From Patescibacteria group bacterium (GTDB lineage Bacteria; Patescibacteriota; Doudnabacteria; UBA920): a DNA stretch of 64,000 bases. The DNA is taken from positions 123,743 through 187,742 of the forward strand of contig DAIMCS010000002.1 in the NCBI GenBank assembly GCA_036726225.1, in the 5' to 3' direction. A model generated the notes under the pieces. The model saw only the letters and a program-made list of their open reading frames with translations, did no database searches and was not told where the DNA came from. This document shows, one piece after another, positions 1 through 64,000 of the stretch; within the stretch, counting starts at the first letter, position 1, and every line of letters begins with the position of its first letter. The translations under genes and the position numbers were made by a program.

Positions 1-233
1 AAAAGAATATTCTCCCACTGACTCTGCCCAATACCAAAATACTGGTAAATCTTTAGTGGCGCTTTCCACTTGCTGGCCGGTTGGCAGCACAGCCAAAAGG
101 TTAGTTGTGTACGGCGAGTTAATGCAGGTTGAAAAGTAATAAGTTCGCTTTGCCCTTGACAACAAGAGATAAAACCATTATAATTAAAAGTTAAAATCAT
201 TATCCATCTTATTTAAGCTTTAAACGAGTACTT

Positions 234-3200
234 ATGAACAAAATATTACAAGTGTTAAAACCTCAAGTTAGTTTACCAATTGCCCTGGCCATTTTAGTTG
301 GCTTAAGCGGCGTTTTTGTAATGTCGCCAAGGGCCTCCAGAATTGTAAAAGCCGAAAATTGTAACAATGCCCCTTCTGTAGCGACTTTAAACTTTTACCC
401 GGTTACCTGGGGAAACGTTGCGGGTGTTAACTGTTTGGATTTTGCTCCTATATCTATAAGAAACGTAAACAATCCTAATTACGCCCCGAGCGTTTCTGCC
501 CAGCCCGGAGAAGAAATGTATGTAAGTATTTACGTACACAATGGCGCCAGACAAGATGGCGACCCAAACCAAACCACAGCCCAAAATGTAAACGGGAGCA
601 TTTCGCTTTCCGGCAATACCATTTCCACAAGTTTTGCAGGTTCTAATACCAACACCAAAACTGGTGATGTCACTGTAGATATGCCTTCCGGTGCGACTTT
701 GGAAATTATTCCGGGTACAGAGGAATTTTTTGACTATCAATTTAGACCCATTTCCAAAAGTGTCAATTTAACTACTACCGGCGGGAGTTTTAATTTAGGT
801 GATATGCTCGCCTGTTTTGAATATTCCATTCAGCTTCGTTTTAAAGTAAAAGTTGTCGGGGCGGCTGCAGGCACAGGCAATATTGACGCGCAGACAAAAG
901 ACCAAAACTGCCCGGCCGGCAATTACAACGGCATTGTAAGCTGGAATGTTAGCGGCGGCGTTACCCAATCTGCCGTTTATGTCGATGATTTAAATGACAA
1001 CTTAGGCCCGCAATATTTTAGCGGTGAGCTTTGGGCTGAAAACAAAGCAATCTCTTTAATTCCAAACCATACTTTTGTTTTTACTCTCTATTCTGTTCAA
1101 AACGGAGTTGAAACTAAAATCTCTGAGGATTCCACCGGCGTTGTACCTGCGCTTAATTGCGGCGAGGATGCCACCGGAAATATTGATGTAGTCGTGCAGA
1201 GTCAAAACTGCCCGGCCGGCAATTACAACGGCATTGTAAGCTGGAATGTTAGCGGCGGCGTTACCCAATCTGCCGTTTATGTCGATGATTTAAATGACAA
1301 CTTAGGCCCGCAATATTTTAGCGGTGAGCTTTGGGCTGAAAACAAAGCAATCTCTTTAATTCCAAACCATACTTTTGTTTTTACTCTCTATTCTGTTCAA
1401 AACGGAGTTGAAACTAAAATCTCTGAGGATTCCACCGGCGTTGTACCTGCGCTTAATTGCGGCGAAGGCCCCACCACTTTAGTTTGTACGCCCCAAACGC
1501 AGACTGTAAATTCCGGAGCCCAGGCAAGTATTACTGCCAGCGGAGGCACTGCTCCATATTCATGGAAAGAAGGCGGCGTAGTAGTCAGCACACAGCCTAC
1601 CATTACCAGGACTTATACCAACCCTCTAACCTCTACTCAAACCAATACGCTTACTGTTTCAAGCTCAGACGGTCAAACTAAAACTTGTATTATATATGTA
1701 AATGGAGTTAGCGCTCCGCAAAGCGCCAGTATTGTTATAACTAAAGATGTCAGAAATATTACCCAAAACCAGTCTACTTTTGTGGATTCTACATCTGCCA
1801 AACAAAACGATACTTTAGAATACCGCATTGTGGTATCGGCAGGCAGCTCTGTGGCTTTAAACAACGTTGTTGTAACCGACACCTTTGCATCCGGCTTAAC
1901 TTATTTAAGCGGTTCTATTAGGGTAAACGGCCAGCCGCACAGCGCCGGGCTCTCCAGCGGGGGATTAACTTTCTCTTCTGTTAGCCAGGGTTCTCCGTTA
2001 ACTATTACTTACCAGGCCACAGTTAACGCCTCCAGCGGCACTATTGTAAATACCGCTAAGGCCACTGCTTCTAATTCAATCAATTTTCCTAGCGATACTG
2101 CAACTGTAAACGTAACTACGAATCCGGTTTCAGTTAATTGTACTGCTAATCCGACCGTTATTAATATAAACGGTTCAACTACTTTTTCCGCCTCAGGCGG
2201 CAATGGTTCTTATTCTTGGACTGTAACCGGCGGCAGTGTAACCAATTCAACTCAACAAAGCTTTAACTCAACTTTCAACACTGCGGGCACTTTTATAGCC
2301 ACTGTCTCCAGCGGCGGCAATTCCGCCACCTGTAACGTTGTTGTAAACAGCAACCCTAACAATTTAGTTTGTTATGCTAACCCATCTGTAATAAGCTCCG
2401 GTCAAAGCGTGACTTTTACTGCCTCAGGCGGCAGCGGATCTTATACTTGGCATGACAACGGCAACACTTATTTCGGCAGCTCTTACACACCTAACCCAAA
2501 TTACATTAACAACTCTACAGGGTCTATTACCCGCACCGTAACTGTAAACAGCGGCGGCCAAACCGTGCAATGCAGCGTTACTATAAACGGTATTAGCAAC
2601 CCGGGCCAGGCCATTTTGAACATTTCCAAAATGGTCAGGAATACAAACGGCGGCGCTTATCAAAATAGCGTGACCGTAAATACTAATGACACTGTCCAGT
2701 TTGAAATTGTTGTAACCAACAACGGCAGCCAGACAGCAAACAATGTCCGCGTAACTGACAACCTAACTAACGGGTTAAGCTTAGTGCCGGGCAGCGTAAC
2801 TGTTGACGGTTCATACGCTTCTGATTCCACTATCTATTCAGGAATGTATTTAGGCAACTTAGTCCCCGGCCAACAAAAACGAATTAATTTTCAGGCCAGA
2901 ATTAATTCCACCGGTTCTTCCAGCATCCAAAATGTTGCCGTAGCCAACTCCGACAATGCGGGCAGCGTACAAGCCAGCGCCTGGGTTTTTGTAAGCCAGG
3001 TTTCTGGAGGTAATGTAAACTTAAATTACAGCAAGCGCGCTTTCAACGAAACTAGAAATGCCGATGCTACCACTGTTACTGCGCAAAGAGAAGACTTTAT
3101 TACTTATACTTTAACTGTCAACAACAGCGGCAATACACCTGCAAATAATTTCGTCATTACTGACGACCTAAGTCAGGTTTTGCAATATGCTGATATGGTG

Positions 3201-3512
3201 GACAATGGCGGGGGTAGTTTAAACGGCAGTGTTATAAATTATCCGGGTATAACTGTTCCGGCCGGCGGTAGCGTATCGCGCAGCTTTAAAGTGAGAGTCA
3301 AGTTCTCGCTTGCCAGCAACCTTAGCTACACTATGACTAACACTTACGGCAATACCGTAACTGTCAGAATTAACACTCCGCAGGTTTTAGGCAACTTTGT
3401 TGCTCCTAAGACCGGTGCGGAAACTGCGGCTTTCAGTTTTGCAGGCATATTTACCGGCGCTGCAGCGCTTATTAGAAAAAGAAAGTATTTAATGAAGCTT
3501 ATCTTTACTTAA
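234..3512 (+). CDS. Large secreted cell-surface protein with DUF11-type 'conserved repeat domain' modules and Ig-like repeats; C-terminal sortase-like sorting signal
   Basis: N-terminal signal peptide (KPQVSLPIALAILVGLSGVFVMSP). Repeated modules of type VVTDTFASGLTYLSGS / VTDNLTNGLSLVPGSVTV typical of DUF11. The C-terminus is VAPKTGAE + hydrophobic stretch + RKRK, resembling an LPXTG-type cell-wall sorting signal. A terminator follows. Confidence 0.8.
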   Translation: MNKILQVLKPQVSLPIALAILVGLSGVFVMSPRASRIVKAENCNNAPSVATLNFYPVTWGNVAGVNCLDFAPISIRNVNNPNYAPSVSAQPGEEMYVSIYVHNGARQDGDPNQTTAQNVNGSISLSGNTISTSFAGSNTNTKTGDVTVDMPSGATLEIIPGTEEFFDYQFRPISKSVNLTTTGGSFNLGDMLACFEYSIQLRFKVKVVGAAAGTGNIDAQTKDQNCPAGNYNGIVSWNVSGGVTQSAVYVDDLNDNLGPQYFSGELWAENKAISLIPNHTFVFTLYSVQNGVETKISEDSTGVVPALNCGEDATGNIDVVVQSQNCPAGNYNGIVSWNVSGGVTQSAVYVDDLNDNLGPQYFSGELWAENKAISLIPNHTFVFTLYSVQNGVETKISEDSTGVVPALNCGEGPTTLVCTPQTQTVNSGAQASITASGGTAPYSWKEGGVVVSTQPTITRTYTNPLTSTQTNTLTVSSSDGQTKTCIIYVNGVSAPQSASIVITKDVRNITQNQSTFVDSTSAKQNDTLEYRIVVSAGSSVALNNVVVTDTFASGLTYLSGSIRVNGQPHSAGLSSGGLTFSSVSQGSPLTITYQATVNASSGTIVNTAKATASNSINFPSDTATVNVTTNPVSVNCTANPTVININGSTTFSASGGNGSYSWTVTGGSVTNSTQQSFNSTFNTAGTFIATVSSGGNSATCNVVVNSNPNNLVCYANPSVISSGQSVTFTASGGSGSYTWHDNGNTYFGSSYTPNPNYINNSTGSITRTVTVNSGGQTVQCSVTINGISNPGQAILNISKMVRNTNGGAYQNSVTVNTNDTVQFEIVVTNNGSQTANNVRVTDNLTNGLSLVPGSVTVDGSYASDSTIYSGMYLGNLVPGQQKRINFQARINSTGSSSIQNVAVANSDNAGSVQASAWVFVSQVSGGNVNLNYSKRAFNETRNADATTVTAQREDFITYTLTVNNSGNTPANNFVITDDLSQVLQYADMVDNGGGSLNGSVINYPGITVPAGGSVSRSFKVRVKFSLASNLSYTMTNTYGNTVTVRINTPQVLGNFVAPKTGAETAAFSFAGIFTGAAALIRKRKYLMKLIFT
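903..1465 (+). repeat. Perfect tandem duplication (2 x 300 bp period, 263 bp identical) inside the adhesin gene, in frame
   Basis: Positions 903-1165 are identical base-for-base to 1203-1465 (checked line by line). They encode NCPAGNYNGIVSWNVSGGVTQSAVYVDDLNDNLGPQYF...VVPALNCGE twice. Confidence 0.95.
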
Positions 3513-3525
3513 AAATAAAATTAAA

Positions 3526-3566
3526 AAAGCCCCGAATCCGCTATCTGGCAGACGGGGCTTTTTTAC
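3526..3566 (+). terminator. Rho-independent terminator after adhesin gene
   Basis: aaagccccg...cggggctttttt hairpin plus T-run. Confidence 0.7.
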
Positions 3567-4086
3567 TTGCGCAATTTCGGGGAAGTGCTATTATAAAAGT
3601 AAATCGGGCTTAAAATGCCCTACCAAACAGAGGTGGAAATGAAGGTAGCTCCGTACGGCCGAGAAAGAAATGACCGGAAAAAAGTTTTGTTGCTGAGTTT
3701 ATTGGTAACTTTTTGCCTACTGTTTACGGCCTGGCAACTTGCGCAAACTCGCGTATACAGAGAAAGACCAGGGGAGCAATTGCAACCACTGCCTTCCCCG
3801 CTGACGGTTCAATATGTTTGCGGGCAAAAAGGAGTTGTGTGCGTATGGGGGTAGCCCACTTAATCAAAAGGGGGGCCGTCGGTACAAACCTTCCGCCCCT
3901 TCCTCATCTTAACAAAACAAAAACCAACAGCTAGAAAGCTGTTTTTATTTTTACCAGCCAACCAATGACTAACCAATATCTTTTAGACCTAATTCATGAA
4001 GCAAACAACCGCGGCGGCGGTATGGTTTTAAATTTGGACGGACAGCCCCAAGTTGTCGTTTTGACTTTGGATCGGTATAATCAAAT

Positions 4087-5077
4087 TATGAATAAGGAAT
4101 CAATAAAAAATAAAGAATTAAAAGTGCTGGTCACCGGCGGAGCGGGGTATATTGGCGGGCATTTGGTGAAAGAATTGACAGAAGCAGGTTATCAGGTGGT
4201 GGTTTTAGATAATTTATCCAGCGGCAAAAGAGAAAATATTGACCCCAGGGCTGTTTTTATAGAAGGGGATTTGGCCGACACAAATTTGCTTAAAGATATT
4301 TTTGCGGCCAATAAATTTGACGCAGTTTTCCATATGGCTGCGAGCGTGGAAGTGGAAGAATCGGTCAAAGAGCCTCAAAAATATTTTGACAACAATGTCA
4401 GCAATACCAACAAGCTTTTAAACGCAATGGCAGAAGCCGGGTGTAAAAAGATTATTTATTCCTCCACAGCCGCGGTTTACGGCGAAAGCCAAAACCCCAT
4501 AACCGAAACTTCACCGCTGCACCCTTCCAGCCCTTATGGCGCAAGCAAACTTTTGGGCGAGCGGGCCATAAAATATTTTTGCGAAAATTTGGGTTTTTCC
4601 GCCGTTGTATTCCGTTATTTTAATGCCTGCGGTTTTAACCCAAAAGCTAAAATTTTGCCTACCCACCAGTCGCATTTAATTTACAATGTTATGCAAGTTG
4701 CTTTGGGGCGAAAATCTGCCCTGCAGGTTTTTGGCAACAGTTACAACACCCTGGACGGCACGGGGATTCGGGATTATGTGCATATTTTGGATATTGTCCA
4801 TCCTCATATTCTGGCTTTAAATAAGCTGGACGGAAATAAATTCGAAATTATAAATATTGGTACCGGCAAAGGCAGTAGTGTTGCACAAGTAATTAATACC
4901 GCGTCAGAAGTTTTAAACAAAATTATTCCCATGGAGATTGTGGGGAAAAGAGCAGGGGACTCTGCTATTACCGTAGCCGACAACGCTAAGCTTCGGAAAG
5001 ATTTAGGTTATGAACTCAAATATAGTGATTTAGAGAATATAATTAGGACTAGTTGGGAAGGCATGAAGAACATATAG
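4087..5077 (+). CDS. galE: UDP-glucose 4-epimerase (NAD-dependent epimerase/dehydratase); the ORF is open upstream to 3965 (alternative start)
   Basis: Rossmann motif VLVTGGAGYIGGH, YSSTAAVYG, and catalytic SPYGASK (YxxxK). A TATAAT at 4074-4079 lies 7 nt before the ATG at 4087. Confidence 0.85.
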
Positions 5078-5096
5078 ATTAGAAACAAATTCACTT

Positions 5097-5124
5097 AAAA
5101 CCCGTCTATAAGTAGGCGGGTTTT
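5097..5124 (+). terminator. Terminator after galE, followed by an extended -10 promoter (TGtTATAAT 5125-5133)
   Basis: aaaacccgtctataagtaggcgggtttt hairpin. Confidence 0.6.
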
Positions 5125-5208
5125 GTGTTATAATTTATCTGGGTTCGCGGAAAACGTGCGGAATTTAACGCCCAAAGTACGCGGAAACTAGATAATTAAC
5201 ACATTAAA

Positions 5209-5928
5209 ATGAACAAACTGTCAGTTGTTATCCCGGCTTACAACGAGGAGCATCGTATTGCTCAAACGCTTGCGTCAGTAAGCGAGTATTTAAAAAAACA
5301 GCCTTACGATTACGAAATTTTGGTAGTCAACGACGGTTCTAAAGACTCAACAGCAAAAGCCGTATTAAGCCTTGAGTCACAAATCCCGAATTTAAGGTTA
5401 ATTGATAACCGGGAAAACCACGGCAAAGGCTGGGTAACAAAACAGGGTATGCTTGCGGCAACCGGGGATGTCAGGTTGTTTATGGACGCTGACAATTCCA
5501 CTAAGGTTGATGAAGTAAGCAAAATGTTGCCGTTTTTTTCGCAAGGGAATGACATAGTTATTGGCTCCCGCAGAATTAAAGGCTCGGTCATTGCCATCCA
5601 CCAGCCATGGTTTAGGGATTTTTTAGGCGGCGTGTTCCGGTTTATTGTGCATACGTTGGTTCCGCTTAATGTAACGGATTCGCAGTGCGGTTTTAAGACT
5701 TTTTCGGGCAAAGCCGCGCAAACCGTTTTTAGCAGACAAACTGTTTTTCGCTGGGCGTTTGACGTTGAAATTTTAGCAATTGCCCGCAGGCATAAATTAA
5801 AAATAGCAGAAGTGCCCATAACCTGGGTCAATGACGCAGAAAGCCACGTAAAATTTTCAGGGGAAGTGAATATGCTTTTGGAAATTTTTAAAACCAGGTT
5901 AAATTTATGGGCAGGAAAGTATAAATGA
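5209..5928 (+). CDS. Family 2 glycosyltransferase (dolichyl/polyprenyl-phosphate sugar synthase-like)
   Basis: VVIPAYNEE...VVNDGSKD...DADNS motifs (GT-A DXD). Confidence 0.85.
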   Translation: MNKLSVVIPAYNEEHRIAQTLASVSEYLKKQPYDYEILVVNDGSKDSTAKAVLSLESQIPNLRLIDNRENHGKGWVTKQGMLAATGDVRLFMDADNSTKVDEVSKMLPFFSQGNDIVIGSRRIKGSVIAIHQPWFRDFLGGVFRFIVHTLVPLNVTDSQCGFKTFSGKAAQTVFSRQTVFRWAFDVEILAIARRHKLKIAEVPITWVNDAESHVKFSGEVNMLLEIFKTRLNLWAGKYK

Positions 5929-7799
5929 GAATAACGCTTTCAAAATTTAGTAAATTAAAAAAAACGATTGCCATTTTTATGGTACTCATTTTTGTTTTTA
6001 TTCCCGAATTTTTGCCCACCAAAGCGGCTTTAGCCGGACAGGAAGCCGGGGGAACTTATATTATCAAACTTAAAGACACTAAAGATTACAGCCGGCTGCT
6101 TTTGGTTTCGGACTCAATTAAAAGGCGCTTTATCCAAAGTAAAAACATCCAATTTCAAAATATCTACACTTTTAATTCCAACTTAAGCCTTGCGGGTTTA
6201 AAAAATTTTTTAGCCGGTACGTATGAATACATTGAGCCCCAAAAAGTTTTACAGGTTTCTGAAGTTTTTGTAAATGACCCGGGTTTTACCCTCCAGGAGC
6301 AAAACGTCGATAAGCAGTGGGGTCTGGTTAAGGCCGGCTTTTCCCAAGCCTGGGCAAAAACCGTGGGCAGCGATGCAAATGTTGTTGCAATTATAGACAC
6401 AGGCATAGACGGGACCCACGAAGATTTACAAACTACAAATTTTGTATCCGGTTTTAATTTTATTTCCAACCAACCGATTGCGGCCGGACCAAACAATAAT
6501 TCGGACGACAACGGCCACGGCACTTTGGTTGCCGGCGTCCTGGGCGCGGCAACCAATAACGGCATGGGAGTTGCGGGAACTAACTGGGAAATTTCCCTAA
6601 TGGCCCTTAAAGCTTTGGATAAAGAGGGTAAAGGCGATGTTTCTGGCGTGGCTGAGGCAATTGTCTGGGCAACCGACCACGGCGCCCAGTTTGTAAATTT
6701 GAGCTTAGGCGGCATAGGTTTTGGCCACGACACGACTTTAGCCAACTCTATTAATTACGCCTTTAATAAAAACGTACTTATTGTCGCTGCCGCCGGTAAT
6801 GACACGGCAACAACGGGCAGTAACCTGGACCAGACGCCTGTTTTTCCGGTTTGTGACGACAATAATTTTAATATGATAATCGGCGTGGCGGCAACGGACC
6901 ATAATGATTTAAAACCCGCCTTCTCTAATTACGGTAAAAATTGCATAGATGTAACCGCACCCGGCAAAAGAATTTTATCTACAATTAATTTCGACCCGCT
7001 ATCCCAAAAGCCTTCGCCAAATTCTTATGCTTACGCTTCGGGAACTTCTTTGGCCGTGCCTTTTGTTGTAGGACAGGCCGCGCTTATAAAAGCCCTGTAC
7101 CCGCAAGCCACCAACATACAAATCCGCGACCGGATAATCGGCACGGCAGACACTATAGATAATTTAAACCTTATCCAGTGCGCAGGGGGTTCTTGTAGGG
7201 GGCTGGTCGGCGCGGGCAGGATTAATGTGTTTAGAAGTTTGCAAACAGAAATCCCTCTAGATTTTATTGAATGGGATATTGTGAAGGTCAACGATTTAAG
7301 CGGGGTGGTTTACCAAATTGTTGGCGGCCAAAAGAGGCTCATCTCCTCCTTTGTTTATAACCAGCGTTTTGCCAATTCCGAGTTTAAGACCGCCAATTTC
7401 GACCAGCTTGCCAACTTTCCCGAAGGCCCGTATGTAACGCCTCAAGATGGTACTTTAGTTAAATATGATACCAGCCCGACTGTTTACATAATGGACAAAG
7501 GGCAAAAGTTGCCCATAACCGCGCAGGTGTTTTTTCAAAGGAAACTTAGCTTTGCTGACGTTCGCACTTTAAGCGTTTCTGAACTCGACTCCTGGGCAAA
7601 AGGGAATTTTTACCCGCCGGCGGAAGGCACGCTGCTGAAAGCCGCAAAAAGCAAAACCGTCTATTGGGTGGTGGGTCAGGTACTACACCCTATAAATAAT
7701 ACATTCTATGCCGACAAGGGGCTAAAGGTTTTTCCTCTCATAACTTTTTCTGACGCGGATATTGCGAGTTTCCCCAAAGGCGAAGCTTATATTAGATAG
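5925..7799 (+). CDS. Secreted subtilisin-like serine protease (peptidase S8) with C-terminal ~55-aa repeat modules
   Basis: Signal/TM at N-terminus. Catalytic triad motifs AIIDTGID (Asp), HGTLVAG (His) and GTSLAVPFV (Ser). Three C-terminal repeats of the type DGTLVK..TVY.V..GQK.PI. Confidence 0.9.
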   Translation: MRITLSKFSKLKKTIAIFMVLIFVFIPEFLPTKAALAGQEAGGTYIIKLKDTKDYSRLLLVSDSIKRRFIQSKNIQFQNIYTFNSNLSLAGLKNFLAGTYEYIEPQKVLQVSEVFVNDPGFTLQEQNVDKQWGLVKAGFSQAWAKTVGSDANVVAIIDTGIDGTHEDLQTTNFVSGFNFISNQPIAAGPNNNSDDNGHGTLVAGVLGAATNNGMGVAGTNWEISLMALKALDKEGKGDVSGVAEAIVWATDHGAQFVNLSLGGIGFGHDTTLANSINYAFNKNVLIVAAAGNDTATTGSNLDQTPVFPVCDDNNFNMIIGVAATDHNDLKPAFSNYGKNCIDVTAPGKRILSTINFDPLSQKPSPNSYAYASGTSLAVPFVVGQAALIKALYPQATNIQIRDRIIGTADTIDNLNLIQCAGGSCRGLVGAGRINVFRSLQTEIPLDFIEWDIVKVNDLSGVVYQIVGGQKRLISSFVYNQRFANSEFKTANFDQLANFPEGPYVTPQDGTLVKYDTSPTVYIMDKGQKLPITAQVFFQRKLSFADVRTLSVSELDSWAKGNFYPPAEGTLLKAAKSKTVYWVVGQVLHPINNTFYADKGLKVFPLITFSDADIASFPKGEAYIR

Positions 7800-7842
7800 G
7801 AGTTTTAAAATAGGAGGTACAAAAAGCATTAAGAAAAAAAAT

Positions 7843-9699
7843 ATGCTCAAAAGAAAAATTTTAAAATTTATAAGCGCCGTAATATTATTCAGCTTCCCGC
7901 TGGCCGCGTTGGCTATGCCGGTTGACCCAAATTTTAACCCGGCCAAACTCATTGACGACAAAGTTTTTTCCGACATTCAAACTTTTGGCGGTCCGGAAGG
8001 CGTGCAGAAATTTTTGGAAAGTAAAAATTCGGTTTTGGCAAACACCTCCGCGGATTTTTTGGTTAAGCTCAAAGAGCCGCAGGCTACCCAACTAAAAGAA
8101 GGCCTGGAAGACCCGCAGCCAAATTTAGGCAGGCTTAGGACAGCTGCGGAGCTTATTTGGGACGCCTCCAGGCAAAGCGGGCTTAACCCCCAGGTACTCC
8201 TGGTGACTTTAAACAAAGAGCAGGGGTTAATTACTTCTGCCGGGGATTTTTCCCAAAGCCAGCTGCAAAAAGCTTTAGACAGATCTATGGGTTTTGATTG
8301 TCCGGACGGCGGAGGCTGCGGTAGTTTGTTTCCGGGTTTTTATTATCAATTATTTGGGAATTTTGACTCCGAAGGCAACCGTTATTTAGGCGCGGCCAAA
8401 TCTTTAATGAAATCTTTTACCACAGACGGCGGGCGGGGACCGATTATTGACGGGCGTACCGCAAAGGTAGGCGAGACAATAGTCTTGGGCAACACTTTAG
8501 GCGGCTATGAAAATATTTTGCCTTCGCAGTCGGTGTGGCTGACCAATAATGCAACCGCCGCGCTTTACCGGTATACTCCGCATGTTTTTAACGGCAATTA
8601 CAATTTTTGGAAATTTTTCCAGGCGTGGTTTAAATATCCCAACGGCACGCTGCTTAAAATGGCGAGCTCCGGGGAAACATACATTATCCAAAACGGACTT
8701 AAAGCTTTTGTCCCGCAATTCGTGGCAGCTGCCAGAGGGCTTGATTTAAACAGCACCGTTATAATTTCGCCTACGGAATACGAAAGTTATGTAACAGACA
8801 AGCCGTTGGGGCCGGAAAATAACACCATTGTGCAGCTGCCGGGCCAAAACGAGAAATACGTATTTATAGACAACGTCAGGCACTTGGCGTCAGATTTGGT
8901 AATTAAGCAAAGAGGTTTGGATCCTAAAAAAGTTTTGAGCATTTTGCCGGACGAAGCCGCAATTTTTGAAGCCGGCAGTGTTTTGCCTCCCAAAGACGGC
9001 ACAGTTATCCGCGGCACAACTAACCAGGCAGTATTTTTGGTTAAAGACGGCAAAATTAAAATGTTCAGCGCTTACACATTTGCCCAAAATAAAATTACCA
9101 AAAAAGATATTATAACTGTTCCGGATTCCGAAATTGGCACTTATTCCCAAAGCGGTTTTGTAGCACCGCTCGACGGCAGCCTGGTTAAATCGGCAAACGA
9201 TAGCACAGTTTATTTAGTCCAAAGCTCACTTAAGCAGCCGCTGCTCGGCGAGATTTTCAAGAACCGCGGCTTAAGCTTTAAAAAAGTGGCAATAATTTCA
9301 TCTGACGAGTTAAATGCTCTGCCTATGGGCGGGTTGGCTACGCCTAAAGAGCTTACCTACTTTGCTGCCGATTCAAAGACCGGGCCTTTGTATATTTTTA
9401 AAGAAGGTTCAGTGCACAGCATCTCCAGTTTTGTTGCCAAACAACGCGGCATTACCCCGGATTATATATTTAGCACCAGCGCAATAAATTTTTGGATTGT
9501 GGGAATTCCCATCCCGCCTAAAGACAACACCATTGTAAAAGGCGATACTGACAATACAGTCTATCTTGTTTTAAAAGGCCAGTTAAGGCCTTTAACCTAC
9601 CAAGCTTTCACCAACCGAAAAATTACGTCCAAGAAAATTGTGAGTTTGCCACAGGCCGAAGTTGACGCTTACGCCAAAGGGGAGATAATCACCAAGTAG
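7843..9699 (+). CDS. Secreted hypothetical protein with six C-terminal ~55-aa repeats of the same family as the S8 protease tail (ORF open from 7762)
   Basis: Signal peptide MLKRKILKFISAVILFSFPLAALA. Repeats DGTVIRGTTNQAVFLVKDGKIKMFS / DGSLVKSANDSTVYLVQSSLKQPL / DNTIVKGDTDNTVYLVLKGQLRPL. Confidence 0.75.
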   Translation: MLKRKILKFISAVILFSFPLAALAMPVDPNFNPAKLIDDKVFSDIQTFGGPEGVQKFLESKNSVLANTSADFLVKLKEPQATQLKEGLEDPQPNLGRLRTAAELIWDASRQSGLNPQVLLVTLNKEQGLITSAGDFSQSQLQKALDRSMGFDCPDGGGCGSLFPGFYYQLFGNFDSEGNRYLGAAKSLMKSFTTDGGRGPIIDGRTAKVGETIVLGNTLGGYENILPSQSVWLTNNATAALYRYTPHVFNGNYNFWKFFQAWFKYPNGTLLKMASSGETYIIQNGLKAFVPQFVAAARGLDLNSTVIISPTEYESYVTDKPLGPENNTIVQLPGQNEKYVFIDNVRHLASDLVIKQRGLDPKKVLSILPDEAAIFEAGSVLPPKDGTVIRGTTNQAVFLVKDGKIKMFSAYTFAQNKITKKDIITVPDSEIGTYSQSGFVAPLDGSLVKSANDSTVYLVQSSLKQPLLGEIFKNRGLSFKKVAIISSDELNALPMGGLATPKELTYFAADSKTGPLYIFKEGSVHSISSFVAKQRGITPDYIFSTSAINFWIVGIPIPPKDNTIVKGDTDNTVYLVLKGQLRPLTYQAFTNRKITSKKIVSLPQAEVDAYAKGEIITK

Positions 9700-9711
9700 C
9701 CGCAAATGCAA

Positions 9712-9740
9712 AAAGCCTTGCTATAACCAAGGCTTTTTTG
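9712..9740 (+). terminator. Rho-independent terminator
   Basis: aaagccttgctataaccaaggcttttttg. Confidence 0.7.
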
Positions 9741-9772
9741 TTATATTTGTAAGCAGATTTGGGGAGGCAAAA

Positions 9773-10051
9773 ATGATTATCGAAGTTGCGTTATTCGGGT
9801 TCCGCAATGACGTTGATGCTGCAAGGGCCGCTCTTTTGGGGCTGATCCGTGAAAAACAGCCTTACTGGAAGATGGAACACAAAAGGCGGAAAGACGGAAC
9901 TAGCGGCTGGACAGAAGAAAACCCCTGCGTGCACTGGATTATTACTATTACAGAGGACTTGACTGTAGGGGAAGTCTTGAGGCAGATTGACGCTTTAAAT
10001 TTTGGTTTCGTTCTTGGCACCGATTGCCGCGCGTGCCAGAATAAAATCTAG
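9773..10051 (+). CDS. Small hypothetical protein (92 aa), GC-richer than its flanks, strong SD
   Basis: GGGGAGG RBS 6 nt upstream of the ATG. Followed by a GC hairpin plus T-run (10050-10078). Confidence 0.5.
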   Translation: MIIEVALFGFRNDVDAARAALLGLIREKQPYWKMEHKRRKDGTSGWTEENPCVHWIITITEDLTVGEVLRQIDALNFGFVLGTDCRACQNKI

Positions 10052-10103
10052 GCGAGCGCGGATGCTCGTCTTTTTTTATTGCAAATGTTAAAATAGGCTG
10101 AGT

Positions 10104-11546
10104 ATGAGTTTAAGCGTTTCAAAAAATATTTTTTGGTTAACAATCTCGCGTATAGCGGCTTTGGTTTTGCTGGCAATTGCATATTTTGCCCTGTTTAGGT
10201 ATTTAAAGCCTTACGGCTCGGGGCAATACCAGTTCGTGCTTTCCTATGTGCTGATTTTTGGCACCATAGTCGACTTTGGCATACAGCAGTTTATTACCAA
10301 AAAAATCAGCGAAGACCCCAAAAACGCCAAACAGTATTTTCAGGAATTTTTTTCCTTTGAAACTGTGGTGGCGCTGTCTTTGCTCCTCCTGTTAGTCGTT
10401 ATAGCTTACTTTAAGCATTACGAGGCCACGGTTTTTTATGCAATTGTCGCGGCGGGTTTAGGTATGGCCTTAAACGCTCTCTGCTATCCGTTTATGGCCG
10501 TGCTGGCAGCCTTTCAGGATATTAAAAAAGTTGCCCTTATAAATTTTTTAAATTCGGTGGTGAACTTCAGCATGATTTTTCTTGCCATTTTTTTCCATCG
10601 ATACATAGTATTTTTAGCCGCGACCACCGTAGTTTTTGGAATTTTGGATTTAATTCTTTACCGCGCGTTCGTAACAAAACATTTGCCCCGCCCGCAGGTA
10701 CTCAAAGCGGCTTTCAGTTTGGATTTCCGCCTCATAAAAAATATTATAAAACAGGGCTGGCCGTTTGCTGTGTTAGTCGGCTTTAGCGCCATTTACAATC
10801 GTATTGATGTGCTTATTATTACCACGTTACAGGGTTATCAGGAAACCGGGCTGTATACCGCTGCTTATAAAATTTTTGACCTGCTCGGGTTTTTCCCTGC
10901 CGCTGTTTCCTTTACGCTTTTCCCTTTTTTTGCAAGCCTCATTGCCCAAAAGGCCGTAAGTGAGGTAAAAGGGGCTTTAGAAAAATATTTGAGGTTAATG
11001 GTTATTGCCGCTTTGCCCATGGCTGTTGGCGGAACCATATTGGCCGCCAAATTAATAAACCTTATTGCCGGGCCGGGTTATGAAAACGCCGCCGGTGTGC
11101 TCGCCATACTTATTTGGGCGCCGGCCATACTTTTTATTTACATACCGGTAAACGCACTGGTCATTTCCCAGCTAACCAAAAAAGCCGTCATAATTACGGG
11201 CGCTAACGTTTTAGTCAATATTGTCGGCAACTTAATTTTAATTCCCATTTACGGCATTAAAGCCGCAGCGGTTATGACCGTGGTTTCAGAAAGCATCCAG
11301 GGCATTTTTTATTTTTATTTTGTAAGAAAAAATATTACACATTTCAATTTTTTTGGGTTGTTTCTAAAACCGCTTTTTGCTGCGGTGGCCATGGGTCTGG
11401 TGCTCTGGCCAATCCGCGGCCAGCAGCTGTTAGTTACATTGCCGGTCGGGGCAACAGTGTATTTTTTAATTTTAATGATTACGGGTTTTGTGAGTAAGTC
11501 AGATTTAAGTTTAGTTAAAGGTTTAATAAAATCACCTAATTCATGA
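10104..11546 (+). CDS. Polysaccharide biosynthesis flippase (Wzx / MOP superfamily)
   Basis: 480 aa, ~12-14 predicted TM helices; architecture and context match oligosaccharide flippases. Confidence 0.75.
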   Translation: MSLSVSKNIFWLTISRIAALVLLAIAYFALFRYLKPYGSGQYQFVLSYVLIFGTIVDFGIQQFITKKISEDPKNAKQYFQEFFSFETVVALSLLLLLVVIAYFKHYEATVFYAIVAAGLGMALNALCYPFMAVLAAFQDIKKVALINFLNSVVNFSMIFLAIFFHRYIVFLAATTVVFGILDLILYRAFVTKHLPRPQVLKAAFSLDFRLIKNIIKQGWPFAVLVGFSAIYNRIDVLIITTLQGYQETGLYTAAYKIFDLLGFFPAAVSFTLFPFFASLIAQKAVSEVKGALEKYLRLMVIAALPMAVGGTILAAKLINLIAGPGYENAAGVLAILIWAPAILFIYIPVNALVISQLTKKAVIITGANVLVNIVGNLILIPIYGIKAAAVMTVVSESIQGIFYFYFVRKNITHFNFFGLFLKPLFAAVAMGLVLWPIRGQQLLVTLPVGATVYFLILMITGFVSKSDLSLVKGLIKSPNS

Positions 11547-11974
11547 AAAAGAATTTGACCAGGATTATGGTGTTCGGCACTTTTGATATTTTGCACCCGG
11601 GGCATTTAAATTTTTTTTTGCAGGCAAGGGGCCTGGCAAAAAATCCTTATTTAATTGTTTCGGTGGCCAGGGATGTAAACGTGAAAAGAATTAAAGGCAG
11701 GCCAACGTTCCATAAAGAGAAAGTAAGGCTTAAGGAAATAAAAAAAATTAAGCTTGTGGATAAAGCGGTTTTAGGAGGACTAACAAATCACCTACCTCAC
11801 ATACTAAAAGAAAAGCCGGCTATTTTGGCAATAGGCTATGACCAGAATAATTATCTGAAAAATCTTAAATCCGATTTAAAAAGGCGCGGTTTGCAGGTTA
11901 AGGTTTTTAGGTTAAAAGCTTTTAAGCCTAAAATTTACAAAGGCAGCCTTTTACAAGGCAGGCGGTTATCATAA
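11543..11974 (+). CDS. Cytidylyltransferase-like nucleotidyltransferase (TagD/RfaE-domain-II family)
   Basis: HxGH motif FGTFDILHPGHLNFF at the N-terminus; size 143 aa; start overlaps the flippase stop. Confidence 0.7.
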   Translation: MKKNLTRIMVFGTFDILHPGHLNFFLQARGLAKNPYLIVSVARDVNVKRIKGRPTFHKEKVRLKEIKKIKLVDKAVLGGLTNHLPHILKEKPAILAIGYDQNNYLKNLKSDLKRRGLQVKVFRLKAFKPKIYKGSLLQGRRLS

Positions 11975-12024
11975 ACAGCTGTTTTGTGCTATAATATTGT
12001 AAATATACAAATCAACAAAAATAA

Positions 12025-12216
12025 ATGGCGCAAAACATAAAAGACATAAAATTCAACATCACCTTTTGGCAGATGTTCACAATAATAGTGGTTGCGGTTG
12101 TGTTGGGGGGCGTTATTTATAAGTTTTCATACGACAACGTGCTCCAAGATGACATTCATTCCATTTCGTTCCCGGTTCACAAAGGAGATGAAGCTAAAAC
12201 GCCGCTCAAAAGATAA
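12025..12216 (+). CDS. Small single-TM hypothetical protein (63 aa)
   Basis: Extended -10 (TGcTATAAT) upstream; one hydrophobic helix; no homology recognised. Confidence 0.3.
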   Translation: MAQNIKDIKFNITFWQMFTIIVVAVVLGGVIYKFSYDNVLQDDIHSISFPVHKGDEAKTPLKR

Positions 12217-12273
12217 ATTGTACCTATTTAAAGGCCGCCTACAATGGCGGCTTTATTTTGCTATAATCACTGT

Positions 12274-13356
12274 ATGACTATAGGTATTGAGGCTGAGAGG
12301 GCGAATAATCCGCTTAAAACAGGGGTGGAGCATTATGCAAAGCAGCTAATTTTGCATTTGGCAAAAATAGACAGCACAAACTCTTACATTTTGTATTTGC
12401 GCACTAAGCCCCAAGCATGGTTTTTAAGTTTACCTAAAAATTTTCGCATAAAAGTCATGCCTTTCCCCATATTTTGGACGCAAATTAGAATAAGTATAGA
12501 AATGTTGCTTAACCCGGTTGACGTGCTTTTTATTCCCGCTTCCGCGCTGCCTTTAATTCACCCAAAAAAATCGGTAGTAACTATTCATGACCTGGCCTGG
12601 CGGTATTTTCCCGGTTCTTTTACCTGGTTTATGAAAATTTTTTTACAGTGGTCAACGGGGTTTGCGGTTAAGCGGGCGTCGCAAATAATTGCGGTTTCAC
12701 AAAGTACCGGGCGGGATTTGGTAAAGTTTTATGGCATTGAGGAAAAAAAGATTGCCGTGGTGCATCACGGGTATGAAGAAAGTAGACAGCATACGGTAGA
12801 CAGTATGCAGACAGGCATGGATTTGCCGGAAAAATATGTTTTGTTTTTATCCACGCTGCAGCCGAGGAAAAATTTGGAAGGCTTAATTGATGCTTTTAAA
12901 TTACTTAAGCAGGAACATCCCGAACTGCCTCACAAGCTTGTTGTGGCAGGCAAACCCGGTTGGAAGTTTGAACCAATTTTACAAAAAATAGAAAAAAATA
13001 AAGATTTTGTAATTTATTTGGACCATGTTTCTGACGAAGACCGCTTAACCATTTTATCGAAAGCTGACCTTTTGGTATTGCCCAGTTTTTATGAAGGCTT
13101 TGGTATGCAGATTTTAGAAAGCTTTGCCTCAAATGTGCCTGTTGCGACATCTAATGTTTCCAGCATGCCCGAGGTGGCAGGGAACGCAGCAGTTTATTTT
13201 AACCCCCACAGTACAACCGAAATAAAGAATGCAATAAAATTAGTTTTGACAGATAAATCATTATGTGAAAATTTGAAGGAAAAAGGCAAAGACAGGTTGT
13301 CTCATTTTTCTTGGGAAAAATGCGCCACAGAGACTTTGGCAGTTCTTGCAAAATAA
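12274..13356 (+). CDS. Family 4 glycosyltransferase (GT-B); ORF open from 12244 but the promoter TGCTATAAT (12259-12267) lies inside that extension
   Basis: EX7E-type motif EGFGMQILESFASNVPVATSNVSSMPEVAG. The ATG at 12274 is 6 nt after the -10, so the mRNA is probably leaderless. Confidence 0.85.
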   Translation: MTIGIEAERANNPLKTGVEHYAKQLILHLAKIDSTNSYILYLRTKPQAWFLSLPKNFRIKVMPFPIFWTQIRISIEMLLNPVDVLFIPASALPLIHPKKSVVTIHDLAWRYFPGSFTWFMKIFLQWSTGFAVKRASQIIAVSQSTGRDLVKFYGIEEKKIAVVHHGYEESRQHTVDSMQTGMDLPEKYVLFLSTLQPRKNLEGLIDAFKLLKQEHPELPHKLVVAGKPGWKFEPILQKIEKNKDFVIYLDHVSDEDRLTILSKADLLVLPSFYEGFGMQILESFASNVPVATSNVSSMPEVAGNAAVYFNPHSTTEIKNAIKLVLTDKSLCENLKEKGKDRLSHFSWEKCATETLAVLAK

Positions 13357-13358
13357 TT

Positions 13359-14936
13359 ATGACGCAAGCTTTAATTGAAAAAATAAAAAATTTACCAAGG
13401 CTTAGGCTGCTAATAATTTTATTAGTTATTTGGCAGTATTTTTGCGTAGCCGGCATTGGGCTTTTGAATTGGCCACAGTATTTAATTTGGGTAAATTTGG
13501 GCTTGCTGTTGGGATTCATTTTAATTTGCCCGGTTTATGAGTCGCTATTGCTTTTAATTCTATCAATCCCTTTTTCTGTAGCTTTGCCTAACGCTTACTT
13601 TGACGCGCTCCCTATGTGGCGGATTTTGTACCTGGCTTTATTTATTGTTTGGTTAATAAAAGAGAAAAAATTTAAGTTTAAGGAAATCCATTTTTTACCT
13701 TGGGATAAATTTTTAGCCATTTTTGCGGCAATTGGGCTAACTGTTTCTTTAATTTTTGCGCCTTACAAAGCGCAGGCAATTAAAGAAGTGGTTTTTTGGC
13801 TGAATATTTATTTTTTTTATATTGTCTTAATCAATTCAGTGCGGGGCAAACAGCATATTTTTGAAATTATACGCTATGTGCTTTGGTCGCTGACAATAAT
13901 TGTTGCGCTCGGGTTTGCCCAGCTCTTCGGCACTTTTTTTACCAGTTTAGATACTTTTTGGGTTTTTTGGGCGGCTAATATTACCAAACTTTATTATGGG
14001 GCAGATTTTGCTTCAGTCTCACTTTATTCCAATTCTTGGTTTTCTTATGTGGGGGCAAGGGAGCTGCGGATGTTTTCTATAATGCCGGACTCGCAGTCTT
14101 TTGCCTACATTTCTCTTTTTGGCCTGGCGTTAGGCACCGCGCTCACGCATAGCGTATTTAAGCACGTTAGAAAGTGGCTGTGGTCGGGAATCCGCTTTAG
14201 CGGCATGGCAATTATCCTTTCCGGCACGCGCGCGGTGTGGGTGGGTATGATAGTCCCGTTCTTAGCCGTAGCCTGGGCATACAGAAGAAATTTTCAAAAG
14301 CATTTAGCGGAAAAATTTTTGTGGCCGTTTATTATTATTTTTGCGCTATTTGCAGTATCGCCGCTAATTAACAAGGGTTTGCATTTTTTACGCGTGGAAA
14401 GTTTTAAGGAAAATTTCTTAAGCCGCGCCGCGAGCATTTACGATTTAAACGACACTTCTAACAGGGGCAGAATTGCCATTTGGGAGCACAGTTCTTTTTT
14501 TGCGCTAACGCATCCTTTGGGCATGGGTTTTGGCAATTTTATGGTCTCGGTAGACGGTTTTGATGGCGACAAAACCTACAATGAAGCAGCCGGCCAAATA
14601 AACGAGCGTTATAATTTGCCGGCAAAATACGTTTCGGCGCACAGCTTGTATCTGCAAGTTTTAGTGGAAACCGGTATCCTGGGCTTTATAGTTTTTATGA
14701 TGTTTTGGGGCAGGGTGTGCTGGTATTTTTGGCGGTTTGTAAAACACTACCATAACAAACATGACTTTTTAATTTATTTTGTCGCCCAGGCGCTTATTAC
14801 CGTTTTGTGGGTTTTGGCTGCTTCGATTTTTGACATAACGCTTTTAAACGACAAAGTACTTATGTTTTTCCTGATTAACATTGGCCTTGCCGGACTTATA
14901 GTTAAAAGATACCAGGAGTATGAAGTTGAGGAGTAG
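13359..14936 (+). CDS. O-antigen ligase / Wzy-like polysaccharide polymerase family membrane protein (ORF open from 13311)
   Basis: Polytopic membrane protein with a large periplasmic loop, typical of the Wzy_C/O-antigen ligase fold, in a glycan gene block. Confidence 0.65.
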   Translation: MTQALIEKIKNLPRLRLLIILLVIWQYFCVAGIGLLNWPQYLIWVNLGLLLGFILICPVYESLLLLILSIPFSVALPNAYFDALPMWRILYLALFIVWLIKEKKFKFKEIHFLPWDKFLAIFAAIGLTVSLIFAPYKAQAIKEVVFWLNIYFFYIVLINSVRGKQHIFEIIRYVLWSLTIIVALGFAQLFGTFFTSLDTFWVFWAANITKLYYGADFASVSLYSNSWFSYVGARELRMFSIMPDSQSFAYISLFGLALGTALTHSVFKHVRKWLWSGIRFSGMAIILSGTRAVWVGMIVPFLAVAWAYRRNFQKHLAEKFLWPFIIIFALFAVSPLINKGLHFLRVESFKENFLSRAASIYDLNDTSNRGRIAIWEHSSFFALTHPLGMGFGNFMVSVDGFDGDKTYNEAAGQINERYNLPAKYVSAHSLYLQVLVETGILGFIVFMMFWGRVCWYFWRFVKHYHNKHDFLIYFVAQALITVLWVLAASIFDITLLNDKVLMFFLINIGLAGLIVKRYQEYEVEE

Positions 14937-14945
14937 TTAATTTAT

Positions 14946-16034
14946 ATGCCTAAAGTTACTGTTGTCCAGGTTATATATAATTCCAAAAAATATATTCAGC
15001 CCGTCTTTGAGGCCATTTTTAGGCAAACCTTTAAAGATTTTAACGTGGTGGCGGTAATTGCAGGAAATGCAGACGGCGGTAAAGAATTTTTGTCTGAAAA
15101 ATTTCCGCAAGTTGAAATTATAGATCCCGGCTACAATATTGGTTTTGCCAAAGGCCATAATTTGGTTTTTGAAAAATATCCATCTGATTTTTTTCAGCTC
15201 GTAAACCCCGATCTAATTATGGAACCCAATTATATTGAGGAAATTTTAAAAGCTTTTGAGGATCCAAAAGTTGGCGCGGCAACAGGCAAGTTGCTGCGTT
15301 ATGATTTTGAAAACAATCAGCCAACGAAAACCATCGATTCGACCGGAGTTTCCATAAGCAAATCCGGCCGCGCCAGGGACAGGGGACAGCATGAAATTGA
15401 TTATCATCAGTTTGACGATTTAACATCCGTTGATGCCGTTTCCGGCGCCGGCGCTATGTATAGGAGGGAAGCTCTTAAAGCAATAAAAACTCCAATATTG
15501 TCATCCCGACCGAGCCCGAGCGAAAGCGAGGGCGAGCGGAGGGATCTATTAAAAGATTCCTCGACTCGTCCCGATAAATCGGGACTCGCTCGGAATGACA
15601 GGGAATTTGAATTCTTCGACGAAGATTTTCATAGTTATTGGGAGGATGTCGATCTTAGTTGGCGCATGGCAAATGCAGGATGGAAAAATGTTTATGTTCC
15701 GTCCGCGGTTGGCTATCACGGCAGGGCATCAGGGTCATCTAAGGGCGGCTATAAAGACATTGGCGGATTTATACGGCATCATCGCAAGCTTAGCTCCTTT
15801 GTGCGCCAGTTGAATTACAAAAACCATATTTTTATGTACATAAAAAATTCTAAATGGTTTTACCCGCAGTTTTTTGTTCGTGAGTTTTTTATGCTAATCT
15901 ATATATTGGTTTTTGAAACCGGAACTTTAAAAGTTTTGCCGGGAATATTTGAATTATTGCCTAAGATGTGGCAGAAAAGAAAAAACATACAAAATAAAAT
16001 CCATTTCGAACGAAGTGAGAAATCTGTTTTGTGA
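14946..16034 (+). CDS. Family 2 glycosyltransferase carrying an in-frame 102-bp MITE-like insertion
   Basis: N-terminal GT-A fold (VTVVQVIYNSKKYIQPVFEAIFRQT...). The low-complexity insert SSRPSPSESEGERRDLLKDSSTRPDKSGLARNDR corresponds to a palindromic element. Confidence 0.8.
   Translation: MPKVTVVQVIYNSKKYIQPVFEAIFRQTFKDFNVVAVIAGNADGGKEFLSEKFPQVEIIDPGYNIGFAKGHNLVFEKYPSDFFQLVNPDLIMEPNYIEEILKAFEDPKVGAATGKLLRYDFENNQPTKTIDSTGVSISKSGRARDRGQHEIDYHQFDDLTSVDAVSGAGAMYRREALKAIKTPILSSRPSPSESEGERRDLLKDSSTRPDKSGLARNDREFEFFDEDFHSYWEDVDLSWRMANAGWKNVYVPSAVGYHGRASGSSKGGYKDIGGFIRHHRKLSSFVRQLNYKNHIFMYIKNSKWFYPQFFVREFFMLIYILVFETGTLKVLPGIFELLPKMWQKRKNIQNKIHFERSEKSVL
15499..15600. mobile_element. MITE-like element with terminal inverted repeats TGTCATCCCGAccGAGC / GCTCGctCGGAATGACA, inserted in frame (34 codons) in the GT2 gene
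   Basis: TIRs read directly; an internal hairpin gtcccgataaatcgggac. Related copies at 28493-28527 (5' half only) and 45540-45616 (TIR TGTCATTGCGA). Confidence 0.7.
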
Positions 16035-16050
16035 CAGATCTCTCGCTCCG

Positions 16051-16070
16051 CCTGCCTGCCGGCAGGCAGG
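16051..16070. repeat. 20-bp perfect palindrome CCTGCCTGCCGGCAGGCAGG (mini-element); other copies at 25816-25835 and 33451-33471
   Basis: Exact string recurs three times in the window. Confidence 0.9.
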
Positions 16071-16089
16071 CTCGAGATGGAAAAGAAAT

Positions 16090-16124
16090 GGCGTTATCCT
16101 GATCATACGGATCAGGATAACGCC
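16090..16124. terminator. Bidirectional terminator hairpin between convergent genes
   Basis: ggcgttatcctgatc-atac-ggatcaggataacgcc, a perfect 15-bp stem. Confidence 0.7.
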
Positions 16125-16141
16125 ATAAGAGCCCCGGCGGG

Positions 16142-16357
16142 CTAACCGGAAAGCACAGACACCTCTTCTCCTTCCGGAAATACTTCCACGGGCCTGCCTG
16201 TGTTGGAAAAAACCAGTCCGTTGGGGCCGACCGTATAGGCGTAGTTGCCTGGTCCGGTGCTGGCAAGTTTTGCGCCTTCCTGAAGCTCTTCAAATCCGCA
16301 GCCGCTTTGAAAGCCCACCTTACCATCTTTTTCAGTCAATGTAACGAAGCGCGCCAT
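16142..16357 (-). CDS. Small Gly-rich hypothetical protein (71 aa), GC-rich, strong SD
   Basis: AAGGAGG 7 nt upstream of the ATG on the minus strand; flanked by the palindrome and a terminator; no homology recognised. Confidence 0.5.
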   Translation of the reverse strand: MARFVTLTEKDGKVGFQSGCGFEELQEGAKLASTGPGNYAYTVGPNGLVFSNTGRPVEVFPEGEEVSVLSG

Positions 16358-16412
16358 GAGTGAACCTCCTTATATTAGAAGAAATATATAACCTAAGTTT
16401 GTTTAAGTCAAT

Positions 16413-17273
16413 ATGGATCTTTCAATAATAATTCTTTCATATAAATCCAAAGAGCACCTCCAGGTGCTTTTGCCGAGTGTTTTTAATTCGACCAAAAAAT
16501 ATTCGTACGAAGTAATAGTGGTAGATAACGATTCGGGCGACGGAACGGCAGAAGCCGTTGAAAGTTTACTTCCTTCTATCCCTAATTTGAGGCTAATACG
16601 AAACCAAAACACGGGCTTTGCGGCCGGAAATAATTTAGGGATAAAGCAGGCAAAAGGTAAATATATTTTGTTGCTTAACCCTGACACCAAAGTTGAGCGC
16701 GATACTTTTGAAACAATGCTGGATATGATGGAGAACCGGCCTGAAGTGGGGATGTCCGGCTGTAAAATAATAAAACCCGACGGTACTTTAGATTTAGCTT
16801 GCCGCCGCCGTTTCCCAAACCCGTGGAATAGTTTTAAAACTTTATTTTTAGGCAGCAGGAAAAATTATAATTATAGCGATGTTGATGAAAACCAAGAAAT
16901 GGAAGTCGACAGCGTAGTTGGAGCGTTTTTGCTTATCCGAAAATCTGTAATAGAAAGAATTGGCTTGCTGGACGAAAGTTTTTTTATGTACGGGGAAGAT
17001 TTAGACTGGGCTTACCGCTGCCAGCGTAACGGATTTAAAGTATGGTATTACCCAAAAACTTTTATTACCCACTATAAGGGCGCTTCGTCTGCCAAAGCGC
17101 CGTTTAAAGCTTTAAAGTGGTTCCACGACGCTATGTGGATTTTTTACAAAAAACATTATGCCCGAAAATATGTTTTCGCCTTTAACTGGCTGGTGTTTTT
17201 AGGAATATATTTTAGGCTTTTAGTTTTAACTTTGGTTAATTTTTTTAAAAAGAAGCCTGTTGTGAGCCGTTAA
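16413..17273 (+). CDS. Family 2 glycosyltransferase
   Basis: LSIIILSYKSKEHL...VVDNDSGDGT...NPDT GT-A motifs. Confidence 0.85.
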   Translation: MDLSIIILSYKSKEHLQVLLPSVFNSTKKYSYEVIVVDNDSGDGTAEAVESLLPSIPNLRLIRNQNTGFAAGNNLGIKQAKGKYILLLNPDTKVERDTFETMLDMMENRPEVGMSGCKIIKPDGTLDLACRRRFPNPWNSFKTLFLGSRKNYNYSDVDENQEMEVDSVVGAFLLIRKSVIERIGLLDESFFMYGEDLDWAYRCQRNGFKVWYYPKTFITHYKGASSAKAPFKALKWFHDAMWIFYKKHYARKYVFAFNWLVFLGIYFRLLVLTLVNFFKKKPVVSR

Positions 17274-17348
17274 TTTGGAATTTTGATATCAACATCTTTT
17301 CTGTTATAATAAATAAGCAAAATTAATAAAATCATATAACATAACATC

Positions 17349-18605
17349 ATGGAACCAGGAAATTTTAGTCCCACTCAACCTCCTAAACCGAATCACGGCT
17401 TTTACATTCGCGGCATTGCCGTGATTTTAATTTTAATCATTACTTATTTCCTCGGCTACCAAACCGGCCACAAGGGTTTTGTGTTTGAACCCAAATCTTT
17501 TCAGGTTATTAACCAAAAAGACCAGTCCGTCACAGTTGACTATAACTTACTCTGGGACGCTTTGGAGGTCATAAATAACAAATACATAGACAATCCGGTT
17601 GACCAGCAAAAAATACTATACGGCGCCGTCAGAGGCGCGCTCGATTCTTTGGGTGACCCATATACCGTATTTTTGCCGCCAAAGGAGCTGGAGAATTTTC
17701 AAACCCAGCTTAGGGGCAGTTTTGGAGGCATTGGCGCAGAGGTTGGTAAAAAAGATGGGAACATAGTAGTTGTTGCGCCGCTGTCTGAAAGTCCGGCAGA
17801 GCGGGCCGGCATTTTGGCGGGTGATTTTATTATTTCAGTCAACGGTGAGTCCACTGCAGGCTGGTCTGTGGAGCAGGCGGTGGAAAAAATTCGCGGAGAA
17901 AAGGGCACGGAAGTTACTTTAAATCTTTACAGGGAAGGCAAAGACAAGCCTTTTGAAGTAAAAATTGTGCGCGACACTATTGTAATTAAAAGCGTGAAGC
18001 TGGCTTATAAAGAGTCTGAAGTCAACGGGCTGAAAAAAACCGTGGCGGTTATAACTTTAAGCGAGTTTGGAGACGATACCAAAATTCTTTTTGACAAGGT
18101 CGTTAATGAAATTTTAACCAAAAATGTTTCGGGCATAGTTTTAGATGTCCGCAACAACCCGGGCGGTTATTTGCAGACAGCCGTTGACCTTGCTTCCGTG
18201 TGGGTAAATAAAGGCGAGATTGTGGTTTCCGAGGAACACAGTGACGGAACAAGCAAAAAATATAATGCGAGCGGGAGTAACAGGCTTTCCGGCATTAAGA
18301 CTGTAATTTTAATAAACGGCGGGTCAGCTTCGGCTTCGGAAATTTTGGCCGGTGCGCTGCATGACCACGGTATTTCTAAGCTCATTGGCGAGAAAAGCTT
18401 TGGCAAGGGCAGTGTGCAGGAATTGGTAGATTTATCCGGCGGTAGTGCGGTAAAGGTGACGGTTGCCAAGTGGATTACGCCCTCGGGAAAAAATTTGAAT
18501 AAAGAAGGACTGGTGCCGGATTTTGAAGTAAAGATAACAGAAGAAGACATAGCGGCAAAAAAAGACCCGCAAATGGACAAGGCGGTAGAGGAAGTAACTA
18601 AGTGA
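17349..18605 (+). CDS. ctpA: Carboxy-terminal processing protease (peptidase S41) with PDZ domain
   Basis: PDZ segment GGIGAEVGKKDGNIVVVAPLSESPAERAGILAGDFII. Catalytic Ser in GSASASEILAGAL and Lys in FGKGSVQ. Confidence 0.9.
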   Translation: MEPGNFSPTQPPKPNHGFYIRGIAVILILIITYFLGYQTGHKGFVFEPKSFQVINQKDQSVTVDYNLLWDALEVINNKYIDNPVDQQKILYGAVRGALDSLGDPYTVFLPPKELENFQTQLRGSFGGIGAEVGKKDGNIVVVAPLSESPAERAGILAGDFIISVNGESTAGWSVEQAVEKIRGEKGTEVTLNLYREGKDKPFEVKIVRDTIVIKSVKLAYKESEVNGLKKTVAVITLSEFGDDTKILFDKVVNEILTKNVSGIVLDVRNNPGGYLQTAVDLASVWVNKGEIVVSEEHSDGTSKKYNASGSNRLSGIKTVILINGGSASASEILAGALHDHGISKLIGEKSFGKGSVQELVDLSGGSAVKVTVAKWITPSGKNLNKEGLVPDFEVKITEEDIAAKKDPQMDKAVEEVTK

Positions 18606-18702
18606 TTGATCAAGATTTAAAAGAGTTAAATGATTGACATGATTAAGACGCAGGCTATTCTTGTCACTCTTGATCAATCTTGTCATTCATGTCAATTAAT
18701 TT
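18604..18702 (+). repeat. Intergenic repeat-family element (TTGATCAA / TTGACA-rich) directly abutting the alaS start codon
   Basis: Shares the motifs tgatcaagattt, gattgaca, cttgatcaatctt, catgtcaat with copies at 24748-24844, 25790-25907 and 31114-31196. Confidence 0.7.
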
Positions 18703-20502
18703 ATGCCAAAAATAACTGCTCAAGAACTTAGGGAAAAGTATTTAAATTTCTTTAAGTCTAAAAACCATACTATTATTCCTTCGGCGTCTTTGGTGCCGGG
18801 GTCAGAAACGTCCGCGCTTTTTACCATGGCCGGTATGTTCCCTTTAGTGCCCTATCTTTTGGGAGAAAAACATCCCGGGGGGAGCAGGGTTACCAATGTG
18901 CAAAAATGTATACGCACTATAGATATTGATGACGTAGGTGACAACACGCACGGAACTTTTTTTGAAATGATGGGCAATTGGAGCTTTGGTGATTATTTTA
19001 AAAAAGAAGCCATTGAGTGGAGCTTTGAATTTTTAACTAACAAAGAAACCGGTCTGGGTTTGCCTATTGAGCGATTGGGTTTTTCGGTTTTTGCCGGGGA
19101 TGGAGACGCGCCATTTGACGAAGAGTCGGAAAAGATTTGGCTGTCTTTAGGTGTTCCCAAAGAACGCATTGCGCGGCTTCCTAAAGAAGACAACTGGTGG
19201 ATAGCAGGGGAAACCGGCCCCTGTGGCCCCGACACCGAAATGTTTTACTGGATAGACGACGGCACTCCGGCGCCATCCAAGTTTGAAGGCAATGCTAAAG
19301 ACAAAAGATGGGTTGAAATTTGGAATGATGTCTTTATGCAGTACAACAAACTGCAGGACGGCAAACTCGTCCCGCTTCAAAACCCAAACGTAGACACGGG
19401 TATGGGTTTGGACAGGACTTTGGCGGTTTTAAACGGACAGACATCGGCTTACGATACAGAGCTATATAAAGGCATGTGGGAGGTTTTGGCCCTAGACCAG
19501 GACATTATGACTAACGATGAAGTCCGCAAGGGTAGAATTGTGCTGGACCATGTTCGAGCTTCTGTATTTATAGCAGGGGACGGGGTTGAGCCTTCCAACA
19601 AAGACCGCGGTTATGTTTTGCGAAGGTTACTTCGCCGAGCAATGGTTATGGGAAGGTTGCTGAACTTGAAGCACCATTGGCTTGAGGCTTTAGTTGGAAA
19701 AGTTGTGGCTGAATATTCAGAGGCGTATCCTGATTTAATGGATAAATCTGAAAATATTTTTGAAGTTTTAGACAAAGAAAAAAATAAATTTGAAGTCACT
19801 TTGGAAAAGGGGTTAAAAGAGTTAGGCAAATTGGTGCAATCCGACAGTCACGTAAAACAACATCCGTTAACCGGTAAGCACGCTTTTGATTTATACCAGA
19901 CTTATGGTTTCCCCTGGGAGCTTACAAAAGAAATGGGGGAGCAGTTTGGGCAAAAGATAGACAAGAAAGAATTTGAGGAGGAATTTAAAAAGCACCAGGA
20001 ATTGTCCAGGACTTCTTCTGCCGGTATGTTTAAAGGCGGACTGGTTGACTTGGAACCAAAAACCATAAGACATCACACTGCGCACCATCTTTTACTTGCG
20101 GCACTGCGGCAGGTTTTAGGCGACCATGTTTTCCAGCGCGGTTCCAATGTTTCGTCAGAAAGATTGAGAATAGATTTTTCGCATGGTGAAAAAATGACGC
20201 CCGAGCAAATTAAACAGGTGGAAGAAATTGTAAACCAAAAAATAGAAGAAGACCTAAAAGTTGAAAGAAAAGAAATGGCAAAAACCGAAGCGGAAAAATT
20301 AGGCGCGCTAGCAGAGTTTGGTGCTAAGTACGGTGATACGGTTAGTGTTTATTCAATTTACGAAAATGACGGCACGGCTTTTTCCCGTGAATTTTGCGGC
20401 GGCCCGCACGTGGAGCACACGGCAGTAATAGGTAAATTCAAAATTATAAAAGAGGAAGCATCCAGCGCAGGGGTGAGAAGAATTAAAGCAAGTGTAGAAT
20501 AA
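18703..20502 (+). CDS. alaS: Alanine--tRNA ligase, short form (catalytic and editing domains; no long C-terminal domain)
   Basis: Class II AlaRS N-terminus (FTMAGMFPLVPYLLG, FEMMGNWSFGDYFK). Editing-domain motifs HHTAHHLL and CGGPHV. Confidence 0.85.
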   Translation: MPKITAQELREKYLNFFKSKNHTIIPSASLVPGSETSALFTMAGMFPLVPYLLGEKHPGGSRVTNVQKCIRTIDIDDVGDNTHGTFFEMMGNWSFGDYFKKEAIEWSFEFLTNKETGLGLPIERLGFSVFAGDGDAPFDEESEKIWLSLGVPKERIARLPKEDNWWIAGETGPCGPDTEMFYWIDDGTPAPSKFEGNAKDKRWVEIWNDVFMQYNKLQDGKLVPLQNPNVDTGMGLDRTLAVLNGQTSAYDTELYKGMWEVLALDQDIMTNDEVRKGRIVLDHVRASVFIAGDGVEPSNKDRGYVLRRLLRRAMVMGRLLNLKHHWLEALVGKVVAEYSEAYPDLMDKSENIFEVLDKEKNKFEVTLEKGLKELGKLVQSDSHVKQHPLTGKHAFDLYQTYGFPWELTKEMGEQFGQKIDKKEFEEEFKKHQELSRTSSAGMFKGGLVDLEPKTIRHHTAHHLLLAALRQVLGDHVFQRGSNVSSERLRIDFSHGEKMTPEQIKQVEEIVNQKIEEDLKVERKEMAKTEAEKLGALAEFGAKYGDTVSVYSIYENDGTAFSREFCGGPHVEHTAVIGKFKIIKEEASSAGVRRIKASVE

Positions 20503-20510
20503 GGATAAAT

Positions 20511-21212
20511 ATGAGTGAAAGATTATCTATTGAACTCGAGCCAATATCTGGGCGAAAGCCTCATATAATTGAAATAAAAGAGGAGCAGCCAATAATGGGA
20601 CAGGGGCTTGAACCTAAAGTTAAAGTGAGAGCCGAGACTTCATTTGGTAAAAAAAGGTTATTTAGAAAGAGAAAAAGGAAAGAAGTCAATTTTGTTGAAA
20701 GAAAGTTAAATTCTCTGGATTCAGATGATTATATTGCTAAATGGAAACAGTTCAGCGAGGCTGGTTTACCCGTAGTGTCCACATTAAGAAAAAGCTCTAG
20801 AGATTCTTTATTTCAAACAGACCTAAAAAGTGATGGAACCGAATTGTATGGGAAAGCTTTTTGGTATCTAATTTATTCTAAGTCGGAATTTAGACTAAGA
20901 CCGGTCGATAAAATATTTTTAAACTTAACTGATACCAATAACTTTCAAAAAATTGCTGAAAAAGTATTCATGTATAAAGATTTAGCAGATAAAAATGGAA
21001 TTTTGCTCCCATACGATGACCCTTTTGAGTTAATAGTACATCCTGATGGGAAGTGGGATTTTGTAATAATAGATTTGAGATTTGGCGAGAAGTTAGAAGC
21101 AGGCAGTGGAGAAAGTCGGAGGAATGAAATAGTTGAAAAAAATTCGAGATTCGTTGGAAATTTTCTGGATCAGTTAAAATATATTAGGGTAGCTCTTTTA
21201 GAAAAAATATGA
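20511..21212 (+). CDS. Hypothetical protein (233 aa)
   Basis: Long ORF in operon arrangement with alaS and pgi; no motif recognised. Confidence 0.55.
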   Translation: MSERLSIELEPISGRKPHIIEIKEEQPIMGQGLEPKVKVRAETSFGKKRLFRKRKRKEVNFVERKLNSLDSDDYIAKWKQFSEAGLPVVSTLRKSSRDSLFQTDLKSDGTELYGKAFWYLIYSKSEFRLRPVDKIFLNLTDTNNFQKIAEKVFMYKDLADKNGILLPYDDPFELIVHPDGKWDFVIIDLRFGEKLEAGSGESRRNEIVEKNSRFVGNFLDQLKYIRVALLEKI

Positions 21213-22396
21213 AACTTGAATTTTACAATTGTCCTCAACCCGAAAATATGGATTCCCGCCTGCGCGGGAATGGGGTTTCGATTTTGCCTGAAGCGCCGGA
21301 GTTTTTAACGTACAAACCGGATTTTGAAGGTATGAAAAAGATTGCGGATGGCTATGCTAATTATCAAAACATCCTAATTCTTGCGCACGGAGGCAGCCTT
21401 ACATCTTTTTATGGTTTTTATAATGCATTCTTAGAGCAAACCAAGAAGAAGGTTTATTTTTTAAACACAGTTGACCCGGATTATATTTTTGAGCTCAAGC
21501 AAAAGCTTATGCCGACAAACACGGTTGTGGTTGCAATTAGCAAGTCAGGAGAAAACACAACCCAACTCGAAATGTTAATGCAGTTTTTAGACTACCCGCT
21601 CATTATAGTTACCGGTAAAAGCAGTCCGCTTAGGGCAGTGGGGGAAAAAATAGGCGCAAAAATTGTAACTCACCCCCCAATTGGCGGCCGCTATACCGGC
21701 TTTACCGAAGTTGCGTTGCTGCCGGCTGCTATGTGCGGTCTGGACGTGCGCGGGTTTGAGGAAGGCGCGAAAGAATTTTATAAATTCTACCAAAAAGACA
21801 ATTTAGCCTGGAAAGCCGCGTCGGTTTTGTACCAGCTGGAGCAAAAAGGTTATGTAGATGTGTTTATGCCTTTTTACACGCATTATCTATTTTTTATGAG
21901 CAATATAATTGTCCAGCTTTGCCATGAGTCGTTTGGAAAGGAGGGGAAAGGCCAGACCTATTTTGCCCACGAGGCGCCCGAGTCCCAGCACCATACCAAT
22001 CAGAGGTTCTTTGGCGGACCCAAAAATATTTGCGGATTTTTTATTGGCGTGGAAAATTTTAACCATCCAACCCAAAATAATTTTCCTCTAGGCACACATA
22101 GCGTACAGCTAAAAGGCCATTCCCTTTTTGACATAAATAAAATTCCGTTGGAAAAGGCTTTGGAGTTTGAGCTGCAAGGCACAATGGAGGACGCCCGTAT
22201 TTACGGCATTCCTTTAATTCGTCTTTCCGTAACCAGTTTTACTGCTTTTGAAATTGGCCAGTTTTTGGCTTTTTGGCAGCTGTTTGCTGTCTACTCATCT
22301 GTGCTAAGGGGAGTGGACCCTTTTGACCAGCCGCAGGTGGAAAACAGCAAGAACATTAGCTTTAATAAAAGGCTAGGATATAAGGGGCTGCTTTAA
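21209..22396 (+). CDS. pgi: Glucose-6-phosphate isomerase, short SIS-domain type
   Basis: SIS/PGI motif VVAISKSGENTTQLE; 395 aa. Confidence 0.7.
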   Translation: MKLEFYNCPQPENMDSRLRGNGVSILPEAPEFLTYKPDFEGMKKIADGYANYQNILILAHGGSLTSFYGFYNAFLEQTKKKVYFLNTVDPDYIFELKQKLMPTNTVVVAISKSGENTTQLEMLMQFLDYPLIIVTGKSSPLRAVGEKIGAKIVTHPPIGGRYTGFTEVALLPAAMCGLDVRGFEEGAKEFYKFYQKDNLAWKAASVLYQLEQKGYVDVFMPFYTHYLFFMSNIIVQLCHESFGKEGKGQTYFAHEAPESQHHTNQRFFGGPKNICGFFIGVENFNHPTQNNFPLGTHSVQLKGHSLFDINKIPLEKALEFELQGTMEDARIYGIPLIRLSVTSFTAFEIGQFLAFWQLFAVYSSVLRGVDPFDQPQVENSKNISFNKRLGYKGLL

Positions 22397-22406
22397 TGCT
22401 GGAATT

Positions 22407-22482
22407 CGTATAAGGTATTAGGTATAATGTATAAAGTATAAGGCATCAGACCCCCTTATACTTTATACGGCATACCTTATAC
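22407..22482. repeat. ~76-bp imperfect palindromic element; its left arm (30 nt) recurs in frame inside pepN at 46371-46400
   Basis: cgtataaggtattaggtataatgtataaagtataagg ... ccttatactttatacggcataccttatac. Confidence 0.8.
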
Positions 22483-22489
22483 TTTCTAA

Positions 22490-24181
22490 ATGACCATACC
22501 CAGCATTTACATAAACCTTGAGGACGATGTAAGCAAAATTGTCCAAAGAATAAACCGGGAGAGATCTCCCAGTCTTATTTTAGTTTGCCCAAAACGCTGT
22601 TTTTTGTTTTCCGACAGCATTAACCTGAAGCTTTTAAAAAAGCAGACAGATGCATTAGGCAAAGAAATTTTTGTGCTGACTATGGATGAAAAGGGCCAGG
22701 CTTACGCCCAGGAAGCCGGTTTTCAGTTAAAGTTTTTGCCGAAAATGAATGCCAATAAGGCGATTTCCGATATCCGCGTGGCTAAAAAATCCAGCCCTGA
22801 AGAGCAGGCGGAAGCAGCAAAAGTAGAAGGAGTGTTGGCAAGCACTGTAAAAGAAGTGCAAGAAGTTGTAAAAAGATTTGTGCCGGCTTCGGTTTTAAAG
22901 TCGGAAAATATGGAAGCTGACCAGGAACCCGTTACTCCAATATTGTCCGACACCTATTACCCCCAAGAGAGCCAGGCGGTTTTAAAAAAACCTGCCAAAA
23001 AATCCCATATTAATAAATTTATTATTGCAACAGTCACAGTCTCTTTAATTGTTATTTTACTTTTGGTATTTGTAATTTTGCCAAAAGCCACGGTAATTGT
23101 TTACGCTCGAAGCGAGCCGCTTACCCGGGATTTTTTGGAAATAAGTTTGAGCCCGAACGTTAAGGCAATAGATTACGCAAAACTTTCGTTGCCCGCAGAA
23201 AAAATAGAGACAGATGTTTTTGCATTAGACGATTTTCAAAGCCAGGGCAAAAAGCAAGTTGGCAACAGAGCAGCCGGAACAATAAAAATTTATAATTTTA
23301 CCAAGGTGCCCATTAATTTAAAAGCTTCTACTACGAGCTTTGTTTTAGGCGGCAAGATTTATAACCTGCTCTCGGACGTTTCGGGCCTTAAACCCACAAC
23401 TTATAAAAACGCCCAAACCAAGGAAGTCAACGAGGGTTCTTTGGGTGAGCCTTTCCAAATAATTGCCGCACAGGGAGGCGAAGATTATAATTTGCCTGCC
23501 GGCACGCGTTTGGAAATTACCAACGAAGTTTTTGGCAGCCAGCCGCAGCTTTTATACGCCAAAACTGAGAGCGAACTTACGGGGGGCACAACCCGTTATC
23601 TTTCTGTAATTTCCGCTGAAGACGAAGCAGAGGCAAAAGAAGCTTTGCTGGAATTATCTTTAAAGGAGTTTAGGTCCAAACTTGCCGCCGAAGGCAAAGT
23701 TTTAGCAGACAAAGCTTTTGCCACAGACAGTTTAGATTTTAAATTAAGCAATCCGGTCGGCACTGAAACCCCAAGTTTTGATGCGAGCATTAAAGCAAAG
23801 GTTTCGGGCTTGGTTTTTAAAGGCGAAGATTTAAAAAAATTAATTTTCGGCAGAATAGAAGAAACTTTAGCTTCCAATAAGACTTTGCGCGCAAAGAATC
23901 CTGACAAAACGGTTTACAGGATAAAAAGCTTAGATTTGAATAACCAGGTGGCAGTTATGGAAGCGCATTTTGAGGGCGAAGCGGTTTATAATTTAAATTT
24001 GCCTTACATTGCGCCTGAACTGGTGGGCAAAACCCAAAACGAAGTTTATGAAATACTTCGCTCCAAAGCGGAAATAGACAAGGTGGATATTATTTTAGCC
24101 CCCTCCTGGCAGAAAAATTTCCCGTATTTTGCTAAGCAAATTGAGGTAAAAGTGGCAACAGAGAATTTGGTTGGTAATTAA
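22490..24181 (+). CDS. Hypothetical bitopic membrane protein (563 aa)
   Basis: Single TM helix (FIIATVTVSLIVILLLVFVIL) between cytoplasmic and extracytoplasmic domains; no motif recognised. Confidence 0.55.
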   Translation: MTIPSIYINLEDDVSKIVQRINRERSPSLILVCPKRCFLFSDSINLKLLKKQTDALGKEIFVLTMDEKGQAYAQEAGFQLKFLPKMNANKAISDIRVAKKSSPEEQAEAAKVEGVLASTVKEVQEVVKRFVPASVLKSENMEADQEPVTPILSDTYYPQESQAVLKKPAKKSHINKFIIATVTVSLIVILLLVFVILPKATVIVYARSEPLTRDFLEISLSPNVKAIDYAKLSLPAEKIETDVFALDDFQSQGKKQVGNRAAGTIKIYNFTKVPINLKASTTSFVLGGKIYNLLSDVSGLKPTTYKNAQTKEVNEGSLGEPFQIIAAQGGEDYNLPAGTRLEITNEVFGSQPQLLYAKTESELTGGTTRYLSVISAEDEAEAKEALLELSLKEFRSKLAAEGKVLADKAFATDSLDFKLSNPVGTETPSFDASIKAKVSGLVFKGEDLKKLIFGRIEETLASNKTLRAKNPDKTVYRIKSLDLNNQVAVMEAHFEGEAVYNLNLPYIAPELVGKTQNEVYEILRSKAEIDKVDIILAPSWQKNFPYFAKQIEVKVATENLVGN

Positions 24182-24295
24182 GCTTTTATTTAAGCCAAGT
24201 TTTTGAATTGGCGATTTTTTGGTATTCTTATTGACATAAGCCGGGGGCTTATGTTAGAATAGCCAAGATAAAACATCTAAAATTTATTTAACAGT

Positions 24296-24550
24296 TTGTC
24301 AAACGGAATTCAAGACTTAGGGAAGTCTGGTACAAATAAAAAGGAAGTAATTGAACTCGAGGGTAAAGTCGTTGAGAATTTACCTAATGCTATTTTTCGT
24401 GTGCAATTAGACAGCGGACAAACGGTTATCGGCCACCTTGCCGGCAAAATGCGGGTGAATATGATTAAAGTTATGCCCGGAGACAGGGTGGTAATTGAAA
24501 TGACTCCTTACGATTTAAGCAAAGGACGCATTACTCGCAGAATGAGGTAG
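24296..24550 (+). CDS. infA: Translation initiation factor IF-1 (S1-like OB fold); start codon uncertain (TTG at 24296 or internal)
   Basis: [62 protein letters not shown] matches IF-1. Promoter TTGACA-N17-TAGAAT at about 24228-24258. Confidence 0.85.
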
Positions 24551-24630
24551 GACGGTTTAACCGCAAATAAGTATATAAGCCAGTAAACAACTTACTCACT
24601 TATTTACTTACTCACTTATTTACTTATTTT

Positions 24631-24744
24631 ATGAAAGTTAGAGCTTCAGTAAAACCTATGTGCAAGAAATGCAAAATCGTCAGACGGTTCGGACGCGTTT
24701 ATATTATTTGTTCCAATCCTAAACATAAGCAGCGACAAGGATAA
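24631..24744 (+). CDS. rpmJ: 50S ribosomal protein L36 (37 aa; not in ORF track because it is below the 60-aa cut-off)
   Basis: Translation [37 protein letters not shown], a textbook L36 with zinc-ribbon Cys/His. Confidence 0.9.
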
Positions 24745-24747
24745 TTA

Positions 24748-24844
24748 ATTGACCAAGATTAAGTAAGATTTAAAAGATTGAACAAGAATGTAATGGCAAT
24801 CATGTCAATCTTGGTCAATCCTGATCAATCATTTAAATTCACCT
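24748..24844 (+). repeat. Intergenic repeat-family element abutting the rpsM start (copy B)
   Basis: Nearly identical to 25790-25907 except for the 20-bp palindrome insertion in that copy. The 3' 45 nt (aatcatgtcaatcttggtcaatcctgatcaatcatttaaattca) are identical in both. Confidence 0.85.
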
Positions 24845-25234
24845 ATGGCTAGAATTGCCGGGATAAATCTTCCCAACGAAAAAAGAATAGAAGCAGCCTT
24901 GCCCTACATCTACGGTGTAGGTTTAAGTTTGTCAAAAAAAATTCTGGCGGAAACCAGCGTTGATCCTAATAAAAGAACAAAAGATTTATCTGAACCCGAA
25001 CTTAACAGAATTAGGGAATATATAGAAAAAAGCTTTAAGGTAGAAGGGGAATTGCGACAGCAAATTTTGCTCAACATAAAACGCCTTAAAGAAATTGGGT
25101 CTTACCGAGGGGTCAGGCACATTAAAGGCCTGCCGGTCAGAGGACAAAGAACCAAAACCAATTCCCGTACCCGAAGAGGTAACGTTAGAAAAACCGCAGG
25201 CTCGGGTAGAAAGAACGCGGCGGAAAAAACCTAG
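24845..25234 (+). CDS. rpsM: 30S ribosomal protein S13
   Basis: [26 protein letters not shown]... Confidence 0.92.
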
Positions 25235-25315
25235 CGCTTCCGGCGCAGTAAAAAGTGACAAGTTGAAAGTAAAAAGTACTTTTAACTTTACACTTTCAAC
25301 TTTTAACTATATTTT

Positions 25316-25786
25316 ATGGCTGAAGAAAATATTACAACCGAAGAGGTAACCCAAGAAACTCCGGCAACTGCCGAAGCTGTTTCTCCTGTGGTTGAGGCTT
25401 CTGCAAAAATTAAGTCCAAGAAAAAGAAAAGCAAAGCCAAAATTACCAAAGGCAAAATTTACATTAACTCCACTTATAACAACACAATTGTCAGCCTTAC
25501 AGATATGGTTGGAAATGTACTTGTTTGGAGCTCGGCCGGTAAAATTGGTTTTAAAGGTTCAAAGAAATCCACTCCGTACGCCGGACAAAGAACCATGGAA
25601 GACGTGCTTGCCAAACTTCGTGAACGCGGACTTTCGGAGCTCGATGTTTTAATTAAAGGTATTGGCTCAGGCAGAGAATCTGCTATTAGGGCGCTTCAAG
25701 GCAGCGGATTAAATATTTTGTCTATTAAAGACCAGACCCCAATTCCTCACGGTGGCGTAAGGCCAAAGAAACCGAGACGAGTGTAA
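25316..25786 (+). CDS. rpsK: 30S ribosomal protein S11 with Lys/Ala-rich N-terminal extension
   Basis: IYINSTYNNTIVSLTDMVGNVLVWSSAGKIGFKGSKKSTPYAGQ. Confidence 0.92.
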   Translation: MAEENITTEEVTQETPATAEAVSPVVEASAKIKSKKKKSKAKITKGKIYINSTYNNTIVSLTDMVGNVLVWSSAGKIGFKGSKKSTPYAGQRTMEDVLAKLRERGLSELDVLIKGIGSGRESAIRALQGSGLNILSIKDQTPIPHGGVRPKKPRRV

Positions 25787-25789
25787 GTT

Positions 25790-25907
25790 AATTGAACAAG
25801 ATTAAGTAAGATTTACCTGCCTGCCGGCAGGCAGGAATGATTGAACAAGAGTGTACAGACAATCATGTCAATCTTGGTCAATCCTGATCAATCATTTAAA
25901 TTCATTT
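25790..25907 (+). repeat. Intergenic repeat-family element abutting the rpsD start (copy C), carrying a nested CCTGCCTGCCGGCAGGCAGG palindrome at 25816-25835
   Basis: Alignment by eye to copy B shows a clean 20-bp insertion. Confidence 0.85.
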
Positions 25908-26516
25908 ATGCGTTATACAGGTCCAAAAGTAAAAAAAGCAAGACGCCTGGGGATGGCTTTTACCCCCAAAGACGTAAAAATCCTCCAAAAGAGGAATTTT
26001 GCGCCTGGCCAGCACGGCCAAAACCGCAGCCGTCTTTCTGAATACGGAACCCAGCTCAAAGAAAAGCAGAAAGCTAAAGTGGCTTATGGAATAATGGAAC
26101 GCCAGTTCGAAATTTATTTTAACAAAGCTTTAAAGCAAACGGGAGTTACCGGTGACAACTTGCTCAAACTTTTGGAGCACCGGTTAGATAACATTGTTTT
26201 CCGTTTAGGTTTTGCTGAAACCCGCGCCCAGGCCAGACAGTTAGTTAACCACGGTTTTTTTGAAGTTAACGGCAAGCGCGTAGACATCCCTTCTTTTTCT
26301 GTTAAAGTCGGTGACATTGTTTCCGTCAGGCCGGTTAAACAGAAGAAAGCTTATATTGAAAAGATTAAAGAGAAGTTAAAGAATTTTAAAACTTTAGACT
26401 GGCTGCAATTAAACCCCGGTGAATTTAAAGGTAAAATTGTAAGCAGCCCGGAAGTCGAATCTTTGGGCTCCGAAATTAACACTCAGCTTATTGTTGAGCA
26501 TTATAGTAGGACATAA
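25908..26516 (+). CDS. rpsD: 30S ribosomal protein S4 (ORF track starts at an upstream in-frame M inside the repeat; true start MRYTGPK)
   Basis: MRYTGPKVKKARRLG...LDNIVFRLGFAETRAQARQLVNHG. Confidence 0.9.
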   Translation: MRYTGPKVKKARRLGMAFTPKDVKILQKRNFAPGQHGQNRSRLSEYGTQLKEKQKAKVAYGIMERQFEIYFNKALKQTGVTGDNLLKLLEHRLDNIVFRLGFAETRAQARQLVNHGFFEVNGKRVDIPSFSVKVGDIVSVRPVKQKKAYIEKIKEKLKNFKTLDWLQLNPGEFKGKIVSSPEVESLGSEINTQLIVEHYSRT

Positions 26517-26646
26517 ATTCGAAGTAAGAAATTCGAAATCCGAAAAATACAGAATTTCAAAAATTTAAATATTTATACATTAGAATTTAATAAGTGTTTC
26601 GAATTTCGATATTCGAATTTCGATATTAATTTGGAGGTCAAATTTT

Positions 26647-27585
26647 ATGGAAGCTATACCACTGCCAAATCGCGTTAAAGTTAGCGACCTTGGCAACAAC
26701 AAATACAGTCTGGTACTTGAGCCGCTATACCCCGGCTACGGTGTTACTATTGGTAATGCCATGCGCAGAGTATTTCTTTCCTCTATGCCTGGCGCTGCCG
26801 TAACCGCTGTCAAAATAAAATTCGTTGACCACGAATTTTCCACCATCCCGAACGTGAAGGAAGATGTTATCCAAATAATTTTGAACTTAAAACAGTTAAG
26901 GGTAAAAAGTTTTAGCGCAGAGCCCGTTAAATTGAGCCTGAAAGTTAAAGGTGAAAAAGTTGTTACTGCTGCGGACATTAAAGAAACCGACCAGGTCCAG
27001 GTTATAAGCAAAGAGTTGCATATTGCCACTTTGGACAACAAAAATTCCGAATTAGATATGGAATTAACAATTGAACAGGGCAGGGGATATGTGCCGGTGG
27101 AAGCCAGGGAGAACCAAAAACAGGAAGTCGGAGTAATTGCCATAGATGCAATATACACCCCGGTAAAGTCCGTGCACTTCGATGTCTCCAATGTGCGTGT
27201 CGGGCAGTTAACTAACTTTGACAAGCTGGAAATAGTTTTGGAAACCGACGGTTCGCTTTCCGGCCAGGAAGCTATGGATATTTGCGCTCATATTTTGGTT
27301 GACCACTTTACTATGATGTTTGGCGGAGATTTTGCCAAAGTTGAAAGTCCGGTTGTGGAAATGCAGACTGCAGAAGCCGCTGAAGCTATGGAAGCAATGA
27401 GCGAGCCTGCGGGTGAAAATGAAATCCAGGCCTCCATTCTTTCAACCAGGGCAAAAAATGCATTGGTTAAAAATGGCATTACCACTATGGCCCAACTTTC
27501 GGCTTTAACAGATGACCAAATTTCCAACCTTAGCGGACTTGGTGAAAAGACCATTACAGAAATTAAGGATTTTTTGAAAAGATAA
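26647..27585 (+). CDS. rpoA: DNA-directed RNA polymerase subunit alpha
   Basis: LEPLYPGYGVTIGNAMRRVLLSS-type N-terminal domain; C-terminal domain with ...LSTRAKNAL...; GGAGG SD upstream. Confidence 0.92.
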   Translation: MEAIPLPNRVKVSDLGNNKYSLVLEPLYPGYGVTIGNAMRRVFLSSMPGAAVTAVKIKFVDHEFSTIPNVKEDVIQIILNLKQLRVKSFSAEPVKLSLKVKGEKVVTAADIKETDQVQVISKELHIATLDNKNSELDMELTIEQGRGYVPVEARENQKQEVGVIAIDAIYTPVKSVHFDVSNVRVGQLTNFDKLEIVLETDGSLSGQEAMDICAHILVDHFTMMFGGDFAKVESPVVEMQTAEAAEAMEAMSEPAGENEIQASILSTRAKNALVKNGITTMAQLSALTDDQISNLSGLGEKTITEIKDFLKR

Positions 27586-27666
27586 CAGATACACACTAAT
27601 TGAATCAGCGGATGAACACGGATCAGTGTTAATCCGTAAATATCAGCGTTTATTAGTTTTACTTAT

Positions 27667-28011
27667 ATGAGGCATCAAAAGAAGAAAAAAATTGGTAAGG
27701 GTATGGATCACCGCAGGAAGCTGCTTCGCACTTTGGCTTCTTCGCTTGTTTTGTATGAAAAAATCCAGACCAATTACGCCAACGGTAAAGCTGCTAAATC
27801 TTACGTTGAAAAAGCCATTACTATTTCTAAAGTTAACTCATTGCATAGCCGCAGGCTTTTGCTTTCTAAGCTTTCGCCCATGGCTGCAAAAAAAGCTCTG
27901 GAAGTTTTAGGGCCTAAATACCAAGAGCGAAAAGGTGGCTATACACGTTTAATTAAACTTAATAATCCCAAAGCGGGAGCTTCTAAGGTAATTTTAGAAT
28001 TAGTAGAATAA
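27667..28011 (+). CDS. rplQ: 50S ribosomal protein L17
   Basis: MRHQKKKKIGKGMDHRRKLLRTLASSL... Confidence 0.9.
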   Translation: MRHQKKKKIGKGMDHRRKLLRTLASSLVLYEKIQTNYANGKAAKSYVEKAITISKVNSLHSRRLLLSKLSPMAAKKALEVLGPKYQERKGGYTRLIKLNNPKAGASKVILELVE

Positions 28012-28063
28012 TAGATTCAGCGTGTTATCAGCTTACTAATCCGCGATAATTCAGCGATTTAAT

Positions 28064-28486
28064 ATGAAATCTCAAATCACTACATTAGCAAATAAAGTCA
28101 GCCGCAAATGGCATCAAGTAGATGTTTCTAAAGAGCCAATGGGCCGCGTGGCAACACATATTGCCAATCTTTTGCGTGGTAAGCATAAGAGAGATTTTAC
28201 CCCGCACGTGGATATGGGCGACTACGTTATTGCCATTAATGCCGGGCATTTAAAACTCACGGGGCGAAAAGTTGCGCAAAAAAAATATTACAGACATTCG
28301 GGATACTTAGGGGGAATTAAATCTACCGCTTTAAAAGATTTAATTATAAAAAACCCGGAAGACGTGCTTAAGCGAGCAGTATTTTCTATGATAGACGATT
28401 TGAAATTTAGGAAGCAAATTATGTCACGTTTAAAAATTGTTAAAGGCGACAAGCACGATTATAAAGTGACAAACAATAATTCATAA
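28064..28486 (+). CDS. rplM: 50S ribosomal protein L13
   Basis: WHQVDVSKEPMGRVATHIANLLRGKHKRDFTPHVDMGDYVIAINA. Confidence 0.9.
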   Translation: MKSQITTLANKVSRKWHQVDVSKEPMGRVATHIANLLRGKHKRDFTPHVDMGDYVIAINAGHLKLTGRKVAQKKYYRHSGYLGGIKSTALKDLIIKNPEDVLKRAVFSMIDDLKFRKQIMSRLKIVKGDKHDYKVTNNNS

Positions 28487-28540
28487 AATAGTTGTCATCC
28501 CGAGCGACCGAAGGGAGTCGAGGGATCTCATCCAAGCATT

Positions 28541-29122
28541 ATGGTAACCAAAACACCCACAACCTCCGCCAAAGGCGGATCCGCCTCTGGCGGAAAATCA
28601 ACAGCCATTAAAGCGCCTCGTAAGCCCAGAGGTGCTGCTAAACCTGTCAAAGCAAAAGAAGTCGAGGAAGTTAAAACTCACGCGACTGCTGTTCATCCGC
28701 ATCCTGTAGAGCATAAACCGGCTCATGCTGAAAAAGGCAGGTATATTTTTGCAACCGGACGCAGAAAAACCGCTATTGCTAACGTCAGACTTTTTGAAGG
28801 CAAAGGCGAACAGGTTGTAAATAAACTTCCGCTTAAAAATTATTTTAACTATTCTTTTTATTTCGACGAAGTCATAAGGCCTCTGGAAGTTACAGGTCTT
28901 GAAGGCAAATATCACTTTACTGCACACATAAATGGCGGCGGCCCGCACGCCCAAGCAACCGCTTTGCGCCACGGTATAAGCATCGCCTTAGGCAGCATTT
29001 CTCAGGAAGTTAGAAAAGTTTTAAAAAAGAACGGCTTTTTAACCCGCGACGACAGAAAGAAAGAACGTAAGAAACCGGGTTTGAAGCGTGCAAGACGTTC
29101 CCCACAGTGGGCCAAGCGTTAA
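28541..29122 (+). CDS. rpsI: 30S ribosomal protein S9 with ~60-aa K/A/P-rich N-terminal extension
   Basis: RYIFATGRRKTAIANVRL...GGGPHAQATALRHGISIAL...KRARRSPQWAKR. Confidence 0.9.
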   Translation: MVTKTPTTSAKGGSASGGKSTAIKAPRKPRGAAKPVKAKEVEEVKTHATAVHPHPVEHKPAHAEKGRYIFATGRRKTAIANVRLFEGKGEQVVNKLPLKNYFNYSFYFDEVIRPLEVTGLEGKYHFTAHINGGGPHAQATALRHGISIALGSISQEVRKVLKKNGFLTRDDRKKERKKPGLKRARRSPQWAKR

Positions 29123-29138
29123 TCATTGCAAATTTAAA

Positions 29139-29166
29139 AAGACCACACTTATGTGCGGTCTTTTTT
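29139..29166. terminator. Hairpin plus T-run between rpsI (+) and the 3' end of rnpB (-)
   Basis: agaccacacttatgtgcggtcttttttt. Confidence 0.6.
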
Positions 29167-29168
29167 AA

Positions 29169-29512
29169 TGCTTTAAGCAAACTCGTAAGCCGAATTCTGT
29201 TTCTAAATAATCATCTATCTGGTCACGTTATTGCTAACGTGATCAAGCAACCTACCTAATTTGGTCTTGCACTCAAGTAAGGATTTGGCCGTTTCACCTT
29301 TAATGTTTCCATCAAAGCTAATCTCTTGCGAGATCCTTGGCGTCTTTCGTACCAAGCGTCTCTGTTCGCACCTCTAGGATTACTCCCGACGGGAATTACC
29401 CGCTACCAGTTTTGATAACTCATATGAGGCTATCAAATAAGTGTTCGGACTTTCCTCCCCAACCGGCATCTTGCGATGCCAATTAAAGCGATTATTCGGT
29501 TTGCTTAAAGCC
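29169..29512 (-). ncRNA. rnpB: RNase P RNA, bacterial type A
   Basis: The minus-strand reading contains GGGGAGGAAAGTCCG (P4 / CR-I), AAAGGTGAAACGGCC (GGUGAAA region) and ACAGAATTCGGCTTACGAG (ACAGAAnCCGGCUUA, CR-V). The P1 stem is gctttaagcaaac / gtttgcttaaagc. Length ~344 nt. Confidence 0.85.
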
Positions 29513-29533
29513 TAAAAAGTTTAACAAAAATAG

Positions 29534-29656
29534 TTGTTTTTGTCAAGGGAAAATGGTATAATAACTACAGAAAATTTTTGAAACACTACAGATAACTACA
29601 GAAAAATAAGCCAGTTACTTCTGTAGTCATCTGTAGATTTTTTTAGCTTCTGTAGT
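29534..29656 (+). promoter_or_regulatory. Promoter (TTGTCA ... extended -10 TGgTATAAT) followed by an array of CTACAGA / TCTGTAG direct and inverted repeats upstream of the initiating glycosyltransferase
   Basis: ggtataataactacagaaaatttttgaaacactacagataactacagaaaaataagccagttacttctgtagtcatctgtagatttttttagcttctgtagtttATG: three CTACAGA then three TCTGTAG. Confidence 0.6.
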
Positions 29657-29658
29657 TT

Positions 29659-31113
29659 ATGAAAAAAACCGAGCTTATTTTTAACCTTATTTCAATTGGT
29701 TTTGACGCTGTTTTTCTGCTCCTGGCGGGGATCGCGTCTTTTTATTTGAGGCAGACGAATTTTGCCACCAGGATAGTCGGCCACCCTGTAAGTTACGATT
29801 TGCAATTTCAGCAATTTATTTCTTCGGCTTACTCCGTGCTTCCGGTTTTGCTTTTAATTTTCGCGGCTTTAGGGCTGTATAATTTAAAAGGTACCCGAAA
29901 GTTTTCTTCCGAAATTGGGAGAATTATGGTCGGCACTTCGCTTAGCTTGCTGCTCATTATTTTAATTTTCTTTTTTAACACCAATTTTTTTGAGGACATA
30001 TTCCCTTCCAGGTTTATAATTCTTGCTGCCTGGGCTTTGGGGACATTGTTTGTCATTTTTGGCAGAACGCTTTTAAAACAGCTGCAAGTGTTAACGTTTA
30101 AAAATAATATAGGTTTGCATAAGTTGGTAATTATAAACGGCGGTCCCGAGCTCGACGTTATTGAAAGTATTTTGAAAAAAAAGGAACATGGTTATGAAAT
30201 TACCGGCGAATTCGCTTTTTCTGAAAATATTTTTGAGCAGCTGGAAAAATTGTATGAAGAAGGCAGGGTGGATGAAATTTTACAGGGCAATTCCAACTTG
30301 AATGACTCTGCAAATTTAAAATTGGTGCAATTTGCGCGTGACAAAGGCTTAAAATTCAGCTTTGTGCCCAATTTGTTTGAGGTGCAAAGAAACATTATTG
30401 AAACTGACAATTTAGACGGTATTCCGCTTATCAGTTTAAAAAATACTCCATTGGACGGCTGGGGCAAAGTGGTAAAGAGAATTATGGATATTATTTTAAG
30501 CGCGGTATGTCTTATTGCTACGTCGCCAATATTTTTAATTGTTTCCGTTCTAATTAAGTTCGATTCGGCCGGTAAAGTTATTTATTCTGCCGTTCGCGGC
30601 GGGCGCGGCAAAAATTTTAAGTTTTACAAATTCAGGAGTATGTACAGCCATTTAAGCATTGGCGAGGACTACGGCGGCCGGCAGGCGGAACAACTTAGAG
30701 AGCAGCTTTGGGAAAAAAATGACCGTGGCGGCAAAGAAGGGCCGTTTTTAAAAATTAAAGACGACCCTCGTGTGACTAAAATTGGCCGTTTTTTGCGCAG
30801 GACCAAACTGGACGAAATCCCGCAGTTTTGGAACGTGTTTGTGGGGGATATGAGTATGGTGGGCCCCAGGGCGCACGTGTTAGATGAGGTCGACAGGTAC
30901 AGGAACCGCTACCCCAGAATGTTTAGCATTAAGCCCGGGACTTTTGGGCTTTCACAAATTGCGCAAATGAACTGGCCGGATTTGCCGTTTGAGGAAGAAA
31001 TTAGGCTGAACACTTTTTATATTGAGAACTGGTCGCTGTGGCTGGATGTAAAAATTTTAGCAAAAAGTTTTTGGCAGCTGTTTTTTGGAAAAAAGCCCAA
31101 GGCAAACTATTAG
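29659..31113 (+). CDS. Undecaprenyl-phosphate hexose-1-phosphate transferase (WbaP/WcaJ-like 'bacterial sugar transferase')
   Basis: N-terminal TM bundle plus C-terminal catalytic domain with IMDIILSAVCLIATSPIFLIV...KFRSM...KDDPRVTKIGRFLRRTKLDEIPQFWNVFVGDMSMVGPR. Confidence 0.85.
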   Translation: MKKTELIFNLISIGFDAVFLLLAGIASFYLRQTNFATRIVGHPVSYDLQFQQFISSAYSVLPVLLLIFAALGLYNLKGTRKFSSEIGRIMVGTSLSLLLIILIFFFNTNFFEDIFPSRFIILAAWALGTLFVIFGRTLLKQLQVLTFKNNIGLHKLVIINGGPELDVIESILKKKEHGYEITGEFAFSENIFEQLEKLYEEGRVDEILQGNSNLNDSANLKLVQFARDKGLKFSFVPNLFEVQRNIIETDNLDGIPLISLKNTPLDGWGKVVKRIMDIILSAVCLIATSPIFLIVSVLIKFDSAGKVIYSAVRGGRGKNFKFYKFRSMYSHLSIGEDYGGRQAEQLREQLWEKNDRGGKEGPFLKIKDDPRVTKIGRFLRRTKLDEIPQFWNVFVGDMSMVGPRAHVLDEVDRYRNRYPRMFSIKPGTFGLSQIAQMNWPDLPFEEEIRLNTFYIENWSLWLDVKILAKSFWQLFFGKKPKANY

Positions 31114-31196
31114 AGTGAACAAGATTGATCAAGATTGACAAGAATGTCATCTAAAATCATGTCAATCTTTTAAATCTTATTTATTCTTGGTCAATT
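31114..31196 (+). repeat. Intergenic repeat-family element abutting the GT4 start (copy D)
   Basis: agtgaacaagattgatcaagattgacaagaatgtcatctaaaatcatgtcaatctt...cttggtcaattATG. Confidence 0.7.
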
Positions 31197-32270
31197 ATGA
31201 GGATCGCATTAGCACATGATTCCCTTACTCAAATGGGCGGGGCGGAAAGAGTGGTAGATGCATTACACGAACTTTTTCCAAACGCGCCTGTTTTTACATT
31301 GGTCTTTGACCCAAAGTTTAAAGAAAAGTATAAAGATTGGGACATTCAAACTTCACCACTACAGTCGCTGTACTTGGTTTTAGGAAAACTGCAATATTGT
31401 TTGCCGCTAATCCCGTGGGCGGTGGACCAGCTAAACTTTAGCGGCTACGATTTAGTTATTTCCTCCAGCTCGGGTTTTGTAAAAAATATCCGTGTGCCAA
31501 AAAATTGTGTGCATATAAATTATTGTCACACCCCAACCAGATTTTTGTGGAGCGATAACGATTATGTCAAACAGGAAGTAAATTTTTTCCTAAGGCCTTT
31601 TGTAAAAGTTTTTTTATCTAAAATGCGGAAGTGGGATTTAATTGGCGCCAAAAGGGTAACGCATTTTATTGCCAATTCAAAAGAAGTCCAGGATAGAATC
31701 CAAAAATATTATCAGCGTACTAGTACGCTGATATACCCGTTTGTGGATTCAAAATTTTGGAATTCGACAACGCCTAAGGGCGATTACTTCTTACTTGCAG
31801 GCAGGCTACATCCCCATAAAAAAAATGACCTTATTGTGGAAGTTTTTAATGACCTAAATATCCCGCTCCACGTTGTGGGTACAGGGAGGCAAGAGGGTTA
31901 TTTGAAGTCGATTGCTAAGCAAAATATTAGCTTTTTGGGCAGAATAAGCGACGAAGCGCTTAGGGATGAGTATAGCGCTGCTTTAGGGTTTATTTACCCA
32001 CAAATTGAAGATTTTGGCCTTATGCCACTGGAAGCCGCCGGCTGCGGCACAGCCACACTGGCTTACGGTGAGGGCGGCGCTAAAGAGACTGTTCTGCCCG
32101 GGGTAACCGGGGAGCTGTTTGACTCTTACAATGAGGAGAAAATTAAGCAGATGGTTTTGTCTTGGGATGCAAAAAAATATCGAACGGATGACTTAAAAAA
32201 CCAGGCAGAGAAATTTAGTAAAGAAAAATTTAAAAGTGAAATGTTAAATTTTGTAAAATCCCATGTCTGA
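31197..32270 (+). CDS. Family 4 glycosyltransferase; contains the 22-bp palindrome ATCAGCGTACTAGTACGCTGAT at 31720-31741
   Basis: GT-B C-terminal motif LAGRLHPHKKNDL...EDFGLMPLEAAGCGTATLAYGEGGAKETV. Confidence 0.85.
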   Translation: MRIALAHDSLTQMGGAERVVDALHELFPNAPVFTLVFDPKFKEKYKDWDIQTSPLQSLYLVLGKLQYCLPLIPWAVDQLNFSGYDLVISSSSGFVKNIRVPKNCVHINYCHTPTRFLWSDNDYVKQEVNFFLRPFVKVFLSKMRKWDLIGAKRVTHFIANSKEVQDRIQKYYQRTSTLIYPFVDSKFWNSTTPKGDYFLLAGRLHPHKKNDLIVEVFNDLNIPLHVVGTGRQEGYLKSIAKQNISFLGRISDEALRDEYSAALGFIYPQIEDFGLMPLEAAGCGTATLAYGEGGAKETVLPGVTGELFDSYNEEKIKQMVLSWDAKKYRTDDLKNQAEKFSKEKFKSEMLNFVKSHV

Positions 32271-33417
32271 AAACATACCCCAAAAAGGCGGGCCTGCCTC
32301 CGGCAGAAAAATTGCTATTGATTTAAGGAGTCTGTCTTCAGGCCGGGTTTCGGGGGTGGAAAATTACTGTTTGAATCTGCTGGAGAGTATGCCGCCGCTG
32401 GATAATCGCAACCAATATACATTTTTTTACAACTCACTGCGCAGACGCAAACTGCCCGATTTTCATTTTGTTAATTCCACCGTCCGCCATAGTCATATCC
32501 CCAACAAAATTTTAAATTTGGCATTAAAGTTAAACCTTACCAAGCTGGAAAATTTTATAGGAGAAACAGATTGGATTTTTATGCCTAATTTAAACCAATT
32601 TTCAATATATCCCAAATCCAAACTTGCCGTAACTGTTCACGACCTTTCGCCGGTTATGGCACCTGAATTCTATAATGTAAAAAGGAGGCTGTGGCATAAA
32701 TTTTTAAACTATAAAAAAGCTTTGGAAAGGGCGGATATTATTTTTACCGTGTCGGAATATACAAAAAACGATCTTATAAAAATTTTTAGTGTTCCCGCCG
32801 AAAAAATTAAAGTTGTTTACCCGGGGGTAAGCCACAAAGCTTTTCATCCGAACCTGCCGGAAAATTATTTAAGGGAAGTTAGAAATTTGTACAGTTTGCC
32901 CGGAAAATTTATTTTATTTTTAAACACAGTTGAGCCCAGGAAAAATTTAGGCACACTCGTTAAAGCTTTTGAAAAATTGCAGGACTCGACTAATTTGGTC
33001 GTGGCCGGAAGGCTTGGATGGAAGTATCGGGCAGATTTTAAGTTAATAAATAACAGCAGGAAATTGAACAAAATAAAATATATTGGCTACGTACAAGAGC
33101 AACATAAGCCCGCGCTTATTAAACTTGCTTCTGCTTTGGTTTACCCTTCGTTTTATGAAGGTTTTGGTTTCCAGTTACTTGAAGCCATGGCTGTGGGTAC
33201 ACCTGTGGTTGCCAGTCAGTTAACTTCTATTCCCGAGGTTACGGGTGATGCAGCATTGCTAGTTAACCCTTATGATGAAAATAGTTTAGCTGAAGCTTTG
33301 AGCGAAGTTTTAAATAATGAGGGCTTGAGGCAGGCATTGGTCGCTAAGGGAATTAGGCGGGCACAGCATTTCAACTGGCAAAAAACCGCCACAGGGATAT
33401 TGGGAGGATTGAAATAA
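32263..33417 (+). CDS. Family 4 glycosyltransferase
   Basis: EGFGFQLLEAMAVGTPVVASQLTSIPEVTGDAALLVNP. Confidence 0.88.
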   Translation: MSENIPQKGGPASGRKIAIDLRSLSSGRVSGVENYCLNLLESMPPLDNRNQYTFFYNSLRRRKLPDFHFVNSTVRHSHIPNKILNLALKLNLTKLENFIGETDWIFMPNLNQFSIYPKSKLAVTVHDLSPVMAPEFYNVKRRLWHKFLNYKKALERADIIFTVSEYTKNDLIKIFSVPAEKIKVVYPGVSHKAFHPNLPENYLREVRNLYSLPGKFILFLNTVEPRKNLGTLVKAFEKLQDSTNLVVAGRLGWKYRADFKLINNSRKLNKIKYIGYVQEQHKPALIKLASALVYPSFYEGFGFQLLEAMAVGTPVVASQLTSIPEVTGDAALLVNPYDENSLAEALSEVLNNEGLRQALVAKGIRRAQHFNWQKTATGILGGLK

Positions 33418-33418
33418 T

Positions 33419-34603
33419 ATGAATAATTACACGCTCTCCAAAGGCCGGTCCCTGCCTGTCCGGCAGGCAGGCGCCTTCGGCAGAAAAATCGGCTTAGATT
33501 TAAGGCTATTTGGCACAGCTCACGGGGGCATTGGCAGGTACTGCGAACAGCTTTTCCCGCGGCTTTTAAAATTGGACAAAGCAAACCAATATTTTGCCTT
33601 TGTGAATTCCAAAATGCTTCACACAGGCGCTTTAAAAGCGCTGGAAAGTTTGAATAACTGCAAAATTGTGGAAACAAATGCCAGGCATTATTCTTTTGGC
33701 GAGCAGCTAAGCTTTTTAAGGCTGTTAAATAAATATAAATTGGATTTAGTCCATTTCCCGAATTTTAATATGCCGATTTTCTACAAACGCCCGTTTGTAG
33801 TTACTATCCATGACATGGTTCACCATAAAATTAGCGGTGCAAAAAAAAGTCATCTGCTGCATTTTTTAGCCTATAAAAAAGTAATTGAGACCGCGGGCAG
33901 GCAGTCAAAAAAAATTATCACAGTATCCCAGGCTTCCAAAAAAGACATAAGCAATTTTTTGCAAATTCCCAATGACAAAATCGAGGTAATTTACGAAGCC
34001 GCATCTTTAAGTCCCCAAATCCAGGCCGCAAAAGTTTTAGAAATAAAAAAGAGCTACCTTTTAAGCAGCCCGTATTTTTTGTTTGTCGGGGTATTGGAAC
34101 GCAAGAAAAATTTAATTAATTTAACCAGGGGGTTTGACTATTTTTTACAAAAATATAAATTGAAAATGGACCTGGTTTTGGTCGGAAAAAAAGATCCGCA
34201 CTACCCGGACATTAAGCATAAGGCTATGGACATTAAGCATAAAGACAACTTAGTTTTTGCAGACCAGGTGGATGATGAAGAATTGGCAGCTCTCTATAGC
34301 GGGGCTTATGCTTTTACCTCGGCTTCTTTACATGAAGGCTTTGGCTTGCCCGGGGTAGAGGCTTTGAGTTTTGGTTTGCCGCTGCTTGCTTCTAATATTG
34401 AAGTTTTTAATGAAATCTATGACAACGCTGCTATGTATTTTAACCCGCTTGACCCGGCCGATATAGCTGAAAAAATGAACCTGCTGGCAAGGGACAAACA
34501 ATTTTACGAACAAATGAGCAAGAAAAGTTTAGAAAGGGCTCAAAAGTTTGGCTGGGACGAGGCAGCTGCGGCCACTTTAGAAGTATACAAACAAATTTTA
34601 TGA
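33419..34603 (+). CDS. Family 4 glycosyltransferase with an in-frame palindrome insertion near the N-terminus
   Basis: EGFGLPGVEALSFGLPLLASNIEVFNEIY. The N-terminus aligns to the upstream paralog (GRKIaIDLR) except for the extra LPVRQAGA encoded by cctgcctgtccggcaggcagg. Confidence 0.88.
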   Translation: MNNYTLSKGRSLPVRQAGAFGRKIGLDLRLFGTAHGGIGRYCEQLFPRLLKLDKANQYFAFVNSKMLHTGALKALESLNNCKIVETNARHYSFGEQLSFLRLLNKYKLDLVHFPNFNMPIFYKRPFVVTIHDMVHHKISGAKKSHLLHFLAYKKVIETAGRQSKKIITVSQASKKDISNFLQIPNDKIEVIYEAASLSPQIQAAKVLEIKKSYLLSSPYFLFVGVLERKKNLINLTRGFDYFLQKYKLKMDLVLVGKKDPHYPDIKHKAMDIKHKDNLVFADQVDDEELAALYSGAYAFTSASLHEGFGLPGVEALSFGLPLLASNIEVFNEIYDNAAMYFNPLDPADIAEKMNLLARDKQFYEQMSKKSLERAQKFGWDEAAAATLEVYKQIL

Positions 34604-35694
34604 AGATATTACTTGTGGGCGGCGGAAGCGGCGGGCCGGTTGCACCGCTATTGGCCGTTGCCCGGGCAATAAAAAAGAATCATCAAAAAACCGACTTTTT
34701 ACTGGTGGGGGGCAAGAGTGGCCCCGAAAAACTTATGGCGCAAAATGCGGGGCTTGCTTTTGAAGCTATTAATGCAGGCAAACTAAGGCGCTATTTTTCC
34801 CTTAAAAATTTTGGCTCACCCTTTTTAACTTTAGCCGGTTTTATCCAAAGCCTGAAAATTTTAAAAAAGTTTAAGCCTGACTGCGTTTTTGGCACGGGCA
34901 GCTTTATTCAAGTCCCCATGGTTTGGGCTGCGGGGCTTTTAAACATTCCGGTAGTCTTACACCAGCAGGATGTCGCACCGAGTCTGGCAAACAGGTTATG
35001 CCAGCTTATGGCAAAAAAAATTACGGTCAGCTTTGAGTCCAGCTTAAAGGATTTTGCTTCATCTTTAGGTGTTTTTTACAAGAAAAATCAGGATAAAGTT
35101 ATTTTAACCGGCAATCCCTTTAGGGAAGAACTAAAAGAAGGCAGCAGGCAACAGGGACTTAAGATTTTTAATCTAAAAAGCGATTTGCCGACTTTGCTGG
35201 TTTTAGGAGGCGGCACCGGGGCAGAGTTTATTAACGAATTAATAAAAGGATGTCTACCGAAGCTTTCTAAAAGCGTGCAAATTATCCACTCAACCGGTGC
35301 GGGCAAACAGACTTTGGAAGAGAGCGAGAATTACCACCCTTTTGAGTTTATAAAAGATATGGGAGAGGCTTATGCTGTAGCTGATATTGTTTTGGCCAGG
35401 GCAGGACTTTCCACCTTAGCTGAATTGTCAAACCTTAAGAAAGTAAGTATAATAATCCCCATACCGCAAAGCCACCAGGAAATAAATGCGCTGTATTTGG
35501 CGCACACCCAGGCAGCCATTACGCTTAACCAAAACCGCACAACCCCAAACGGCTTTACCGCACTTATTAGGAAATTATTGTTTGCTCACGATTTTTTGGA
35601 AGTGCTTAAAGAGAATATTGAAAAAGTAATGCCCCATAATTCCGGCGAGATGATTGCGGAGATAATTGTGAAGGAATCATTAAAAGATGGATAA
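34600..35694 (+). CDS. murG: GT28 family glycosyltransferase, MurG-like
   Basis: MKILLVGGGSGGPVAPLLAVARAI N-terminal glycine loop; C-terminal GGGTGAEFINELI. It sits between the GT4 cluster and murC/murB, so the substrate (lipid I or another acceptor) is not certain. Confidence 0.65.
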   Translation: MKILLVGGGSGGPVAPLLAVARAIKKNHQKTDFLLVGGKSGPEKLMAQNAGLAFEAINAGKLRRYFSLKNFGSPFLTLAGFIQSLKILKKFKPDCVFGTGSFIQVPMVWAAGLLNIPVVLHQQDVAPSLANRLCQLMAKKITVSFESSLKDFASSLGVFYKKNQDKVILTGNPFREELKEGSRQQGLKIFNLKSDLPTLLVLGGGTGAEFINELIKGCLPKLSKSVQIIHSTGAGKQTLEESENYHPFEFIKDMGEAYAVADIVLARAGLSTLAELSNLKKVSIIIPIPQSHQEINALYLAHTQAAITLNQNRTTPNGFTALIRKLLFAHDFLEVLKENIEKVMPHNSGEMIAEIIVKESLKDG

Positions 35695-36679
35695 TTTAAA
35701 CAGACCAAAATTGGGTTTGGCTTTAAGCGGCGCGGCTGCAAGGTCAGTTTTCTACATAGGTTTTTTGGAAGTCCTGCAGGAAAACCAAATCCACATAGAT
35801 TACATTTCCGCCAACTCCGGCGCGTGCATAGTGGCCGCGGCTTTTGCCTGCGGGACACTTTCCGAGCTAAAAGAAAAAGCACTTTCTATGGATAAAGAGT
35901 TTTTATTTTCCATAATCCAAAGAAGCAAAGACAAGGGCGGCCTTTACAGTATGGATAAAGTGGAGGAGGCTTTCCAAAAATACACCAAAGGTATGAATTT
36001 TGAGCAGGTCAGGCCGCTAATGGGTTTTACCTGCACTAATATTAACAGCGGCGAGGAAATTATTTTAACTATGGGCGACATTGCTAAAGCCATTTCGGCT
36101 TCCTGCGCGCTACCCGGAATTTTTAAACCTGTGCGCTGGGGACAGTGGGACTTGGTAGACGGCGGTTTGGTAAGCATAGTGCCGGGCCACGCTGCCAGGA
36201 CAGCGGGCTGTGACGCGGTTATTGGCATTTATGTTTCGCCAAAAGAGCGGGTGTTTAACAATTTTGAAATCGCTATTAAAAAGACTGTGAATTTTTTTTA
36301 CAGGCTCTTCGGTTTTCACGGGGCAAGGCGTATGTTTAGGAGTTTTATGAGCGTTTTAGAAAAAAATAAATATTTTAGTTACTTTTATGACCTGGAAGAA
36401 GCAGAGCCAAAAACCTCCGGGATGTTTGAAATTTTAGGCAAGGCCATGGACATTGCCATAAAAGCCCAAAATAAACAGCACTTGCTGCCGCCAAATTTTG
36501 ATTGTGATTTTATAATAAGGCCCACTCTGCCCACGGAATCGGCGTTTAAACGTCTTTCTTATTTGTACTTGGCAGATTTTAGCGGTTCAAAGCGGCTTTA
36601 TGAGTTTGGCCGGCAAACCGCAACCAGCAGTTTGCCCAGGATAAAAAATTTGCTTTTAGAAAAATCTAAAGAACTTTAA
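35687..36679 (+). CDS. Patatin-like phospholipase family protein with non-canonical nucleophile motif
   Basis: LALSGAAARSVFYIGFLEVL (oxyanion-region analogue), DGGLVSIVP (Asp of dyad). The canonical GxSxG is replaced by SANSGAC. Confidence 0.55.
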   Translation: MDNLNRPKLGLALSGAAARSVFYIGFLEVLQENQIHIDYISANSGACIVAAAFACGTLSELKEKALSMDKEFLFSIIQRSKDKGGLYSMDKVEEAFQKYTKGMNFEQVRPLMGFTCTNINSGEEIILTMGDIAKAISASCALPGIFKPVRWGQWDLVDGGLVSIVPGHAARTAGCDAVIGIYVSPKERVFNNFEIAIKKTVNFFYRLFGFHGARRMFRSFMSVLEKNKYFSYFYDLEEAEPKTSGMFEILGKAMDIAIKAQNKQHLLPPNFDCDFIIRPTLPTESAFKRLSYLYLADFSGSKRLYEFGRQTATSSLPRIKNLLLEKSKEL

Positions 36680-36683
36680 ATGT

Positions 36684-38135
36684 ATGCTGGAAACCGACCT
36701 GGAAAATATACTTTCAAAAGACGCCGCTAAAATTTATTTTGTCGGCATTGGCGGCATTGCTATGTCGGCCGCGGCAAACATTGCCGCTTCTTTTGGCTAT
36801 GAAATACAAGGTTCGGACAGCAAAGAAATTTACTCGCCTGCCAAGGACGTATTGGATGATTCTAAAATAAGTTATTTTAAAAGTTATTCCGAAGAAAACG
36901 TAAAAAATAGCAACGCAGATTTATTTGTGCTTTCTGCCGGGGAAGATTTAAACAATCCGGAAGTTAAATATATAGAAAAAAATAAATTACCTCACTTAGG
37001 CTTTCCCGAACTCATTTATTTTTTAACCAGGGATAAGCTAAGAGTGGTGGCCACGGGTACCCACGGCAAATCTACCACTACCGGCCTGCTCGGGCATATT
37101 TTTAAAAATCTAGACGACAGCTCCTTTATGGCCGGCGCTGTGCTGCAGAATTATTCCAGCAACTTTCATTTGGGCGTGGGCAACTATTTTGTCATTGAAG
37201 GCGACGAGTACAAGTCCGAATACGACGACCCCACGCCCAAATTCCATTATTACAAGGCTGACATTTTAGTTTTAACCAATTTGGAATATGACCACCCGGA
37301 CCTCTTCCCAAACTTTAAAGCCCTGGAAGATGAATTCCGCCACCTTATTGCCAATATGCCGCAAGACGGTCTAATTGTTTATAATGCCGACGATGTTAAT
37401 TTAAGCCGCCTGGTGCACGAGTCCAACGTCAGCAGCGCAAGTTATGGCATTGACAATGAGGCGGATTTTAGGGCAGAGCAAATTCAGTACGGGGAAGAGT
37501 TTACGACTATTGAAGTAATAAATAAATTTTCAAAAAATATTTCCAGCAAACTTTTGGGGCAAACTGAACAGTACAAAATTCAGCTGCCCGGAAAAATAAA
37601 CGTCTACAACGCGCTCGCGGCCATTGCGACGCTTCGTTCCTTAGGGTTTGCCCAGGACCAAATTGCCCTGGATTTACTTATTTATAAAGGCGTTAAAAGG
37701 CGTTTTGAAATTGTGGCAGTCAAAAAGGGGATTACAATTGTGGACGATTACGCCCATCACCCAACCGCAGTCAGGGAAACCCTTAACGCCGCGCGTTTAA
37801 AATTTCCAAAGTCAAAAATTTGGGCAATTTTTGAGCCACATACTTTTAGCCGCACAGAGGCAACATTGGAAGATTTAACCAAAAGCTTTGAAGGGGCCGA
37901 TGAAGTCTTAATTTCAGATATTTACCCGGCAAGAGAAAAGAAAACTAAGTCGTCAGTAACATCAGAACAAGTGGTGGAAGCGGTTAAACAAAACGCAAAA
38001 AATGCCAGGCTCATTCACAACAAAAAAGAAGCTTTGGAAATTTTGAAAAATGAAGTTAAGCCGGGCGAAGCCGTAATTATAATGGCCGTGGGCGATTTTA
38101 ACCGTTTGGCTTACGATTTAAAGGATATATTATAG
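36684..38135 (+). CDS. murC: UDP-N-acetylmuramate--L-alanine ligase
   Basis: KIYFVGIGGIAMSAAANIA, VATGTHGKSTTTGLL. Confidence 0.9.
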   Translation: MLETDLENILSKDAAKIYFVGIGGIAMSAAANIAASFGYEIQGSDSKEIYSPAKDVLDDSKISYFKSYSEENVKNSNADLFVLSAGEDLNNPEVKYIEKNKLPHLGFPELIYFLTRDKLRVVATGTHGKSTTTGLLGHIFKNLDDSSFMAGAVLQNYSSNFHLGVGNYFVIEGDEYKSEYDDPTPKFHYYKADILVLTNLEYDHPDLFPNFKALEDEFRHLIANMPQDGLIVYNADDVNLSRLVHESNVSSASYGIDNEADFRAEQIQYGEEFTTIEVINKFSKNISSKLLGQTEQYKIQLPGKINVYNALAAIATLRSLGFAQDQIALDLLIYKGVKRRFEIVAVKKGITIVDDYAHHPTAVRETLNAARLKFPKSKIWAIFEPHTFSRTEATLEDLTKSFEGADEVLISDIYPAREKKTKSSVTSEQVVEAVKQNAKNARLIHNKKEALEILKNEVKPGEAVIIMAVGDFNRLAYDLKDIL

Positions 38136-38136
38136 A

Positions 38137-39252
38137 ATGAAAATCCAGGAAAACGTTTTGCTAGCTCCATACACCACTTTTAAAATCGGCGGGCCGGCGA
38201 AGTTTTTTTGCATTGTAAACGACCAGTTCGATGCGCTTTCGGCCTATGACTTTGCGGACAAAAATCGGCTTAAAACCTTAGTTTTGGGCGGCGGAAGCAA
38301 TGTGTTAATTAGTGACAAAGGTTTTGACGGGCTTGTTTTAAAGGTGGAGAACAAGGGCATTGAAATTTTGTTTCAAAATGAAAATTTTGTAACCTTAAAA
38401 GTTGCTTCCGGTGAAAATTGGGATGAAGTTGTAAAATTTGCGGTAAAAAATAACTGGTGGGGGATTGAAAATCTTTCCCACATTCCCGGCTCCAGCGGGG
38501 CCATTGCCGTACAAAATGTTGGCGCTTACGGACAGGAAGCTAAAAATGTAATTGAATCGGTTGTGGTTTTTAACAAAGCCACTCACGAAATACAAAATTT
38601 GCAAACTCAAGATTGCCACTTTGCTTACCGCTCCAGTATTTTTAACGCCAGCCGCAAAGGTAATTTTATTATTTTTTATATTGTTTTTAAATTGTCCAAG
38701 ATGGCAAAACCTATTTTGTCTTACCGTGATCTGAAAAAGTACTTTCAGCTTTCAGAAACCCTCTCTGCCCCGGCTGTGCCGGGGCATCTCCCCCAAAAGG
38801 GGGAGAATAATAATGTATTATCGCTTGAAAAAATTCGCGAGGCGATAATCTATATACGTGACAAAAAATTCCCCTTTCCCACAGAGGCAAAAAAAGGGAA
38901 TGCCGGGTCATTTTTTAAGAATCCTGTTTTAAGTAAAGAACAATATAACGTGCTTAAAGAAACTCTTGATGTAAATTTTGGCACTCAAAAAGTTGCGGAG
39001 CTGGAAACAAAGCAATTTGTGGAAGAGGAAAAAATTAAAGTTCCGGCCGCTTTTTTAATAGACCTTTGCGGCTTAAAAGATCTGCAAGTCGGAGGCGCAG
39101 CAATTAACGCAAACCAGCCTTTGGTAATTGTAAATGAAAGCGGCACTGCGAGCGCACAAGACGTGCTTAGTTTGGCAAACAGGGTAAAAGCAGAGGTTAA
39201 AAATAAAACCGGTATTGAACTAATGTTTGAACCGGAGTTGATTGGTTTTTAA
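38137..39252 (+). CDS. murB: UDP-N-acetylenolpyruvoylglucosamine reductase carrying an in-frame twin-hairpin insertion
   Basis: FAD-binding N-terminus TTFKIGGPAKFFCIV...LVLGGGSNVLISDKGFDG. Insert ...APAVPGHLPQKGENNNV... at 38767-38815. Confidence 0.88.
   Translation: MKIQENVLLAPYTTFKIGGPAKFFCIVNDQFDALSAYDFADKNRLKTLVLGGGSNVLISDKGFDGLVLKVENKGIEILFQNENFVTLKVASGENWDEVVKFAVKNNWWGIENLSHIPGSSGAIAVQNVGAYGQEAKNVIESVVVFNKATHEIQNLQTQDCHFAYRSSIFNASRKGNFIIFYIVFKLSKMAKPILSYRDLKKYFQLSETLSAPAVPGHLPQKGENNNVLSLEKIREAIIYIRDKKFPFPTEAKKGNAGSFFKNPVLSKEQYNVLKETLDVNFGTQKVAELETKQFVEEEKIKVPAAFLIDLCGLKDLQVGGAAINANQPLVIVNESGTASAQDVLSLANRVKAEVKNKTGIELMFEPELIGF
38767..38815. repeat. Twin-hairpin mini-element (gccccggctgtgccggggc + tctcccccaaaagggggaga + ATAATAATG) in frame inside murB
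   Basis: Same architecture at 49744-49795 (upstream of secD) and single G5/C5 hairpins at 46849-46869 (in pepN) and 52264-52291 (secF terminator). Confidence 0.75.
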
Positions 39253-39406
39253 AAATTTGGTATAGTTTAAATGTGCAAAGAACAAAAATAATGAAAGCGC
39301 TAATAATTTTTGCAATTCTATTAATCCTAAGTTTTATAATATTTGTTTTGTATCAGCTGACTGTCGTTGGAGATTCATTTCTTAAAGGTTCTCAATTTTA
39401 GATAAT

Positions 39407-39727
39407 ATGAACATAAACATCAAAGCGACAAACACTACATTAACTCCGTCTATTAGGGGCTTTATTGAAGAAAAACTGGAAAGCTTGGCAAAATTTATTA
39501 AAGAAGAAGACAAAATCCGCGTAGAAATAGAAGTGGACAAAAAACGCACTGGTGAGGCTCGTTTTAGGGCGGAAATAGACATTCAACCCCGCGGGCATTA
39601 CGCAGAGGCAAGGGGAGTGGATGAATACGCGGCAATAGATTTAGTTTTGCCAAAAATTAAAGAGCAGCTAACCCGAAAAAAGGACAAGGAAGTCAGCCTA
39701 AGAAGGAGAAGAACAAAGCTTAGGTAA
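39407..39727 (+). CDS. hpf: Ribosome hibernation promoting factor / ribosome-associated inhibitor A
   Basis: [35 protein letters not shown]...VEIEVD...[26 protein letters not shown]. Confidence 0.85.
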
Positions 39728-39743
39728 TAAGGGATAATTTACT

Positions 39744-39772
39744 TGACAAAGCCAGTTTTAGGATATAAAATA
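39744..39772 (+). promoter_or_regulatory. Canonical sigma70-type promoter TTGACA-N17-TAAAAT at the left edge of the GC-rich islet
   Basis: ttacTTGACAaagccagttttaggataTAAAAT. Confidence 0.55.
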
Positions 39773-39785
39773 ATTTTAGTGAAAA

Positions 39786-39935
39786 AAATACTCAAAATTT
39801 CTAATGGGATTGGTTTTTGGTTTTATTTTACTCCGGCAGTTGAGCCCGGAAATTTTGAGTTGATTACCAAGTAGTTTTGTAAAATAATCGACTTTAAATC
39901 TCCGGCCTCAACGAGGCCGGTTTTGTTTTTTGCAG
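39786..39935 (+). ncRNA. Candidate structured leader or small RNA (promoter to intrinsic terminator, ~150 nt) upstream of the strong-SD Cys-rich ORF
   Basis: Long-range complementarity actcaaaatttc / gaaattttgagt. Terminal hairpin ccggcctcaacgaggccgg plus T7 at 39902-39933. The RBS of the next ORF lies 40 nt downstream. Confidence 0.35.
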
Positions 39936-39986
39936 TTTTCCAAATCGCTGTGTGGATGTGAGCAAAACAAGCAAGGAGGATTGATT

Positions 39987-40259
39987 ATGGCTAACCCGTT
40001 CGATTGGCATGGAACAAGCCGCGATATGTGCGGACAAGTTTGTTATATCTTTGAAGTCAAAAACCTGTCGGGACTTCGGAAGAAAAAAAGAAGGCGTAAG
40101 CCCGCGACTTACCTCATTAAAGCCAGGACCGAAATTGGCACGAATATAAAGTTTTACTGTCGGCTTACAGCTGGCCAATGGAAAGTCTGGAGAGTTCCTA
40201 GAGGGATGCCAAACCCAAAACGGCAAGTATCTCGTGTTTCCTTTGGTGACAGCCGTTGA
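39987..40259 (+). CDS. Small basic Cys-containing hypothetical protein (90 aa)
   Basis: AGGAGG 8 nt upstream of the ATG; perfect terminator hairpin agcaggaagcgaatttacattcgcttcctgc at 40268-40298; GC and codon use differ from the surrounding genes. Confidence 0.55.
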   Translation: MANPFDWHGTSRDMCGQVCYIFEVKNLSGLRKKKRRRKPATYLIKARTEIGTNIKFYCRLTAGQWKVWRVPRGMPNPKRQVSRVSFGDSR

Positions 40260-40409
40260 AAGTGCCTAGCAGGAAGCGAATTTACATTCGCTTCCTGCGT
40301 CACAATACTAATTACTTTTTTATGAGAACAATAAACTCAAAATTATATATTTCCATTTGGTGGGTTTTGCAATTCCCGCAAAGCCGTCTTTAAGCGTGTT
40401 TAGTTACAA

Positions 40410-40446
40410 AAACATCCCGACGGCCGTCGGGATGTTTTTGTTTTGG
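40410..40446. terminator. Terminator hairpin, followed by a 15-bp palindrome GATTGTCAAACAATC (40455-40469, -35/operator-like)
   Basis: aaaacatcccgacggccgtcgggatgtttttgtttt. Confidence 0.65.
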
Positions 40447-40506
40447 CTTTTGATTGTCAAACAATCGAGAGCCAGCACAAAAGCTGGAGAAGGCAGGAGG
40501 AATATT

Positions 40507-40878
40507 ATGTCAGAGGAGATCGTCCGTTGGTGTTTTGTTCAGTTGGTATATGAGCGTTTTGTAAGACAGTTAATGGATGCCGAGGAAGAAGAAAGATTTA
40601 CAATCCATCTTTCCAGGTGTGCTTTATGCCGAAATGCCGTGGAGCAGACAGATGAGGAGCTGGCGCAAGCCAAGCTTGAAGCCGGAGAAAAAAAAGTACG
40701 CTTGCTCATTCGGCAAATTGGCAGAACGAAACACAACATGAGGAAAGTTCGCGCAATCAACGGTAAAAGGGTCTTAAAAAACAACGAAGCTAGAGAGCGA
40801 CAGATTAAAATAATGGAAGGACAACTGCTTGAAGCGGAGGCAAATATTTTTGCTTTGAGATGTAAGTATTTGCCATGA
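40507..40878 (+). CDS. Hypothetical coiled-coil protein (123 aa; ORF track start 40357 lies inside a terminator, so the AGGAGG-served ATG at 40507 is used)
   Basis: ggcAGGAGGaatattATG; terminator aagacagg...ccctgtcttatttttt after the stop. Confidence 0.55.
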   Translation: MSEEIVRWCFVQLVYERFVRQLMDAEEEERFTIHLSRCALCRNAVEQTDEELAQAKLEAGEKKVRLLIRQIGRTKHNMRKVRAINGKRVLKNNEARERQIKIMEGQLLEAEANIFALRCKYLP

Positions 40879-40910
40879 TCTCAACTAATAAGACAGGATT
40901 TGTCCCTGTC

Positions 40911-41204
40911 TTATTTTTTGTAATATTTTTTCCAAATAGTATTAAAGCCGCCGTTTTTGTTAAGCAGTTCTTTCACGCCTCTGTTTATGGTTGCCACTCC
41001 TACTTTTAGGCGTTTGGCAATTTCGCGATGGGGGATTTTTGCTTTAAGCATTTTAACTATTTGCCAGCGTACCGCCATTTCAGAATATTCTGCATGCGAA
41101 AGCAGATCGAACAAAAATTCGCGTAAAAGTTTTTTATCCCGCTCTTTTGAAATTTTACCAATAAGCTCCTCCAGCTCTACTCCGTATTCGTGTTTATACT
41201 TCAT
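40911..41204 (-). CDS. TrpR-like YerC/YecD family DNA-binding protein
   Basis: 97 aa, ...EMAVRWQIVKMLKAKIPHREIAKRLKVGVATINRGVKEL... helix-turn-helix typical of YerC/YecD. Confidence 0.65.
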   Translation of the reverse strand: MKYKHEYGVELEELIGKISKERDKKLLREFLFDLLSHAEYSEMAVRWQIVKMLKAKIPHREIAKRLKVGVATINRGVKELLNKNGGFNTIWKKYYKK

Positions 41205-41217
41205 TTTGTATTGCGTG

Positions 41218-41322
41218 TTAGCGTACTAGTACAGTAGCACGCAGCAGGGTTTTATTTCAAGCTGTGGATAAAAATTATTAAAATAAATAAAATTCGATGT
41301 TTCAGCGTACTAGTACGCTATT
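41218..41322. promoter_or_regulatory. Divergent control region with two copies of the palindromic core AGCGTACTAGTAC(GCT)
   Basis: gttAGCGTACTAGTACagtagcacgc (41218-41243) and ttCAGCGTACTAGTACGCTattgac (41303-41327). A perfect 22-bp version lies inside the GT4 gene at 31720-31741. Confidence 0.5.
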
Positions 41323-41394
41323 GACTAAAGGAATTGGTTCAATGTACGCTAAGTGAAGTTCGTGCAAAAAAATACACCAGTAAGGAGGAAGTAA

Positions 41395-41604
41395 GTGACG
41401 CAGGAAGCTGCTCGTTTGGATACTTGCCCTCAAGGAACATCTTTTTGCTATTGGATGGAACAAAAATCCAGGAGCGTTGAAGGCTCGGTGATTGTGTTTT
41501 GTTCCACCTGTGACAAGGCCAGATGCAAAGAATGCTGGAAACCGGCGGTCCAAGTTGAGGGAACTGACAAATACCGGTGTCCGGACTTATGTAAGGCAAG
41601 CTAG
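41395..41604 (+). CDS. Small Cys-rich (8 Cys) hypothetical protein, GTG start
   Basis: AAGGAGG 7 nt upstream; CxxxxxxC...CxxC...CxxC...CxxxC pattern; two terminator hairpins downstream (41618-41640; 41655-41712). Confidence 0.5.
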   Translation: MTQEAARLDTCPQGTSFCYWMEQKSRSVEGSVIVFCSTCDKARCKECWKPAVQVEGTDKYRCPDLCKAS

Positions 41605-41726
41605 CGGCAAAATCGCCCGGGCTGAGAGCAATCTCAGCCTGTCTTTTATTTGAAAATAAAAATAACCGTGAACGGAATGCAAGCAGTTGGCTGCTCTTTT
41701 CCGTTCACGGTTTTTGCTTTTGGGCT

Positions 41727-41953
41727 TTAGGGTTTTGCTTTCCTGATGGGAGCCAGGAGGAACTTTATGTCGGTCTCCTCGCCCTCAATTTTGTAGCGCT
41801 TGGCTTGTTTAGTCCGGAGACTTGTAATGGCCACACCTTTTTTGTAAAACTGTGCCGCCTTGCCGGTCTTTAGGTCGTGCCTTGTAAATTTTGATCCGCC
41901 TTTGATCAAAACCCGTGTGGCTATCGATGAGGTCACTAGCCGTTCAATTACCA
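41727..41953 (-). CDS. Small basic hypothetical protein (75 aa; strong-SD start MVIERL)
   Basis: gaAGGAGGGct ATG on the minus strand; the ORF-track N-terminal extension lacks an RBS. Confidence 0.5.
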
Positions 41954-42088
41954 TAGCCCTCCTTCTTAAGTTTGGGAACACAATGATGCTAACTTTACCA
42001 TAGGTACTTTTAGTTGTAAATAAAAAAACCGCCTTAAGCGGGAAGAACAGGGACGCAAGAGGGGTGCCTCTTGCGTCCCTTACATGGT

Positions 42089-42292
42089 TTAGGCTTCAAC
42101 TAAGCATTCCCAGCGTTTTGGGCCCGAAATTTTGTATATCCAATTGCAATCGGACCATACTGCTGTGAGAAATCGTCCGTCGGCAAGTACTACCGAACCT
42201 TCTGTGTTCTGGGCCCCTTTTAGGGTCTCCTGGGTAACGCCCGCAATTTCCAGGGCTTGGAATCGTTTAATCCAGGTCGAATCGTCGTCCAT
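42089..42292 (-). CDS. Small hypothetical protein (67 aa)
   Basis: ORF with downstream terminator hairpin gggacgcaagaggggtgcctcttgcgtccc (42043-42072); weak RBS. Confidence 0.35.
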   Translation of the reverse strand: MDDDSTWIKRFQALEIAGVTQETLKGAQNTEGSVVLADGRFLTAVWSDCNWIYKISGPKRWECLVEA

Positions 42293-42474
42293 AATTACCT
42301 CGTGGGATTGGGGTTATGTGGTGTTTCGTCGCCTTAGCTATGGCATCCTCCTTCAAAGCGCACTCTACCAAAAATTGCCTTTTTAGGCAAGGTTTTAAGC
42401 TTTTCAGGCAGGGCTTTTTTTGTTATAATCAAACAGTTATCCAGTACTGCCTATAGACTATTTACTACTAATTT

Positions 42475-45198
42475 ATGTCTTTTTTAAGCAATTTATTTAG
42501 CGGACAAAAGAACCCTTTGGACAGGTTTTCCAAAGAGCTTTTGGAAGTTAACAGTTACAGGGAAGAAGTGGAAAAGCTCACACAGGAGCAAATGAGAAAA
42601 GAAGTGACAAGTTACAAGTCACAAGTAACAAGTTTAGAAACTGACAAAGAGATTTTTTTAAAGCTTCAGCAAATTGCTCCCAGGGTTTTTGCCCTAATCC
42701 GCGAAGCCGCAAAAAGGTCCATTGGCCAGTTCCATTACGACGTCCAGCTCGCCGGCGGTTTTGTTTTGTCCAGCGGGAAAATTGCTGAAATGAAAACCGG
42801 AGAAGGAAAAACTCTAACTGCGACTTTGCCGCTCGGGCTTTTTGCGCTTGCAGGCAAAGGCGCGCATTTGGTCACAGTAAACGACTATTTAGCCAGGTGG
42901 CAAGCCTCTCTTATGGGCCCGGTTTTCCATTATCTTGGACTTTCTACTTCATCCATTCAGCACGAAGCCTCGTTTTTGTACGACTCAAGCTACCAGCCAG
43001 AACAGGAAGAAATTACCAAGCTCGAAGGCGAGACCCAGGGTTTGGTAATGGATGTAAAACATATGCGGCCGGTTAAACGCAAAGAAGCCTACGCCGCGGA
43101 TATAACTTACGGCACCAACAACGAATATGGCTTTGACTATTTGCGCGACAATATGGCGCAAAACGTTTCGCAAATAGTTCAGCGCGAATTGTTTTTTGCA
43201 ATTGTCGACGAAGTTGACTCTATTTTAATAGATGAAGCGCGTACCCCTCTTATCATTAGCATGCCGGACGCAGAGCCAACCAGCAAGTATTACGATTTTG
43301 CCAAATTAGTTGAGCGGTTAGACGAAAGCACAGACTATATAGTTGACGAAAAGCACAAATCAGCATCGCTGACCGATGCGGGCATTAATAAAATTGAAAG
43401 CATTTTAAAAGTGCCGAACATTTACGACACTTCCAAAGGCGTTACTACCATCCACCATATTGAACAGGCTTTAAGGGCCAGGACTTTGTTTAAAAAAGAC
43501 AGGGACTATGTGGTGCGTGAAGGCGAAATTATTATTGTAGACGAATTTACCGGGCGTTTAATGTTTGGCCGCAGGTATTCAGAAGGACTGCACCAGGCAA
43601 TTGAGGCAAAAGAAAACGTAAAAATCCAGCAGGAAAGCAAAACCCTTGCCACCATAACCTTCCAAAATTTATTTAGGCTTTACAAAAAACTTTCGGGTAT
43701 GACCGGAACGGCCAAAACCGAGGAAGAGGAGTTCTTTAAAATTTATCAGCTTACAGTTGAGCAAATCCCAACCCATAGGCCAATGGTAAGGGCAGACGGC
43801 GCGGATATGATTTATAAAACTGAGGAAGCCAAGTTTAAAGCTATTGCAAAAGAAGTAAAAGAACGCCACAAAAAAGGCCAGCCGGTTTTAATTGGTACGG
43901 TAAGCATTGCCAAAAACGAAATGCTGGCAGAAGTTTTAAAGAGCGAAGGGCTGACTTTTGAAATTTTAAACGCTAAAAACCACGAACGTGAGGCGCATAT
44001 TATTTCCCAGGCCGGCCGCTTGGGGCAAATTACTTTGGCCACTAACATTGCCGGTCGCGGTGTGGACATTTTGCTCGGCGGCAACCCCATAGACCAGCAG
44101 GAGGCCAAAGCTGTGCGAGATGCGGGTGGTCTGCACATTTTGGGCACGGAGCGCCACGAATCGCGCCGTATAGACAACCAGCTTCGCGGGCGCGCCGGCC
44201 GTCAGGGTGACCCGGGGTCTTCGCAGTTTTTTGTTTCTATGGAAGATGACCTTATGCGCCTTTTTGGCGGCGAGCGGATGAAGTCCTTAATGACCACTTT
44301 GGGCCTGCCGGACGACCAGCCAATTGAAGCAAAATTGGTTTCGCGGTCTATTGAGTCTGCGCAAAAGAAAATTGAAGGCTTAAACTTTGACACCAGAAAA
44401 CACGTGCTTGAATTTGACGACGTATTAAACCACCAGCGCAACGTAATTTACAAAAGGCGCCGCGCGTTTTTGGCAGACACAGAAGAAAGCAAACAGGGGG
44501 ATTTGAAAAAAGAAATTTTGGAAATGGTGGAAAAGGAAATTGGGGAGCTGGTGACAACTAATTTAAATGCGTTAGACGAACTTGGCAATAAAAAAGAGGA
44601 CTGGGATAATTTGTTTAAAACTGCAAACAGCATAATTCCTGTTGATCAGAATCTTATTGCTAAAATAAAAGAAGAAGCAAAAAATGCGGCAGACAGGGAA
44701 TTTGCAGTTGCCGATGTGCTATATAAAGCAGCGGCTGATTTTTGGGAAAAGAAAGAGCAGGAAATGGGCAGGGAGGTTTTTGAAGGCGCGCAACGGTTTG
44801 TGGCTTTGCAGTCTTTAGACAACCTTTGGATGGAGCATTTGGACACTATGGACCATTTGCGCGACTCGGTAAGGCTCCGCGGCTATGGCCAAAGGGATCC
44901 GCTTGTTGAGTACAAAAAAGAAGGGCATTTAATGTTCCAGCGTTTGACCGCAGAAATAAACAAGCAAATTGTCTTTACTATTTTCCACATAAGTGTCCAA
45001 GCCAAGCCACAGCAACAGGTCCAGCCAATGAATTTGAATTTATCGAGTCAATCAGCGAATCAGTCAATCAGCGAATCAGCTGATAAAAGTGTGGGCAGAA
45101 ACGAGCCTTGCCCCTGCGGCAGCGGGAAGAAATGGAAAAAATGCGGGATGATAAATTCCCAAGAACATCAAACGAATATATCTAAAACTAATCACTAA
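42475..45198 (+). CDS. secA: Preprotein translocase ATPase SecA
   Basis: DVQLAGGFVL, MKTGEGKTLTATLP (Walker A), DEVDSILIDEARTPLIIS; C-terminal zinc motif CPCGSGKKWKKCG. Confidence 0.95.
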   Translation: MSFLSNLFSGQKNPLDRFSKELLEVNSYREEVEKLTQEQMRKEVTSYKSQVTSLETDKEIFLKLQQIAPRVFALIREAAKRSIGQFHYDVQLAGGFVLSSGKIAEMKTGEGKTLTATLPLGLFALAGKGAHLVTVNDYLARWQASLMGPVFHYLGLSTSSIQHEASFLYDSSYQPEQEEITKLEGETQGLVMDVKHMRPVKRKEAYAADITYGTNNEYGFDYLRDNMAQNVSQIVQRELFFAIVDEVDSILIDEARTPLIISMPDAEPTSKYYDFAKLVERLDESTDYIVDEKHKSASLTDAGINKIESILKVPNIYDTSKGVTTIHHIEQALRARTLFKKDRDYVVREGEIIIVDEFTGRLMFGRRYSEGLHQAIEAKENVKIQQESKTLATITFQNLFRLYKKLSGMTGTAKTEEEEFFKIYQLTVEQIPTHRPMVRADGADMIYKTEEAKFKAIAKEVKERHKKGQPVLIGTVSIAKNEMLAEVLKSEGLTFEILNAKNHEREAHIISQAGRLGQITLATNIAGRGVDILLGGNPIDQQEAKAVRDAGGLHILGTERHESRRIDNQLRGRAGRQGDPGSSQFFVSMEDDLMRLFGGERMKSLMTTLGLPDDQPIEAKLVSRSIESAQKKIEGLNFDTRKHVLEFDDVLNHQRNVIYKRRRAFLADTEESKQGDLKKEILEMVEKEIGELVTTNLNALDELGNKKEDWDNLFKTANSIIPVDQNLIAKIKEEAKNAADREFAVADVLYKAAADFWEKKEQEMGREVFEGAQRFVALQSLDNLWMEHLDTMDHLRDSVRLRGYGQRDPLVEYKKEGHLMFQRLTAEINKQIVFTIFHISVQAKPQQQVQPMNLNLSSQSANQSISESADKSVGRNEPCPCGSGKKWKKCGMINSQEHQTNISKTNH

Positions 45199-45223
45199 CA
45201 ACTAATTACTATTCACTAACCCT

Positions 45224-45532
45224 ATGCCCAACGATTTCGTAAAAAAAGAACCCACAAAAAACGAAAAAATGCTCCAGGAATTGGCTATGGCCCAGTACCA
45301 AATGGAAAGGGGACTTTGGTCCACTTCTACTTTAGTTATGGTTTTGTCCATACTCACCAAACAAAAACCCGAAGATGTGGCTGACTTAATGGTCAACGGC
45401 GACGAAAAAATAAAAGAGTTCAGCAACAAAGTTAATGAAGTTGTAAGGAAGCTGGAAGCAGAAAAACATCCGGAAAAACACGGCCAGAGTCACGAAGGCC
45501 ACAACCACAGTGATCATAATCACGAACACTAA
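45224..45532 (+). CDS. Small hypothetical protein with His-rich C-terminus (HEGHNHSDHNHEH)
   Basis: ORF only; possible metal-binding tail. Confidence 0.4.
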   Translation: MPNDFVKKEPTKNEKMLQELAMAQYQMERGLWSTSTLVMVLSILTKQKPEDVADLMVNGDEKIKEFSNKVNEVVRKLEAEKHPEKHGQSHEGHNHSDHNHEH

Positions 45533-45539
45533 GAACAAA

Positions 45540-45616
45540 TGTCATTGCGATCCGCCAAAGGCGGAGAAGCAATCCAAAATAAGATTGCTTCGTCGCTATC
45601 GCTCCTCGCAATGACA
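45540..45616. mobile_element. 77-bp MITE-like element with perfect 11-bp TIRs TGTCATTGCGA / TCGCAATGACA and an internal hairpin
   Basis: Read directly; the TIR is related to TGTCATCCCGA of the 15499 element. Confidence 0.75.
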
Positions 45617-45623
45617 GAAATGT

Positions 45624-46166
45624 ATGCTTAAATTTATTACCGGAAATAAAGGTAAATTTAAAGAAATAGAAAAGTCTTTCCTGCCGTTAAAGTTAAAGCA
45701 GGAGAATATTGATTTGGAGGAAATTCAAGAAATAGACGTCGGTAAAATTATAAGACACAAAGTTCAGCAGGCTTTAAAACATCATGAAGCTAATTTTTTT
45801 GTGGAAGACACGAGTTTGTATTACGAGGCTTTAAAAAACAAATTGCCGGGGCCGTTAATAAAATGGTTTTTAGACGCACTCAAGCCCAAGGGTTTGTATG
45901 AAATGGCAAAAAAGCTCGGAAATACCAAGGTTGAACTTAAAAGCGTGGTGGCTTATGTGGACCAAAAAAAGAAGGTCCATTTTTTTGAAGCATCAACTAA
46001 GGGCATATTGGTAAAGCCAATAGGGACTAACGGTTTTGGACTCGATCCGATTTTTAAACCTTCAGGGTATCAAAAGACTTTAGCGCAAATGTCAGTTTTC
46101 GAGAGGCCAAAGTTTAGCCCTCGCGCAAAAGCAGTCGCAAAGCTTAAAAAATTTCTGTTACAATAA
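45624..46166 (+). CDS. rdgB: Non-canonical purine NTP pyrophosphatase (Ham1/RdgB family)
   Basis: FITGNKGKFKEIE and FFVEDTSL motifs. Confidence 0.8.
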   Translation: MLKFITGNKGKFKEIEKSFLPLKLKQENIDLEEIQEIDVGKIIRHKVQQALKHHEANFFVEDTSLYYEALKNKLPGPLIKWFLDALKPKGLYEMAKKLGNTKVELKSVVAYVDQKKKVHFFEASTKGILVKPIGTNGFGLDPIFKPSGYQKTLAQMSVFERPKFSPRAKAVAKLKKFLLQ

Positions 46167-46198
46167 AGTAAGGTAATCGTTATAGCAATATATTAGAT

Positions 46199-48790
46199 AT
46201 GAAAAATGTTAGATTGCCAGCTTACATAAAACCCGAACGTTACCAAATTTTAATGAAACCTAATTTGGAGGGTTTTACTTTTGATGGTGAGGAAACAATA
46301 TATTTGAGGCTGGATAAATCAACACGCGAAATAGTTTTGCATGCAAAGGAATTAAAAATAGCTGAGGCATCGTATAAGGTATTAGGTATAACGTATAAAG
46401 GGAAGGTTTCTTATGATGTTAAAGCTGAAACGGCAGCATTTGCTTTCCCAAAATCCCTACCTAGAGGGAAAGGGGAATTAAAACTTTCTTTCAAAGGAAT
46501 TTTAAACGACCAAATGCGCGGGTTTTACCGGAGCCGCTACACCCACGAGGGCAAAGAAAAGCATATGGCCACAACGCAGTTTGAAGCCACAGATGCCCGC
46601 AGAGCTTTTCCTTGTTTTGATGAGCCGGCACAAAAAGCGATTTTTGACGTAACTTTAATGGTGCCAAAGGGACTGACGGCCATCTCTAACACCATTGAAA
46701 CATCAATAGCCGAGCATGAAAGCGGTTACCAGGTTGTAAAATTTGCGCCTACGCCCAAAATGTCCACCTATCTTTTGGCATTTATAGTGGGGGATTTTGA
46801 ATTTATAGAAGGCTGGGCCAAACCATCCAAAATTTCACCCCCACCTAACCTCCCCCCTCAAGGGGGAGGAAAAAATAAAGGAACCTTAGTACGTGTATTC
46901 GTAACTCCGGGGAAAAAGCACCAGGCAAAATTTGCGTTGGGCACGGCCATTAAAATGCTTGAGTTTTATAATAAATATTTTGACATCCCATATCCTTTGC
47001 CGGTTTTGGATTTAATTGCAATTCCAGATTTTTCCCACGGCGCTATGGAAAATTGGGGCGCGGTAACTTACCGCGAATCTGCCCTCTTGGTTGACACTAA
47101 ATTATCATCCGCTGCTAACAAGCAATGGGTGGCTTTGGTTATTGCCCACGAGCTGGCCCACCAATGGTTTGGTAATTTGGTAACCATGGAATGGTGGACC
47201 CATTTGTGGCTTAACGAAGGGTTTGCATCTTATATAGAATATTTGGCAGTTGACCATCTTTTTCCTAAATGGGACATTTGGACGCAGTTTGCCGCGCACG
47301 ATTTAAACCCGGCCTTAGAACTCGATTCGCTAAAGCACACCCATCCTATAGAGGTGGAAGTCCGCCACCCCGACGAGATTGGTGAAATTTTTGACGAAAT
47401 TAGCTACAGCAAAGGCTCAAGTGTTATTCGTATGCTGGCCGGTTACTTGGGTAAAACAGATTTTCGTGACGGCCTGCGTTATTATTTAAAAAAACATTCC
47501 TACAAAAATGCTTCCACTATAGATTTGTGGGAAGCTTTTGAAAAAGTGTCGAAAAAACCCGTCAGCGCGCTTATGCAAAATTGGACAGGCAAAGGCGGAT
47601 ACCCGGTAGTAAAAATTATTCAAAAACCGAAAAGTTTGCAATTTACCCAAAGCAGGTTTTTTTCTTCGCCCGTTTCCAAAAAGCAGGTAGGGGACAAAAC
47701 CGTTTGGCAGGTACCGGTGTCAGTTACGGGTGACGGGGTAGGGGTGACGGGTTATTTGATGGAAAAAAAATCTATGAGCATACCCAAACCAAAAGGGGAG
47801 TGGGTAAAAGTTAATTTTGGCGAAACAGGATTTTTTAGGGTTAATTACCCCTCTCAAATGCTTGCTGAGTTTAAACCGGCAATTAAATCTAAAAAATTGC
47901 CCTCAATTGACCGGTTGGGAATTATTAGAGACGCGTTTGCGCTTTCTGAAGCCGGAGATTTGCCGGCAGCCCGGGCGCTGGCTTTAACGAATGCTTATAT
48001 AACAGAAAACGATTATACAGTCTGGTTGCAGCTGGCTTCGTCTTTGGCGGACATAAAAATGCTCATTTTTGGCCAAAAGTATTATTTTTTATTTGAAAAT
48101 TACGCGCGCACTGTTTTTGAAAATGTAGGTAAAAAAGTCGGCTGGAAGGTAAAAGCAGGGGAAGGCCATACCGAGGCTTTGCTTAGAAGCTTGGTTTTGC
48201 ATCAGCTTGCTTCTTATAACCACGCGCCAACAATAAAAAAAGGTTTGCAAATTTATAAATCCAAGAATATTTCGGCAGATATAAAGAGCGTAGTTTACCA
48301 GATTGCGGCCCAGCAGGGAGGCGCAAAAGAACATCAAAAATTTATTCAAAGTTACAAAACAGAAAGCCTAAGTGAGGAGAAAAACCGAATTGGCCGCGCT
48401 TTGGGACAATTTACAAACCCGGGTCTTTTGAAAAAAAGTTTGCAGTTTGCCTTGTCCAAAGAAGTTAGGATCCAGGATACAGCCGGAATTTTTATGTCAG
48501 TCTGGAATAACCCGCAAGGAAGGCAAATAGCCTGGCAGTTTACCAAAAAGAGTTGGGGAGATTTGCTTAAGAGGTATCCATCGTCGGGGCATATGTTGTC
48601 TCGGTTCATAAAACCCGCAGGCAATTTTGTTTCTGCAAAAGATGCAAAAGACGTAGGCGCGTTTTTTAAAAAGCATAAAGCGCCGGGCGCCAAAAGGGCG
48701 GTTGAGCAGGTTTTAGAAAAAATTTACAGCCAGGACGCCTGGTTTTTGCGCGACGGCAAGCATATAGAAAATTGGTTGAAAAGTTTATGA
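46199..48790 (+). CDS. pepN: Aminopeptidase N (M1 family metallopeptidase) carrying two in-frame mini-element insertions
   Basis: GAMENWG exopeptidase motif; HELAHQWFGNLVTMEWWTHLWLNEGFA (HEXXH-18-E). Insertions at 46371-46400 and 46849-46869. Confidence 0.9.
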   Translation: MKNVRLPAYIKPERYQILMKPNLEGFTFDGEETIYLRLDKSTREIVLHAKELKIAEASYKVLGITYKGKVSYDVKAETAAFAFPKSLPRGKGELKLSFKGILNDQMRGFYRSRYTHEGKEKHMATTQFEATDARRAFPCFDEPAQKAIFDVTLMVPKGLTAISNTIETSIAEHESGYQVVKFAPTPKMSTYLLAFIVGDFEFIEGWAKPSKISPPPNLPPQGGGKNKGTLVRVFVTPGKKHQAKFALGTAIKMLEFYNKYFDIPYPLPVLDLIAIPDFSHGAMENWGAVTYRESALLVDTKLSSAANKQWVALVIAHELAHQWFGNLVTMEWWTHLWLNEGFASYIEYLAVDHLFPKWDIWTQFAAHDLNPALELDSLKHTHPIEVEVRHPDEIGEIFDEISYSKGSSVIRMLAGYLGKTDFRDGLRYYLKKHSYKNASTIDLWEAFEKVSKKPVSALMQNWTGKGGYPVVKIIQKPKSLQFTQSRFFSSPVSKKQVGDKTVWQVPVSVTGDGVGVTGYLMEKKSMSIPKPKGEWVKVNFGETGFFRVNYPSQMLAEFKPAIKSKKLPSIDRLGIIRDAFALSEAGDLPAARALALTNAYITENDYTVWLQLASSLADIKMLIFGQKYYFLFENYARTVFENVGKKVGWKVKAGEGHTEALLRSLVLHQLASYNHAPTIKKGLQIYKSKNISADIKSVVYQIAAQQGGAKEHQKFIQSYKTESLSEEKNRIGRALGQFTNPGLLKKSLQFALSKEVRIQDTAGIFMSVWNNPQGRQIAWQFTKKSWGDLLKRYPSSGHMLSRFIKPAGNFVSAKDAKDVGAFFKKHKAPGAKRAVEQVLEKIYSQDAWFLRDGKHIENWLKSL

Positions 48791-49401
48791 AGTTAGGAAT
48801 ATTCATTTTTATTTTGGCAATAGTCATCCCCGGAAAGCTTTTGGCGCAGGGGAGCCTTGAACCGTTAAGCATTGCACAACAAAAAACCATTGATTCCGAC
48901 AGCGACGGATTAAGCGATTATTACGAAATTTATGTTTACCATACTTCCATTAGCAACCCTGATACTGACCATGACGGTTTTTTAGACGGAGGCGAAGTAC
49001 AATTCGCTTTTGACCCTAACAAAAACGGGAATGACAAATTACAAAAAGAAATTGTAGTCACACTCGCTGACCAGAGTTTAAGTTATAAGCTGGGGGATTA
49101 CATTGTTGGTACTTTTAAAATTTCCAGCGGCAAAAAATATTTTTCCACACCATTGGGAGAGTTTTCGGTTTTGAAAAAAAGGCCGATTGTGGATTATGTA
49201 GGTCTTGGGTATAGCTATCCTAAAACCAAATGGAACTTAATGTTTAGGCCGGGCAGAGTGGGGAACTTTTATATTCACGGGGCATATTGGCACAACAATT
49301 TTGGCACGCCCATGAGCCATGGGTGTGTAAACGTTTCTTACGCTAATATGGAAGCGCTCTATAATTGGGCGGAAGTTGGCACAAAAGTCGTCATAAAATA
49401 A
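48772..49401 (+). CDS. L,D-transpeptidase (YkuD fold) with N-terminal signal peptide and Asp-rich Ca-binding-like segment
   Basis: Catalytic motif SHGCVNVS near the C-terminus; DSDSDGLSDYYE...DTDHDGFLDGGE. Confidence 0.8.
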   Translation: MVEKFMKLGIFIFILAIVIPGKLLAQGSLEPLSIAQQKTIDSDSDGLSDYYEIYVYHTSISNPDTDHDGFLDGGEVQFAFDPNKNGNDKLQKEIVVTLADQSLSYKLGDYIVGTFKISSGKKYFSTPLGEFSVLKKRPIVDYVGLGYSYPKTKWNLMFRPGRVGNFYIHGAYWHNNFGTPMSHGCVNVSYANMEALYNWAEVGTKVVIK

Positions 49402-49459
49402 AATATGGCAATTAGCAGCTTGGTCTGGTAAAATACTAGTATCTTGATGGGAGGGCGGT

Positions 49460-49615
49460 ATGCTAACAGATCCTGTTTGCGGTATGGGAGTCAGTGATGA
49501 AACAATGTTTAATTCGGTCCACGAAGGCTCGACGTACTTTTTTTGCTCTCAAGACTGTATGGATGAGTTTGAGCAAAACCCGGAGGAATATGAAACTGAA
49601 TCTGGCCACAAATGA
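49460..49615 (+). CDS. Unannotated 51-aa YHS/TRASH-type metal-binding domain protein (below ORF-track cut-off)
   Basis: Translation MLTDPVCGMGVSDETMFNSVHEGSTYFFCSQDCMDEFEQNPEEYETESGHK shows the DPVCGM...Y.FCS..C...F YHS signature. GGGAGGGCGG SD upstream and a terminator (49627-49667) downstream. Confidence 0.7.
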   Translation: MLTDPVCGMGVSDETMFNSVHEGSTYFFCSQDCMDEFEQNPEEYETESGHK

Positions 49616-49743
49616 GGCAGCCGTAAGCGGGAAGCAGCGTTTAGCTGCTTCCCGCACTTTCTTTTTTAAGCATTGCCAAAACCGCTGGTTTTGCTATAAT
49701 ATGCCAAGTATAAATCTGAGCTGTAAACATCGACCCCCTCATC

Positions 49744-49795
49744 TGTCCTGCCAAAGGCAGGACATCTTCTCCCGCTAGGGGAGAAGATAATAATG
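49744..49795 (+). repeat. Twin-hairpin mini-element (tgtcctgccaaaggcaggaca + cttctcccgctaggggagaag + ATAATAATG); its terminal ATG is the annotated secD start
   Basis: Same architecture as 38767-38815 in murB. Confidence 0.75.
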
Positions 49796-51319
49796 AATGC
49801 TATGCATCCAAAACTTAAGATATTTCTGCCGCTATTTGCCATTTTAATTATTACCGCAGCGGCTGTCTGGATAAACCTGCCGCAAGGTTCAAAAATCAAC
49901 TTAACCAAGCTTAAAATCCCTTACAATAAGGAGTTTAGGGTGCGTTTAGGTTTGGACTTGCAGGGCGGTAGCCGTTTGGTTTACCAGGCCGACTTTAAAG
50001 ATATAAAATCGGAAGACCAGGCAGACGCGCTTAACGCCATTCGCGACACAGTTGAGCGCAGGGTTAACAGTTTTGGTGTCAGCGAACCACAAGTGGTGGT
50101 AACCGGCACGGACAGAATTATTGTTGAGCTTCCCGGCATAAAAGATATTAATGAGGCAATAAACCAAATTGGTCAAACACCGTTTTTGGAATTTAAACTG
50201 GCAAACCCAAATCCCACTTCGGCGTCTTTGGATGAGTCGGGCCAGGCAGTTATTAATTCAGATGACCAGTGGATCGCAACCGGACTTTCGGGCAAGCAGC
50301 TTTCCAAAGCAACTGTAGATTTCCAGCAGGGAGCAGGCATAAGCAGCCAGGTGGTAGTGCGCCTGCAATTTAACGACGAAGGTAAAAAACTTTTTTCCGA
50401 AATTACATCGGCTAATATTGGTAAACAAATTGCCATATTTTTAGACGGCCAAATACTTTCGGCCCCCACCGTGCAAACCGCAATTACTGACGGCGTGGCG
50501 ATTATTAGCGGCAACTTTAAAATTGAGGATGCCAAAGAATTAGCAACGCGCTTAAACAGCGGCGCTTTGCCGGTGCCCATTAAACTTATTTCGCAAGAAA
50601 CCGTGGGCGCAACTTTGGGCAAGGAATCGGTCCAGAAATCCGTGGCCGCGGGGCTTATTGGTTTGGTAATGATAGTGCTGTTTATGCTAATTTATTACCG
50701 TCTGCCCGGGCTGCTTGCCGCCATAGCTTTGCTTATTTACGCCGTTGTTTCGTTTGCCGTCTTTAAGATCGGCATATCATTTACCGCTGTGGTTTTAGTC
50801 GGCTTGTTTTTCTTTTTAGGTTTAACCGTAAGCACGTGGTTTGGCGGCCTGGCCCTGTTAAGTTATATTGGGTTGATATTTTTAGGGGGGCTTTCCCCGG
50901 TGACTCTGACTCTAGCCGGCATTGCAGGTTTCATTTTGTCCATTGGTATGGCAGTAGACGCCAACATTTTAATTTTTGAAAGGTTAAAAGAAGAAATTCG
51001 CGCCGGTAAAGAAATCCACAAAGCAGTGGATGACGGTTTTGCCAGGGCATGGCTCTCCATCCGCGACTCTAACGTGTCCAGCCTTATTACCACCGCAATT
51101 TTATATGTTTTCGGCACCCCGAGCATAAAAGGTTTTGCAGTTACCTTGGGAGTCGGTATTTTAATTTCTATGTTTACAGCAATTACAGTCACCCGCACGT
51201 TTTTGAAAATTTTTGTGGGCAACACAATTTTAAGCCATCCTTGGCTGTTTGGAGTAGGTAGAGTAAAATCTAACAGCCAAGATCCAAATACCAATCAATC
51301 TCCAAATATTAATATTTAA
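49793..51319 (+). CDS. secD: Protein translocase subunit SecD
   Basis: Large periplasmic domain plus C-terminal 6-TM region; immediately upstream of secF. Confidence 0.9.
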   Translation: MNAMHPKLKIFLPLFAILIITAAAVWINLPQGSKINLTKLKIPYNKEFRVRLGLDLQGGSRLVYQADFKDIKSEDQADALNAIRDTVERRVNSFGVSEPQVVVTGTDRIIVELPGIKDINEAINQIGQTPFLEFKLANPNPTSASLDESGQAVINSDDQWIATGLSGKQLSKATVDFQQGAGISSQVVVRLQFNDEGKKLFSEITSANIGKQIAIFLDGQILSAPTVQTAITDGVAIISGNFKIEDAKELATRLNSGALPVPIKLISQETVGATLGKESVQKSVAAGLIGLVMIVLFMLIYYRLPGLLAAIALLIYAVVSFAVFKIGISFTAVVLVGLFFFLGLTVSTWFGGLALLSYIGLIFLGGLSPVTLTLAGIAGFILSIGMAVDANILIFERLKEEIRAGKEIHKAVDDGFARAWLSIRDSNVSSLITTAILYVFGTPSIKGFAVTLGVGILISMFTAITVTRTFLKIFVGNTILSHPWLFGVGRVKSNSQDPNTNQSPNINI

Positions 51320-51370
51320 AATTTTTATCTTGTTTGGTTTTTGTGATTTGATATTTGTTACTTACTAAAT

Positions 51371-52264
51371 ATGTTCAACACTTTAAAATACTACAAACTT
51401 TGGTTTATTATTTCCGGCCTAATTTTGCTTTTTGGTATTGTCTCTCTTTCGGTCTACGGTCTTAAGTTAGGCATAGATTTTACCGGCGGAACTGAAATTC
51501 AGCTCCAATTTAACAACCAGGTGGATATAGGCAAAGTCAGGGAGGCTGCCACTTCCCAAAACATAGGCCACTTCCAAATCCAAACCACCGGCGAAAATGG
51601 GCTTATAATAAAAACCCCGCCTATTGAAAAAGAACAACACGACAAACTGCTTGAAGAAATAAAAAAACAGGCCGGCGATTTTTCCGAGATCCATTATGAC
51701 TCCATTGGCCCGCTTATTGGCAGTGAGTTGAAAAAAAATGCCTTTTTGCAATTATTGTTTGTGTCTTTAGGTATTATTTTTTACATTGGTTATGCTTTCC
51801 GCAAAGTAAGCAAGCCCGTGACTTCCTGGCGCTTTGGCGGAGCGGCAATTATTGCGCTTTTCCACGACTTACTTTTTGTGCTCGGCGTCTTTTCCCTCCT
51901 GGGCCACTATAAGGGCGTGGAAATTGACAGTTTATTTGTGACCGCTATGTTAACCGTGTTGGGTTTTTCAGTTCATGACACAATTGTTGTCTTTGACCGA
52001 ATTCGAGAAAATTTAAGGGTTTACCCGGGACAGGGGATAGAGTTTGTGGTCAACCATAGTATTGCCCAGACTTTAGTCAGGTCACTAAATACTTCACTCA
52101 CAGTTTTGTTCGTGTTATTTAGCTTACTATTGTTTGGCGGAGAAACCATAAGATATTTTGTCCTGGCGTTGTTTATAGGTATTATAGTCGGAACTTATTC
52201 ATCGATATTCATAGCCAGTCCGGTTTTAGTACTTTGGCAAAAATGGAAAACCAGGCAGTTGTAA
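51371..52264 (+). CDS. secF: Protein translocase subunit SecF
   Basis: LGIDFTGGTEIQ motif; 6 TM. Confidence 0.9.
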   Translation: MFNTLKYYKLWFIISGLILLFGIVSLSVYGLKLGIDFTGGTEIQLQFNNQVDIGKVREAATSQNIGHFQIQTTGENGLIIKTPPIEKEQHDKLLEEIKKQAGDFSEIHYDSIGPLIGSELKKNAFLQLLFVSLGIIFYIGYAFRKVSKPVTSWRFGGAAIIALFHDLLFVLGVFSLLGHYKGVEIDSLFVTAMLTVLGFSVHDTIVVFDRIRENLRVYPGQGIEFVVNHSIAQTLVRSLNTSLTVLFVLFSLLLFGGETIRYFVLALFIGIIVGTYSSIFIASPVLVLWQKWKTRQL

Positions 52265-52291
52265 AAACCCCCTAAAAATAGGGGGTTTTTT
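52264..52291 (+). terminator. Terminator hairpin aaaaccccctaaaaatagggggtttttt after secF
   Basis: G5/C5 stem plus T-run, followed by taataat. Confidence 0.75.
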
Positions 52292-52444
52292 AATAATCAG
52301 AAATCAGGCGCAGGGACTATTTACAAAACTCCTTTTAAATAAGACATTATTCGCCCATTTAATTGACAATAATTATAATTTTGTGCTATACTATGGGAAA
52401 TTAATTTTTTCACTTAATTTCCTTTTTCCAGCTTTTTAAATTTT

Positions 52445-53530
52445 ATGGGCATCCTCGACACCATTATTCATACCAAACAAACCGAAAGTTTAAGCCAATT
52501 TAGCCCGTCTGACGTGGTTAAAGAGGTTTTGGAATTGCTTAAAGAGCGTGACAGGAAAATTTTAATAAACCGTTACGGCCTTGAAGGCGGAGAAATAAAA
52601 ACTTTGGCTTCCATTGGCCAGGAGCATAATTTAACCCGCGAACGCGTAAGGCAAATTGAAAAAGATTTAATTAAGAATTTAAAGAAAACCAGTTTGCAAA
52701 AAAAGACATTTGCAGACGCTAAAGATTTTTTGCTGAACATTATTACTGAACACGGCAGGATTATAGCCGAAGAAAGCCTGCTTTTGCATTTGAGCATAAA
52801 AGAGCAAAAAGAACGCAATGCGCTTATTTTTATTTTGCATTTAATTGAAGAGTTGGACCATTTTATCCACCAAAACTATAAAAAGTCCTGGGTGAACGTG
52901 CTTTTTAAAGAAGATTTATTGCACAGTTTTTCCGACGAAAGCAAGAAAGTTTTAGGTGACCAAAATAAGCCCTTGCCGGCGGACGAGTTTTTGGAACATT
53001 TTAAGCAAACCCAGTTTTACCAGGAGCACAAAGAAGACTTAACTGACAAAATTGTTTTAAATTATTTGGAATTGACCGTCCACATACAAAAAAATGTGTT
53101 TGGCCATTGGGGACTTTCTTTATGGAAAGAAGTTAAGCCCAAAGACGTTGGTGACAAAGCTTATTTGGTCATGAAGCACCATAAGCAGCCCGAACATTAC
53201 GCCCAAATTACCGAAATGATTAACAAAGCCAAGTTTGACGCGCGTCCCGCTTACAAAGAAACTGTGCATAATGAACTTATTAAAGATCCGCGTTTTATTT
53301 TAATTGGCCGCGGCATTTACGCCCTTTCTGAATGGGGCTACAAACCCGGCGTAGTTGCCGACGTAATTGCTGAAATTTTAAAGCATTCCGGCCAGCCCGT
53401 GCCAAAAGACAAAATTATTGAAGAGGTATTAAAACGCCGAATGGTGAAAAAGAACACCATATTAGTCGGCCTTTCCAACAAAAAGCTGTTTAAAAAGGTA
53501 GGTAAAAACGCTTACGCATTAGTGGCCTAA
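52445..53530 (+). CDS. Sigma-70 region-4-like HTH domain protein with large uncharacterised C-terminal domain
   Basis: ILINRYGLEGGEIKTLASIGQEHNLTRERVRQIEKDLIKNLKK resembles the sigma factor region 4 HTH; no regions 2 or 3 recognisable. Confidence 0.55.
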   Translation: MGILDTIIHTKQTESLSQFSPSDVVKEVLELLKERDRKILINRYGLEGGEIKTLASIGQEHNLTRERVRQIEKDLIKNLKKTSLQKKTFADAKDFLLNIITEHGRIIAEESLLLHLSIKEQKERNALIFILHLIEELDHFIHQNYKKSWVNVLFKEDLLHSFSDESKKVLGDQNKPLPADEFLEHFKQTQFYQEHKEDLTDKIVLNYLELTVHIQKNVFGHWGLSLWKEVKPKDVGDKAYLVMKHHKQPEHYAQITEMINKAKFDARPAYKETVHNELIKDPRFILIGRGIYALSEWGYKPGVVADVIAEILKHSGQPVPKDKIIEEVLKRRMVKKNTILVGLSNKKLFKKVGKNAYALVA

Positions 53531-53641
53531 GTCCGCTGAATTAACGCGGATAGGAACGCCGAAGAATCGCGGAAAAAATTTTCAGCGTGTGATCAGCGTC
53601 CTCATCAGCGACTCATCTGCGGTATCAGAAATAAAAACGAA

Positions 53642-54994
53642 ATGGAAGTAATAAAAGACATTTTCCCAAATTTTTTTGAAATTTTCCACCTAGCCTTCAG
53701 GTTTATGTTTGAGTATTACGGGTGGGTGCTTTTTGTTATTGGCTTTTTTGTAATGTTCAAACATGAGTACGTGGAAGAAATCCAGGGGCAATTTGTAAGG
53801 AGCACGGAGTGGGTTTTTTTGCAGATTTTAGTGCCTAAGGAAAACAAAACCAGCACACTGGCGGTGGAAAATATTTTCGCGCAAATGCATGTTTTGCATA
53901 GGGGCTTGACCTTCCAGGAAAAATATACAGAAGGCAAATTCCAGCTTTGGTATTCCCTGGAAATTGCGTCTTTTGGCGGCAAGGTTTCTTTTATTATCCG
54001 CACGCCCAAAAAATCGCAGCATTTAGTGGAATCGGCTTTTTATTCCCAATATCCAAACGCGGAAATCCACGAAATTTCCGATTATATGGAAAATTTTAAT
54101 TTAAGCCCGTATGACGATAATACCGAATACGACTTTTTTGGGACTGAATGGAAAACCACCGAAGACAGCGTCATCCCGATTAAAACTTATAAAGATTTTG
54201 AGCATCCATCGGCCGAGGAAAAAATTATTGACCCGCTGACTAATTTAATTGAAACCATGGAACGGGTAAAACCCCATGAGTTTTTAGCGCTGCAAATTTT
54301 AACCCAGCCTATTCAAAACAATGAATGGGAAGACAAGGCAAAAAATAAAATTAAGGAGCTGACAGGGGAAGAAATGGAGCATGGTTTTAGTTTTTTGGGT
54401 TTGCTTATGAAACCTTTTGACTGGTTTGCTAAGTTTAGTTATAAAGAGTTGTTCCAAAGCCATGCGCATGAAAATCCGAATGCCAACAAACCCAGGAACA
54501 ACTGGCTAAATATGACAGAAGCGGAAAAGAAACGTGTTACTTTAATTGAGGAAAAAATTAACAAACCTTGCTATAACTCAAAAATTAGACTCTTGTATAT
54601 TGCGCCTAAGAACGATTTTGACAAAGGCAGGCGTTTTGAATTAATAGGCGCTTTAAGGCATTTAAGCCCCGGAGGCGGATCGGGCACGCATAACACCCTT
54701 AAAGCCGATATGAGTATTTGGACAAAAGTTGACCCGTATTTTTCGCCCGCGCTGGAGGGTCCGGTTATCCAAAGTATGACCAAGTCCAGGAAGTATTGGT
54801 TTTTAAGAGGCTATAAAGCTCGCAGTATGTATGTGGGTTCGCCAAAATTTTTATTGAGCGTAGAAGAGATTGCCACGCTTTTCCATTTTCCAATTACGCC
54901 CGAAGGCGGTATGACGCCGGCAAATGTGGGGACCGTGGCCAGTAAAACTTCGCGTCCGCCGGCAAACTTGCCTGTTGGGGATATAAACCAGTAA
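53642..54994 (+). CDS. Hypothetical protein with N-terminal TM anchor (450 aa)
   Basis: YYGWVLFVIGFFVMF helix; 38 nt upstream of the VirD4/TraD-like ATPase gene, same strand. Confidence 0.55.
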   Translation: MEVIKDIFPNFFEIFHLAFRFMFEYYGWVLFVIGFFVMFKHEYVEEIQGQFVRSTEWVFLQILVPKENKTSTLAVENIFAQMHVLHRGLTFQEKYTEGKFQLWYSLEIASFGGKVSFIIRTPKKSQHLVESAFYSQYPNAEIHEISDYMENFNLSPYDDNTEYDFFGTEWKTTEDSVIPIKTYKDFEHPSAEEKIIDPLTNLIETMERVKPHEFLALQILTQPIQNNEWEDKAKNKIKELTGEEMEHGFSFLGLLMKPFDWFAKFSYKELFQSHAHENPNANKPRNNWLNMTEAEKKRVTLIEEKINKPCYNSKIRLLYIAPKNDFDKGRRFELIGALRHLSPGGGSGTHNTLKADMSIWTKVDPYFSPALEGPVIQSMTKSRKYWFLRGYKARSMYVGSPKFLLSVEEIATLFHFPITPEGGMTPANVGTVASKTSRPPANLPVGDINQ

Positions 54995-55032
54995 TTCCCA
55001 CCAATATCTACTTTTAGTATAGGCAATAAATT

Positions 55033-56925
55033 ATGAGCAACGAACAAGATAAAATTACAGTGTTTGCCAAAACCAACTTCAGGAGCCATGAGGTGCCTTT
55101 TGGCATTAAGACAGACGACAGGCGGAGGCATATGTACTTAATTGGTAAGACCGGCATGGGCAAGACTACGCTTATGGAAAATATGGTTATTCAGGATATA
55201 CGAAACGGGCACGGGGTTGCGTTTTTAGACCCGCACGGCGACAGCATCCAGAGAATTTTAAATTGCGTGCCTGCCAACAGGGTAAACGACGTAATTTATT
55301 TCAACCCCGCAGACCTTGACCATCCTTTGGCTTTTAATATTTTGGAATCGGTCGACCCGCGTTACAAGCATTTGGTGGCCAGCGGGCTTATGGGGGTGTT
55401 TACCAAAATTTGGGCCAACTTGTGGTCAGCCAGAATGGAATATATTTTAAACAACACCATTTTAGCGCTGCTTGATAGCCCGGGCAACACGCTTTTGGGA
55501 ATAACCAGAATGTATGTGGACAAAAAATACCGCAAGAAAATTGTCGACAATGTAAAAGACCCGATGGTCAGGACTTTTTGGACAGACGAGTTTGCAAATT
55601 ACAACGAAAAGTACAGGACAGAAGCCATTGCCCCAATTCAAAATAAGGTCGGGCAGTTTTTGTCTTCGGGAATTATCCGTAATATTGTGGGCCAGCCGCG
55701 CTCAACCATAGATTTGCGGGAAGTTATGGACCAGCAGAAAATTTTAATAATGGATTTGTCCAAAGGCAAAGTCGGTGAGGACAACAGCGCGCTTTTGGGG
55801 GCTATGTTGGTCACTAAAATCCAGCTCGCGGCTATGTCGCGCACGGATATTGAGGAGAAAGACAGGAAAGATTTTTACCTTTATGTGGACGAGTTCCAGA
55901 ATTTTGCCACAGACAGTTTTGCGACAATCTTGAGTGAAGCCAGAAAGTACAGGCTGAATTTAATTGTCGGCCACCAGTACATTGGCCAGCTCGTCCAGGA
56001 AAAAAATACTAAGGTGCGGGATGCAATTTTTGGCAACGTCGGCACGTTAGTGGTGTTTAGAATTGGCGCAGAGGACGCGGAGTTTTTGGTTAAGGAGTTT
56101 GAGCCGGTCTTTACAGAGATAGACATTGTGAATTTGCCTAAGTACCATATACTTTTAAAGTTAATGATCAACGGCGTTGCGTCCGATCCGTTTTCTGCAA
56201 TTACTATGTCGCCTAACCCTAATTACCAGACTGACAATGCCGACAAAGTCATAAAAGTTTCGCGTGAGCGCTACGCAAACCCGGTGGCGGAAGTGGAAGA
56301 AAAAATTTCCCGCTGGATGGGCGCCGAGTACCATCAGGAAGCTGCTATTGTAATTGGCACTGAAGGTGAGACTAAGGAATTGCCTAAAGAACAGAATATT
56401 ACCATTCAACAGCCTAAAATGGTGCAAATCCAACAGCCGGCGGGAGATACGGTAATTGAACAGGTTTTAGAAAAGACGGCTGTCCGCGAGGAAAATGACT
56501 TCGTTGATGAGCCGCATACAGCGCCAAAAGCAGAAGTCCTGCCACCGCCACCGGCTCCGCCTGTACAAACCGCGCATCATTTTAAGCCGCGCGAAGAAAG
56601 GCATCAGCCAAGGCAGGAACACAAACCACACCCGCCCAGGCACAAAGAACCGCCTCACTTTTCCCATAAACCACAATTTAGCAAGCATCACACAAACCCT
56701 AAAAGCCAGTTCCCTCAAAAAAAAGAAAACCCTATTTGGGACAAAGTGCTGGGTTTCCAAAAGGAAAAGATTCAGGAGTCCAAACAAAAGTCCCAAAATA
56801 TTGTCAGCCAAATTGAGTCTATTTCTTTAGAGCCTCCGGCCGCGGCCCAGAGCCAGGCCTCAAAAGCGCCTGTGCCGTCGGTGGACAGAAAAGTATTACG
56901 GCCGGGGGAGTCACAATCTTTATAA
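55033..56925 (+). CDS. VirD4/TraD/TraG-family (type IV coupling protein-like) P-loop ATPase with P/H/K-rich low-complexity tail
   Basis: Walker A LIGKTGMGKTTL followed by AFLDPHGD (cf. the TraD ...VDPNGD motif). Walker B YVDEFQNF. C-terminal PPPPAPPVQTAHHFKPREERHQPRQEHKPHPPRHK. Confidence 0.55.
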   Translation: MSNEQDKITVFAKTNFRSHEVPFGIKTDDRRRHMYLIGKTGMGKTTLMENMVIQDIRNGHGVAFLDPHGDSIQRILNCVPANRVNDVIYFNPADLDHPLAFNILESVDPRYKHLVASGLMGVFTKIWANLWSARMEYILNNTILALLDSPGNTLLGITRMYVDKKYRKKIVDNVKDPMVRTFWTDEFANYNEKYRTEAIAPIQNKVGQFLSSGIIRNIVGQPRSTIDLREVMDQQKILIMDLSKGKVGEDNSALLGAMLVTKIQLAAMSRTDIEEKDRKDFYLYVDEFQNFATDSFATILSEARKYRLNLIVGHQYIGQLVQEKNTKVRDAIFGNVGTLVVFRIGAEDAEFLVKEFEPVFTEIDIVNLPKYHILLKLMINGVASDPFSAITMSPNPNYQTDNADKVIKVSRERYANPVAEVEEKISRWMGAEYHQEAAIVIGTEGETKELPKEQNITIQQPKMVQIQQPAGDTVIEQVLEKTAVREENDFVDEPHTAPKAEVLPPPPAPPVQTAHHFKPREERHQPRQEHKPHPPRHKEPPHFSHKPQFSKHHTNPKSQFPQKKENPIWDKVLGFQKEKIQESKQKSQNIVSQIESISLEPPAAAQSQASKAPVPSVDRKVLRPGESQSL

Positions 56926-56933
56926 CTGCAAAT

Positions 56934-56969
56934 AAAAATTCCCCAAAGGCAATGCCTTTGGGGAATTTT
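56934..56969. terminator. Bidirectional terminator between the ATPase gene and trxA
   Basis: aaaaattccccaaaggcaatgcctttggggaatttt. Confidence 0.75.
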
Positions 56970-56976
56970 AGCAGGG

Positions 56977-57297
56977 TTATAAATGTTTTTTTATTTCCGC
57001 TTCCACTGTAGCCTTTGGCGCGGCGCCAATTAGTTCGCCCACTACCTTGCCGCCTTTATAGAATTTTAAGGTGGGGATGCTCATAACATTGTACCGCATA
57101 GCCAAATTGTTGTTTTCGTCTACATTTACTTTGCCCACTTTGAGCTTACCGGAGTAATCGTTGGCCAGCTCTTCTACAATTGGCCCTAAAACCTTGCATG
57201 GACCGCACCAAATTGCCCAAAAATCCACCATTACGGGCAATTCCGAGGTTAAAACCTCTTTGTCAAAATTTTTTTCATCTAAAGTAATTTGCGCCAT
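56977..57297 (-). CDS. trxA: Thioredoxin (start taken at MAQITLDE; ORF open further upstream to 57423)
   Basis: WCGPCK active site; ...VMVDFWAIWCGPCKVLGPIVEELA...MSIPTLKFYKGG. Confidence 0.85.
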   Translation of the reverse strand: MAQITLDEKNFDKEVLTSELPVMVDFWAIWCGPCKVLGPIVEELANDYSGKLKVGKVNVDENNNLAMRYNVMSIPTLKFYKGGKVVGELIGAAPKATVEAEIKKHL

Positions 57298-57416
57298 ATA
57301 GTGTGACTGATAATTAATAACAGTTAATTGCTGCTTAACTATATTATCCACAACTAAAAGCTTTGTCAATGAGTTATACTTTAAATAAGCATAACAGCAG
57401 AAATTAATTAAAAAAA

Positions 57417-58379
57417 TTGGCAATTAAAACAAAAATTTTCAAAATCCTTCCGTTCTGGCTTGCTGCCGTTATAGTAGTCACCGCTCTTCAGTTAGGGGTT
57501 GCTTTGCAGTTAAAAGGCAATAACCCAATATCCGGGGCCACAGAGGAAGCACAACCGAAAGTTTTGGGGGTAAGCACACAAATTAGAGGCGAGCCGGAAG
57601 AGGTAGGGGATTTATTAGTAGAGAAAATTAGCGAACCAAATGTTGAGGAAGTTAACGCGAAAAGTTTTTTAGTTTTTGATCTTGCCGGCGGGCAGGTGCT
57701 TTTGGCAAAAAACAGCAAAATTAGGCTGGGCATAGCCAGCCTGACTAAATTGATGACTGCGTTAGTTGCCTACGAACACGGGGATTTAAACAAAAGTTTT
57801 ATTGTTGAGGGCAAAGATACGTCTAACATAAATCCGGTGCTGGATTTAGCCGCAGGAGACGAGGTTTTGGCCTTAGATATTTTTAATGCCATGTTGGTTG
57901 GCTCGAGTAACGATGCCGCCTTAGCGCTTTCTAATTTCGTTGCTACATCTACCGGACAAAATTTTGTCGATCTTATGAACGCGGAAGCAAAAACTTTGGG
58001 TATGAACAGCTCCCACTTTTCCAACGCCCTGGGCTTTGACAGCTACTATAATTATTCTACGGCTGAAGATTTAAAAATCCTCATTTCCAAAACTCAAAAG
58101 CTGGCTGCTTTCAGCAATTTGGGCAGGCGCAATTCTTACGAGTTTTTGGGTAAATTTAGACTAAGATACTTTGCTCCCGCCACCAACAAACTCATCCAAG
58201 CCAACTCCGATATGTCGGCAATAAAAACCGGATACACGGCCGGTTCTTTAGGAGCAATGGCCACTAAACTACAAGTAGGCAACAGGGACATTGTAATTTT
58301 AGTTCTGGGCAGTAAAGACAGGGAAGGGGATACGCTGAAGTTAAAAGACGCGATTTCTAAAAGTTTTAAATTTCAATAG
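57417..58379 (+). CDS. D-alanyl-D-alanine carboxypeptidase (peptidase S11, low-MW PBP), TTG start
   Basis: SxxK (ASLTKLM), SxN (GSSND), KTG (AIKTGYT) motifs. Confidence 0.8.
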   Translation: MAIKTKIFKILPFWLAAVIVVTALQLGVALQLKGNNPISGATEEAQPKVLGVSTQIRGEPEEVGDLLVEKISEPNVEEVNAKSFLVFDLAGGQVLLAKNSKIRLGIASLTKLMTALVAYEHGDLNKSFIVEGKDTSNINPVLDLAAGDEVLALDIFNAMLVGSSNDAALALSNFVATSTGQNFVDLMNAEAKTLGMNSSHFSNALGFDSYYNYSTAEDLKILISKTQKLAAFSNLGRRNSYEFLGKFRLRYFAPATNKLIQANSDMSAIKTGYTAGSLGAMATKLQVGNRDIVILVLGSKDREGDTLKLKDAISKSFKFQ

Positions 58380-58427
58380 ACAAATTTAAAAAGCACTCGC
58401 AACATCCATGAAAAACGCGGGTGCTTT

Positions 58428-58721
58428 TTATTGTTGGAACGGGAGTCTTACTGCTGTGATGAGCACGACTAAGAATAGTAAGACACACAGTATAGCCAAA
58501 ACTACAAAGGCAGTTAACAAAACGAGATGCCAAAGTATTCCCGGGCCTTGACTCTGATTGTGCTCAATGGCCTCCAGTAATAAATAAAATATGGAGACGC
58601 CAACTATTACTATAACCTGGGTCAAAAATTCCTTTGAGGCTTCGTCATCTGCAGTAAAAAAAGCAAATATCAGGCTTCCAACCACCATGAGCAAAATTAT
58701 GACCCTTGTTCCTCTGTCCAT
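58428..58721 (-). CDS. Small three-TM hypothetical membrane protein
   Basis: ORF with three hydrophobic helices; no motif recognised. Confidence 0.4.
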   Translation of the reverse strand: MDRGTRVIILLMVVGSLIFAFFTADDEASKEFLTQVIVIVGVSIFYLLLEAIEHNQSQGPGILWHLVLLTAFVVLAILCVLLFLVVLITAVRLPFQQ

Positions 58722-58915
58722 TGAGTCCCCCTTTTGTTTTGAGCATCAGAATATAGGTAAATAGGCACTTAGTCAAGGTTTTAAAAAACCTGATTTTATG
58801 GTATAATTTTACTATGGAATCCGTTAGAAGTTGTTATTTTTAACGGCCCAATACAGTTATCGGATTTTTTACTGAATTCATAAGACTTATAAGTATAATT
58901 AAATTTTTAAACGGG

Positions 58916-59953
58916 ATGGAATACTCGGTTTTGACTAAAATTTTTACCTTAACTTCCCTTGCTTTTATTTTTGCCCTGGCCGTCACTCCGCTTTTAAGCA
59001 ATTTCCTCCACAAAAACAAATTAGGCAAACAAATACGTAACGACGGTTCAACTCCGCTCTTTTCCAAAATGCATAAATCCAAAGCCGGCACTCCCACAAT
59101 GGGCGGGATTTTAGTCTGGGGCACGCTTTTGATTATAATGGGGATTTTTTGGTTTTTAAACCGGGTTTTAAATATTGAACAGTTTGGATTTTTAGATTTT
59201 TACTCCAGAAAAGAAACCTTGCTGCCCTTAGGCGCGCTTTTGGGAGCTTCCATTGTGGGCGCTATAGATGACTGGCTCGACATCCGCCAGCTTGGGCATA
59301 AAGGCAGGGGACTGCGCTTTCGTTTTAAGTTTATGCTTTACACGCTGGTTGCAACCATTGGGGCATGGTGGTTTTATTTCAAGCTCGAATTTTCTGCAGT
59401 CCACGTGCCGTTTGTGGGCGCGGTTGACCTGGGTATGTGGTTTATCCCGTTTTTTATTCTGGCCGTTGTCGCTGCCAGCTTTGCGGTTAATGAAACCGAC
59501 GGGCTGGACGGGCTTGCTGCCGGAAGTTTAATGATTGCTTTTTTTGCTTACGGGCTCATTGCTTTTTTGCAGGGGAAAAATGACCTCGCATCATTTATTG
59601 GGGTAATCTGCGGAGGGCTGCTTGCGTTTTTATGGTTTAACGTCCATCCGGCCAAATTTTTTATGGGTGATACCGGCTCAATGGGTCTTGGTGTTTTACT
59701 GGCTGTGGTGGCTTTTTTAACCAATTCCATTTTTTTGCTCGGTCTTATAGGTTTTGTATTTATGGCAGAGGCCGCATCTTTTTTATTACAATTGCTGTGG
59801 CGCAAGGCATTCCATAAAAAATTGTTCCTTTCCGCCCCGCTACACCACCATTTAGAGGCCTTGGGCTGGCCCGAAGCCAAAGTGACAATGCGGTTTTGGA
59901 TAATCGCAGCCGTTACGAGTATTGTAGGCGTAATAATTTATTTTTTGGGATAA
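58916..59953 (+). CDS. mraY: Phospho-N-acetylmuramoyl-pentapeptide transferase
   Basis: NETDGLDGLA and MGDTGSMGLG motifs; extended -10 TGgTATAAT at 58797-58808. Confidence 0.9.
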   Translation: MEYSVLTKIFTLTSLAFIFALAVTPLLSNFLHKNKLGKQIRNDGSTPLFSKMHKSKAGTPTMGGILVWGTLLIIMGIFWFLNRVLNIEQFGFLDFYSRKETLLPLGALLGASIVGAIDDWLDIRQLGHKGRGLRFRFKFMLYTLVATIGAWWFYFKLEFSAVHVPFVGAVDLGMWFIPFFILAVVAASFAVNETDGLDGLAAGSLMIAFFAYGLIAFLQGKNDLASFIGVICGGLLAFLWFNVHPAKFFMGDTGSMGLGVLLAVVAFLTNSIFLLGLIGFVFMAEAASFLLQLLWRKAFHKKLFLSAPLHHHLEALGWPEAKVTMRFWIIAAVTSIVGVIIYFLG

Positions 59954-61519
59954 ATGTATTCTTTATTAATAAAAAATGCAAGCGTAATTGACGGGACGGG
60001 GTCGCCCGCACAAATAATGGACGTTGCGGTCCAGGGCGACCAAATTGTAAATGTTGCGCCGAAAATAAATTCCCAGGCACAAACCACTGTAGATGCTTCC
60101 GGCAAAATTTTAGCCCCGGGATTTATAGATTTGCAAAACCACAGCGATAGCTACTGGCAAATTTTCGACAACCCGTCTTTGGAGAGCTTAATTTCGCAGG
60201 GTTTTACCACCATCCTGCTGGGCAACTGCGGAGCCAGCTTAGCGCCCCTCCTTTCCCGCGAGGCCCTTTTGGCAATGCAAAAATGGCACAACTTAGAGGG
60301 CGTTAATGTTAACTGGCAAACTTTTTCAGAGTTTATGGAAGAGCTTGCTAAAAAGCGTTTTGCCTGCAACGTTGGCAGCTTAGTGGGTTACGCGACCTTG
60401 AGGCGTGCAATTGTTGGTGACCAAATTCGCGGGCTTGAGAAGGGCGAAACCGATAGTTTAAAAATGGCGCTGGAAGAAAGTATGGATGCGGGGGCGTTTG
60501 GGCTGTCCAGCGGGCTTTCATATGCCCATGAGATTATTATTTCCGAACTTGAGCTTTTTGAAGCCGCCAAAATTGTTAAAAGTAAAAACGGTATGTTTGC
60601 CATTCACTTAAGGAGCGAAGGCACAGAAGTAGTGGAAGCCGTGGATGAAGCTTTAGAAATTGCCAAGAGGACAGAAAGCAATGTAAGAATTTCGCATTTA
60701 AAAGCGCGCAATGAAGCAAACTGGGAAAAACTCCCCGAAATGCTTAACTTAATTGATACCGCGTACCACCAGGGCGTCAACATTCATTTTGACCTCTACC
60801 CTTACGAAATTATGTGGCAGCCGCTTTACAGTTATTTGCCGAAATGGGCAATTGAGGGTGGTAGGCAATTAATGATTAAGCATTTTTCAGATTCAGTCCA
60901 AAAAAATAAAATCCTTTTGTATTTGAATAATTCCGGAATAAAATTTGCGGACGTTAAAGTCGCATCTACGGCCAATAAATTAAATTTTACAGGCAAAACT
61001 ATTGGGCAAATTGCAAAAAATTTGGAATGTAGCTCTGAACAGGCAGTTTTGCATTTAATACAAAACGGCGGGTCGGAGATTATGGTGTTTGAAAATAATT
61101 TAAATATGGCGCAAGTTGAGCAGCTTTTGTCCCATCCCCTGTCATTTATTGCTACAGACGGGGCGGGGTTTAGCCAAACCGGCCAAGCGGGCCTGGTACA
61201 CCCGCGCTCTTTTGGTACAGCCGCAAAATTTTTAAACTGGGCAATTACAAAAAAGACTTTAGACTTGCCCCAGGCAATAAAAAAATTAACTGGCGGCCCG
61301 GCTAAAAAAATGGGGCTAAAAAAGCGGGGAGAAATTAAAATAGGTAATTTTGCTGACCTGGTTATTTTTGATGCCGGCAAAATTCAAGACAAAGCCACTT
61401 ACGAAAACCCCTACCAGTTCAGCGAAGGCGTGGAGTATGTTTTTGTAAACGGAAAAGCTGCAGTGGCGGAAGGAAAATTAACAGGGCAGCTCACAGGCTA
61501 TGCTTTAAGGAAAAGTTAA
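59954..61519 (+). CDS. Metal-dependent amidohydrolase of the D-aminoacylase / N-acyl-D-amino-acid deacylase type
   Basis: GFIDLQNHSD metal-binding start of the amidohydrolase fold; 521 aa; inserted between mraY and murD. Confidence 0.65.
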   Translation: MYSLLIKNASVIDGTGSPAQIMDVAVQGDQIVNVAPKINSQAQTTVDASGKILAPGFIDLQNHSDSYWQIFDNPSLESLISQGFTTILLGNCGASLAPLLSREALLAMQKWHNLEGVNVNWQTFSEFMEELAKKRFACNVGSLVGYATLRRAIVGDQIRGLEKGETDSLKMALEESMDAGAFGLSSGLSYAHEIIISELELFEAAKIVKSKNGMFAIHLRSEGTEVVEAVDEALEIAKRTESNVRISHLKARNEANWEKLPEMLNLIDTAYHQGVNIHFDLYPYEIMWQPLYSYLPKWAIEGGRQLMIKHFSDSVQKNKILLYLNNSGIKFADVKVASTANKLNFTGKTIGQIAKNLECSSEQAVLHLIQNGGSEIMVFENNLNMAQVEQLLSHPLSFIATDGAGFSQTGQAGLVHPRSFGTAAKFLNWAITKKTLDLPQAIKKLTGGPAKKMGLKKRGEIKIGNFADLVIFDAGKIQDKATYENPYQFSEGVEYVFVNGKAAVAEGKLTGQLTGYALRKS

Positions 61520-61528
61520 TGACCTAAA

Positions 61529-62866
61529 ATGGGAATAAAAGATTTAAATAACAGAAAAGTAGCGGTTTTGGGGTTTGGTTTAGAAGGTAAAGCCGTTATA
61601 CGATACTTAACCAAGCACGGACTTCAGCCCGTGCTGTTTGATCAAAAGCCGCTTAATGATTGGAGTGAGGAAGACCAAAAAGAATTAGAGTTGCTTTCTG
61701 TGGAATCGGTTTTGGGTTCTAATTGCTTTGAAAAATTAAAAGATTTTGAAATTGCTTTTAGAAGTCCGGGGATAAAGTTGTTACAAGTTATAAGTGACAA
61801 GTTGCAAGTGACAAGCCAGACCAAATTCTTTTTTGAAAATTGCCCTTCCAAAATTATTGGCGTTACCGGTACTAAAGGCAAAGGCACAACCTGCGCGCTA
61901 ATTTTTGAAATGCTGAAGGCTGATAAAAAATCGGCGCATCTAACGGGCAATATTGGCAAAGTCCAGCCTTTGGAAATTTTAGACGACTTAAAACCCGAAG
62001 ATTGGATTGTTTATGAGCTTTCTAGTTTTCAGCTCCAGGATCTTAGCCAAAGCCCTTATGTGGGTGTTGTGCTTATGGTAACGTCTGAACATTTAGATTA
62101 TCACACAGGCCACGGCGAGTACCTGGAGGCTAAGTCAGCAATTACTAAATTCCAAAACGCGGAAGATTTTGCAGTTATAAATGCGGATTTTGAAAATTCA
62201 AAAAAAATTGGCGAATTGTCAAAAGGCAAAAAGTTATATTTTAGCAGAAAATCGGACGCGGACTGTTTTGTAAAGGACGGGAAAATAATTGCCCCCAAAT
62301 TTGGTTTTGAATTTAAAATTACAAATTTGCAACTGCGCGGCGAACATAATTTAGAGAATGTTTGCGCTGCAGTTTTAGCTGCTAATTCGGCCCGGTGCTC
62401 GGCTTTGGCAATTGAGTCAGCTATTAAAGGTTTTAAGGGCCTTGAGCATCGTTTGGAGTTTGTAACGGAAAAAAACGGAATTAAATTCTACAACGATTCT
62501 TTTTCCACGACTCCGGAAACCGCAATTGCCGCAATTAAATCTTTTAGTGAGCCGCTAATTGTTATTTTGGGAGGTTCTTCTAAGAATTCTAATTTTAATG
62601 AGTTGGGCAAAGTTATAAACACATCTAAAAATATTAAAACGCTAATTTTAGTCGGCCAGGAGGCACAAAAAATTAAACAATCCCTGGATAGCTCAAGCCT
62701 TAAATTAATGGAGGGCGCAAAAAATATGGTTGAGATTTTTAATCAAATTACGTCTGTGGCTAAACCGGGTGACGTAGTTTTACTTAGCCCCGCCTGTGCT
62801 TCGTTTGGTATGTTTAAAAATTATAAAGACAGGGGAGAACAGTTTAAAAAGCAGGCAGGGGACTAA
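61529..62866 (+). CDS. murD: UDP-N-acetylmuramoylalanine--D-glutamate ligase
   Basis: VTGTKGKGTT P-loop; Mur ligase middle and C-terminal domains. Confidence 0.88.
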   Translation: MGIKDLNNRKVAVLGFGLEGKAVIRYLTKHGLQPVLFDQKPLNDWSEEDQKELELLSVESVLGSNCFEKLKDFEIAFRSPGIKLLQVISDKLQVTSQTKFFFENCPSKIIGVTGTKGKGTTCALIFEMLKADKKSAHLTGNIGKVQPLEILDDLKPEDWIVYELSSFQLQDLSQSPYVGVVLMVTSEHLDYHTGHGEYLEAKSAITKFQNAEDFAVINADFENSKKIGELSKGKKLYFSRKSDADCFVKDGKIIAPKFGFEFKITNLQLRGEHNLENVCAAVLAANSARCSALAIESAIKGFKGLEHRLEFVTEKNGIKFYNDSFSTTPETAIAAIKSFSEPLIVILGGSSKNSNFNELGKVINTSKNIKTLILVGQEAQKIKQSLDSSSLKLMEGAKNMVEIFNQITSVAKPGDVVLLSPACASFGMFKNYKDRGEQFKKQAGD

Positions 62867-62888
62867 AAGTTAGGGATTAGCTTGACCT

Positions 62889-63995
62889 ATGTCAATAAGA
62901 AAATCAAATTCCACATTAGACTTTTCGTTGTTAGCCATAGTCTTAGGGCTGCTTTCTTACGGGCTTGTGGTGCTATATTCGGCATCTACCGTAGATTCTT
63001 TTGCAAACTTTGGCAACACCAACTACTATATTGTCCACCAGCTCCTTTACGGCGCGGGGGTGGGGCTTATTGCTATGTATATTTGTTCCAGGATAGATTA
63101 CCATGTTTGGCAAAAGTACTTGCCGCTTTTAATTTTTGCCTCCCTGTTTTTGCTTTTTTTGGTAAAAATTCCAGGACTGGGGTTTGCTTCCGGCGGGGCG
63201 GAGAGGTGGATCCATGTTGGTTTTTTTACTTTTCAGCCCGCAGAGCTGGCTAAGCTGGTTATAATTTTTTACGTGGCCTCATGGGTGGACAGAAAACGCG
63301 GAGAACTAAACGATTTTTATTTTGGTCTGCTTCCTTCGCTTATTATTATTAGTTTATTCGCGGCCCTCATTTTATGGCAGCCGGATTTCGGCACTATGTT
63401 AGTGTTACTGCTTGTGGCTTTTTGTATGCTTTTTGCAGCCGGTATCCCGTGGAAATATTTTTTTTACTGCGGCGTTGTCGGCTTTTTGGCGCTTTACGCT
63501 TTTGTAAAATTTGAGCCTTACAGGGCCAGAAGGCTTACTACTTTTTTCAATCCTGCCCTAGACCCTAAAGGCATTGGTTACCAAATTAACCAGGCACTTT
63601 TGGCAATTGGTTCAGGCGGGGCCTGGGGTTTTGGCTATGGGCTGTCCCGCCAAAAACATGACTATCTGCCCGAGGTTATGAATGACTCTATTTTTGCTGT
63701 TTTTGCCGAAGAGCTCGGCTTTTTTAGGGTGAGCGCCGCGGTGTTGCTATTTACCGCCTTTGCGTACAAGGGATACAAAGTGGCAGTACGGGCGCCCGAC
63801 ACTTTTGGCAAAATGGTCGCGCTGGGAATTACCTGCTGGGTCACTGTACAGACTTTAATTAACATTGGGGCTATAATCAACCTGCTCCCCTTAACGGGCA
63901 TCCCGCTGCCTTTTTTTTCTTACGGCGGAACGGCAATGATTGCCAACCTGGCGGCCGTAGGCATACTGCTAAATATTTCCCGCCACGGGCGTTAG
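62889..63995 (+). CDS. ftsW: SEDS family cell-division/elongation glycosyltransferase (FtsW/RodA)
   Basis: 10-TM protein with the PEx/ExxFAEELG-like segment (FAVFAEELGF) and PFFSYGGTAM; located after murD. Confidence 0.85.
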   Translation: MSIRKSNSTLDFSLLAIVLGLLSYGLVVLYSASTVDSFANFGNTNYYIVHQLLYGAGVGLIAMYICSRIDYHVWQKYLPLLIFASLFLLFLVKIPGLGFASGGAERWIHVGFFTFQPAELAKLVIIFYVASWVDRKRGELNDFYFGLLPSLIIISLFAALILWQPDFGTMLVLLLVAFCMLFAAGIPWKYFFYCGVVGFLALYAFVKFEPYRARRLTTFFNPALDPKGIGYQINQALLAIGSGGAWGFGYGLSRQKHDYLPEVMNDSIFAVFAEELGFFRVSAAVLLFTAFAYKGYKVAVRAPDTFGKMVALGITCWVTVQTLINIGAIINLLPLTGIPLPFFSYGGTAMIANLAAVGILLNISRHGR

Positions 63996-64000
63996 TTTAA

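Follow-up and report, generated by a model that had tools for sequence, protein, structure and literature searches.

Hairpin repeats in genes and spacers

The window analyzed here is a 64-kb segment of Candidatus Doudnabacteria, an uncultured, ultra-small bacterium of the CPR, in which ortholog alignments reveal lineage-specific, in-frame GC-rich hairpin repeats within murB (60 nt), pepN (51-54 nt) and a GT2 glycosyltransferase gene (102 nt), and in which the intergenic spacers also hold copies of the families inserted in genes. At least four GC-rich hairpin families are present: family A, a twin hairpin of 60-63 nt (two copies); family B, a perfect palindrome of 20 nt (three copies); family C, made of 35-nt TGTC-tagged units that occur as singlets and as 77-102-nt inverted dimers (four copies); and family G, a 15-nt mini-hairpin (three copies). 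These copy numbers are all far above chance for 64 kb, with exact 15-20-mers of B, G and the heptad D unit recurring where 0.1 or fewer are expected. Elements nest in one another (B within C, G within C), and relative to shuffled sequences they fold with z = -3.6 to -7.7 in all cases but two, the isolated hairpin segments of pepN (z = -1.9) and GT4b (z = -2.2). The first-pass annotation had proposed that palindromic repeats shared with intergenic DNA are inserted in frame into conserved genes; every string that it named is present at its position and far above chance, and the proposal itself is upheld by the ortholog alignments. Moreover, when 16 window genes were compared with CPR orthologs in an unbiased scan for window-specific insertions of at least 4 aa, only two emerged, the GC hairpins of murB and pepN.

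In murB (38137-39252), the family A twin hairpin occupies 38759-38818 on the forward strand (60 nt, 20 codons, in frame) and reads TGCCCCGGC-TGT-GCCGGGGCA, then TCTCCCCC-AAAA-GGGGGAGA, then ATAATAATGTAT (z = -7.7). The loop is about 20 aa longer than in nine syntenic orthologs, and the insert is absent from E. coli MurB and the syntenic CPR orthologs compared, confirming the insertion first suggested from the sequence; in L007, the nearest relative, that loop is occupied by another hairpin. A second twin hairpin (49736-49798, forward strand, 63 nt) lies in the 5' UTR of secD, between the conserved promoter and the ancestral start ATGCATCC (49802), and is not present upstream of secD in 17 orthologs. 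In the whole window, ATAATAATG occurs only after each of the two twin hairpins (38766-38806 and 49744-49788), and the secD copy differs from the murB copy by compensatory stem changes. While the composite motif has two matches against 0.00 expected, by plain alignment score the two copies are no more similar than shuffled controls.

The pepN gene (46199-48790) carries its insert at 46826-46876 on the forward strand, encoding SKISPPPNLPPQGGGKN and containing the hairpin CCTCCCCC-CTCAA-GGGGGAGG (46849-46869). The resulting 17-18 extra residues face an 18-aa gap in human PSA, with conserved segments on both sides, and are missing in about 65 of 80 CPR orthologs, while at least 12 others have unrelated hairpin inserts at the same loop. 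Of the two pepN insertions originally called, that of the C6/G5 hairpin thus stands, whereas the 30-nt arm described below leaves loop length unchanged. An insertion overlooked in that reading lies in the gene for ribosomal protein S9 (rpsI), where two tandem 15-nt mini-hairpins of family G, TCCGCCAAAGGCGGA and TCCGCCTCTGGCGGA (28565-28594, forward strand), encode SAKGGSASGG in frame in the N-terminal tail. The first 15-mer recurs at 45551-45565, nested in a family C element, and the mini-hairpin has four matches against 0.09 expected. Of the 70 orthologs displayed (120 aligned), most are without the ten residues, a minority have variants of them, and one has a similar insert at a different position.

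The largest insert is the family C element of the GT2 gene (14946-16034), a 102-nt inverted dimer of TGTC-tagged REP-like units at 15499-15600 on the forward strand (TGTCATCCCGA...TCGGAATGACA), which folds at -26.8 kcal/mol (z = -4.25) and whose 34 codons encode LSSRPSPSESEGERRDLLKDSSTRPDKSGLARND. The corresponding loop has 34 aa in the window and 0-2 aa in minimal orthologs (e.g., P0003, P0021, P0027), as expected from the earlier description of a 102-bp element with terminal inverted repeats equal to exactly 34 codons. In an AF2 model of the protein (mean pLDDT 90.7), 10-residue blocks over residues 181-220 average 78, 53, 51 and 59, the insert being the only stretch predicted with low confidence. 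A degenerate dimer (16001-16080, forward strand, z = -5.64) overlaps the end of the same gene: its left arm encodes the C-terminal residues HFERSEKSVL, the TGA (16032-16034) lies in its loop, and a B palindrome (16051-16070) is nested in its right arm. GT2 orthologs are variable at the C-terminal tail, which in many of them finishes with an NIxxGR(D/E)-type peptide that, by back-translation, may represent the same family C arm. The window further holds a singlet in the rplM-rpsI spacer (28493-28529, forward strand, TGTC-AT-CCC-GAGCGACCGAAGGGAGTCGA-GGG-AT-CTC) and a third inverted dimer in the spacer before a Ham1-like gene (45540-45616, forward strand, TGTCATTGCGA...TCGCAATGACA, 77 nt, z = -7.59), the right arm of which is the canonical GATTGCTTCGTCGCTnnCGCTCCTCGCAATGAC.

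The family C elements have terminal inverted repeats (TGTCATYSCGA...TCGSRATGACA), with the TGTC tag at 15499, 28493 and 45540 as well as at opposite-strand ends; most of the high-GC metagenome copies inspected have CGTC. Their outer stem is about 5 bp (ATTGC/GCAAT, ATCCC/GGGAT) around an interior of 12-25 nt that is often itself hairpinned, and the arm triplets covary, with 37 complementary against 2.6 expected and five variants. Both the consensus and the left-hand unit of the 45540 dimer show the pattern GTC-AT-xyz...z'y'x'-AT-CC(A), whereas other units of the window have different tails (CT). Intergenic hairpins on alphaproteobacterial plasmids of Methylosinus and Methylocystis share 94-97% identity with the 45540-45616 arm, which also has exact matches in at least 120 metagenome stretches whose contigs span 32-69% GC; a partner arm lies within about 90 nt in 62 of 82 metagenome copies.

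The B palindrome CCTGCCTGCCGGCAGGCAGG occurs exactly at 16051 and at 25816 (0.01 expected). The latter copy (25816-25835, 20 nt) has inserted cleanly into an AT-rich leader repeat of about 105 nt, in the second of its two copies, and in this one clean comparison of filled (25770-25925) and empty (24730-24860, GATTTA-AAAGATTG at the junction) copies, which are 91-93% identical, target-site duplication is absent. A B-like palindrome, CCTGCCTG-T-CCGGCAGGCAGG (33451-33471, forward strand), provides 21 nt of a GT4 glycosyltransferase gene (33419-34603) and encodes LPVRQAG. It had been taken for a clean internal insert but lies within a presumably translated, lineage-specific N-terminal extension of 22 aa, missing in about 105 of 120 orthologs, which begin M(K)KIGLDLR; the absence of the 21 nt from the adjacent paralog, offered as evidence at the time, is uninformative on insertion. 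The window protein has the ortholog start methionine replaced (GRKIGLDLR) and a GGAGG upstream of the ATG at 33419; the case depends on the choice of start codon.

Heptad arrays

AT-rich arrays of period 7 are the dominant tandem repeat of the window (10 against 0.07 in shuffles) and of 80 CPR loci, which contain 117 such arrays against no more than 10 of any other period. Two fill spacers as hairpins: (GTATAAG)x5, a loop and an inverted array occupy the entire spacer between two genes at 22408-22488, and (AGTNAMA)n with its inverted array fills that between rpsM and rpsK at 25247-25308. Within pepN, the array GTATAAG GTATTAG GTATAAC GTATAAA (46372-46402, forward strand) encodes SYKVLGITYKG and makes no net insertion. 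It has GTATAAGGTATTAGGTATAA exactly in common with the element at 22408 (0 expected) and matches the arm of that element at 20 of 20 bases and at 29 of 31 overall; the variant units stand in the same order in both, which points to copying. Those in secA (42600-42634, forward strand, (NACAAGT)x4.7, encoding EVTSYKSQVTS) and murD (61780-61816, forward strand, (GTTACAA)x5) had been described as hexamer runs (NCAAGT)n, but the period is 7 and not 6, with eight matches to (ACAAGTN)3 against 0.04 expected. The SecA protein is equal in length to all its orthologs, and the MurD protein is, at the site of the array, shorter than the solved MurD structures. At the first pepN site, a coding loop, a heptad array is kept across ten related species with a different unit in each.

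These arrays resemble the heptanucleotide repeats described from prokaryotes (Mrazek et al., 2007, as covered in PMC4692102 and PMC4679880; e.g., TAACTGA and GGGAATC) in their 2-6 units, strong over-representation, mostly intergenic location and occasional arrangement as inverted pairs. They differ from the repeats described there in that about a third lie in long ORFs of housekeeping genes, in that units vary between arrays, and in that the PepN coding loop keeps an array with species-specific units across ten species. The same literature ascribes the heptanucleotide excess to slippage, and slippage or template switching could in principle have built palindromes and tandem units alike in situ. 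The dominance of period 7, the unchanged protein length at the pepN, secA and murD arrays and the private unit of each of the ten species all agree with such a local origin, but it explains neither the exact GC-rich palindromes of 15-20 nt common to unlinked loci, nor the clean 20-nt B insertion, nor a family C arm shared with Alphaproteobacteria, and as an account of the whole we rate it improbable. We favor treating the AT-rich period-7 arrays as a separate layer, in which heptanucleotide simple-sequence repeats would turn over by slippage or conversion while protein length stays unchanged.

Authenticity, frame and recurrence of the inserts

Proteins identical to PepN and to GT2 (insert included) are found on 19 and 21 contigs, respectively, from three independent assembly sources (JGI, ENA and Logan), and six PepN loci that we fetched are 99.9-100% identical in DNA to the window; assembly artefact is excluded for PepN and GT2, the two genes looked up. 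More broadly, the inserts might result from chimeric assembly at repeats or from mis-called ORFs, or be no more than ordinary variable loops, as the contigs from other assemblies that end inside the GT2 3' palindrome (L212) and the dependence of the GT4 case on its start codon would allow. The inserts coincide, however, with statistically strong hairpins that recur elsewhere, which together with the identity among assemblies makes this explanation scarcely credible. Because the contigs of this organism are essentially identical, no strain-level presence/absence polymorphism is visible and recent mobility is unproven.

All insert lengths are multiples of 3, which had been read as tolerance under purifying selection. 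In-frame tolerance holds, but the multiples of 3 are themselves trivial given that the ORFs are intact. More telling are the B palindrome, with 20 nt in its intergenic copy and 21 nt in a gene, and the pepN survey, in which 81 sequences (80 CPR orthologs and that of the window) were aligned and inserts of at least 6 aa recorded. The survey found 41 lineage-specific inserts at about 12 sites, of which 49% have a perfect stem of at least 7 bp against 6.5% of controls, and all 80 orthologs nevertheless remain single intact ORFs. Across 80 CPR species, the loops that are filled in the PepN, MurB and GT2 of the window bear different hairpin inserts, all in frame; one of those in pepN (L009) is a GTAG-initiated hairpin.

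The strong hairpins and defined ends of the inserts, together with the insertions that CPR rRNA genes carry, might suggest short intervening sequences that are lost from the RNA, with the proteins unaffected. Yet all 41 inserts among the 81 pepN sequences and all inserts of the window are in frame and free of stops, a constraint that would be needless if they were excised, and no Rfam intron or ribozyme matches them, so that we give removal very little credence. Frame preservation suggests instead that the inserted codons would be translated into extra loop residues, probably disordered.

Selection for function as cis-acting RNA or DNA signals (mRNA stability, ribosome or polymerase pausing, factor binding), with the coding copies kept for this purpose, also has points in its favor. 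Intergenic copies sit at functional places, including the secD 5' UTR, the intercistronic gaps of the ribosomal protein operon and the GT2 stop codon; stems covary; conservation of family C arms extends over genomes of 32-69% GC; and REPs are known to act on mRNA stability (PMC3733652). However, from one lineage to another a given protein loop is filled with unrelated sequences or empty, no positional function is conserved, and most orthologs manage without an insert. By eye, the T-run of an intrinsic terminator is absent after the intragenic murB hairpins (followed by ATAATAATG) and the pepN hairpin (followed by AAAAAATAAAGG). We regard selected signals as an unlikely general explanation, if a slightly better one than origin in situ.

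Relation to known repeat systems and possible origin

We consider it probable that the window carries dispersed small hairpin repeats of the REP and REP-dimer (REPIN-like) kind, selfish and restricted by selection to permissive loops; we infer that the elements are selfish or neutral. Their usual home would be short operon spacers, namely 5' UTRs, intercistronic gaps and the 3' ends of genes, and new copies would insert without target duplication, often into or beside other hairpins. Coding copies would persist only where the frame is kept, no stop codons are introduced and the site is a permissive surface loop or terminus; families B and G are free of stops in every one of the six frames. These three conditions would account both for the insert in each of murB, pepN, GT2 and rpsI and for the unrelated hairpin inserts at the same loops in other CPR lineages, although targeting instead of selection could also underlie the recurrence at hotspots. 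Spread may rely on a trans-acting HUH/Y1 enzyme (RAYT/IS200-like) or another host enzyme that recognizes single-stranded hairpins. No transposase or RAYT is among the window ORFs scanned, no recurrent neighbor gene, transposase or RAYT lies beside 80 metagenome copies of family C, and an approximate IS200-like query found only one such gene in 1.4 Mb of CPR loci.

Documented precedents exist in intragenic REPs (PMC3733652) and in Rickettsia palindromic elements (RPE; Ogata et al., 2000, Science, 2002, Genome Res, as reviewed in PMC10969869). Like the RPE, which are about 100-150 bp, the window elements form dispersed palindrome families that are intergenic and in frame in unrelated housekeeping genes, to which they add peptide segments that the fold can accommodate; RPE-like in-frame insertion absent from orthologs is found in murB, pepN, GT2 and rpsI. 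Unlike them, the elements occur in a CPR host and are much shorter (15-102 nt), and several families are bare GC palindromes without a conserved peptide.

The CGTC- and GTAG-tagged REPs, including intragenic ones, were surveyed by Di Nocera et al. (2013; PMC3733652) in phyla that do not include the CPR. According to that account, CGTC REPs have an unpaired CGTC tag (variants TGTC and CCTC), AT-initiated stems, a CCA-like tail and inverted dimers; they lie mostly between or downstream of co-directional ORFs, sometimes supplying the stop codon, with some copies wholly inside ORFs or in N-termini and some inserted into other palindromes; and no dedicated transposase is known for them, a description that resembles what we find in the window. 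The published stems are 8-9 bp with loops of 4-5 nt, whereas family C has a 5-bp outer stem and a long interior, and families A, B and G have no tag. RPE-4 and RPE-6 are described there as carrying the CGTC tag, of which family C has the TGTC variant, the tag being the sole link to the RPE. In tag and layout, family C resembles the CGTC-REP superfamily including RPE-4 and RPE-6.

Two inverted REPs with a variable spacer in a hairpin of about 80 nt, non-autonomous and multi-copy, also define the REPIN-RAYT system as presented by Bertels and Rainey (bioRxiv 10.1101/2022.05.22.493013), but no GTAG motif stands at the ends of any window element, a RAYT is missing from the places searched, and the family C arm is common to genomes of 32-69% GC. 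The label "MITE-like" that was first applied to the elements is apt for their terminal inverted repeats and small size, and in occasional in-frame fusion with host ORFs and overlap with gene ends they are like the bacterial MITEs Correia, ERIC and QMITE1/2 (as outlined in PMC10969869 and PMC5896051). It does not fit the clean B insertion, which has no target-site duplication, the lack of a transposase or related IS among our finds, the size of most elements, which is below that usual for MITEs, or their REP and REP-dimer anatomy; nor is a target-site duplication evident at the window copies of family C or at 60 metagenome copies viewed with flanks. Inverted repeats in frame in conserved protein genes are known as well from Nematomorpha mitochondria (PMC6649704), where the palindromes are organellar, reach 284 bp, code in both arms and have no known relation to REPs.

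It is conceivable, although we hold this only tentatively, that colonization by hairpin repeats is a general and so far undescribed force in CPR/Patescibacteria protein evolution, with REP-like hairpins and heptad arrays repeatedly seeding loops in essential proteins (MurB, S9, PepN, SecA, glycosyltransferases) at a few hotspots, and with a CGTC/TGTC-tagged dimer of about 80 nt shared almost base for base by CPR, Alphaproteobacteria and many soil bacteria. Such near-identity would imply horizontal spread of a non-autonomous element, or a universal host enzyme, and not a dedicated transposase. If so, essential cell-wall, ribosome and secretion genes would carry translated repeat DNA. The recurrent hotspots over 80 species offer a natural experiment on insertion-tolerant loops and the birth of new disordered segments. 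In practice, the inserts add to the protein features counted as CPR-specific, cause assemblies to break where there are palindromes and lead start-codon calling astray, and the REP arm conserved over genomes of 32-69% GC makes the spread of tagged REPs without a dedicated transposase directly testable.

In-frame hairpin inserts in conserved genes

The window has a GC content of ~42% and holds nearly all of its genes on the + strand; Pfam searches identify a glycan and cell-wall cluster (GT2, GT4, Wzy, flippase, murC, murB, murD and a murG-like gene), a ribosomal protein/rpoA operon, secA, secD, secF and an M1 aminopeptidase (pepN). The observation of the first-pass annotation, that hairpin repeats lie in frame within conserved genes, is confirmed; its interpretation was right at the core and wrong in several details. 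The strings it named are all present where it placed them and are non-random by exact matches and shuffle tests. Most elements fold far better than shuffles (z -3.6 to -7.7), with weaker folds for the isolated pepN hairpin segment (z = -1.9) and for the segment in GT4b, the GT4 gene at 33419-34603 (z = -2.2). RNase P RNA is the sole Rfam match in the window at the gathering threshold, and assignment of the hairpins to a known RNA family was rejected, the matches at an E-value threshold being meaningless and miRNA-like.

An unbiased scan of 16 window genes against orthologs yields just two insertions of ≥4 aa that are specific to the window, namely the hairpins of murB and pepN. In murB (38137-39252), syntenic CPR orthologs read YRDLKxKF, 5-6 aa and SLxEIR, against 25 aa between the same flanks in the window; the extra 60 nt (38759-38818, + strand) are exactly a twin hairpin with its tail and encode residues including SAPAVPGHLPQK. 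E. coli MurB likewise lacks the segment. In pepN (46199-48790), human puromycin-sensitive aminopeptidase (PSA) and ~65 of the 80 CPR orthologs read IEGKTKDGVLVRVF where the window gains 17-18 aa, with residues including ISPPPNLPPQGGGK encoded around the hairpin CCTCCCCC-CTCAA-GGGGGAGG.

The murB insert belongs to family A, elements of 60-63 nt built from a pair of abutting hairpins and a trailing ATAATAATGWAT. Within the window ATAATAATG occurs solely at the two twin hairpins, the composite GGGGAGA-N0-3-ATAATAATG matches twice against 0.00 expected, and stem differences between the copies are compensatory. Plain alignment score was discarded as proof of a single family, being no higher than for shuffles; the shared composite motif is the significant part. 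The second copy is placed upstream of secD, with a promoter-like sequence (TTGCCAAAA...TTTGCTATAAT, kept across orthologs) on one side and ATGCATCC, the ancestral start of that gene, on the other; 17/17 orthologs compared lack it. A cis-regulatory function of the hairpins, for which such a position might speak, is unlikely. Through its tail, the secD twin hairpin introduces a further ATG (49793), in frame and with GGAG upstream. The promoter-like pair itself, TTGCCAAAA...(T)TTGCTATAAT(AT) at 49673-49702, is kept upstream of secD in nearly all 17 CPR orthologs examined (L007-L062).

Further inserts occupy variable loops and termini. In GT2 (14946-16034), the loop from ALEAVKY to EYFDEDFHSYWEDVD spans 0-2 to ~80 aa across the best-scoring 120 homologs, 0-2 aa being the shortest; the 34 aa of the window, including DSSTRPDK, correspond to the 102-nt element, in agreement with the earlier description. 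An AF2 model of this protein (mean pLDDT 90.7) has a low-confidence stretch, with 10-residue block means of 51-59, at the insert. In rpsI (28541-29122), two tandem 15-nt GC hairpins, TCCGCCAAAGGCGGA and TCCGCCTCTGGCGGA, missed by the first-pass annotation, are inserted in frame at 28565-28594 and encode SAKGGSASGG in the N-terminal tail of S9; these ten residues are missing in most orthologs displayed, and the first 15-mer is also nested in a family C element (45551-45565). For GT4b, the proposed clean insert of seven codons did not hold, and the 21-mer instead lies within a 22-aa N-terminal extension of a protein that in ~105 of 120 orthologs begins M(K)KIGLDLR. Since the extension carries the 21-mer, the ancestral Met is gone and GGAGG precedes the ATG at 33419, the 21-mer is probably translated. 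The adjacent GT4 paralog, put forward as an empty site, proved uninformative because the N-termini are not alignable.

Recurrent insertion in PepN orthologs and heptad arrays

Alignment of 81 PepN proteins (80 orthologs and that of the window) revealed 41 lineage-specific inserts of ≥6 aa, clustered at ~12 sites. Perfect stems of ≥7 bp occur in 49% of these inserts and in 6.5% of the matched controls. The mean folding energy per nucleotide is also lower for the inserts (-0.30) than for the controls (-0.155), and most inserts have a GC content of ~0.4-0.8. The site used in the window carries unrelated hairpins in at least 12 lineages. Removal of the inserts at the RNA level would reconcile them with conserved proteins, and is very improbable: the pepN orthologs are single intact ORFs in 80/80 cases, which speaks for their translation and against splicing.

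The PepN of the window matches human PSA over its full length (E ~1e-232), far above bacterial PepN structures, and homologs of 53-73% identity occur in 80 species genomes, most labelled as CPR lineages; an ancient gene transfer linking eukaryotes and CPR may account for this similarity.

The AT-rich runs described previously as hexamers have a true period of 7, and those in secA and murD, like the 30-nt arm at pepN site 1, bring no net length gain, contrary to insertion in the latter case. Tandem Repeats Finder (TRF) detects ten period-7 arrays of ≥3.5 copies in the window versus 0.07 in shuffles, and 80 CPR loci hold 117 such arrays against ≤10 of any other period; ~35% lie within long ORFs and 11 are adjacent inverted pairs. 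At PepN site 1, each of ten Doudnabacteria-like orthologs has an array, with differing units and constant loop length. The 20-mer GTATAAGGTATTAGGTATAA is exact in pepN at 46372 and in the intergenic heptad hairpin at 22408 (22408-22488), and the order of unit variants is identical in the two. A reading of the AT-rich motifs as DNA uptake signals was rejected, as they form local arrays only and no dispersed 7-9-mer is over-represented.

An excess of heptanucleotide repeats in prokaryotes is known and has been ascribed to polymerase slippage (PMC4692102, PMC4679880), and the heptad layer is thus not new in kind. Local de novo generation, which would apply mainly to the heptads, is quite unlikely as a general explanation; heptads are frequent within housekeeping genes, and the variant order shared by pepN and the 22408 hairpin points to copying. 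Separately, a GC-rich heptad array, (ACGGGTG)x3.9, encodes VTGDGVGVTG in pepN (47726-47752, aa ~510), and this position (~513) is an insertion hotspot in other CPR orthologs.

Families B and C and their relation to known repeats

Family C units follow the scheme TGTC-AT-xyz-GA...z'y'x'-AT-C, and their triplets covary, with 37 complementary pairs versus 2.6 expected (variants TGC, CCT, TCT, TCC and CCC). The window holds a singlet at 28493 and inverted dimers at 15499-15600, 16001-16080 and 45540-45616. On plasmids of Methylosinus and Methylocystis, intergenic hairpins share 94-97% identity with the right arm of the 45540 dimer, and a metagenome scan for this arm gave at least 120 exact matches, the contigs concerned having a GC content of 32-69%. 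Among the matches listed, the consensus is (C)GTCATTGCGAGCGAAGCGAAGCAATCC-[~20-nt variable spacer]-GGATTGCTTCGTCGCTnnCGCTCCTCGCAATGAC(G), copies of 80-87 nt are commonest, and a class of 114-121 nt has a further GC hairpin nested in the left arm. Units also lie within other CPR PepN coding sequences at different positions (L052 1653-1705 and 2215-2296; L076 11527-11602; L041 ~12005), for example in the peptide ...ASATKQS...IASLPSVARNDR, and in-frame family C insertion is therefore not peculiar to the genome of the window.

Family B consists of a 20-nt palindrome alone, with exact copies at 16051 and 25816 and a 21-nt variant at 33451; like the mini-hairpin of rpsI (family G), it is stop-free in six of six frames. 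It forms a precise insertion, lacking a target duplication, in one of two ~105-nt AT-rich leader copies that are 91-93% identical and lie upstream of rpsM and rpsD. The copy at 16051 sits within another hairpin, the right arm of the family C dimer found at the stop codon of GT2. Exact forms of families A and B are confined to loci of this organism. The leader repeat itself (24746-24847 and 25787-25910) is built of 9-10-nt CAAGATTGA-like units, abuts the rpsM and rpsD start codons and has inverted partial copies after a sugar-transferase gene (31113-31197) and before alaS (18612-18696); it could serve both genes as a common leader/operator or represent a further dispersed element. For S4 (rpsD), the mechanical ORF start is GTG 25851, and the leader alignment and a JGI call (L208 20963 = window 25908) both point to ATG 25908 (MRYT...) as the true start.

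Family C resembles the CGTC-tagged REP superfamily in its tag (TGTC here), AT-initiated stem, CCA tail, dimer habit and alphaproteobacterial abundance, and differs in stem and loop size, the window units departing from the values published for the superfamily (Di Nocera et al., 2013, PMC3733652). That superfamily includes RPE-4 and RPE-6 of Rickettsia conorii and has no dedicated transposase, and REPs occur inside genes and at N-termini, may supply stop codons and may insert into other palindromes (Di Nocera et al., 2013, PMC3733652). Pfam searches of the window ORFs scanned matched no transposase family. When the 538 ORFs neighboring 80 metagenome copies of family C were clustered, they fell into housekeeping families only, with no recurrent gene family or transposase. 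An IS200 TnpA search of CPR loci with an approximate query sequence recovered one IS200-like gene, at an unrelated locus and not linked to the elements: an IS200/IS605-type Y1 transposase of 142 aa (HIH motif, GYCVSTVG) in Parcubacteria (L044 14817-15245), ~2 kb from pepN. Candidate hairpin-specific transposases thus exist in CPR.

We consider it likely that these elements are dispersed REP/REPIN-like hairpins confined by selection to permissive sites, a CPR counterpart of Rickettsia palindromic elements and intragenic REPs. On this view the hairpins would arrive without duplicating their target, frequently within or next to other hairpins, and selection would retain them in permissive loops and termini where the frame is kept and no stop codon arises; a trans-acting Y1/HUH enzyme could plausibly mobilize them. 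Rickettsia and tagged REPs provide established cases of the phenomenon; the literature searched contained no CPR report, no family C or B sequences and no link of palindromic inserts or heptamer repeats with CPR. The weight of the finding lies in hotspot recurrence across 80 species, the essential genes hit and the conservation of one REP arm across phyla.

Recurrence across assemblies and other repeats

Repeats embedded in genes could arise from faulty assembly, which is extremely improbable here: JGI, ENA and Logan assemblies carry the exact PepN protein on 19 contigs and that of GT2 on 21, and at the DNA level all six PepN loci retrieved match the window at 99.9-100% identity, which excludes chimeras for these two genes. 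Among such near-identical loci no recent presence/absence polymorphism was seen. The nearest GTDB genomes are Candidatus Doudnabacteria MAGs, with PepN identity ≤73%, and the closest relatives share only ~70% protein identity with the window. One Logan contig (L212, SRR6448456) breaks 45 nt past the GT2 stop codon, within the palindromic element at 16001-16080; such repeats therefore fragment short-read assemblies.

Other repeats were also observed. The segment 40406-40441 is a perfect 36-nt palindrome, ACAAAAACATCCCGACGGCCGTCGGGATGTTTTTGT, with an A-run on one side and a T-run on the other, and thus has the look of a bidirectional terminator; it falls at the 5' end of a doubtful ORF (40357-40878), and its core CATCCCGAC is similar to the stem of family C. 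Another perfect palindrome, of 24 nt (TATCAGCGTACTAGTACGCTGATA), occupies 31710-31733 inside the GT4 gene at 31197-32270, and ATCAGCG-type units recur in the secA C-terminal region (45046-45080, period 16) and in an intergenic segment (53592-53621). Finally, the gene for a 1092-aa DUF11-repeat protein (234-3512) contains a 300-nt tandem duplication of 99-100% identity at 903-1475.

Follow-up and report, generated by a model that had tools for sequence, protein, structure and literature searches.

A 20-nt palindromic hairpin module spread across bacterial phyla and phages is linked to a single-domain GIY-YIG nuclease gene beside tRNA genes

We analyzed a window of 64,000 nt from a contig of a Patescibacteria group bacterium (DAIMCS010000002.1). 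A perfect 20-bp palindrome, P (CCTGCCTGCCGGCAGGCAGG), occurs exactly beside a GT2 gene and in a spacer between ribosomal protein genes, and a 21-bp variant, P21 (CCTGCCTG-T-CCGGCAGGCAGG), lies inside a GT4 gene. An earlier note on this DNA had reported these three copies. We recovered all of them at the same positions, and chance is a poor explanation, with two or more matches to P in 0/100 dinucleotide shuffles of the window. The features are as follows.

16041-16077, no strand: imperfect outer hairpin (a fold) round P copy 1, with a CTCTC...GAGAT-type stem
16051-16070, no strand: P copy 1, exact 20-bp palindrome between convergent genes
24745-24847, + strand: intergenic repeat B in the rpmJ-rpsM spacer, the contiguous, paralogous empty site
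25788-25910, + strand: intergenic repeat C in the rpsK-rpsD spacer, the filled site hosting P copy 2
25816-25835, no strand: P copy 2, exact 20-bp palindrome in the rpsK-rpsD spacer, within repeat C
32293-32306, + strand: truncated P-like sequence CCTGCCT-CCGGCAG in the N-terminal leader of GT4-a, where orthologues have ATG
33451-33471, + strand: P21, with an extra T after base 8, frame-preserving, in the N-terminal leader of GT4-b

Copy 1 lies between convergent genes, as the earlier note had it: a + strand GT2 gene (14946-16034), whose stop is 17 nt away, and a - strand ORF downstream (16357-16142). Here P widens to a 22-bp palindrome (16050-16071) and sits in the apical part of the outer hairpin, in which 16041-16045 pairs with 16073-16077. 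The same arrangement was seen in several other genomes. The GT2 gene itself carries a 102-nt element (15499-15600) that is more like the Rickettsia palindromic elements (RPEs) than P is.

As DNA, P folds at -8 kcal/mol into a CCGG loop on an 8-bp stem. This fold, and the position of copy 1 between convergent genes, would suit a structural signal of many origins that was selected convergently, for instance a protein-binding site, a terminator or a hairpin that stabilises RNA. We regard this as very improbable. The sense strand has no T tract, a true terminator-like hairpin near copy 1 is found at 16088-16126, and P also occurs in ORFs and tRNA fragments. Convergence would not be expected to yield 20/20 identity between phyla in genomes of 35-45% GC, and Rfam gave no match to P (only RNase P RNA was found). 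As an intrinsic terminator, copy 1 was not called, copy 2 was called on the antisense strand only, and copy 3 lies inside an ORF.

Copy 2 can be compared with an empty site in the same window. The sister repeats B and C are 91-96% identical, and C exceeds B by exactly 20 bases, all of which are P. That P sits inside C and is missing from B had been noted before, and the alignment bears this out as a clean 20-bp gap with no duplicated target bases. P is present at this site in 10/10 independent assemblies of the same strain, which excludes an assembly artefact there. The strain occurs in soil and groundwater metagenomes. P is short, GC-rich and palindromic, and many of its carriers are MAGs, as could be expected of an adaptor or a chimera junction. 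However, the probability that P is a sequencing or assembly artefact is negligible: the ten assemblies agree, the flanks run on uninterrupted with reading frames kept, and P also occurs in cultured isolates, one single-cell genome and long-read MAGs.

A comparison with other strains, proposed in the earlier note, yielded no P-free strain, as the ten assemblies are identical. This lack of strain-level presence/absence polymorphism counts against the main reading given below. In relatives whose ribosomal protein S11 is 86-90% identical, P is absent from both intergenic sites. The P-free spacers of three relatives (L131, L133 and L134) were rejected as orthologous empty sites, having diverged too far for base-level comparison.

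P21 is read in frame within GT4-b (33419-34603) and translated as LPVRQAG, in a lineage-specific leader of 20 residues. An RQAG-type motif was found in the first 80 residues of 0/119 homologues (56-73% identity). Nearly all of the 45 N-termini listed begin at a conserved M(K/R)IGLDLR, without the 20-residue leader, and in a syntenic relative the place of the P21 leader is taken by an ATG and a spacer of 50 nt. The insert is clear when GT4-b is set against its orthologues. The earlier note had also called P21 an addition relative to the adjacent paralogue, GT4-a; the reading frame is as it described, but this contrast is weaker than stated there. The two paralogues are just 29% identical, and BLASTP aligns their N-termini without a gap. 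The truncated P-like sequence of GT4-a occupies the place equivalent to P21 in GT4-b, so the contrast between the two genes is one of truncated versus full-length, not of absent versus present.

We scanned for exact matches to P beyond the window. At least 120 were listed in genomes, 113 copies in 120 genome blocks were analyzed, and P was also found in 65 viral stretches. Among the matches listed, the identical 20-mer occurs in at least ten phyla, cultured Bacteroidota included (Winogradskyella, Flagellimonas, Longitalea, Aquiflexum and Agriterribacter). Carriers include Patescibacteria, Bacteroidota, Omnitrophota, Planctomycetota, Proteobacteria and phages. The flanks of the listed genome copies are unrelated, with no conserved flank or larger element round P.

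In viral contigs and genomes other than this one, 22 copies can be paired with a paralogous site that lacks P and lies in the same locus, and the two align ungapped over the junction. About 16 of these pairs are non-tRNA and, together with the B/C pair of the window, gained exactly 20 bp and nothing else. Target-site duplications, which the earlier note had proposed to look for, are in general missing: 94/109 copies have none abutting P beyond 0-1 nt, and the 7-bp duplications at three copies all fall within heptamer tandem arrays. The base at -1 of P is A in 44% of copies (29% background), and inverted repeats of at least 7 nt flank 15.6% of copies, compared with 3.7-4.5% in controls. In other genomes P occurs within other hairpins and within further copies of itself, and these P-in-P nests invariably miss the dyad by one base. 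Open frames of 600 nt or more enclose 9/20 copies of the 21-bp form and 14/103 of the 20-bp form (p = 0.003; genomes only, with viral contigs left out for their redundant entries and high-GC spurious frames). An apparent same-site insertion in two orthologues (L050 and L055) was rejected, as the proteins differ.

These comparisons show that P is a real unit, precisely inserted and distributed across phyla. The "mobile mini-insertion" of the earlier note is thereby supported, by the base-precise B/C gap, the empty sites elsewhere and the cross-phylum spread with unrelated flanks, and further by the nesting, the enrichment of the 21-bp form in ORFs and the linkage to a nuclease gene.

That linkage was revealed by 80 metagenome loci chosen solely because they encode a protein related (40-57% identity) to a GIY-YIG protein of 79 aa. 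At 44/80 loci an exact P or P21 is found no more than 120 nt upstream of the GIY-YIG ORF, and at 59/80 when three edits are allowed. At 60/80 an intact tRNA on the + strand has its start at -45 to +130 relative to the ORF stop. In the 38 loci with both features, the DNA flanking P duplicates nt 1 to 23-52 of the intact tRNA, and in 28 of these 38 P follows tRNA nt 20-24. The home context of P is the D-loop of this truncated 5' tRNA copy, less often the anticodon loop. From there it is 10-80 nt downstream to the nuclease ORF, which often reads into the intact, P-free copy of the same tRNA that comes next. P stands upstream of the nuclease gene only; downstream copies belong to the next tandem cassette (L136, L151, L154, L159 and L202). 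P as a tRNA intron was considered and rejected. Deleting P restores no tRNA in L019, L044 and L119, because these are truncated 5' copies adjoining an intact tRNA.

The cassette ORFs encode 77-91 aa, comprise the catalytic domain alone and match only Pfam PF01541. Across 35 nuclease sequences the GIY/YIG tyrosines, Arg, His-Asn and Glu vary little or not at all, and from these residues the nuclease looks catalytically active. Its nearest solved structures are UPF0213 (1ywl and 1zg2; E 1e-9 to 1e-8) and SLX1. A search of NCBIfam gave no family, a match to TIGR01453 was far under its cut-off, and a cultured-phage collection returned distant GIY-YIG matches only. Cassettes L201, L205 and L179 carry a different hairpin at the same tRNA place, and the CCCGCCCG... 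type is a hairpin type distinct from P and SRM.

Orphan copies dominate. Among the 113 copies in genome blocks, a nuclease gene lies within ~50 nt of just two (L044 and L070; L119 is cut by the contig end), and it is present in 1/65 viral P stretches. In L044, which is from WWE3 RIFOXYC1_FULL_40_10, the nuclease ORF (2166-2405) encodes 79 aa. The three window copies are orphans in a Patescibacteria-like host. No GIY-YIG ORF, tRNA or further P was found in the window or ~15 kb past its ends, so the partner in this genome is putative. P likely has a protein partner encoded elsewhere.

We interpret P as a discrete 20-nt hairpin module serving a widespread clade of single-domain GIY-YIG proteins (77-91 aa) as their cognate repeat, with orphan copies in spacers, hairpin loops and genes. 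We put the probability of this reading at roughly 70%. As to how P moves, we infer that orphans would be made in trans by the nuclease acting on hairpin-folding single-stranded DNA. Within loops it would prefer to cut behind an A, and host repair functions would then join in the self-complementary 20-mer or copy it in. In genes, the frame-keeping 21-bp form survives preferentially. Some points count against this reading. GIY-YIG nucleases form no covalent intermediate, so insertion would require other enzymes. A surrounding hairpin is found at just 15-25% of orphan sites, and the 20-bp copies that exist deep within ORFs are unaccounted for.

Causality could also be reversed, with the nuclease cassette homing to P. 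P would then be a landing pad that spreads otherwise, and GIY-YIG cassettes would home to, or persist beside, P-bearing tRNA fragments. P copies vastly outnumber nuclease genes, the window copies have none nearby, and truncated tRNA copies hold several different hairpins (L151, L170, L171 and L177), like passive safe havens. We consider this unlikely, because no other candidate enzyme (e.g. RAYT or IS200-type) was seen beside P and most cassettes of the clade have P at a fixed tRNA place. The other hairpins at that place in L201, L205 and L179 are what co-evolving enzyme-hairpin pairs predict.

Orphan copies could instead be footprints of deleted GIY-YIG cassettes and not independent insertions. 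Degenerate nuclease fragments lie beside tRNA pieces at L089 and L046, and the cassette loci contain just two orphan copies in 276 kb, both in tRNA D- or T-loops. However, most orphans have no tRNA-like flank, and the ~16 non-tRNA empty-site pairs, like the B/C pair, differ by exactly the added 20 bp, which makes this improbable.

The preferred reading of P as the cognate repeat of the nuclease can be taken further, although here we are tentative and rather doubtful. P and its GIY-YIG partner might make up a hairpin transposon system that is both minimal and of a new kind. A nuclease of ~80 aa without a DNA-binding domain would recognise a perfect 20-nt hairpin in single-stranded DNA and, with host ligation or repair, move the hairpin alone into spacers, genes and the loops of other hairpins. 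Its gene would invade tRNA genes via a self-repairing 5' duplication, and the 20-mer would stay unchanged in at least ten phyla and phages.

That phages and several phyla share an identical 20-mer implies either that it travels between phyla or that its recognition system is strongly conserved, and the link of P to the nuclease defines a testable enzyme-substrate pair. P also explains an oligopeptide insert (LPAGRQ, LPVRQAG) that recurs in the housekeeping proteins of uncultured bacteria, a point that matters for gene calling and alignments. A nuclease whose target is a defined hairpin of 20 nt is a possible single-stranded DNA tool. In the literature, we found no description of the pairing of P, GIY-YIG nuclease and tRNA gene, and nothing linking GIY-YIG, tRNA genes and the Candidate Phyla Radiation. 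The 20-mer was not found there, and a 12-mer half of it appeared only in two papers, both on unrelated human or mammalian topics.

Several known elements resemble P in part. Yeast mitochondrial GC clusters and Neurospora mitochondrial PstI palindromes are also short, palindromic and GC-rich. They lie dispersed through AT-rich genomes, one inside another, and some stand in frame. They differ from P in being organellar, of other sequences and without a known linked nuclease gene. RPEs are likewise palindromic and tolerated in frame inside protein-coding genes, but they are about 100-150 bp long, confined to one genus and without a known enzyme, whereas P is 20-21 bp. A MITE or IS-derived element, defined by terminal inverted repeats and a target duplication, did not fit P, whose empty sites are ungapped. 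REP/BIME sequences with RAYT (IS200/IS605-like Y1) come closer: one domesticated nuclease gene, which has its own repeats on its flanks, amplifies short extragenic palindromes in trans, and the hairpins are recognised as single-stranded DNA with no target duplication. However, REPs are imperfect, species-specific palindromes with a 5' GTAG, whereas P is perfect, lacks GTAG and is identical across phyla. RAYT is an HUH Y1 transposase, and the P-linked gene encodes a GIY-YIG protein.

SegB of phage T4 is a protein of ~220 aa with a separate DNA-binding domain that cuts double-stranded DNA; to our knowledge, it is accompanied by neither a hairpin repeat nor a tRNA 5' duplication, and orphan repeats are likewise lacking. 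Such homing endonucleases differ from the P-cassette proteins, which consist of the catalytic domain only. The likeness lies in a free-standing GIY-YIG gene among tRNA genes, spreading with them (PMC2330249).

The closest known system is Ssn/NTS, in which single-domain GIY-YIG enzymes bind a single-stranded DNA hairpin repeat and cut beside it, and the genes are flanked by the repeats (Chenal et al. 2025, PMC11893778). The enzymes are about 80-94 aa, the hairpin repeats are 20-50 nt, and there are many orphan repeat copies across phyla, as with P (PMC11893778). Of the genomes rich in SRM, 81% carry ssnA. A hairpin repeat adjoins a single-domain GIY-YIG gene in P cassettes too, and by analogy the P system may work, in outline, like Ssn/NTS. 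There are also differences. P has no GTCWY head and does not fit the SRM consensus HGTCWYN(0-2)YYVSBRHN(0-5)WNVSBRGN(0-2)RNCYNB, which had 0 matches in the window (0.07 expected). NTS-ssnA-NTS has repeats on both sides, whereas P is upstream only, tandem cassettes excepted, and is a perfect, unoriented palindrome. The P cassette occupies a tRNA gene whose 5' part is duplicated, and "tRNA" is absent from the main text of PMC11893778. The P pairing extends the Ssn/NTS principle to another motif and to a tRNA-invading gene architecture.

The 20-base perfect palindrome P (CCTGCCTGCCGGCAGGCAGG) matched the window exactly at two positions, and a 21-bp form (P21) was found at a third, in agreement with the three copies of the earlier note. 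None of 100 dinucleotide-preserving shuffles contained two P matches, even with three mismatches allowed. P has a G+C content of 80%, versus ~42% for the window. The copies and their immediate surroundings are as follows.

14946-16034, + strand: family-2 glycosyltransferase (GT2) gene, neighbour of P copy 1
16051-16070: P copy 1, 17 nt after the GT2 stop
16357-16142, minus strand: small ORF beyond P copy 1
24745-24847: ~100-nt repeat copy B, before rpsM
25788-25910: ~100-nt repeat copy C, before rpsD
25816-25835: P copy 2, in the rpsK-rpsD spacer, inside repeat copy C
33451-33471: P21 (copy 3), extra T after base 8, in frame and read as LPVRQAG
33419-34603: GT4-b, the family-4 glycosyltransferase gene that contains P21

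Copy 1 does lie between convergent genes, as previously noted: the GT2 gene and the minus-strand ORF, which is also present in a relative. The palindrome here covers 22 bp, and an imperfect outer stem encloses it. The minus-strand gene probably has its real terminator at 16088-16126, where a perfect hairpin with arms of 17 bp has a T-rich tail behind it on the minus strand. Two other elements involve the GT2 gene. A ~102-nt GC-rich imperfect palindrome at 15499-15600 (tgtcatcccgaccgagc...gctcggaatgaca) is in frame, and exactly its 32-residue stretch is missing from the GT2 orthologue (64% identical) of the relative L131; this in-frame hairpin element is RPE-like and different from P. The end of the GT2 protein, IHFERSEKSVL*, is encoded at 15995-16040 by a ttcgaacgaagtgagaaatc hairpin element that is also absent from the L131 orthologue. 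Members of this element family carry P in their middle in L032 (Doudnabacteria) and L109.

Several further features were mapped in the window. Long perfect palindromes with 14-18 bp arms, unrelated to P in sequence, lie in spacers at 40406-40441, 56935-56969 and 42049-42080 and are probably terminators. Two spacers share a 31-nt repeat (TCGTATAAGGTATTAGGTATAAYGTATAAAG; 22406-22436 and 46370-46400) at 97% identity. Two 273-nt copies at 903-1175 and 1203-1475 (99% identical, starts 300 nt apart) within a 1092-aa ORF (234-3512) look like a recent internal duplication in a repeat-domain protein. A full-length bacterial class A RNase P RNA (122 bits) is encoded on the minus strand at 29170-29507.

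Repeats B and C are 91-96% identical, and the sole gap in their alignment is exactly the 20 bases of P, confirming its clean presence in C and absence from B. No target bases are duplicated around copy 2 in this alignment. Both repeats form a ~100-nt leader with CAATC repeats phased ~10 nt apart, with weaker relatives at 18604 and 31123; this leader of rpsM and rpsD could be promoter- or UP-like, or serve in autoregulation. P occupies the same rpsK-rpsD place in ten independent JGI and ENA assemblies encoding identical ribosomal protein S11. An assembly artefact was weighed, and P in the window is not one. These ten assemblies showed no polymorphism for P presence, so the proposed strain comparison yielded no P-free strain. 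Relatives without P do exist: the rpsK-rpsD spacers of L131, L133 and L134 (S11 86-90% identical) are shorter and lack P, and L131 has none behind its GT2 gene. These spacers are unfit as exact empty sites because they are too diverged.

The insertion in the GT4 gene was assessed with both paralogues and orthologues. P21 is indeed in frame in GT4-b, but the contrast with the adjacent paralogue GT4-a that was drawn earlier is weak. The two are 29% identical, BLASTP aligns their N-termini without a gap, and GT4-a itself carries CCTGCCT-CCGGCAG (32293-32306) at the equivalent place. Orthologues are the cleaner test. No RQAG-type motif was found in the first 80 residues of 119 homologues at 56-73% identity, and nearly all of the 45 N-termini examined start right at M(K/R)IGLDLR. 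In the syntenic relative L280, the place of the P21-bearing leader is taken by a 50-nt spacer and an ATG; the ancestral ATG is lost in GT4-a of the window too. Elsewhere, in-frame P or P21 encodes LPAGRQ or LPVRQAG in rpsF (ribosomal protein S6), ftsK, rsmI and a dTDP-glucose dehydratase-like gene (L055 3381, L016 5955, L059 3795, L026 2815) of different Patescibacteria and one gammaproteobacterium. Among the sampled genomes, open frames of 600 nt or more contain 9/20 copies of the 21-bp form versus 14/103 of the 20-bp form (odds ratio 5.2, p = 0.003).

The wider search that had been proposed found exact P in at least 120 stretches, with one genome scanned per species. Carriers among the matches listed include Patescibacteria (many classes), Bacteroidota, Omnitrophota, Planctomycetota, Gamma- and Deltaproteobacteria, Bdellovibrionales, Nitrospirota, Thermodesulfobacteriota, Elusimicrobia, Ignavibacteria and Chloroflexota. 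P is also present in a single-cell genome and in isolates from culture (Winogradskyella echinorum, Flagellimonas yonaguniensis, Longitalea luteola, Flavivirga sp., Aquiflexum lacus, Agriterribacter humi and Aestuariivivens sediminis). Host blocks are mostly 33-50% G+C, and no sequence is common to the flanks, both among the matches listed. Viral contigs added 65 stretches; one of 29.5 kb (IMGVR_UViG_3300037242_000417; L251, L259, L262) has six or more P copies, several of them matched by a P-free paralogous site, and is possibly a vehicle or hotspot for P.

For 22 P copies, the same locus contains a second, P-free copy of the flanks that aligns ungapped across the junction, and ~16 of these sites are unrelated to tRNA. 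We weighed whether P is instead a landing pad, a deletion footprint or a convergent structural signal. The B/C gap, the 22 P-free sites and the unrelated flanks across phyla support the earlier reading of P as a mobile mini-insertion, and we consider the palindrome finding real.

Target-site duplication, a check the earlier note suggested, is not general: 94 of 109 copies among the matches listed have 0-1 identical abutting bases, and the three 7-bp abutting duplications are all in heptamer tandem arrays. Among the matches listed, the preceding base is A in 44% of copies versus 29% in the background, the following base is seldom A, and A[P]T occurs in 25/99 copies. Inverted repeats that match exactly over 7 nt or more surround P in 15.6% of cases versus 3.7-4.5% in two controls. 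Such flanked copies occupy the loop of a second hairpin, which is frequently of the GTCATYCC...GGRATC type (L024, L036, L057, L109, L111). Where P is nested in P, the insertion point is in every case off the dyad by one base (L023, L026, L049), and other hairpins lie within P at the same point (L161, L167).

A candidate partner of P came from L044, a curated complete WWE3 genome, where P lies 20 nt ahead of a 79-aa ORF matching the GIY-YIG catalytic domain only. The same arrangement occurs in L119 (truncated at the contig end), L070 and viral L269; in L070 (3700-4240), P and a degenerate P precede the domain, which is fused in frame into the middle of an HsdS (type I restriction specificity) gene. 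We then analyzed 80 metagenome loci (L135-L214; 276 kb) picked solely for encoding relatives (40-57% identity) of the 79-aa ORF. In 44 loci the 120 nt upstream of the GIY-YIG ORF contain exact P or P21, and in 59 they do so when up to three edits are allowed. Conversely, a GIY-YIG domain lies no more than 200 nt from 54 of the 56 exact P copies in the 276 kb. An intact + strand tRNA starts -45 to +130 from the ORF stop in 60/80 loci; often the ORF has no stop of its own, enters the tRNA and ends at a TAG inside. Where both features are present (38 loci), the sequence surrounding P is a duplicate of nt 1 to 23-52 of the same intact tRNA (Leu 18, Arg 12, Lys 3, Asn 3, Phe 2), with P after nt 20-24 in 28, nt 14-15 in 5 and nt 31-32 in 4.

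The recurrent cassette consists of a truncated 5' tRNA copy whose D-loop contains P, a GIY-YIG ORF of 77-91 aa and the intact tRNA (for example L139 2390-2830, L143, L146 and L153), and it can be in tandem (L136, L151, L154, L159, L202). The proteins keep the catalytic residues, and their nearest solved structures are UPF0213 proteins and SLX1. Another palindrome of ~33-40 nt (CCCGCCCG...CGGGCGGG) takes the same D-loop position in L179, L201, L205 and L046, which hints at more than one enzyme-hairpin pair. Another small GIY-YIG ORF lies inside a 23S rRNA gene (L113 4755-5021). We read P as the hairpin that belongs to the nuclease clade of these cassettes. Genomic copies are mostly orphans, as a nuclease gene lies beside P in only 2-3 of 113 genome copies among the matches listed and 1 of 65 viral stretches. 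Neither a GIY-YIG ORF nor a tRNA was found in the window or ~15 kb beyond its ends, and its three copies are orphans.

The frequent preceding A, the hairpin-loop tendency and the exactness of insertion hint at hairpin-folded single-stranded DNA as the target. Favoured loops are hairpin loops, tRNA D-, anticodon- and T-loops, and the CCGG loop of P itself. A structure-guided nuclease would cut such folded DNA. P is self-complementary, so either a hairpin or a blunt duplex could supply it, or template switching could copy it. The 5' tRNA duplication may arise by a single crossover between a circular unit ([tRNA 1-N with P]-nuclease) and the chromosomal tRNA gene, or by homing into the D-loop with repair synthesis, which would have the same outcome.

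In its working, the known system most like P and its nuclease is Ssn/NTS, a likeness rather than established membership. Its single-domain GIY-YIG enzymes bind a hairpin repeat in single-stranded DNA and cut beside it; the repeat flanks the Ssn genes and is amplified in the genome (PMC11893778). P does not fit the published consensus of the Ssn/NTS repeat motif (SRM), which has no match in the window. Ssn genes are flanked by repeats, whereas P sits only upstream of its nuclease gene, and the P cassette is tRNA-associated, whereas tRNA is absent from the main text of PMC11893778. We found no paper with the 20-mer or the tRNA cassette. Pairs of a hairpin repeat and a miniature GIY-YIG nuclease are a kind of element that has been recognised only recently; P is a variant of this kind, and its own marks are a tRNA-invading gene architecture, which we did not find described, and an unusual constancy of sequence across phyla.

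Follow-up and report, generated by a model that had tools for sequence, protein, structure and literature searches.

Heptanucleotide repeat tracts in secA, murD and the rpsM-rpsK spacer of a Doudnabacteria-like bacterium

The window, the whole stretch of 64,000 nucleotides analysed here, belongs to an uncultured Candidatus Doudnabacteria-like CPR bacterium from soil. It carries an 11-mer, AAGTGACAAGT, which the initial annotation had reported as over-represented and had placed in secA, in murD and in the spacer between rpsM and rpsK. These gene assignments were confirmed (Table 1). The 11-mer was found exactly at 25253, 42602 and 61792, all three copies being on the plus strand, with an expected count of 0.02, and none of 100 shuffles reached three copies, so that the over-representation is real. 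Of the two murD occurrences noted there one is an exact copy, the second (61806-61816) reading AAGTGACAAGC. All three sites have in common the 12-mer AAGTGACAAGTT.

The same annotation had described the copies as hexamer-phased, which is wrong. AAGT recurs every 7 nt, with four units at 25253-25277, five at 42602-42633 and four at 61785-61809, where a fifth reads AAGC, and no AAGT run of period 5 or 6 was found on either strand of the window. The sole run of period 8 (24590-24625, minus strand) is a tract separate from the three sites. TRF also gave a period of 7, with 4.6-5.1 copies. Each site consists of four to five imperfect units, about 30 nt in all, that can be written (ACAAGTN)4-5, and in these head-to-tail 7-nt copies, for which three to four is the minimum, the three sites match an STRR-like heptanucleotide simple-sequence repeat. 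With a heptameric period, the argument that hexamer phasing preserves the reading frame falls. The frames of secA and murD are intact because each tract is a whole number of codons and its unit is read in all three frames. Wherever T-N-A lies in frame, C or T fills the seventh, variable position, and TGA and TAA are avoided.

Table 1. Genes and repeat features of the window.
Feature	Position	Strand	Description
S13 (rpsM)	24845-25234		
S11 (rpsK)	25316-25786		
SecA	42475-45198		
MurD	61529-62866		
rpsM-rpsK hairpin, left arm	25247-25277	+	Heptamer tract with 11-mer at 25253-25263; AGTAAAA AGTGACA AGTTGAA AGTAAAA AGT; TRF period 7, 4.6 copies
rpsM-rpsK hairpin, right arm	25278-25308	+	Inverted complement of AAGT tract; ACTTTTA ACTTTAC ACTTTCA ACTTTTA ACT
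secA heptamer tract	42602-42634	+	Codons 43-54 (E V T S Y K S Q V T S L); AAGTGAC AAGTTAC AAGTCAC AAGTAAC AAGTT
murD heptamer tract	61780-61817	+	Codons 84-97 (L L Q V I S D K L Q V T S Q); GTTACAA GTTATAA GTGACAA GTTGCAA GTGACAA GCC
GTATAAG heptamer hairpin	22408-22488	+	Fills spacer before ORF at 22490; arms 22408-22443 and 22454-22488; fold -32.5 kcal/mol, z = -5.5
GTATAAG tract in pepN	46369-46401	+	Codons 57-68 of aminopeptidase N ORF (46199-48790)
ACTAATC heptamer tract	45187-45219	+	Across secA stop (45196-45198) and spacer to next ATG (45224)
rpsD-rpoA spacer hairpin	26515-26624	+	Right arm 26597-26624 is a TTTCGAA heptamer tract

In the rpsM-rpsK spacer, the AAGT tract is directly abutted by its inverted complement, (ACTTNNN)4 at 25278-25302, which the initial annotation had overlooked. 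The right arm as a whole (25278-25308) stops 8 nt upstream of the rpsK ATG. The RNA of this 55-nt hairpin has a predicted fold of -21 kcal/mol (z = -4.0), equalled by 0 of 200 shuffles. As an imperfect palindrome that sits in a spacer and belongs to a dispersed family, the element at 25247-25308 is REP/MITE-like. The relatives L208 and L209 have an AAGT/ACTT hairpin in the same spacer, which in L207, the closest relative, is occupied by a different element. Repeat-induced indels were present among the three rpsM-rpsK hairpin sequences aligned for covariation. A promoter-like site was predicted at 24231, upstream of infA. At the gathering threshold of Rfam no known RNA family was matched at the hairpins, the single match being RNase P RNA (29170-29507), and the tRNA search found none. 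Terminator-like signal at the spacer hairpins was no higher than in shuffles, and a role as intrinsic terminators was rejected; the hairpins probably act at the mRNA level, in processing, stability or coupling.

The secA tract replaces an ordinary, poorly conserved SecA helix with a peptide of seven-residue period, VTSYKSQ, the unit being read in each of the three frames. The tract lines up gap-free with the relatives and with the segment KTAEFRARLEK of E. coli SecA, and no RNA structure was detected at it (z = -0.3). Heptamer tracts lie at nearly the same nucleotides of the gene in the window (123-164), in L003 (124-163) and in L006 (126-161), with a constant length among relatives, but the unit in L003 and L006 is AAATTKC. 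The tract is the sole one in secA of the window and of L006, while L003 has a second at nucleotides 1473-1504. The secA of L002, with 77% SecA identity, has no tract.

Similarly, the murD tract stands in for an ordinary, poorly conserved MurD helix and encodes a seven-residue period, QVTSDKL, that uses all three frames. On the 3' side it ends in the conserved V-T-S-Q-T-K motif, of which TSQTK is invariant in 22 MurD sequences. The region is five residues shorter than in the solved MurD structures, and RNA structure was not detected there either (z = +0.9). The window, L083 and L084 have a tract at about nucleotides 250-290, and one is visible in L082. The unit in L084 and L082 is that of the window (ACAAGTN), that of L083 is CAATTAA, and the unit follows the local codons, QVTS going with CAAGTGA and QLTS with CAATTAA. 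In many MurD relatives an ordinary segment, free of repeats, is found where the window has its tract.

Other units behave in the same way in this genome, and units are dispersed over several loci of the window as in STRR families, ACAAGTN at three and GTATAAG at two. The GTATAAG tract in pepN and the left spacer arm at 22406-22437 are identical at 31 of 32 positions, shared imperfections included. In L003 the corresponding pepN nucleotides (169-203, against 170-206 in the window) carry a different unit. The ACTAATC tract puts TAA in all three frames at the end of secA, and L003 has CTAACTA x3.4 just past its secA stop. A related element of period 10 has four copies in the window and one in a different spacer of L207, and hairpin elements have been exchanged between spacers of close relatives. 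The 10 kb downstream of the window hold one further heptamer tract, in lepA, and no additional ACAAGTN tract; relatives have heptamer tracts at the corresponding site, a variable loop of LepA. Several further short periodic tracts with other units, absent from the initial annotation, also lie in the window. A candidate additional family, AATCAGCG, was not enriched (4 seen, 1.7 expected).

Period 7 is the top short tandem period of the window, with 6 tracts where 0.2 were expected. Periods 4, 8 and 10, with 3 tracts apiece, showed smaller excesses; the other non-multiple periods were at about the chance level. The same period was the top one in 871 kb of CPR loci (48 tracts, 1 expected), and the excess was weaker in 604 kb of non-CPR loci (15 tracts, 2 expected). 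About 60% of the tracts of the CPR loci are inside ORFs, those of essential genes included, and 11 of 32 coding tracts fall in the first fifth of the ORF. Literature searches turned up no account of such tracts from CPR bacteria. A metagenome scan with ACAAGTNACAAGTNACAAGT matched at least 80 loci; among the matches listed, the contigs span 31-68% GC and none is from the sample of the window. Judged from such matches, ACAAGTN is a widespread simple repeat.

Tracts of one genome have exact 12-mers in common more often than tracts of different genomes. An exact 12-mer was shared by 8 of 148 pairs within genomes and by 25 of 3166 pairs between genomes (p = 7e-5), a comparison biased by the window, itself picked for the feature, which contributes 4 of the 8 positive pairs. 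A looser similarity of unit consensus (at least 6/7) did not differ significantly within and between genomes (p = 0.45). Some units recur across genomes: ACAAGTN in the window, L084 and L022, CAATTAA in L083 and L209, and GATTAAR in L082 and L084. The assemblies L205 and L206 derive from different samples; these two consensus sequences show 100% identity over 21 kb that take in the murD and lepA tracts. Length differs among species at murD site 2 and in the lepA loop, both of which bear tracts. Insertion into secA, pepN or murD was rejected, the alignments to relatives or solved structures being gap-free or shorter; for pepN the comparison was with L003, L006 and L030. A mobile-element insertion with target duplication was likewise discarded, as no extra sequence is present relative to the orthologues.

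The ACAAGTN tracts belong to an already known class, the bacterial heptanucleotide simple repeats. As to their origin, we consider it reasonably likely that the three sites are one STRR-like family of such repeats, which slippage created, which short-patch conversion spread or made uniform, and which proteins tolerate only in permissive segments. The tracts would arise and turn over as 7-nt units slip during replication. The murD tract may have been seeded by the conserved codons CAA-GTN-ACA-AGY (Q-V-T-S), which already make 1.6 units. Short-patch conversion among dispersed tracts, or a common source, could produce the likeness of copies within the genome, and purifying selection would confine the tracts to spacers and to permissive protein segments, where three units equal seven codons. 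Inverted pairs in the spacers would form AU-rich hairpins within an infA-rpmJ-rpsM-rpsK-rpsD-rpoA transcript. The genic copies are probably without a function of their own. Of the three roles initially proposed, slippage-prone repeats comes closest: the sites are tandem heptanucleotide repeats, but no length polymorphism was seen between two assemblies.

Part of the evidence does not sit easily with slippage. Imperfect units should suppress it, which counts against this account. The loss or gain of a single unit in secA or murD would be lethal, and therefore the concerted change of unit at fixed length (AAATTKC in L003 and L006, AAGTNAC in the window) is awkward for slippage alone. A concerted change at constant tract length points to conversion or templating, and the retention of tracts at the same codons of orthologues that are 60-72% identical could reflect selection for function and not mere tolerance.

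We regard each of two other explanations as unlikely. In the first, the tracts are functional RNA or DNA elements and a host factor reads their periodicity, not their exact sequence, which would account for the same codons across genera, with the unit drifting together with the factor. In one form of this idea, the spacer hairpins would release arms that bind in trans to the genic tracts, which are single-armed; the AAGT tracts of secA and murD find their complement in the right arm at 25278-25308. The coincidence of tract positions in secA, pepN, murD and lepA, the 11 of 32 coding tracts in the first fifth of the ORF and the likeness of tracts inside one genome are consistent with such elements. 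However, the coinciding sites are variable, indel-prone parts of the proteins, and therefore permissiveness alone suffices to explain the coincidence. The tract-free secA of L002, the ordinary segment in many MurD relatives, the other element in the rpsM-rpsK spacer of L207, the lack of RNA structure at the genic tracts and the lack of a consensus among units also argue against it. A sequence-specific binding site, as initially suggested, is improbable because relatives carry different units at corresponding sites.

In the second, to which we give no more than a small chance, the tracts were left behind by a very small element, mobile or templated, that overwrites about 30 nt and leaves the length unchanged. 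A dedicated enzyme or an RNA template would copy it into existing tracts or permissive sites. Nostoc offers a comparison in its small dispersed repeats and its heptamer arrays. The copy pair with the same imperfections in unrelated places, a spacer and pepN, argues for such copying, as do the 12-mer at three loci, the identical units in different genomes and the swaps of hairpin elements between spacers of close relatives. Against this, the genic sites have no target-site duplications or length changes, the murD unit tracks conserved local codons, which fits local evolution better than import, and RecA-type conversion between 30-nt tracts would give the same pattern. A bolder reading is also unlikely: in Doudnabacteria, and perhaps in CPR bacteria generally, an active process, templated or based on conversion, would place heptamer tracts of about 30 nt, characteristic of each genome, at fixed sites, length unchanged, where they would serve as periodic RNA or DNA signals. 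The fixed sites would be intercistronic hairpins and the 5' parts of essential genes, among them secA, murD, pepN and lepA, and such signals would explain the constant codons across genera despite the concerted change of unit.

It is very improbable that the tracts are neuO-like contingency loci, at which secA and murD would be turned on or off as 7-nt units are added or lost. Heptanucleotide repeats in 5' coding parts do have this precedent, but secA and murD are essential housekeeping genes, the units are imperfect and few (4-5), the samples L205 and L206 show no length difference, and the length of the secA tract is fixed in relatives. Neither the secA nor the murD tract is a perfect, hypervariable repeat in a dispensable gene.

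Uptake sequences are fixed 9-12-mers that occur in intergenic inverted-repeat hairpins and in poorly conserved coding segments without indels, at a density of about one per kb, and their exact inverted pairs act as terminators. AAGTGACAAGT can hardly be such a signal for natural transformation: the 11-mer is non-random, with one copy in an intergenic inverted-repeat hairpin and the others in poorly conserved segments without indels, but there are just 3 copies in 74 kb, they sit inside tandem heptamers, no exact inverted copy exists (the minus strand has no match at up to 4 mismatches in 3 units), the unrelated units GTATAAG, TTTCGAA, ACTAATC and CAGTAAA behave alike in the same genome, relatives have other units at the corresponding sites, and the GC span of the contigs among the matches listed indicates that ACAAGTN tracts are not lineage-specific. 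The proposed role as a DNA uptake or recognition sequence is therefore unsupported.

Placing the motif among heptanucleotide simple repeats moves it from a tempting misreading as an uptake signal to a known class. In-frame heptamers in essential CPR genes recode ordinary helices as periodic seven-residue peptides; they give rise to artefacts when CPR proteins are annotated or aligned, and may add to the indel variability of CPR genes. If the positional coincidence across genera exceeds what protein permissiveness allows, the tracts would offer a tractable case of concerted repeat evolution under fixed length and could address the purpose of the long-unexplained heptamer excess of bacteria.

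Many bacteria have an excess of heptameric simple repeats, for which polymerase slippage has been hypothesised (PMC4692102; Mrazek 2007 as cited there on heptameric repeats). The described examples include the STRR repeats of heterocystous cyanobacteria and the GGGAATC repeats of Xanthomonas, where inverted heptamer pairs were also reported (PMC4692102). The tracts described here share with them the 7-nt unit, the few to tens of copies, the excess of period 7, one unit at many loci, the intergenic copies that are often inverted pairs capable of forming stem-loops, and the proposed origin by slippage. They differ in that they belong to a CPR lineage, with AT-rich, imperfect units, and in that about 60% of CPR tracts are in ORFs, at the same codons in relatives, whereas the STRR and Xanthomonas repeats were described mainly from intergenic regions. 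The poly-psi repeat of neuO (AAGACTC, prophage CUS-3 of E. coli K1) is in frame and translated as heptads RLKTQDS (PMC3046976). Like it, the secA and murD tracts are heptanucleotide repeats in a 5' coding region in which three units make one heptad (VTSYKSQ, QVTSDKL). Unlike the perfect neuO repeat of 2-93 copies, a hypervariable switch of a non-essential surface-modifying enzyme, they have 4-5 imperfect units of fixed length and showed no variation. With the DUS of Neisseria and the USS of Pasteurellaceae, the 11-mer has in common a short over-represented oligomer found in intergenic hairpins and in tolerant coding segments without indels, but its density is at least 20 times lower, it is part of tandem heptamers, several unrelated units coexist and it is not lineage-specific. 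As in REP/BIME and MITE elements, imperfect palindromes of dispersed families lie in intercistronic spacers and their presence varies among the spacers of close relatives; here, however, the arms are tandem short units, and single arms are found inside genes as well.

Exact copies of the 11-mer AAGTGACAAGT occur three times in the window (25253, 42602 and 61792), each time on the + strand, whereas 0.02 copies were expected and the largest count in any shuffle was 1, so that the excess reported in the initial annotation was borne out. Inspection of the sequence showed that a 12-mer, AAGTGACAAGTT, is common to the three sites. The gene calls around them were also correct, with SecA encoded by ORF 42475-45198, MurD by 61529-62866, S13 by 24845-25234 and S11 by 25316-25786. 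The hexamer phasing that had been proposed for the runs was not recovered: AAGT is spaced by 7 nt at all three sites, runs of period 5 or 6 are absent from both strands, and TRF independently returned period 7 at 3/3 sites. A single AAGT run has period 8 and belongs to a separate tract (24590-24625 on the minus strand). The 11-mer or a close variant had been noted twice in murD; one copy there is exact, and the second (61806-61816) ends in C.

Periodic tracts and repeat elements of the window
Feature	Position	Strand	Remarks
AAGT period-7 run, rpsM-rpsK spacer	25253-25277	+	4 units
AAGT period-7 run, secA	42602-42633	+	5 units
AAGT period-7 run, murD	61785-61809	+	4 units, then AAGC
GTATAAG x5	22408-22443; inverse at 22454-22488		hairpin, z = -5.5
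GTATAAG tract inside aminopeptidase N gene (pepN)	46372-46398
TTTCGAA tract	26597-26623
ACTAATC tract across secA stop codon	45187-45219		secA nt 2710-2747
Period-8 and period-10 tracts	infA-rpmJ, rpmJ-rpsM and rpsK-rpsD spacers
Period-10 element, four copies	18604-18700; 24746-24847; 25787-25910; 31100-31200

A lag-identity scan of the window against dinucleotide shuffles gave 6 tracts of period 7 (0.2 expected) and 6 of period 14 (0.3 expected), three each for periods 4, 8 and 10, and at most one for every other period (0-0.55 expected). The ACTAATC tract at the end of secA puts TAA in all three frames ahead of the next ATG (45224), and L003, a locus from another genome, has a similar CTAACTA tract directly past its own secA stop. 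The secA C-terminal linker, just before the zinc-binding SEC-C motif, holds a period-8/16 tract, (AATCAGCG/AATCAGTC)x2 at 45046-45086; for AATCAGCG, the window shows no significant enrichment. A perfect tandem duplication (903-1465; 300-bp unit, 1.9 copies, 100% identical) sits in a 1092-residue ORF (234-3512) carrying DUF11-type repeats; since the exact protein is absent from the contig collection, the duplication could be a recent event or an assembly effect.

Short tandem tracts in 49 CPR loci (871 kb) most often have period 7 (48 tracts, or 5.5 per 100 kb, against 1 expected), which outnumbers the frame-compatible periods 6, 9 and 12. The density in the window is 9.4 per 100 kb, and non-CPR loci (604 kb) held 15 period-7 tracts where 2 were expected. 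By location, 32 of 54 CPR tracts are entirely contained within ORFs, 14 occupy spacers and 8 sit at the edge of an ORF, and because 88% of the CPR-locus sequence is coding, this amounts to a roughly 3-fold enrichment in spacers. The sense strand of the coding tracts is 43% A, and 11/32 fall within the first fifth of the ORF. The ACAAGTN unit is a widespread simple repeat: a metagenome scan with ACAAGTNACAAGTNACAAGT matched at least 80 contigs of 31-68% GC, with none from the organism of the window among the matches listed, and 10 more kb of the window's strain held no further ACAAGTN tracts. At 3 copies in 74 kb, the 11-mer is too sparse for the DNA uptake sequence that had been suggested, several unrelated units coexist with the 11-mer, and an exact inverted copy is absent.

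The identical SecA was found on the JGI soil metagenome contig Ga0137452_1000027. The closest GTDB genomes by SecA are MAGs with the label Candidatus Doudnabacteria or Patescibacteria (60-80% identity), and several MurD homologues carry Doudnabacteria names. MurD and S11 of the window's strain are encoded on a contig of 202,313 bp, and the strain is present in the samples JGI 3300011441 and SRR6448456. All protein genes of the window share a single strand, and its content, with DUF8128 and VirB4/TraG-like proteins and mur genes, fits a CPR bacterium.

Inside genes, the tracts are read as protein. In secA, gap-free alignment pairs codons 43-54 (E V T S Y K S Q V T S L) with EVLEFRKKISGL, EISNFKLQIAKY and EILDFKLQIGDL in relatives and also with KTAEFRARLEK in E. 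coli SecA, and codons 57-68 of pepN stand in for a variable segment of equal length. The murD tract encodes L L Q V I S D K L Q V T S Q and ends in the TSQTK motif, which is invariant in 22 aligned MurD homologues; solved MurD structures have 5 residues more in this region, and relatives with an ordinary 'LSHPDL...' segment have 2-7 more. Insertion of the tracts into secA, pepN or murD was ruled out by this lack of extra length relative to relatives and structures. The genic tracts are translated in all three frames, three units giving seven residues ((CAAGTGA)3 = QVTSDKL); AAGTGACAAGT reads E-V-T-S in secA and S-D-K in murD. The seventh base varies, but is C or T at just those positions at which T-N-A comes into frame (AAG TCA, AAG TTG), so that TGA and TAA are avoided; this accounts for the G/T/C/A series of the secA units. 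No RNA structure was detected at the genic tracts (z = -0.3, +0.9 and -0.2). We regard it as unlikely that the tracts are a functional periodic signal.

Tracts were found at the same codons in other genomes. The only internal period-7 segment of the window secA spans nt 123-164; the only one in L006 spans nt 126-161 with unit AAATTKC, and L003 has two, one of the same unit at nt 124-163 and another at nt 1473-1504. No period-7 segments were seen in secA of L002 and L005. The pepN tract of the window spans nt 170-206, and that of L003 nt 169-203. At the murD tract site, L084 has CAAGTTACAAGTTACAAGTTACAAGTGACAAGCC, L082 a degraded form of the ACAAGTN unit and L083 CAATTAA, which encodes QLTINNL; the peptides of further MurD homologues show the same two patterns. 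L084 murD carries a further ACAAGTG tract within a variable insertion loop. A hot-spot for indels is the MurD loop flanked by 'LIYEMLK' and 'YLTGNIGK', where the insertions among 22 aligned Doudnabacteria sequences are scattered over about 40 alignment columns (139-182); those checked as DNA are heptamer tracts (ACAAGTG in L084, 10391-10432; AAATCTC in L082), and the window MurD has almost no insertion there. In lepA of the window's strain (L205, 16161-16186, about 5 kb past the end of the window), CAGTAAA x3.7 lies in a variable loop, and the matching loop of L082 is extended by a 14-residue insertion, composed of two heptamer tracts in roughly inverted orientation that may fold into a hairpin within the coding region. 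Were tracts placed at random, each same-site coincidence would have a probability of a few per cent; the tract positions are therefore not random, and the coincident sites are variable, indel-prone protein segments. The recurrence may reflect either common ancestry followed by concerted change of the unit or repeated origin at permissive hot-spots.

In the rpsM-rpsK spacer, the inverted complement of the AAGT tract, (ACTTNNN)4, adjoins the 3' end of the tract (25278-25302), and the RNA folds into a long hairpin (-21 kcal/mol, z = -4.0). Upstream of infA, a near-consensus sigma-70 type site (TTGACA-18-TAGAAT, extended -10 TG, 24231-24260) probably drives the infA-rpmJ-rpsM-rpsK-rpsD-rpoA-rplQ operon. 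None of the window's spacer hairpins looks like an intrinsic terminator, which, with the promoter-like site, indicates that they are intercistronic elements of one transcript. The AAGT/ACTT hairpin is also present in the rpsM-rpsK spacer of L208 and L209 (S11 identity 87% and 86%), whereas L207 (90%) has a period-10 element there instead (110-220) and none in its rpsK-rpsD spacer; in the window the period-10 element occupies the rpmJ-rpsM and rpsK-rpsD spacers. These differences indicate that hairpin elements turn over between spacers.

The period-10 element is dispersed, intergenic and about 100 nt long, with units TTGAACAAGATT... / ...AATCTTGGTCAATCCTGATCAATCATTTAAATTCAnnTATG. The copies at 18604, 24746 and 25787 each extend as far as the start codon of the gene that follows; the alignment of the 31100 copy stops short of a start codon. 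Nested in the rpsK-rpsD copy is a GC-rich perfect palindrome, CCTGCCTGCCGGCAGGCAGG (25811-25833), whose core TGCCTGCCGGCAGGCA recurs at 16053-16068 (site 16050-16068), with a half-site at 23493-23504; allowing one mismatch at most, there are 7 matches against 0.34 expected. The longest rpsD ORF begins at GTG 25851, within the repeat element, but ATG 25908 is likely the true start, since S4 family models align from there and the resulting 202 residues equal the length in relatives. The minus strand encodes a bacterial class A RNase P RNA (29170-29507), opposite to all protein genes of the window, and a hairpin of period-7-like units (ACTACAGA...) is found just downstream (29581-29641).

The tract in pepN matches the left arm of the 22408 hairpin at 31/32 positions, imperfect units included, which marks the pair as the result of copying and not of independent slippage. 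Exact 12-mers are shared by 8/148 same-genome pairs and 25/3166 between-genome pairs (82 tracts, p = 7e-5), a test in which 4/8 same-genome positives come from the window, itself selected for its heptamer feature. A looser comparison of unit consensus within and between genomes was not significant. Units also recur across genomes: ACAAGTN in L084 and L022, CAATTAA in L083 and L209, and AAATCYN in several. That the tracts stem from a mobile or templated process seems improbable to us. The 11-mer is, in our judgment, probably the signature of a STRR-like heptanucleotide repeat family, with slippage, conversion and selective filtering as the most likely mechanism. Slippage would drive the birth and turnover of tracts, short-patch conversion would act between them, and selection would filter them down to spacers and permissive protein segments, the spacer pairs probably acting as mRNA hairpins.

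An excess of heptameric simple repeats is reported for many bacterial genomes, and polymerase slippage has been proposed to cause it; those of Xanthomonas are dispersed and often form inverted pairs, and Calothrix has three heptanucleotide families (PMC4692102). In neuO, in-frame heptanucleotide repeats are translated as heptads and serve as a phase-variation switch (PMC3046976). A contingency locus of that kind is very unlikely here given the essential genes, the imperfect units and the absence of observed variation, two assemblies of the window's strain from different samples (L205 and L206, n=2) being identical over 21 kb with no tract polymorphism seen. The tracts of the window resemble the known heptameric repeats in unit length, dispersal, period excess and inverted pairs, and the turnover of the hairpin elements between spacers, in the window and its relatives, is like that of REP-/MITE-like repeats. 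They differ from the known heptameric repeats in their lineage, which is new (we found no report in the literature of heptamer tracts in CPR bacteria), in that many are imperfect and lie in frame in essential genes, and in their recurrence at the same codons in related genera.
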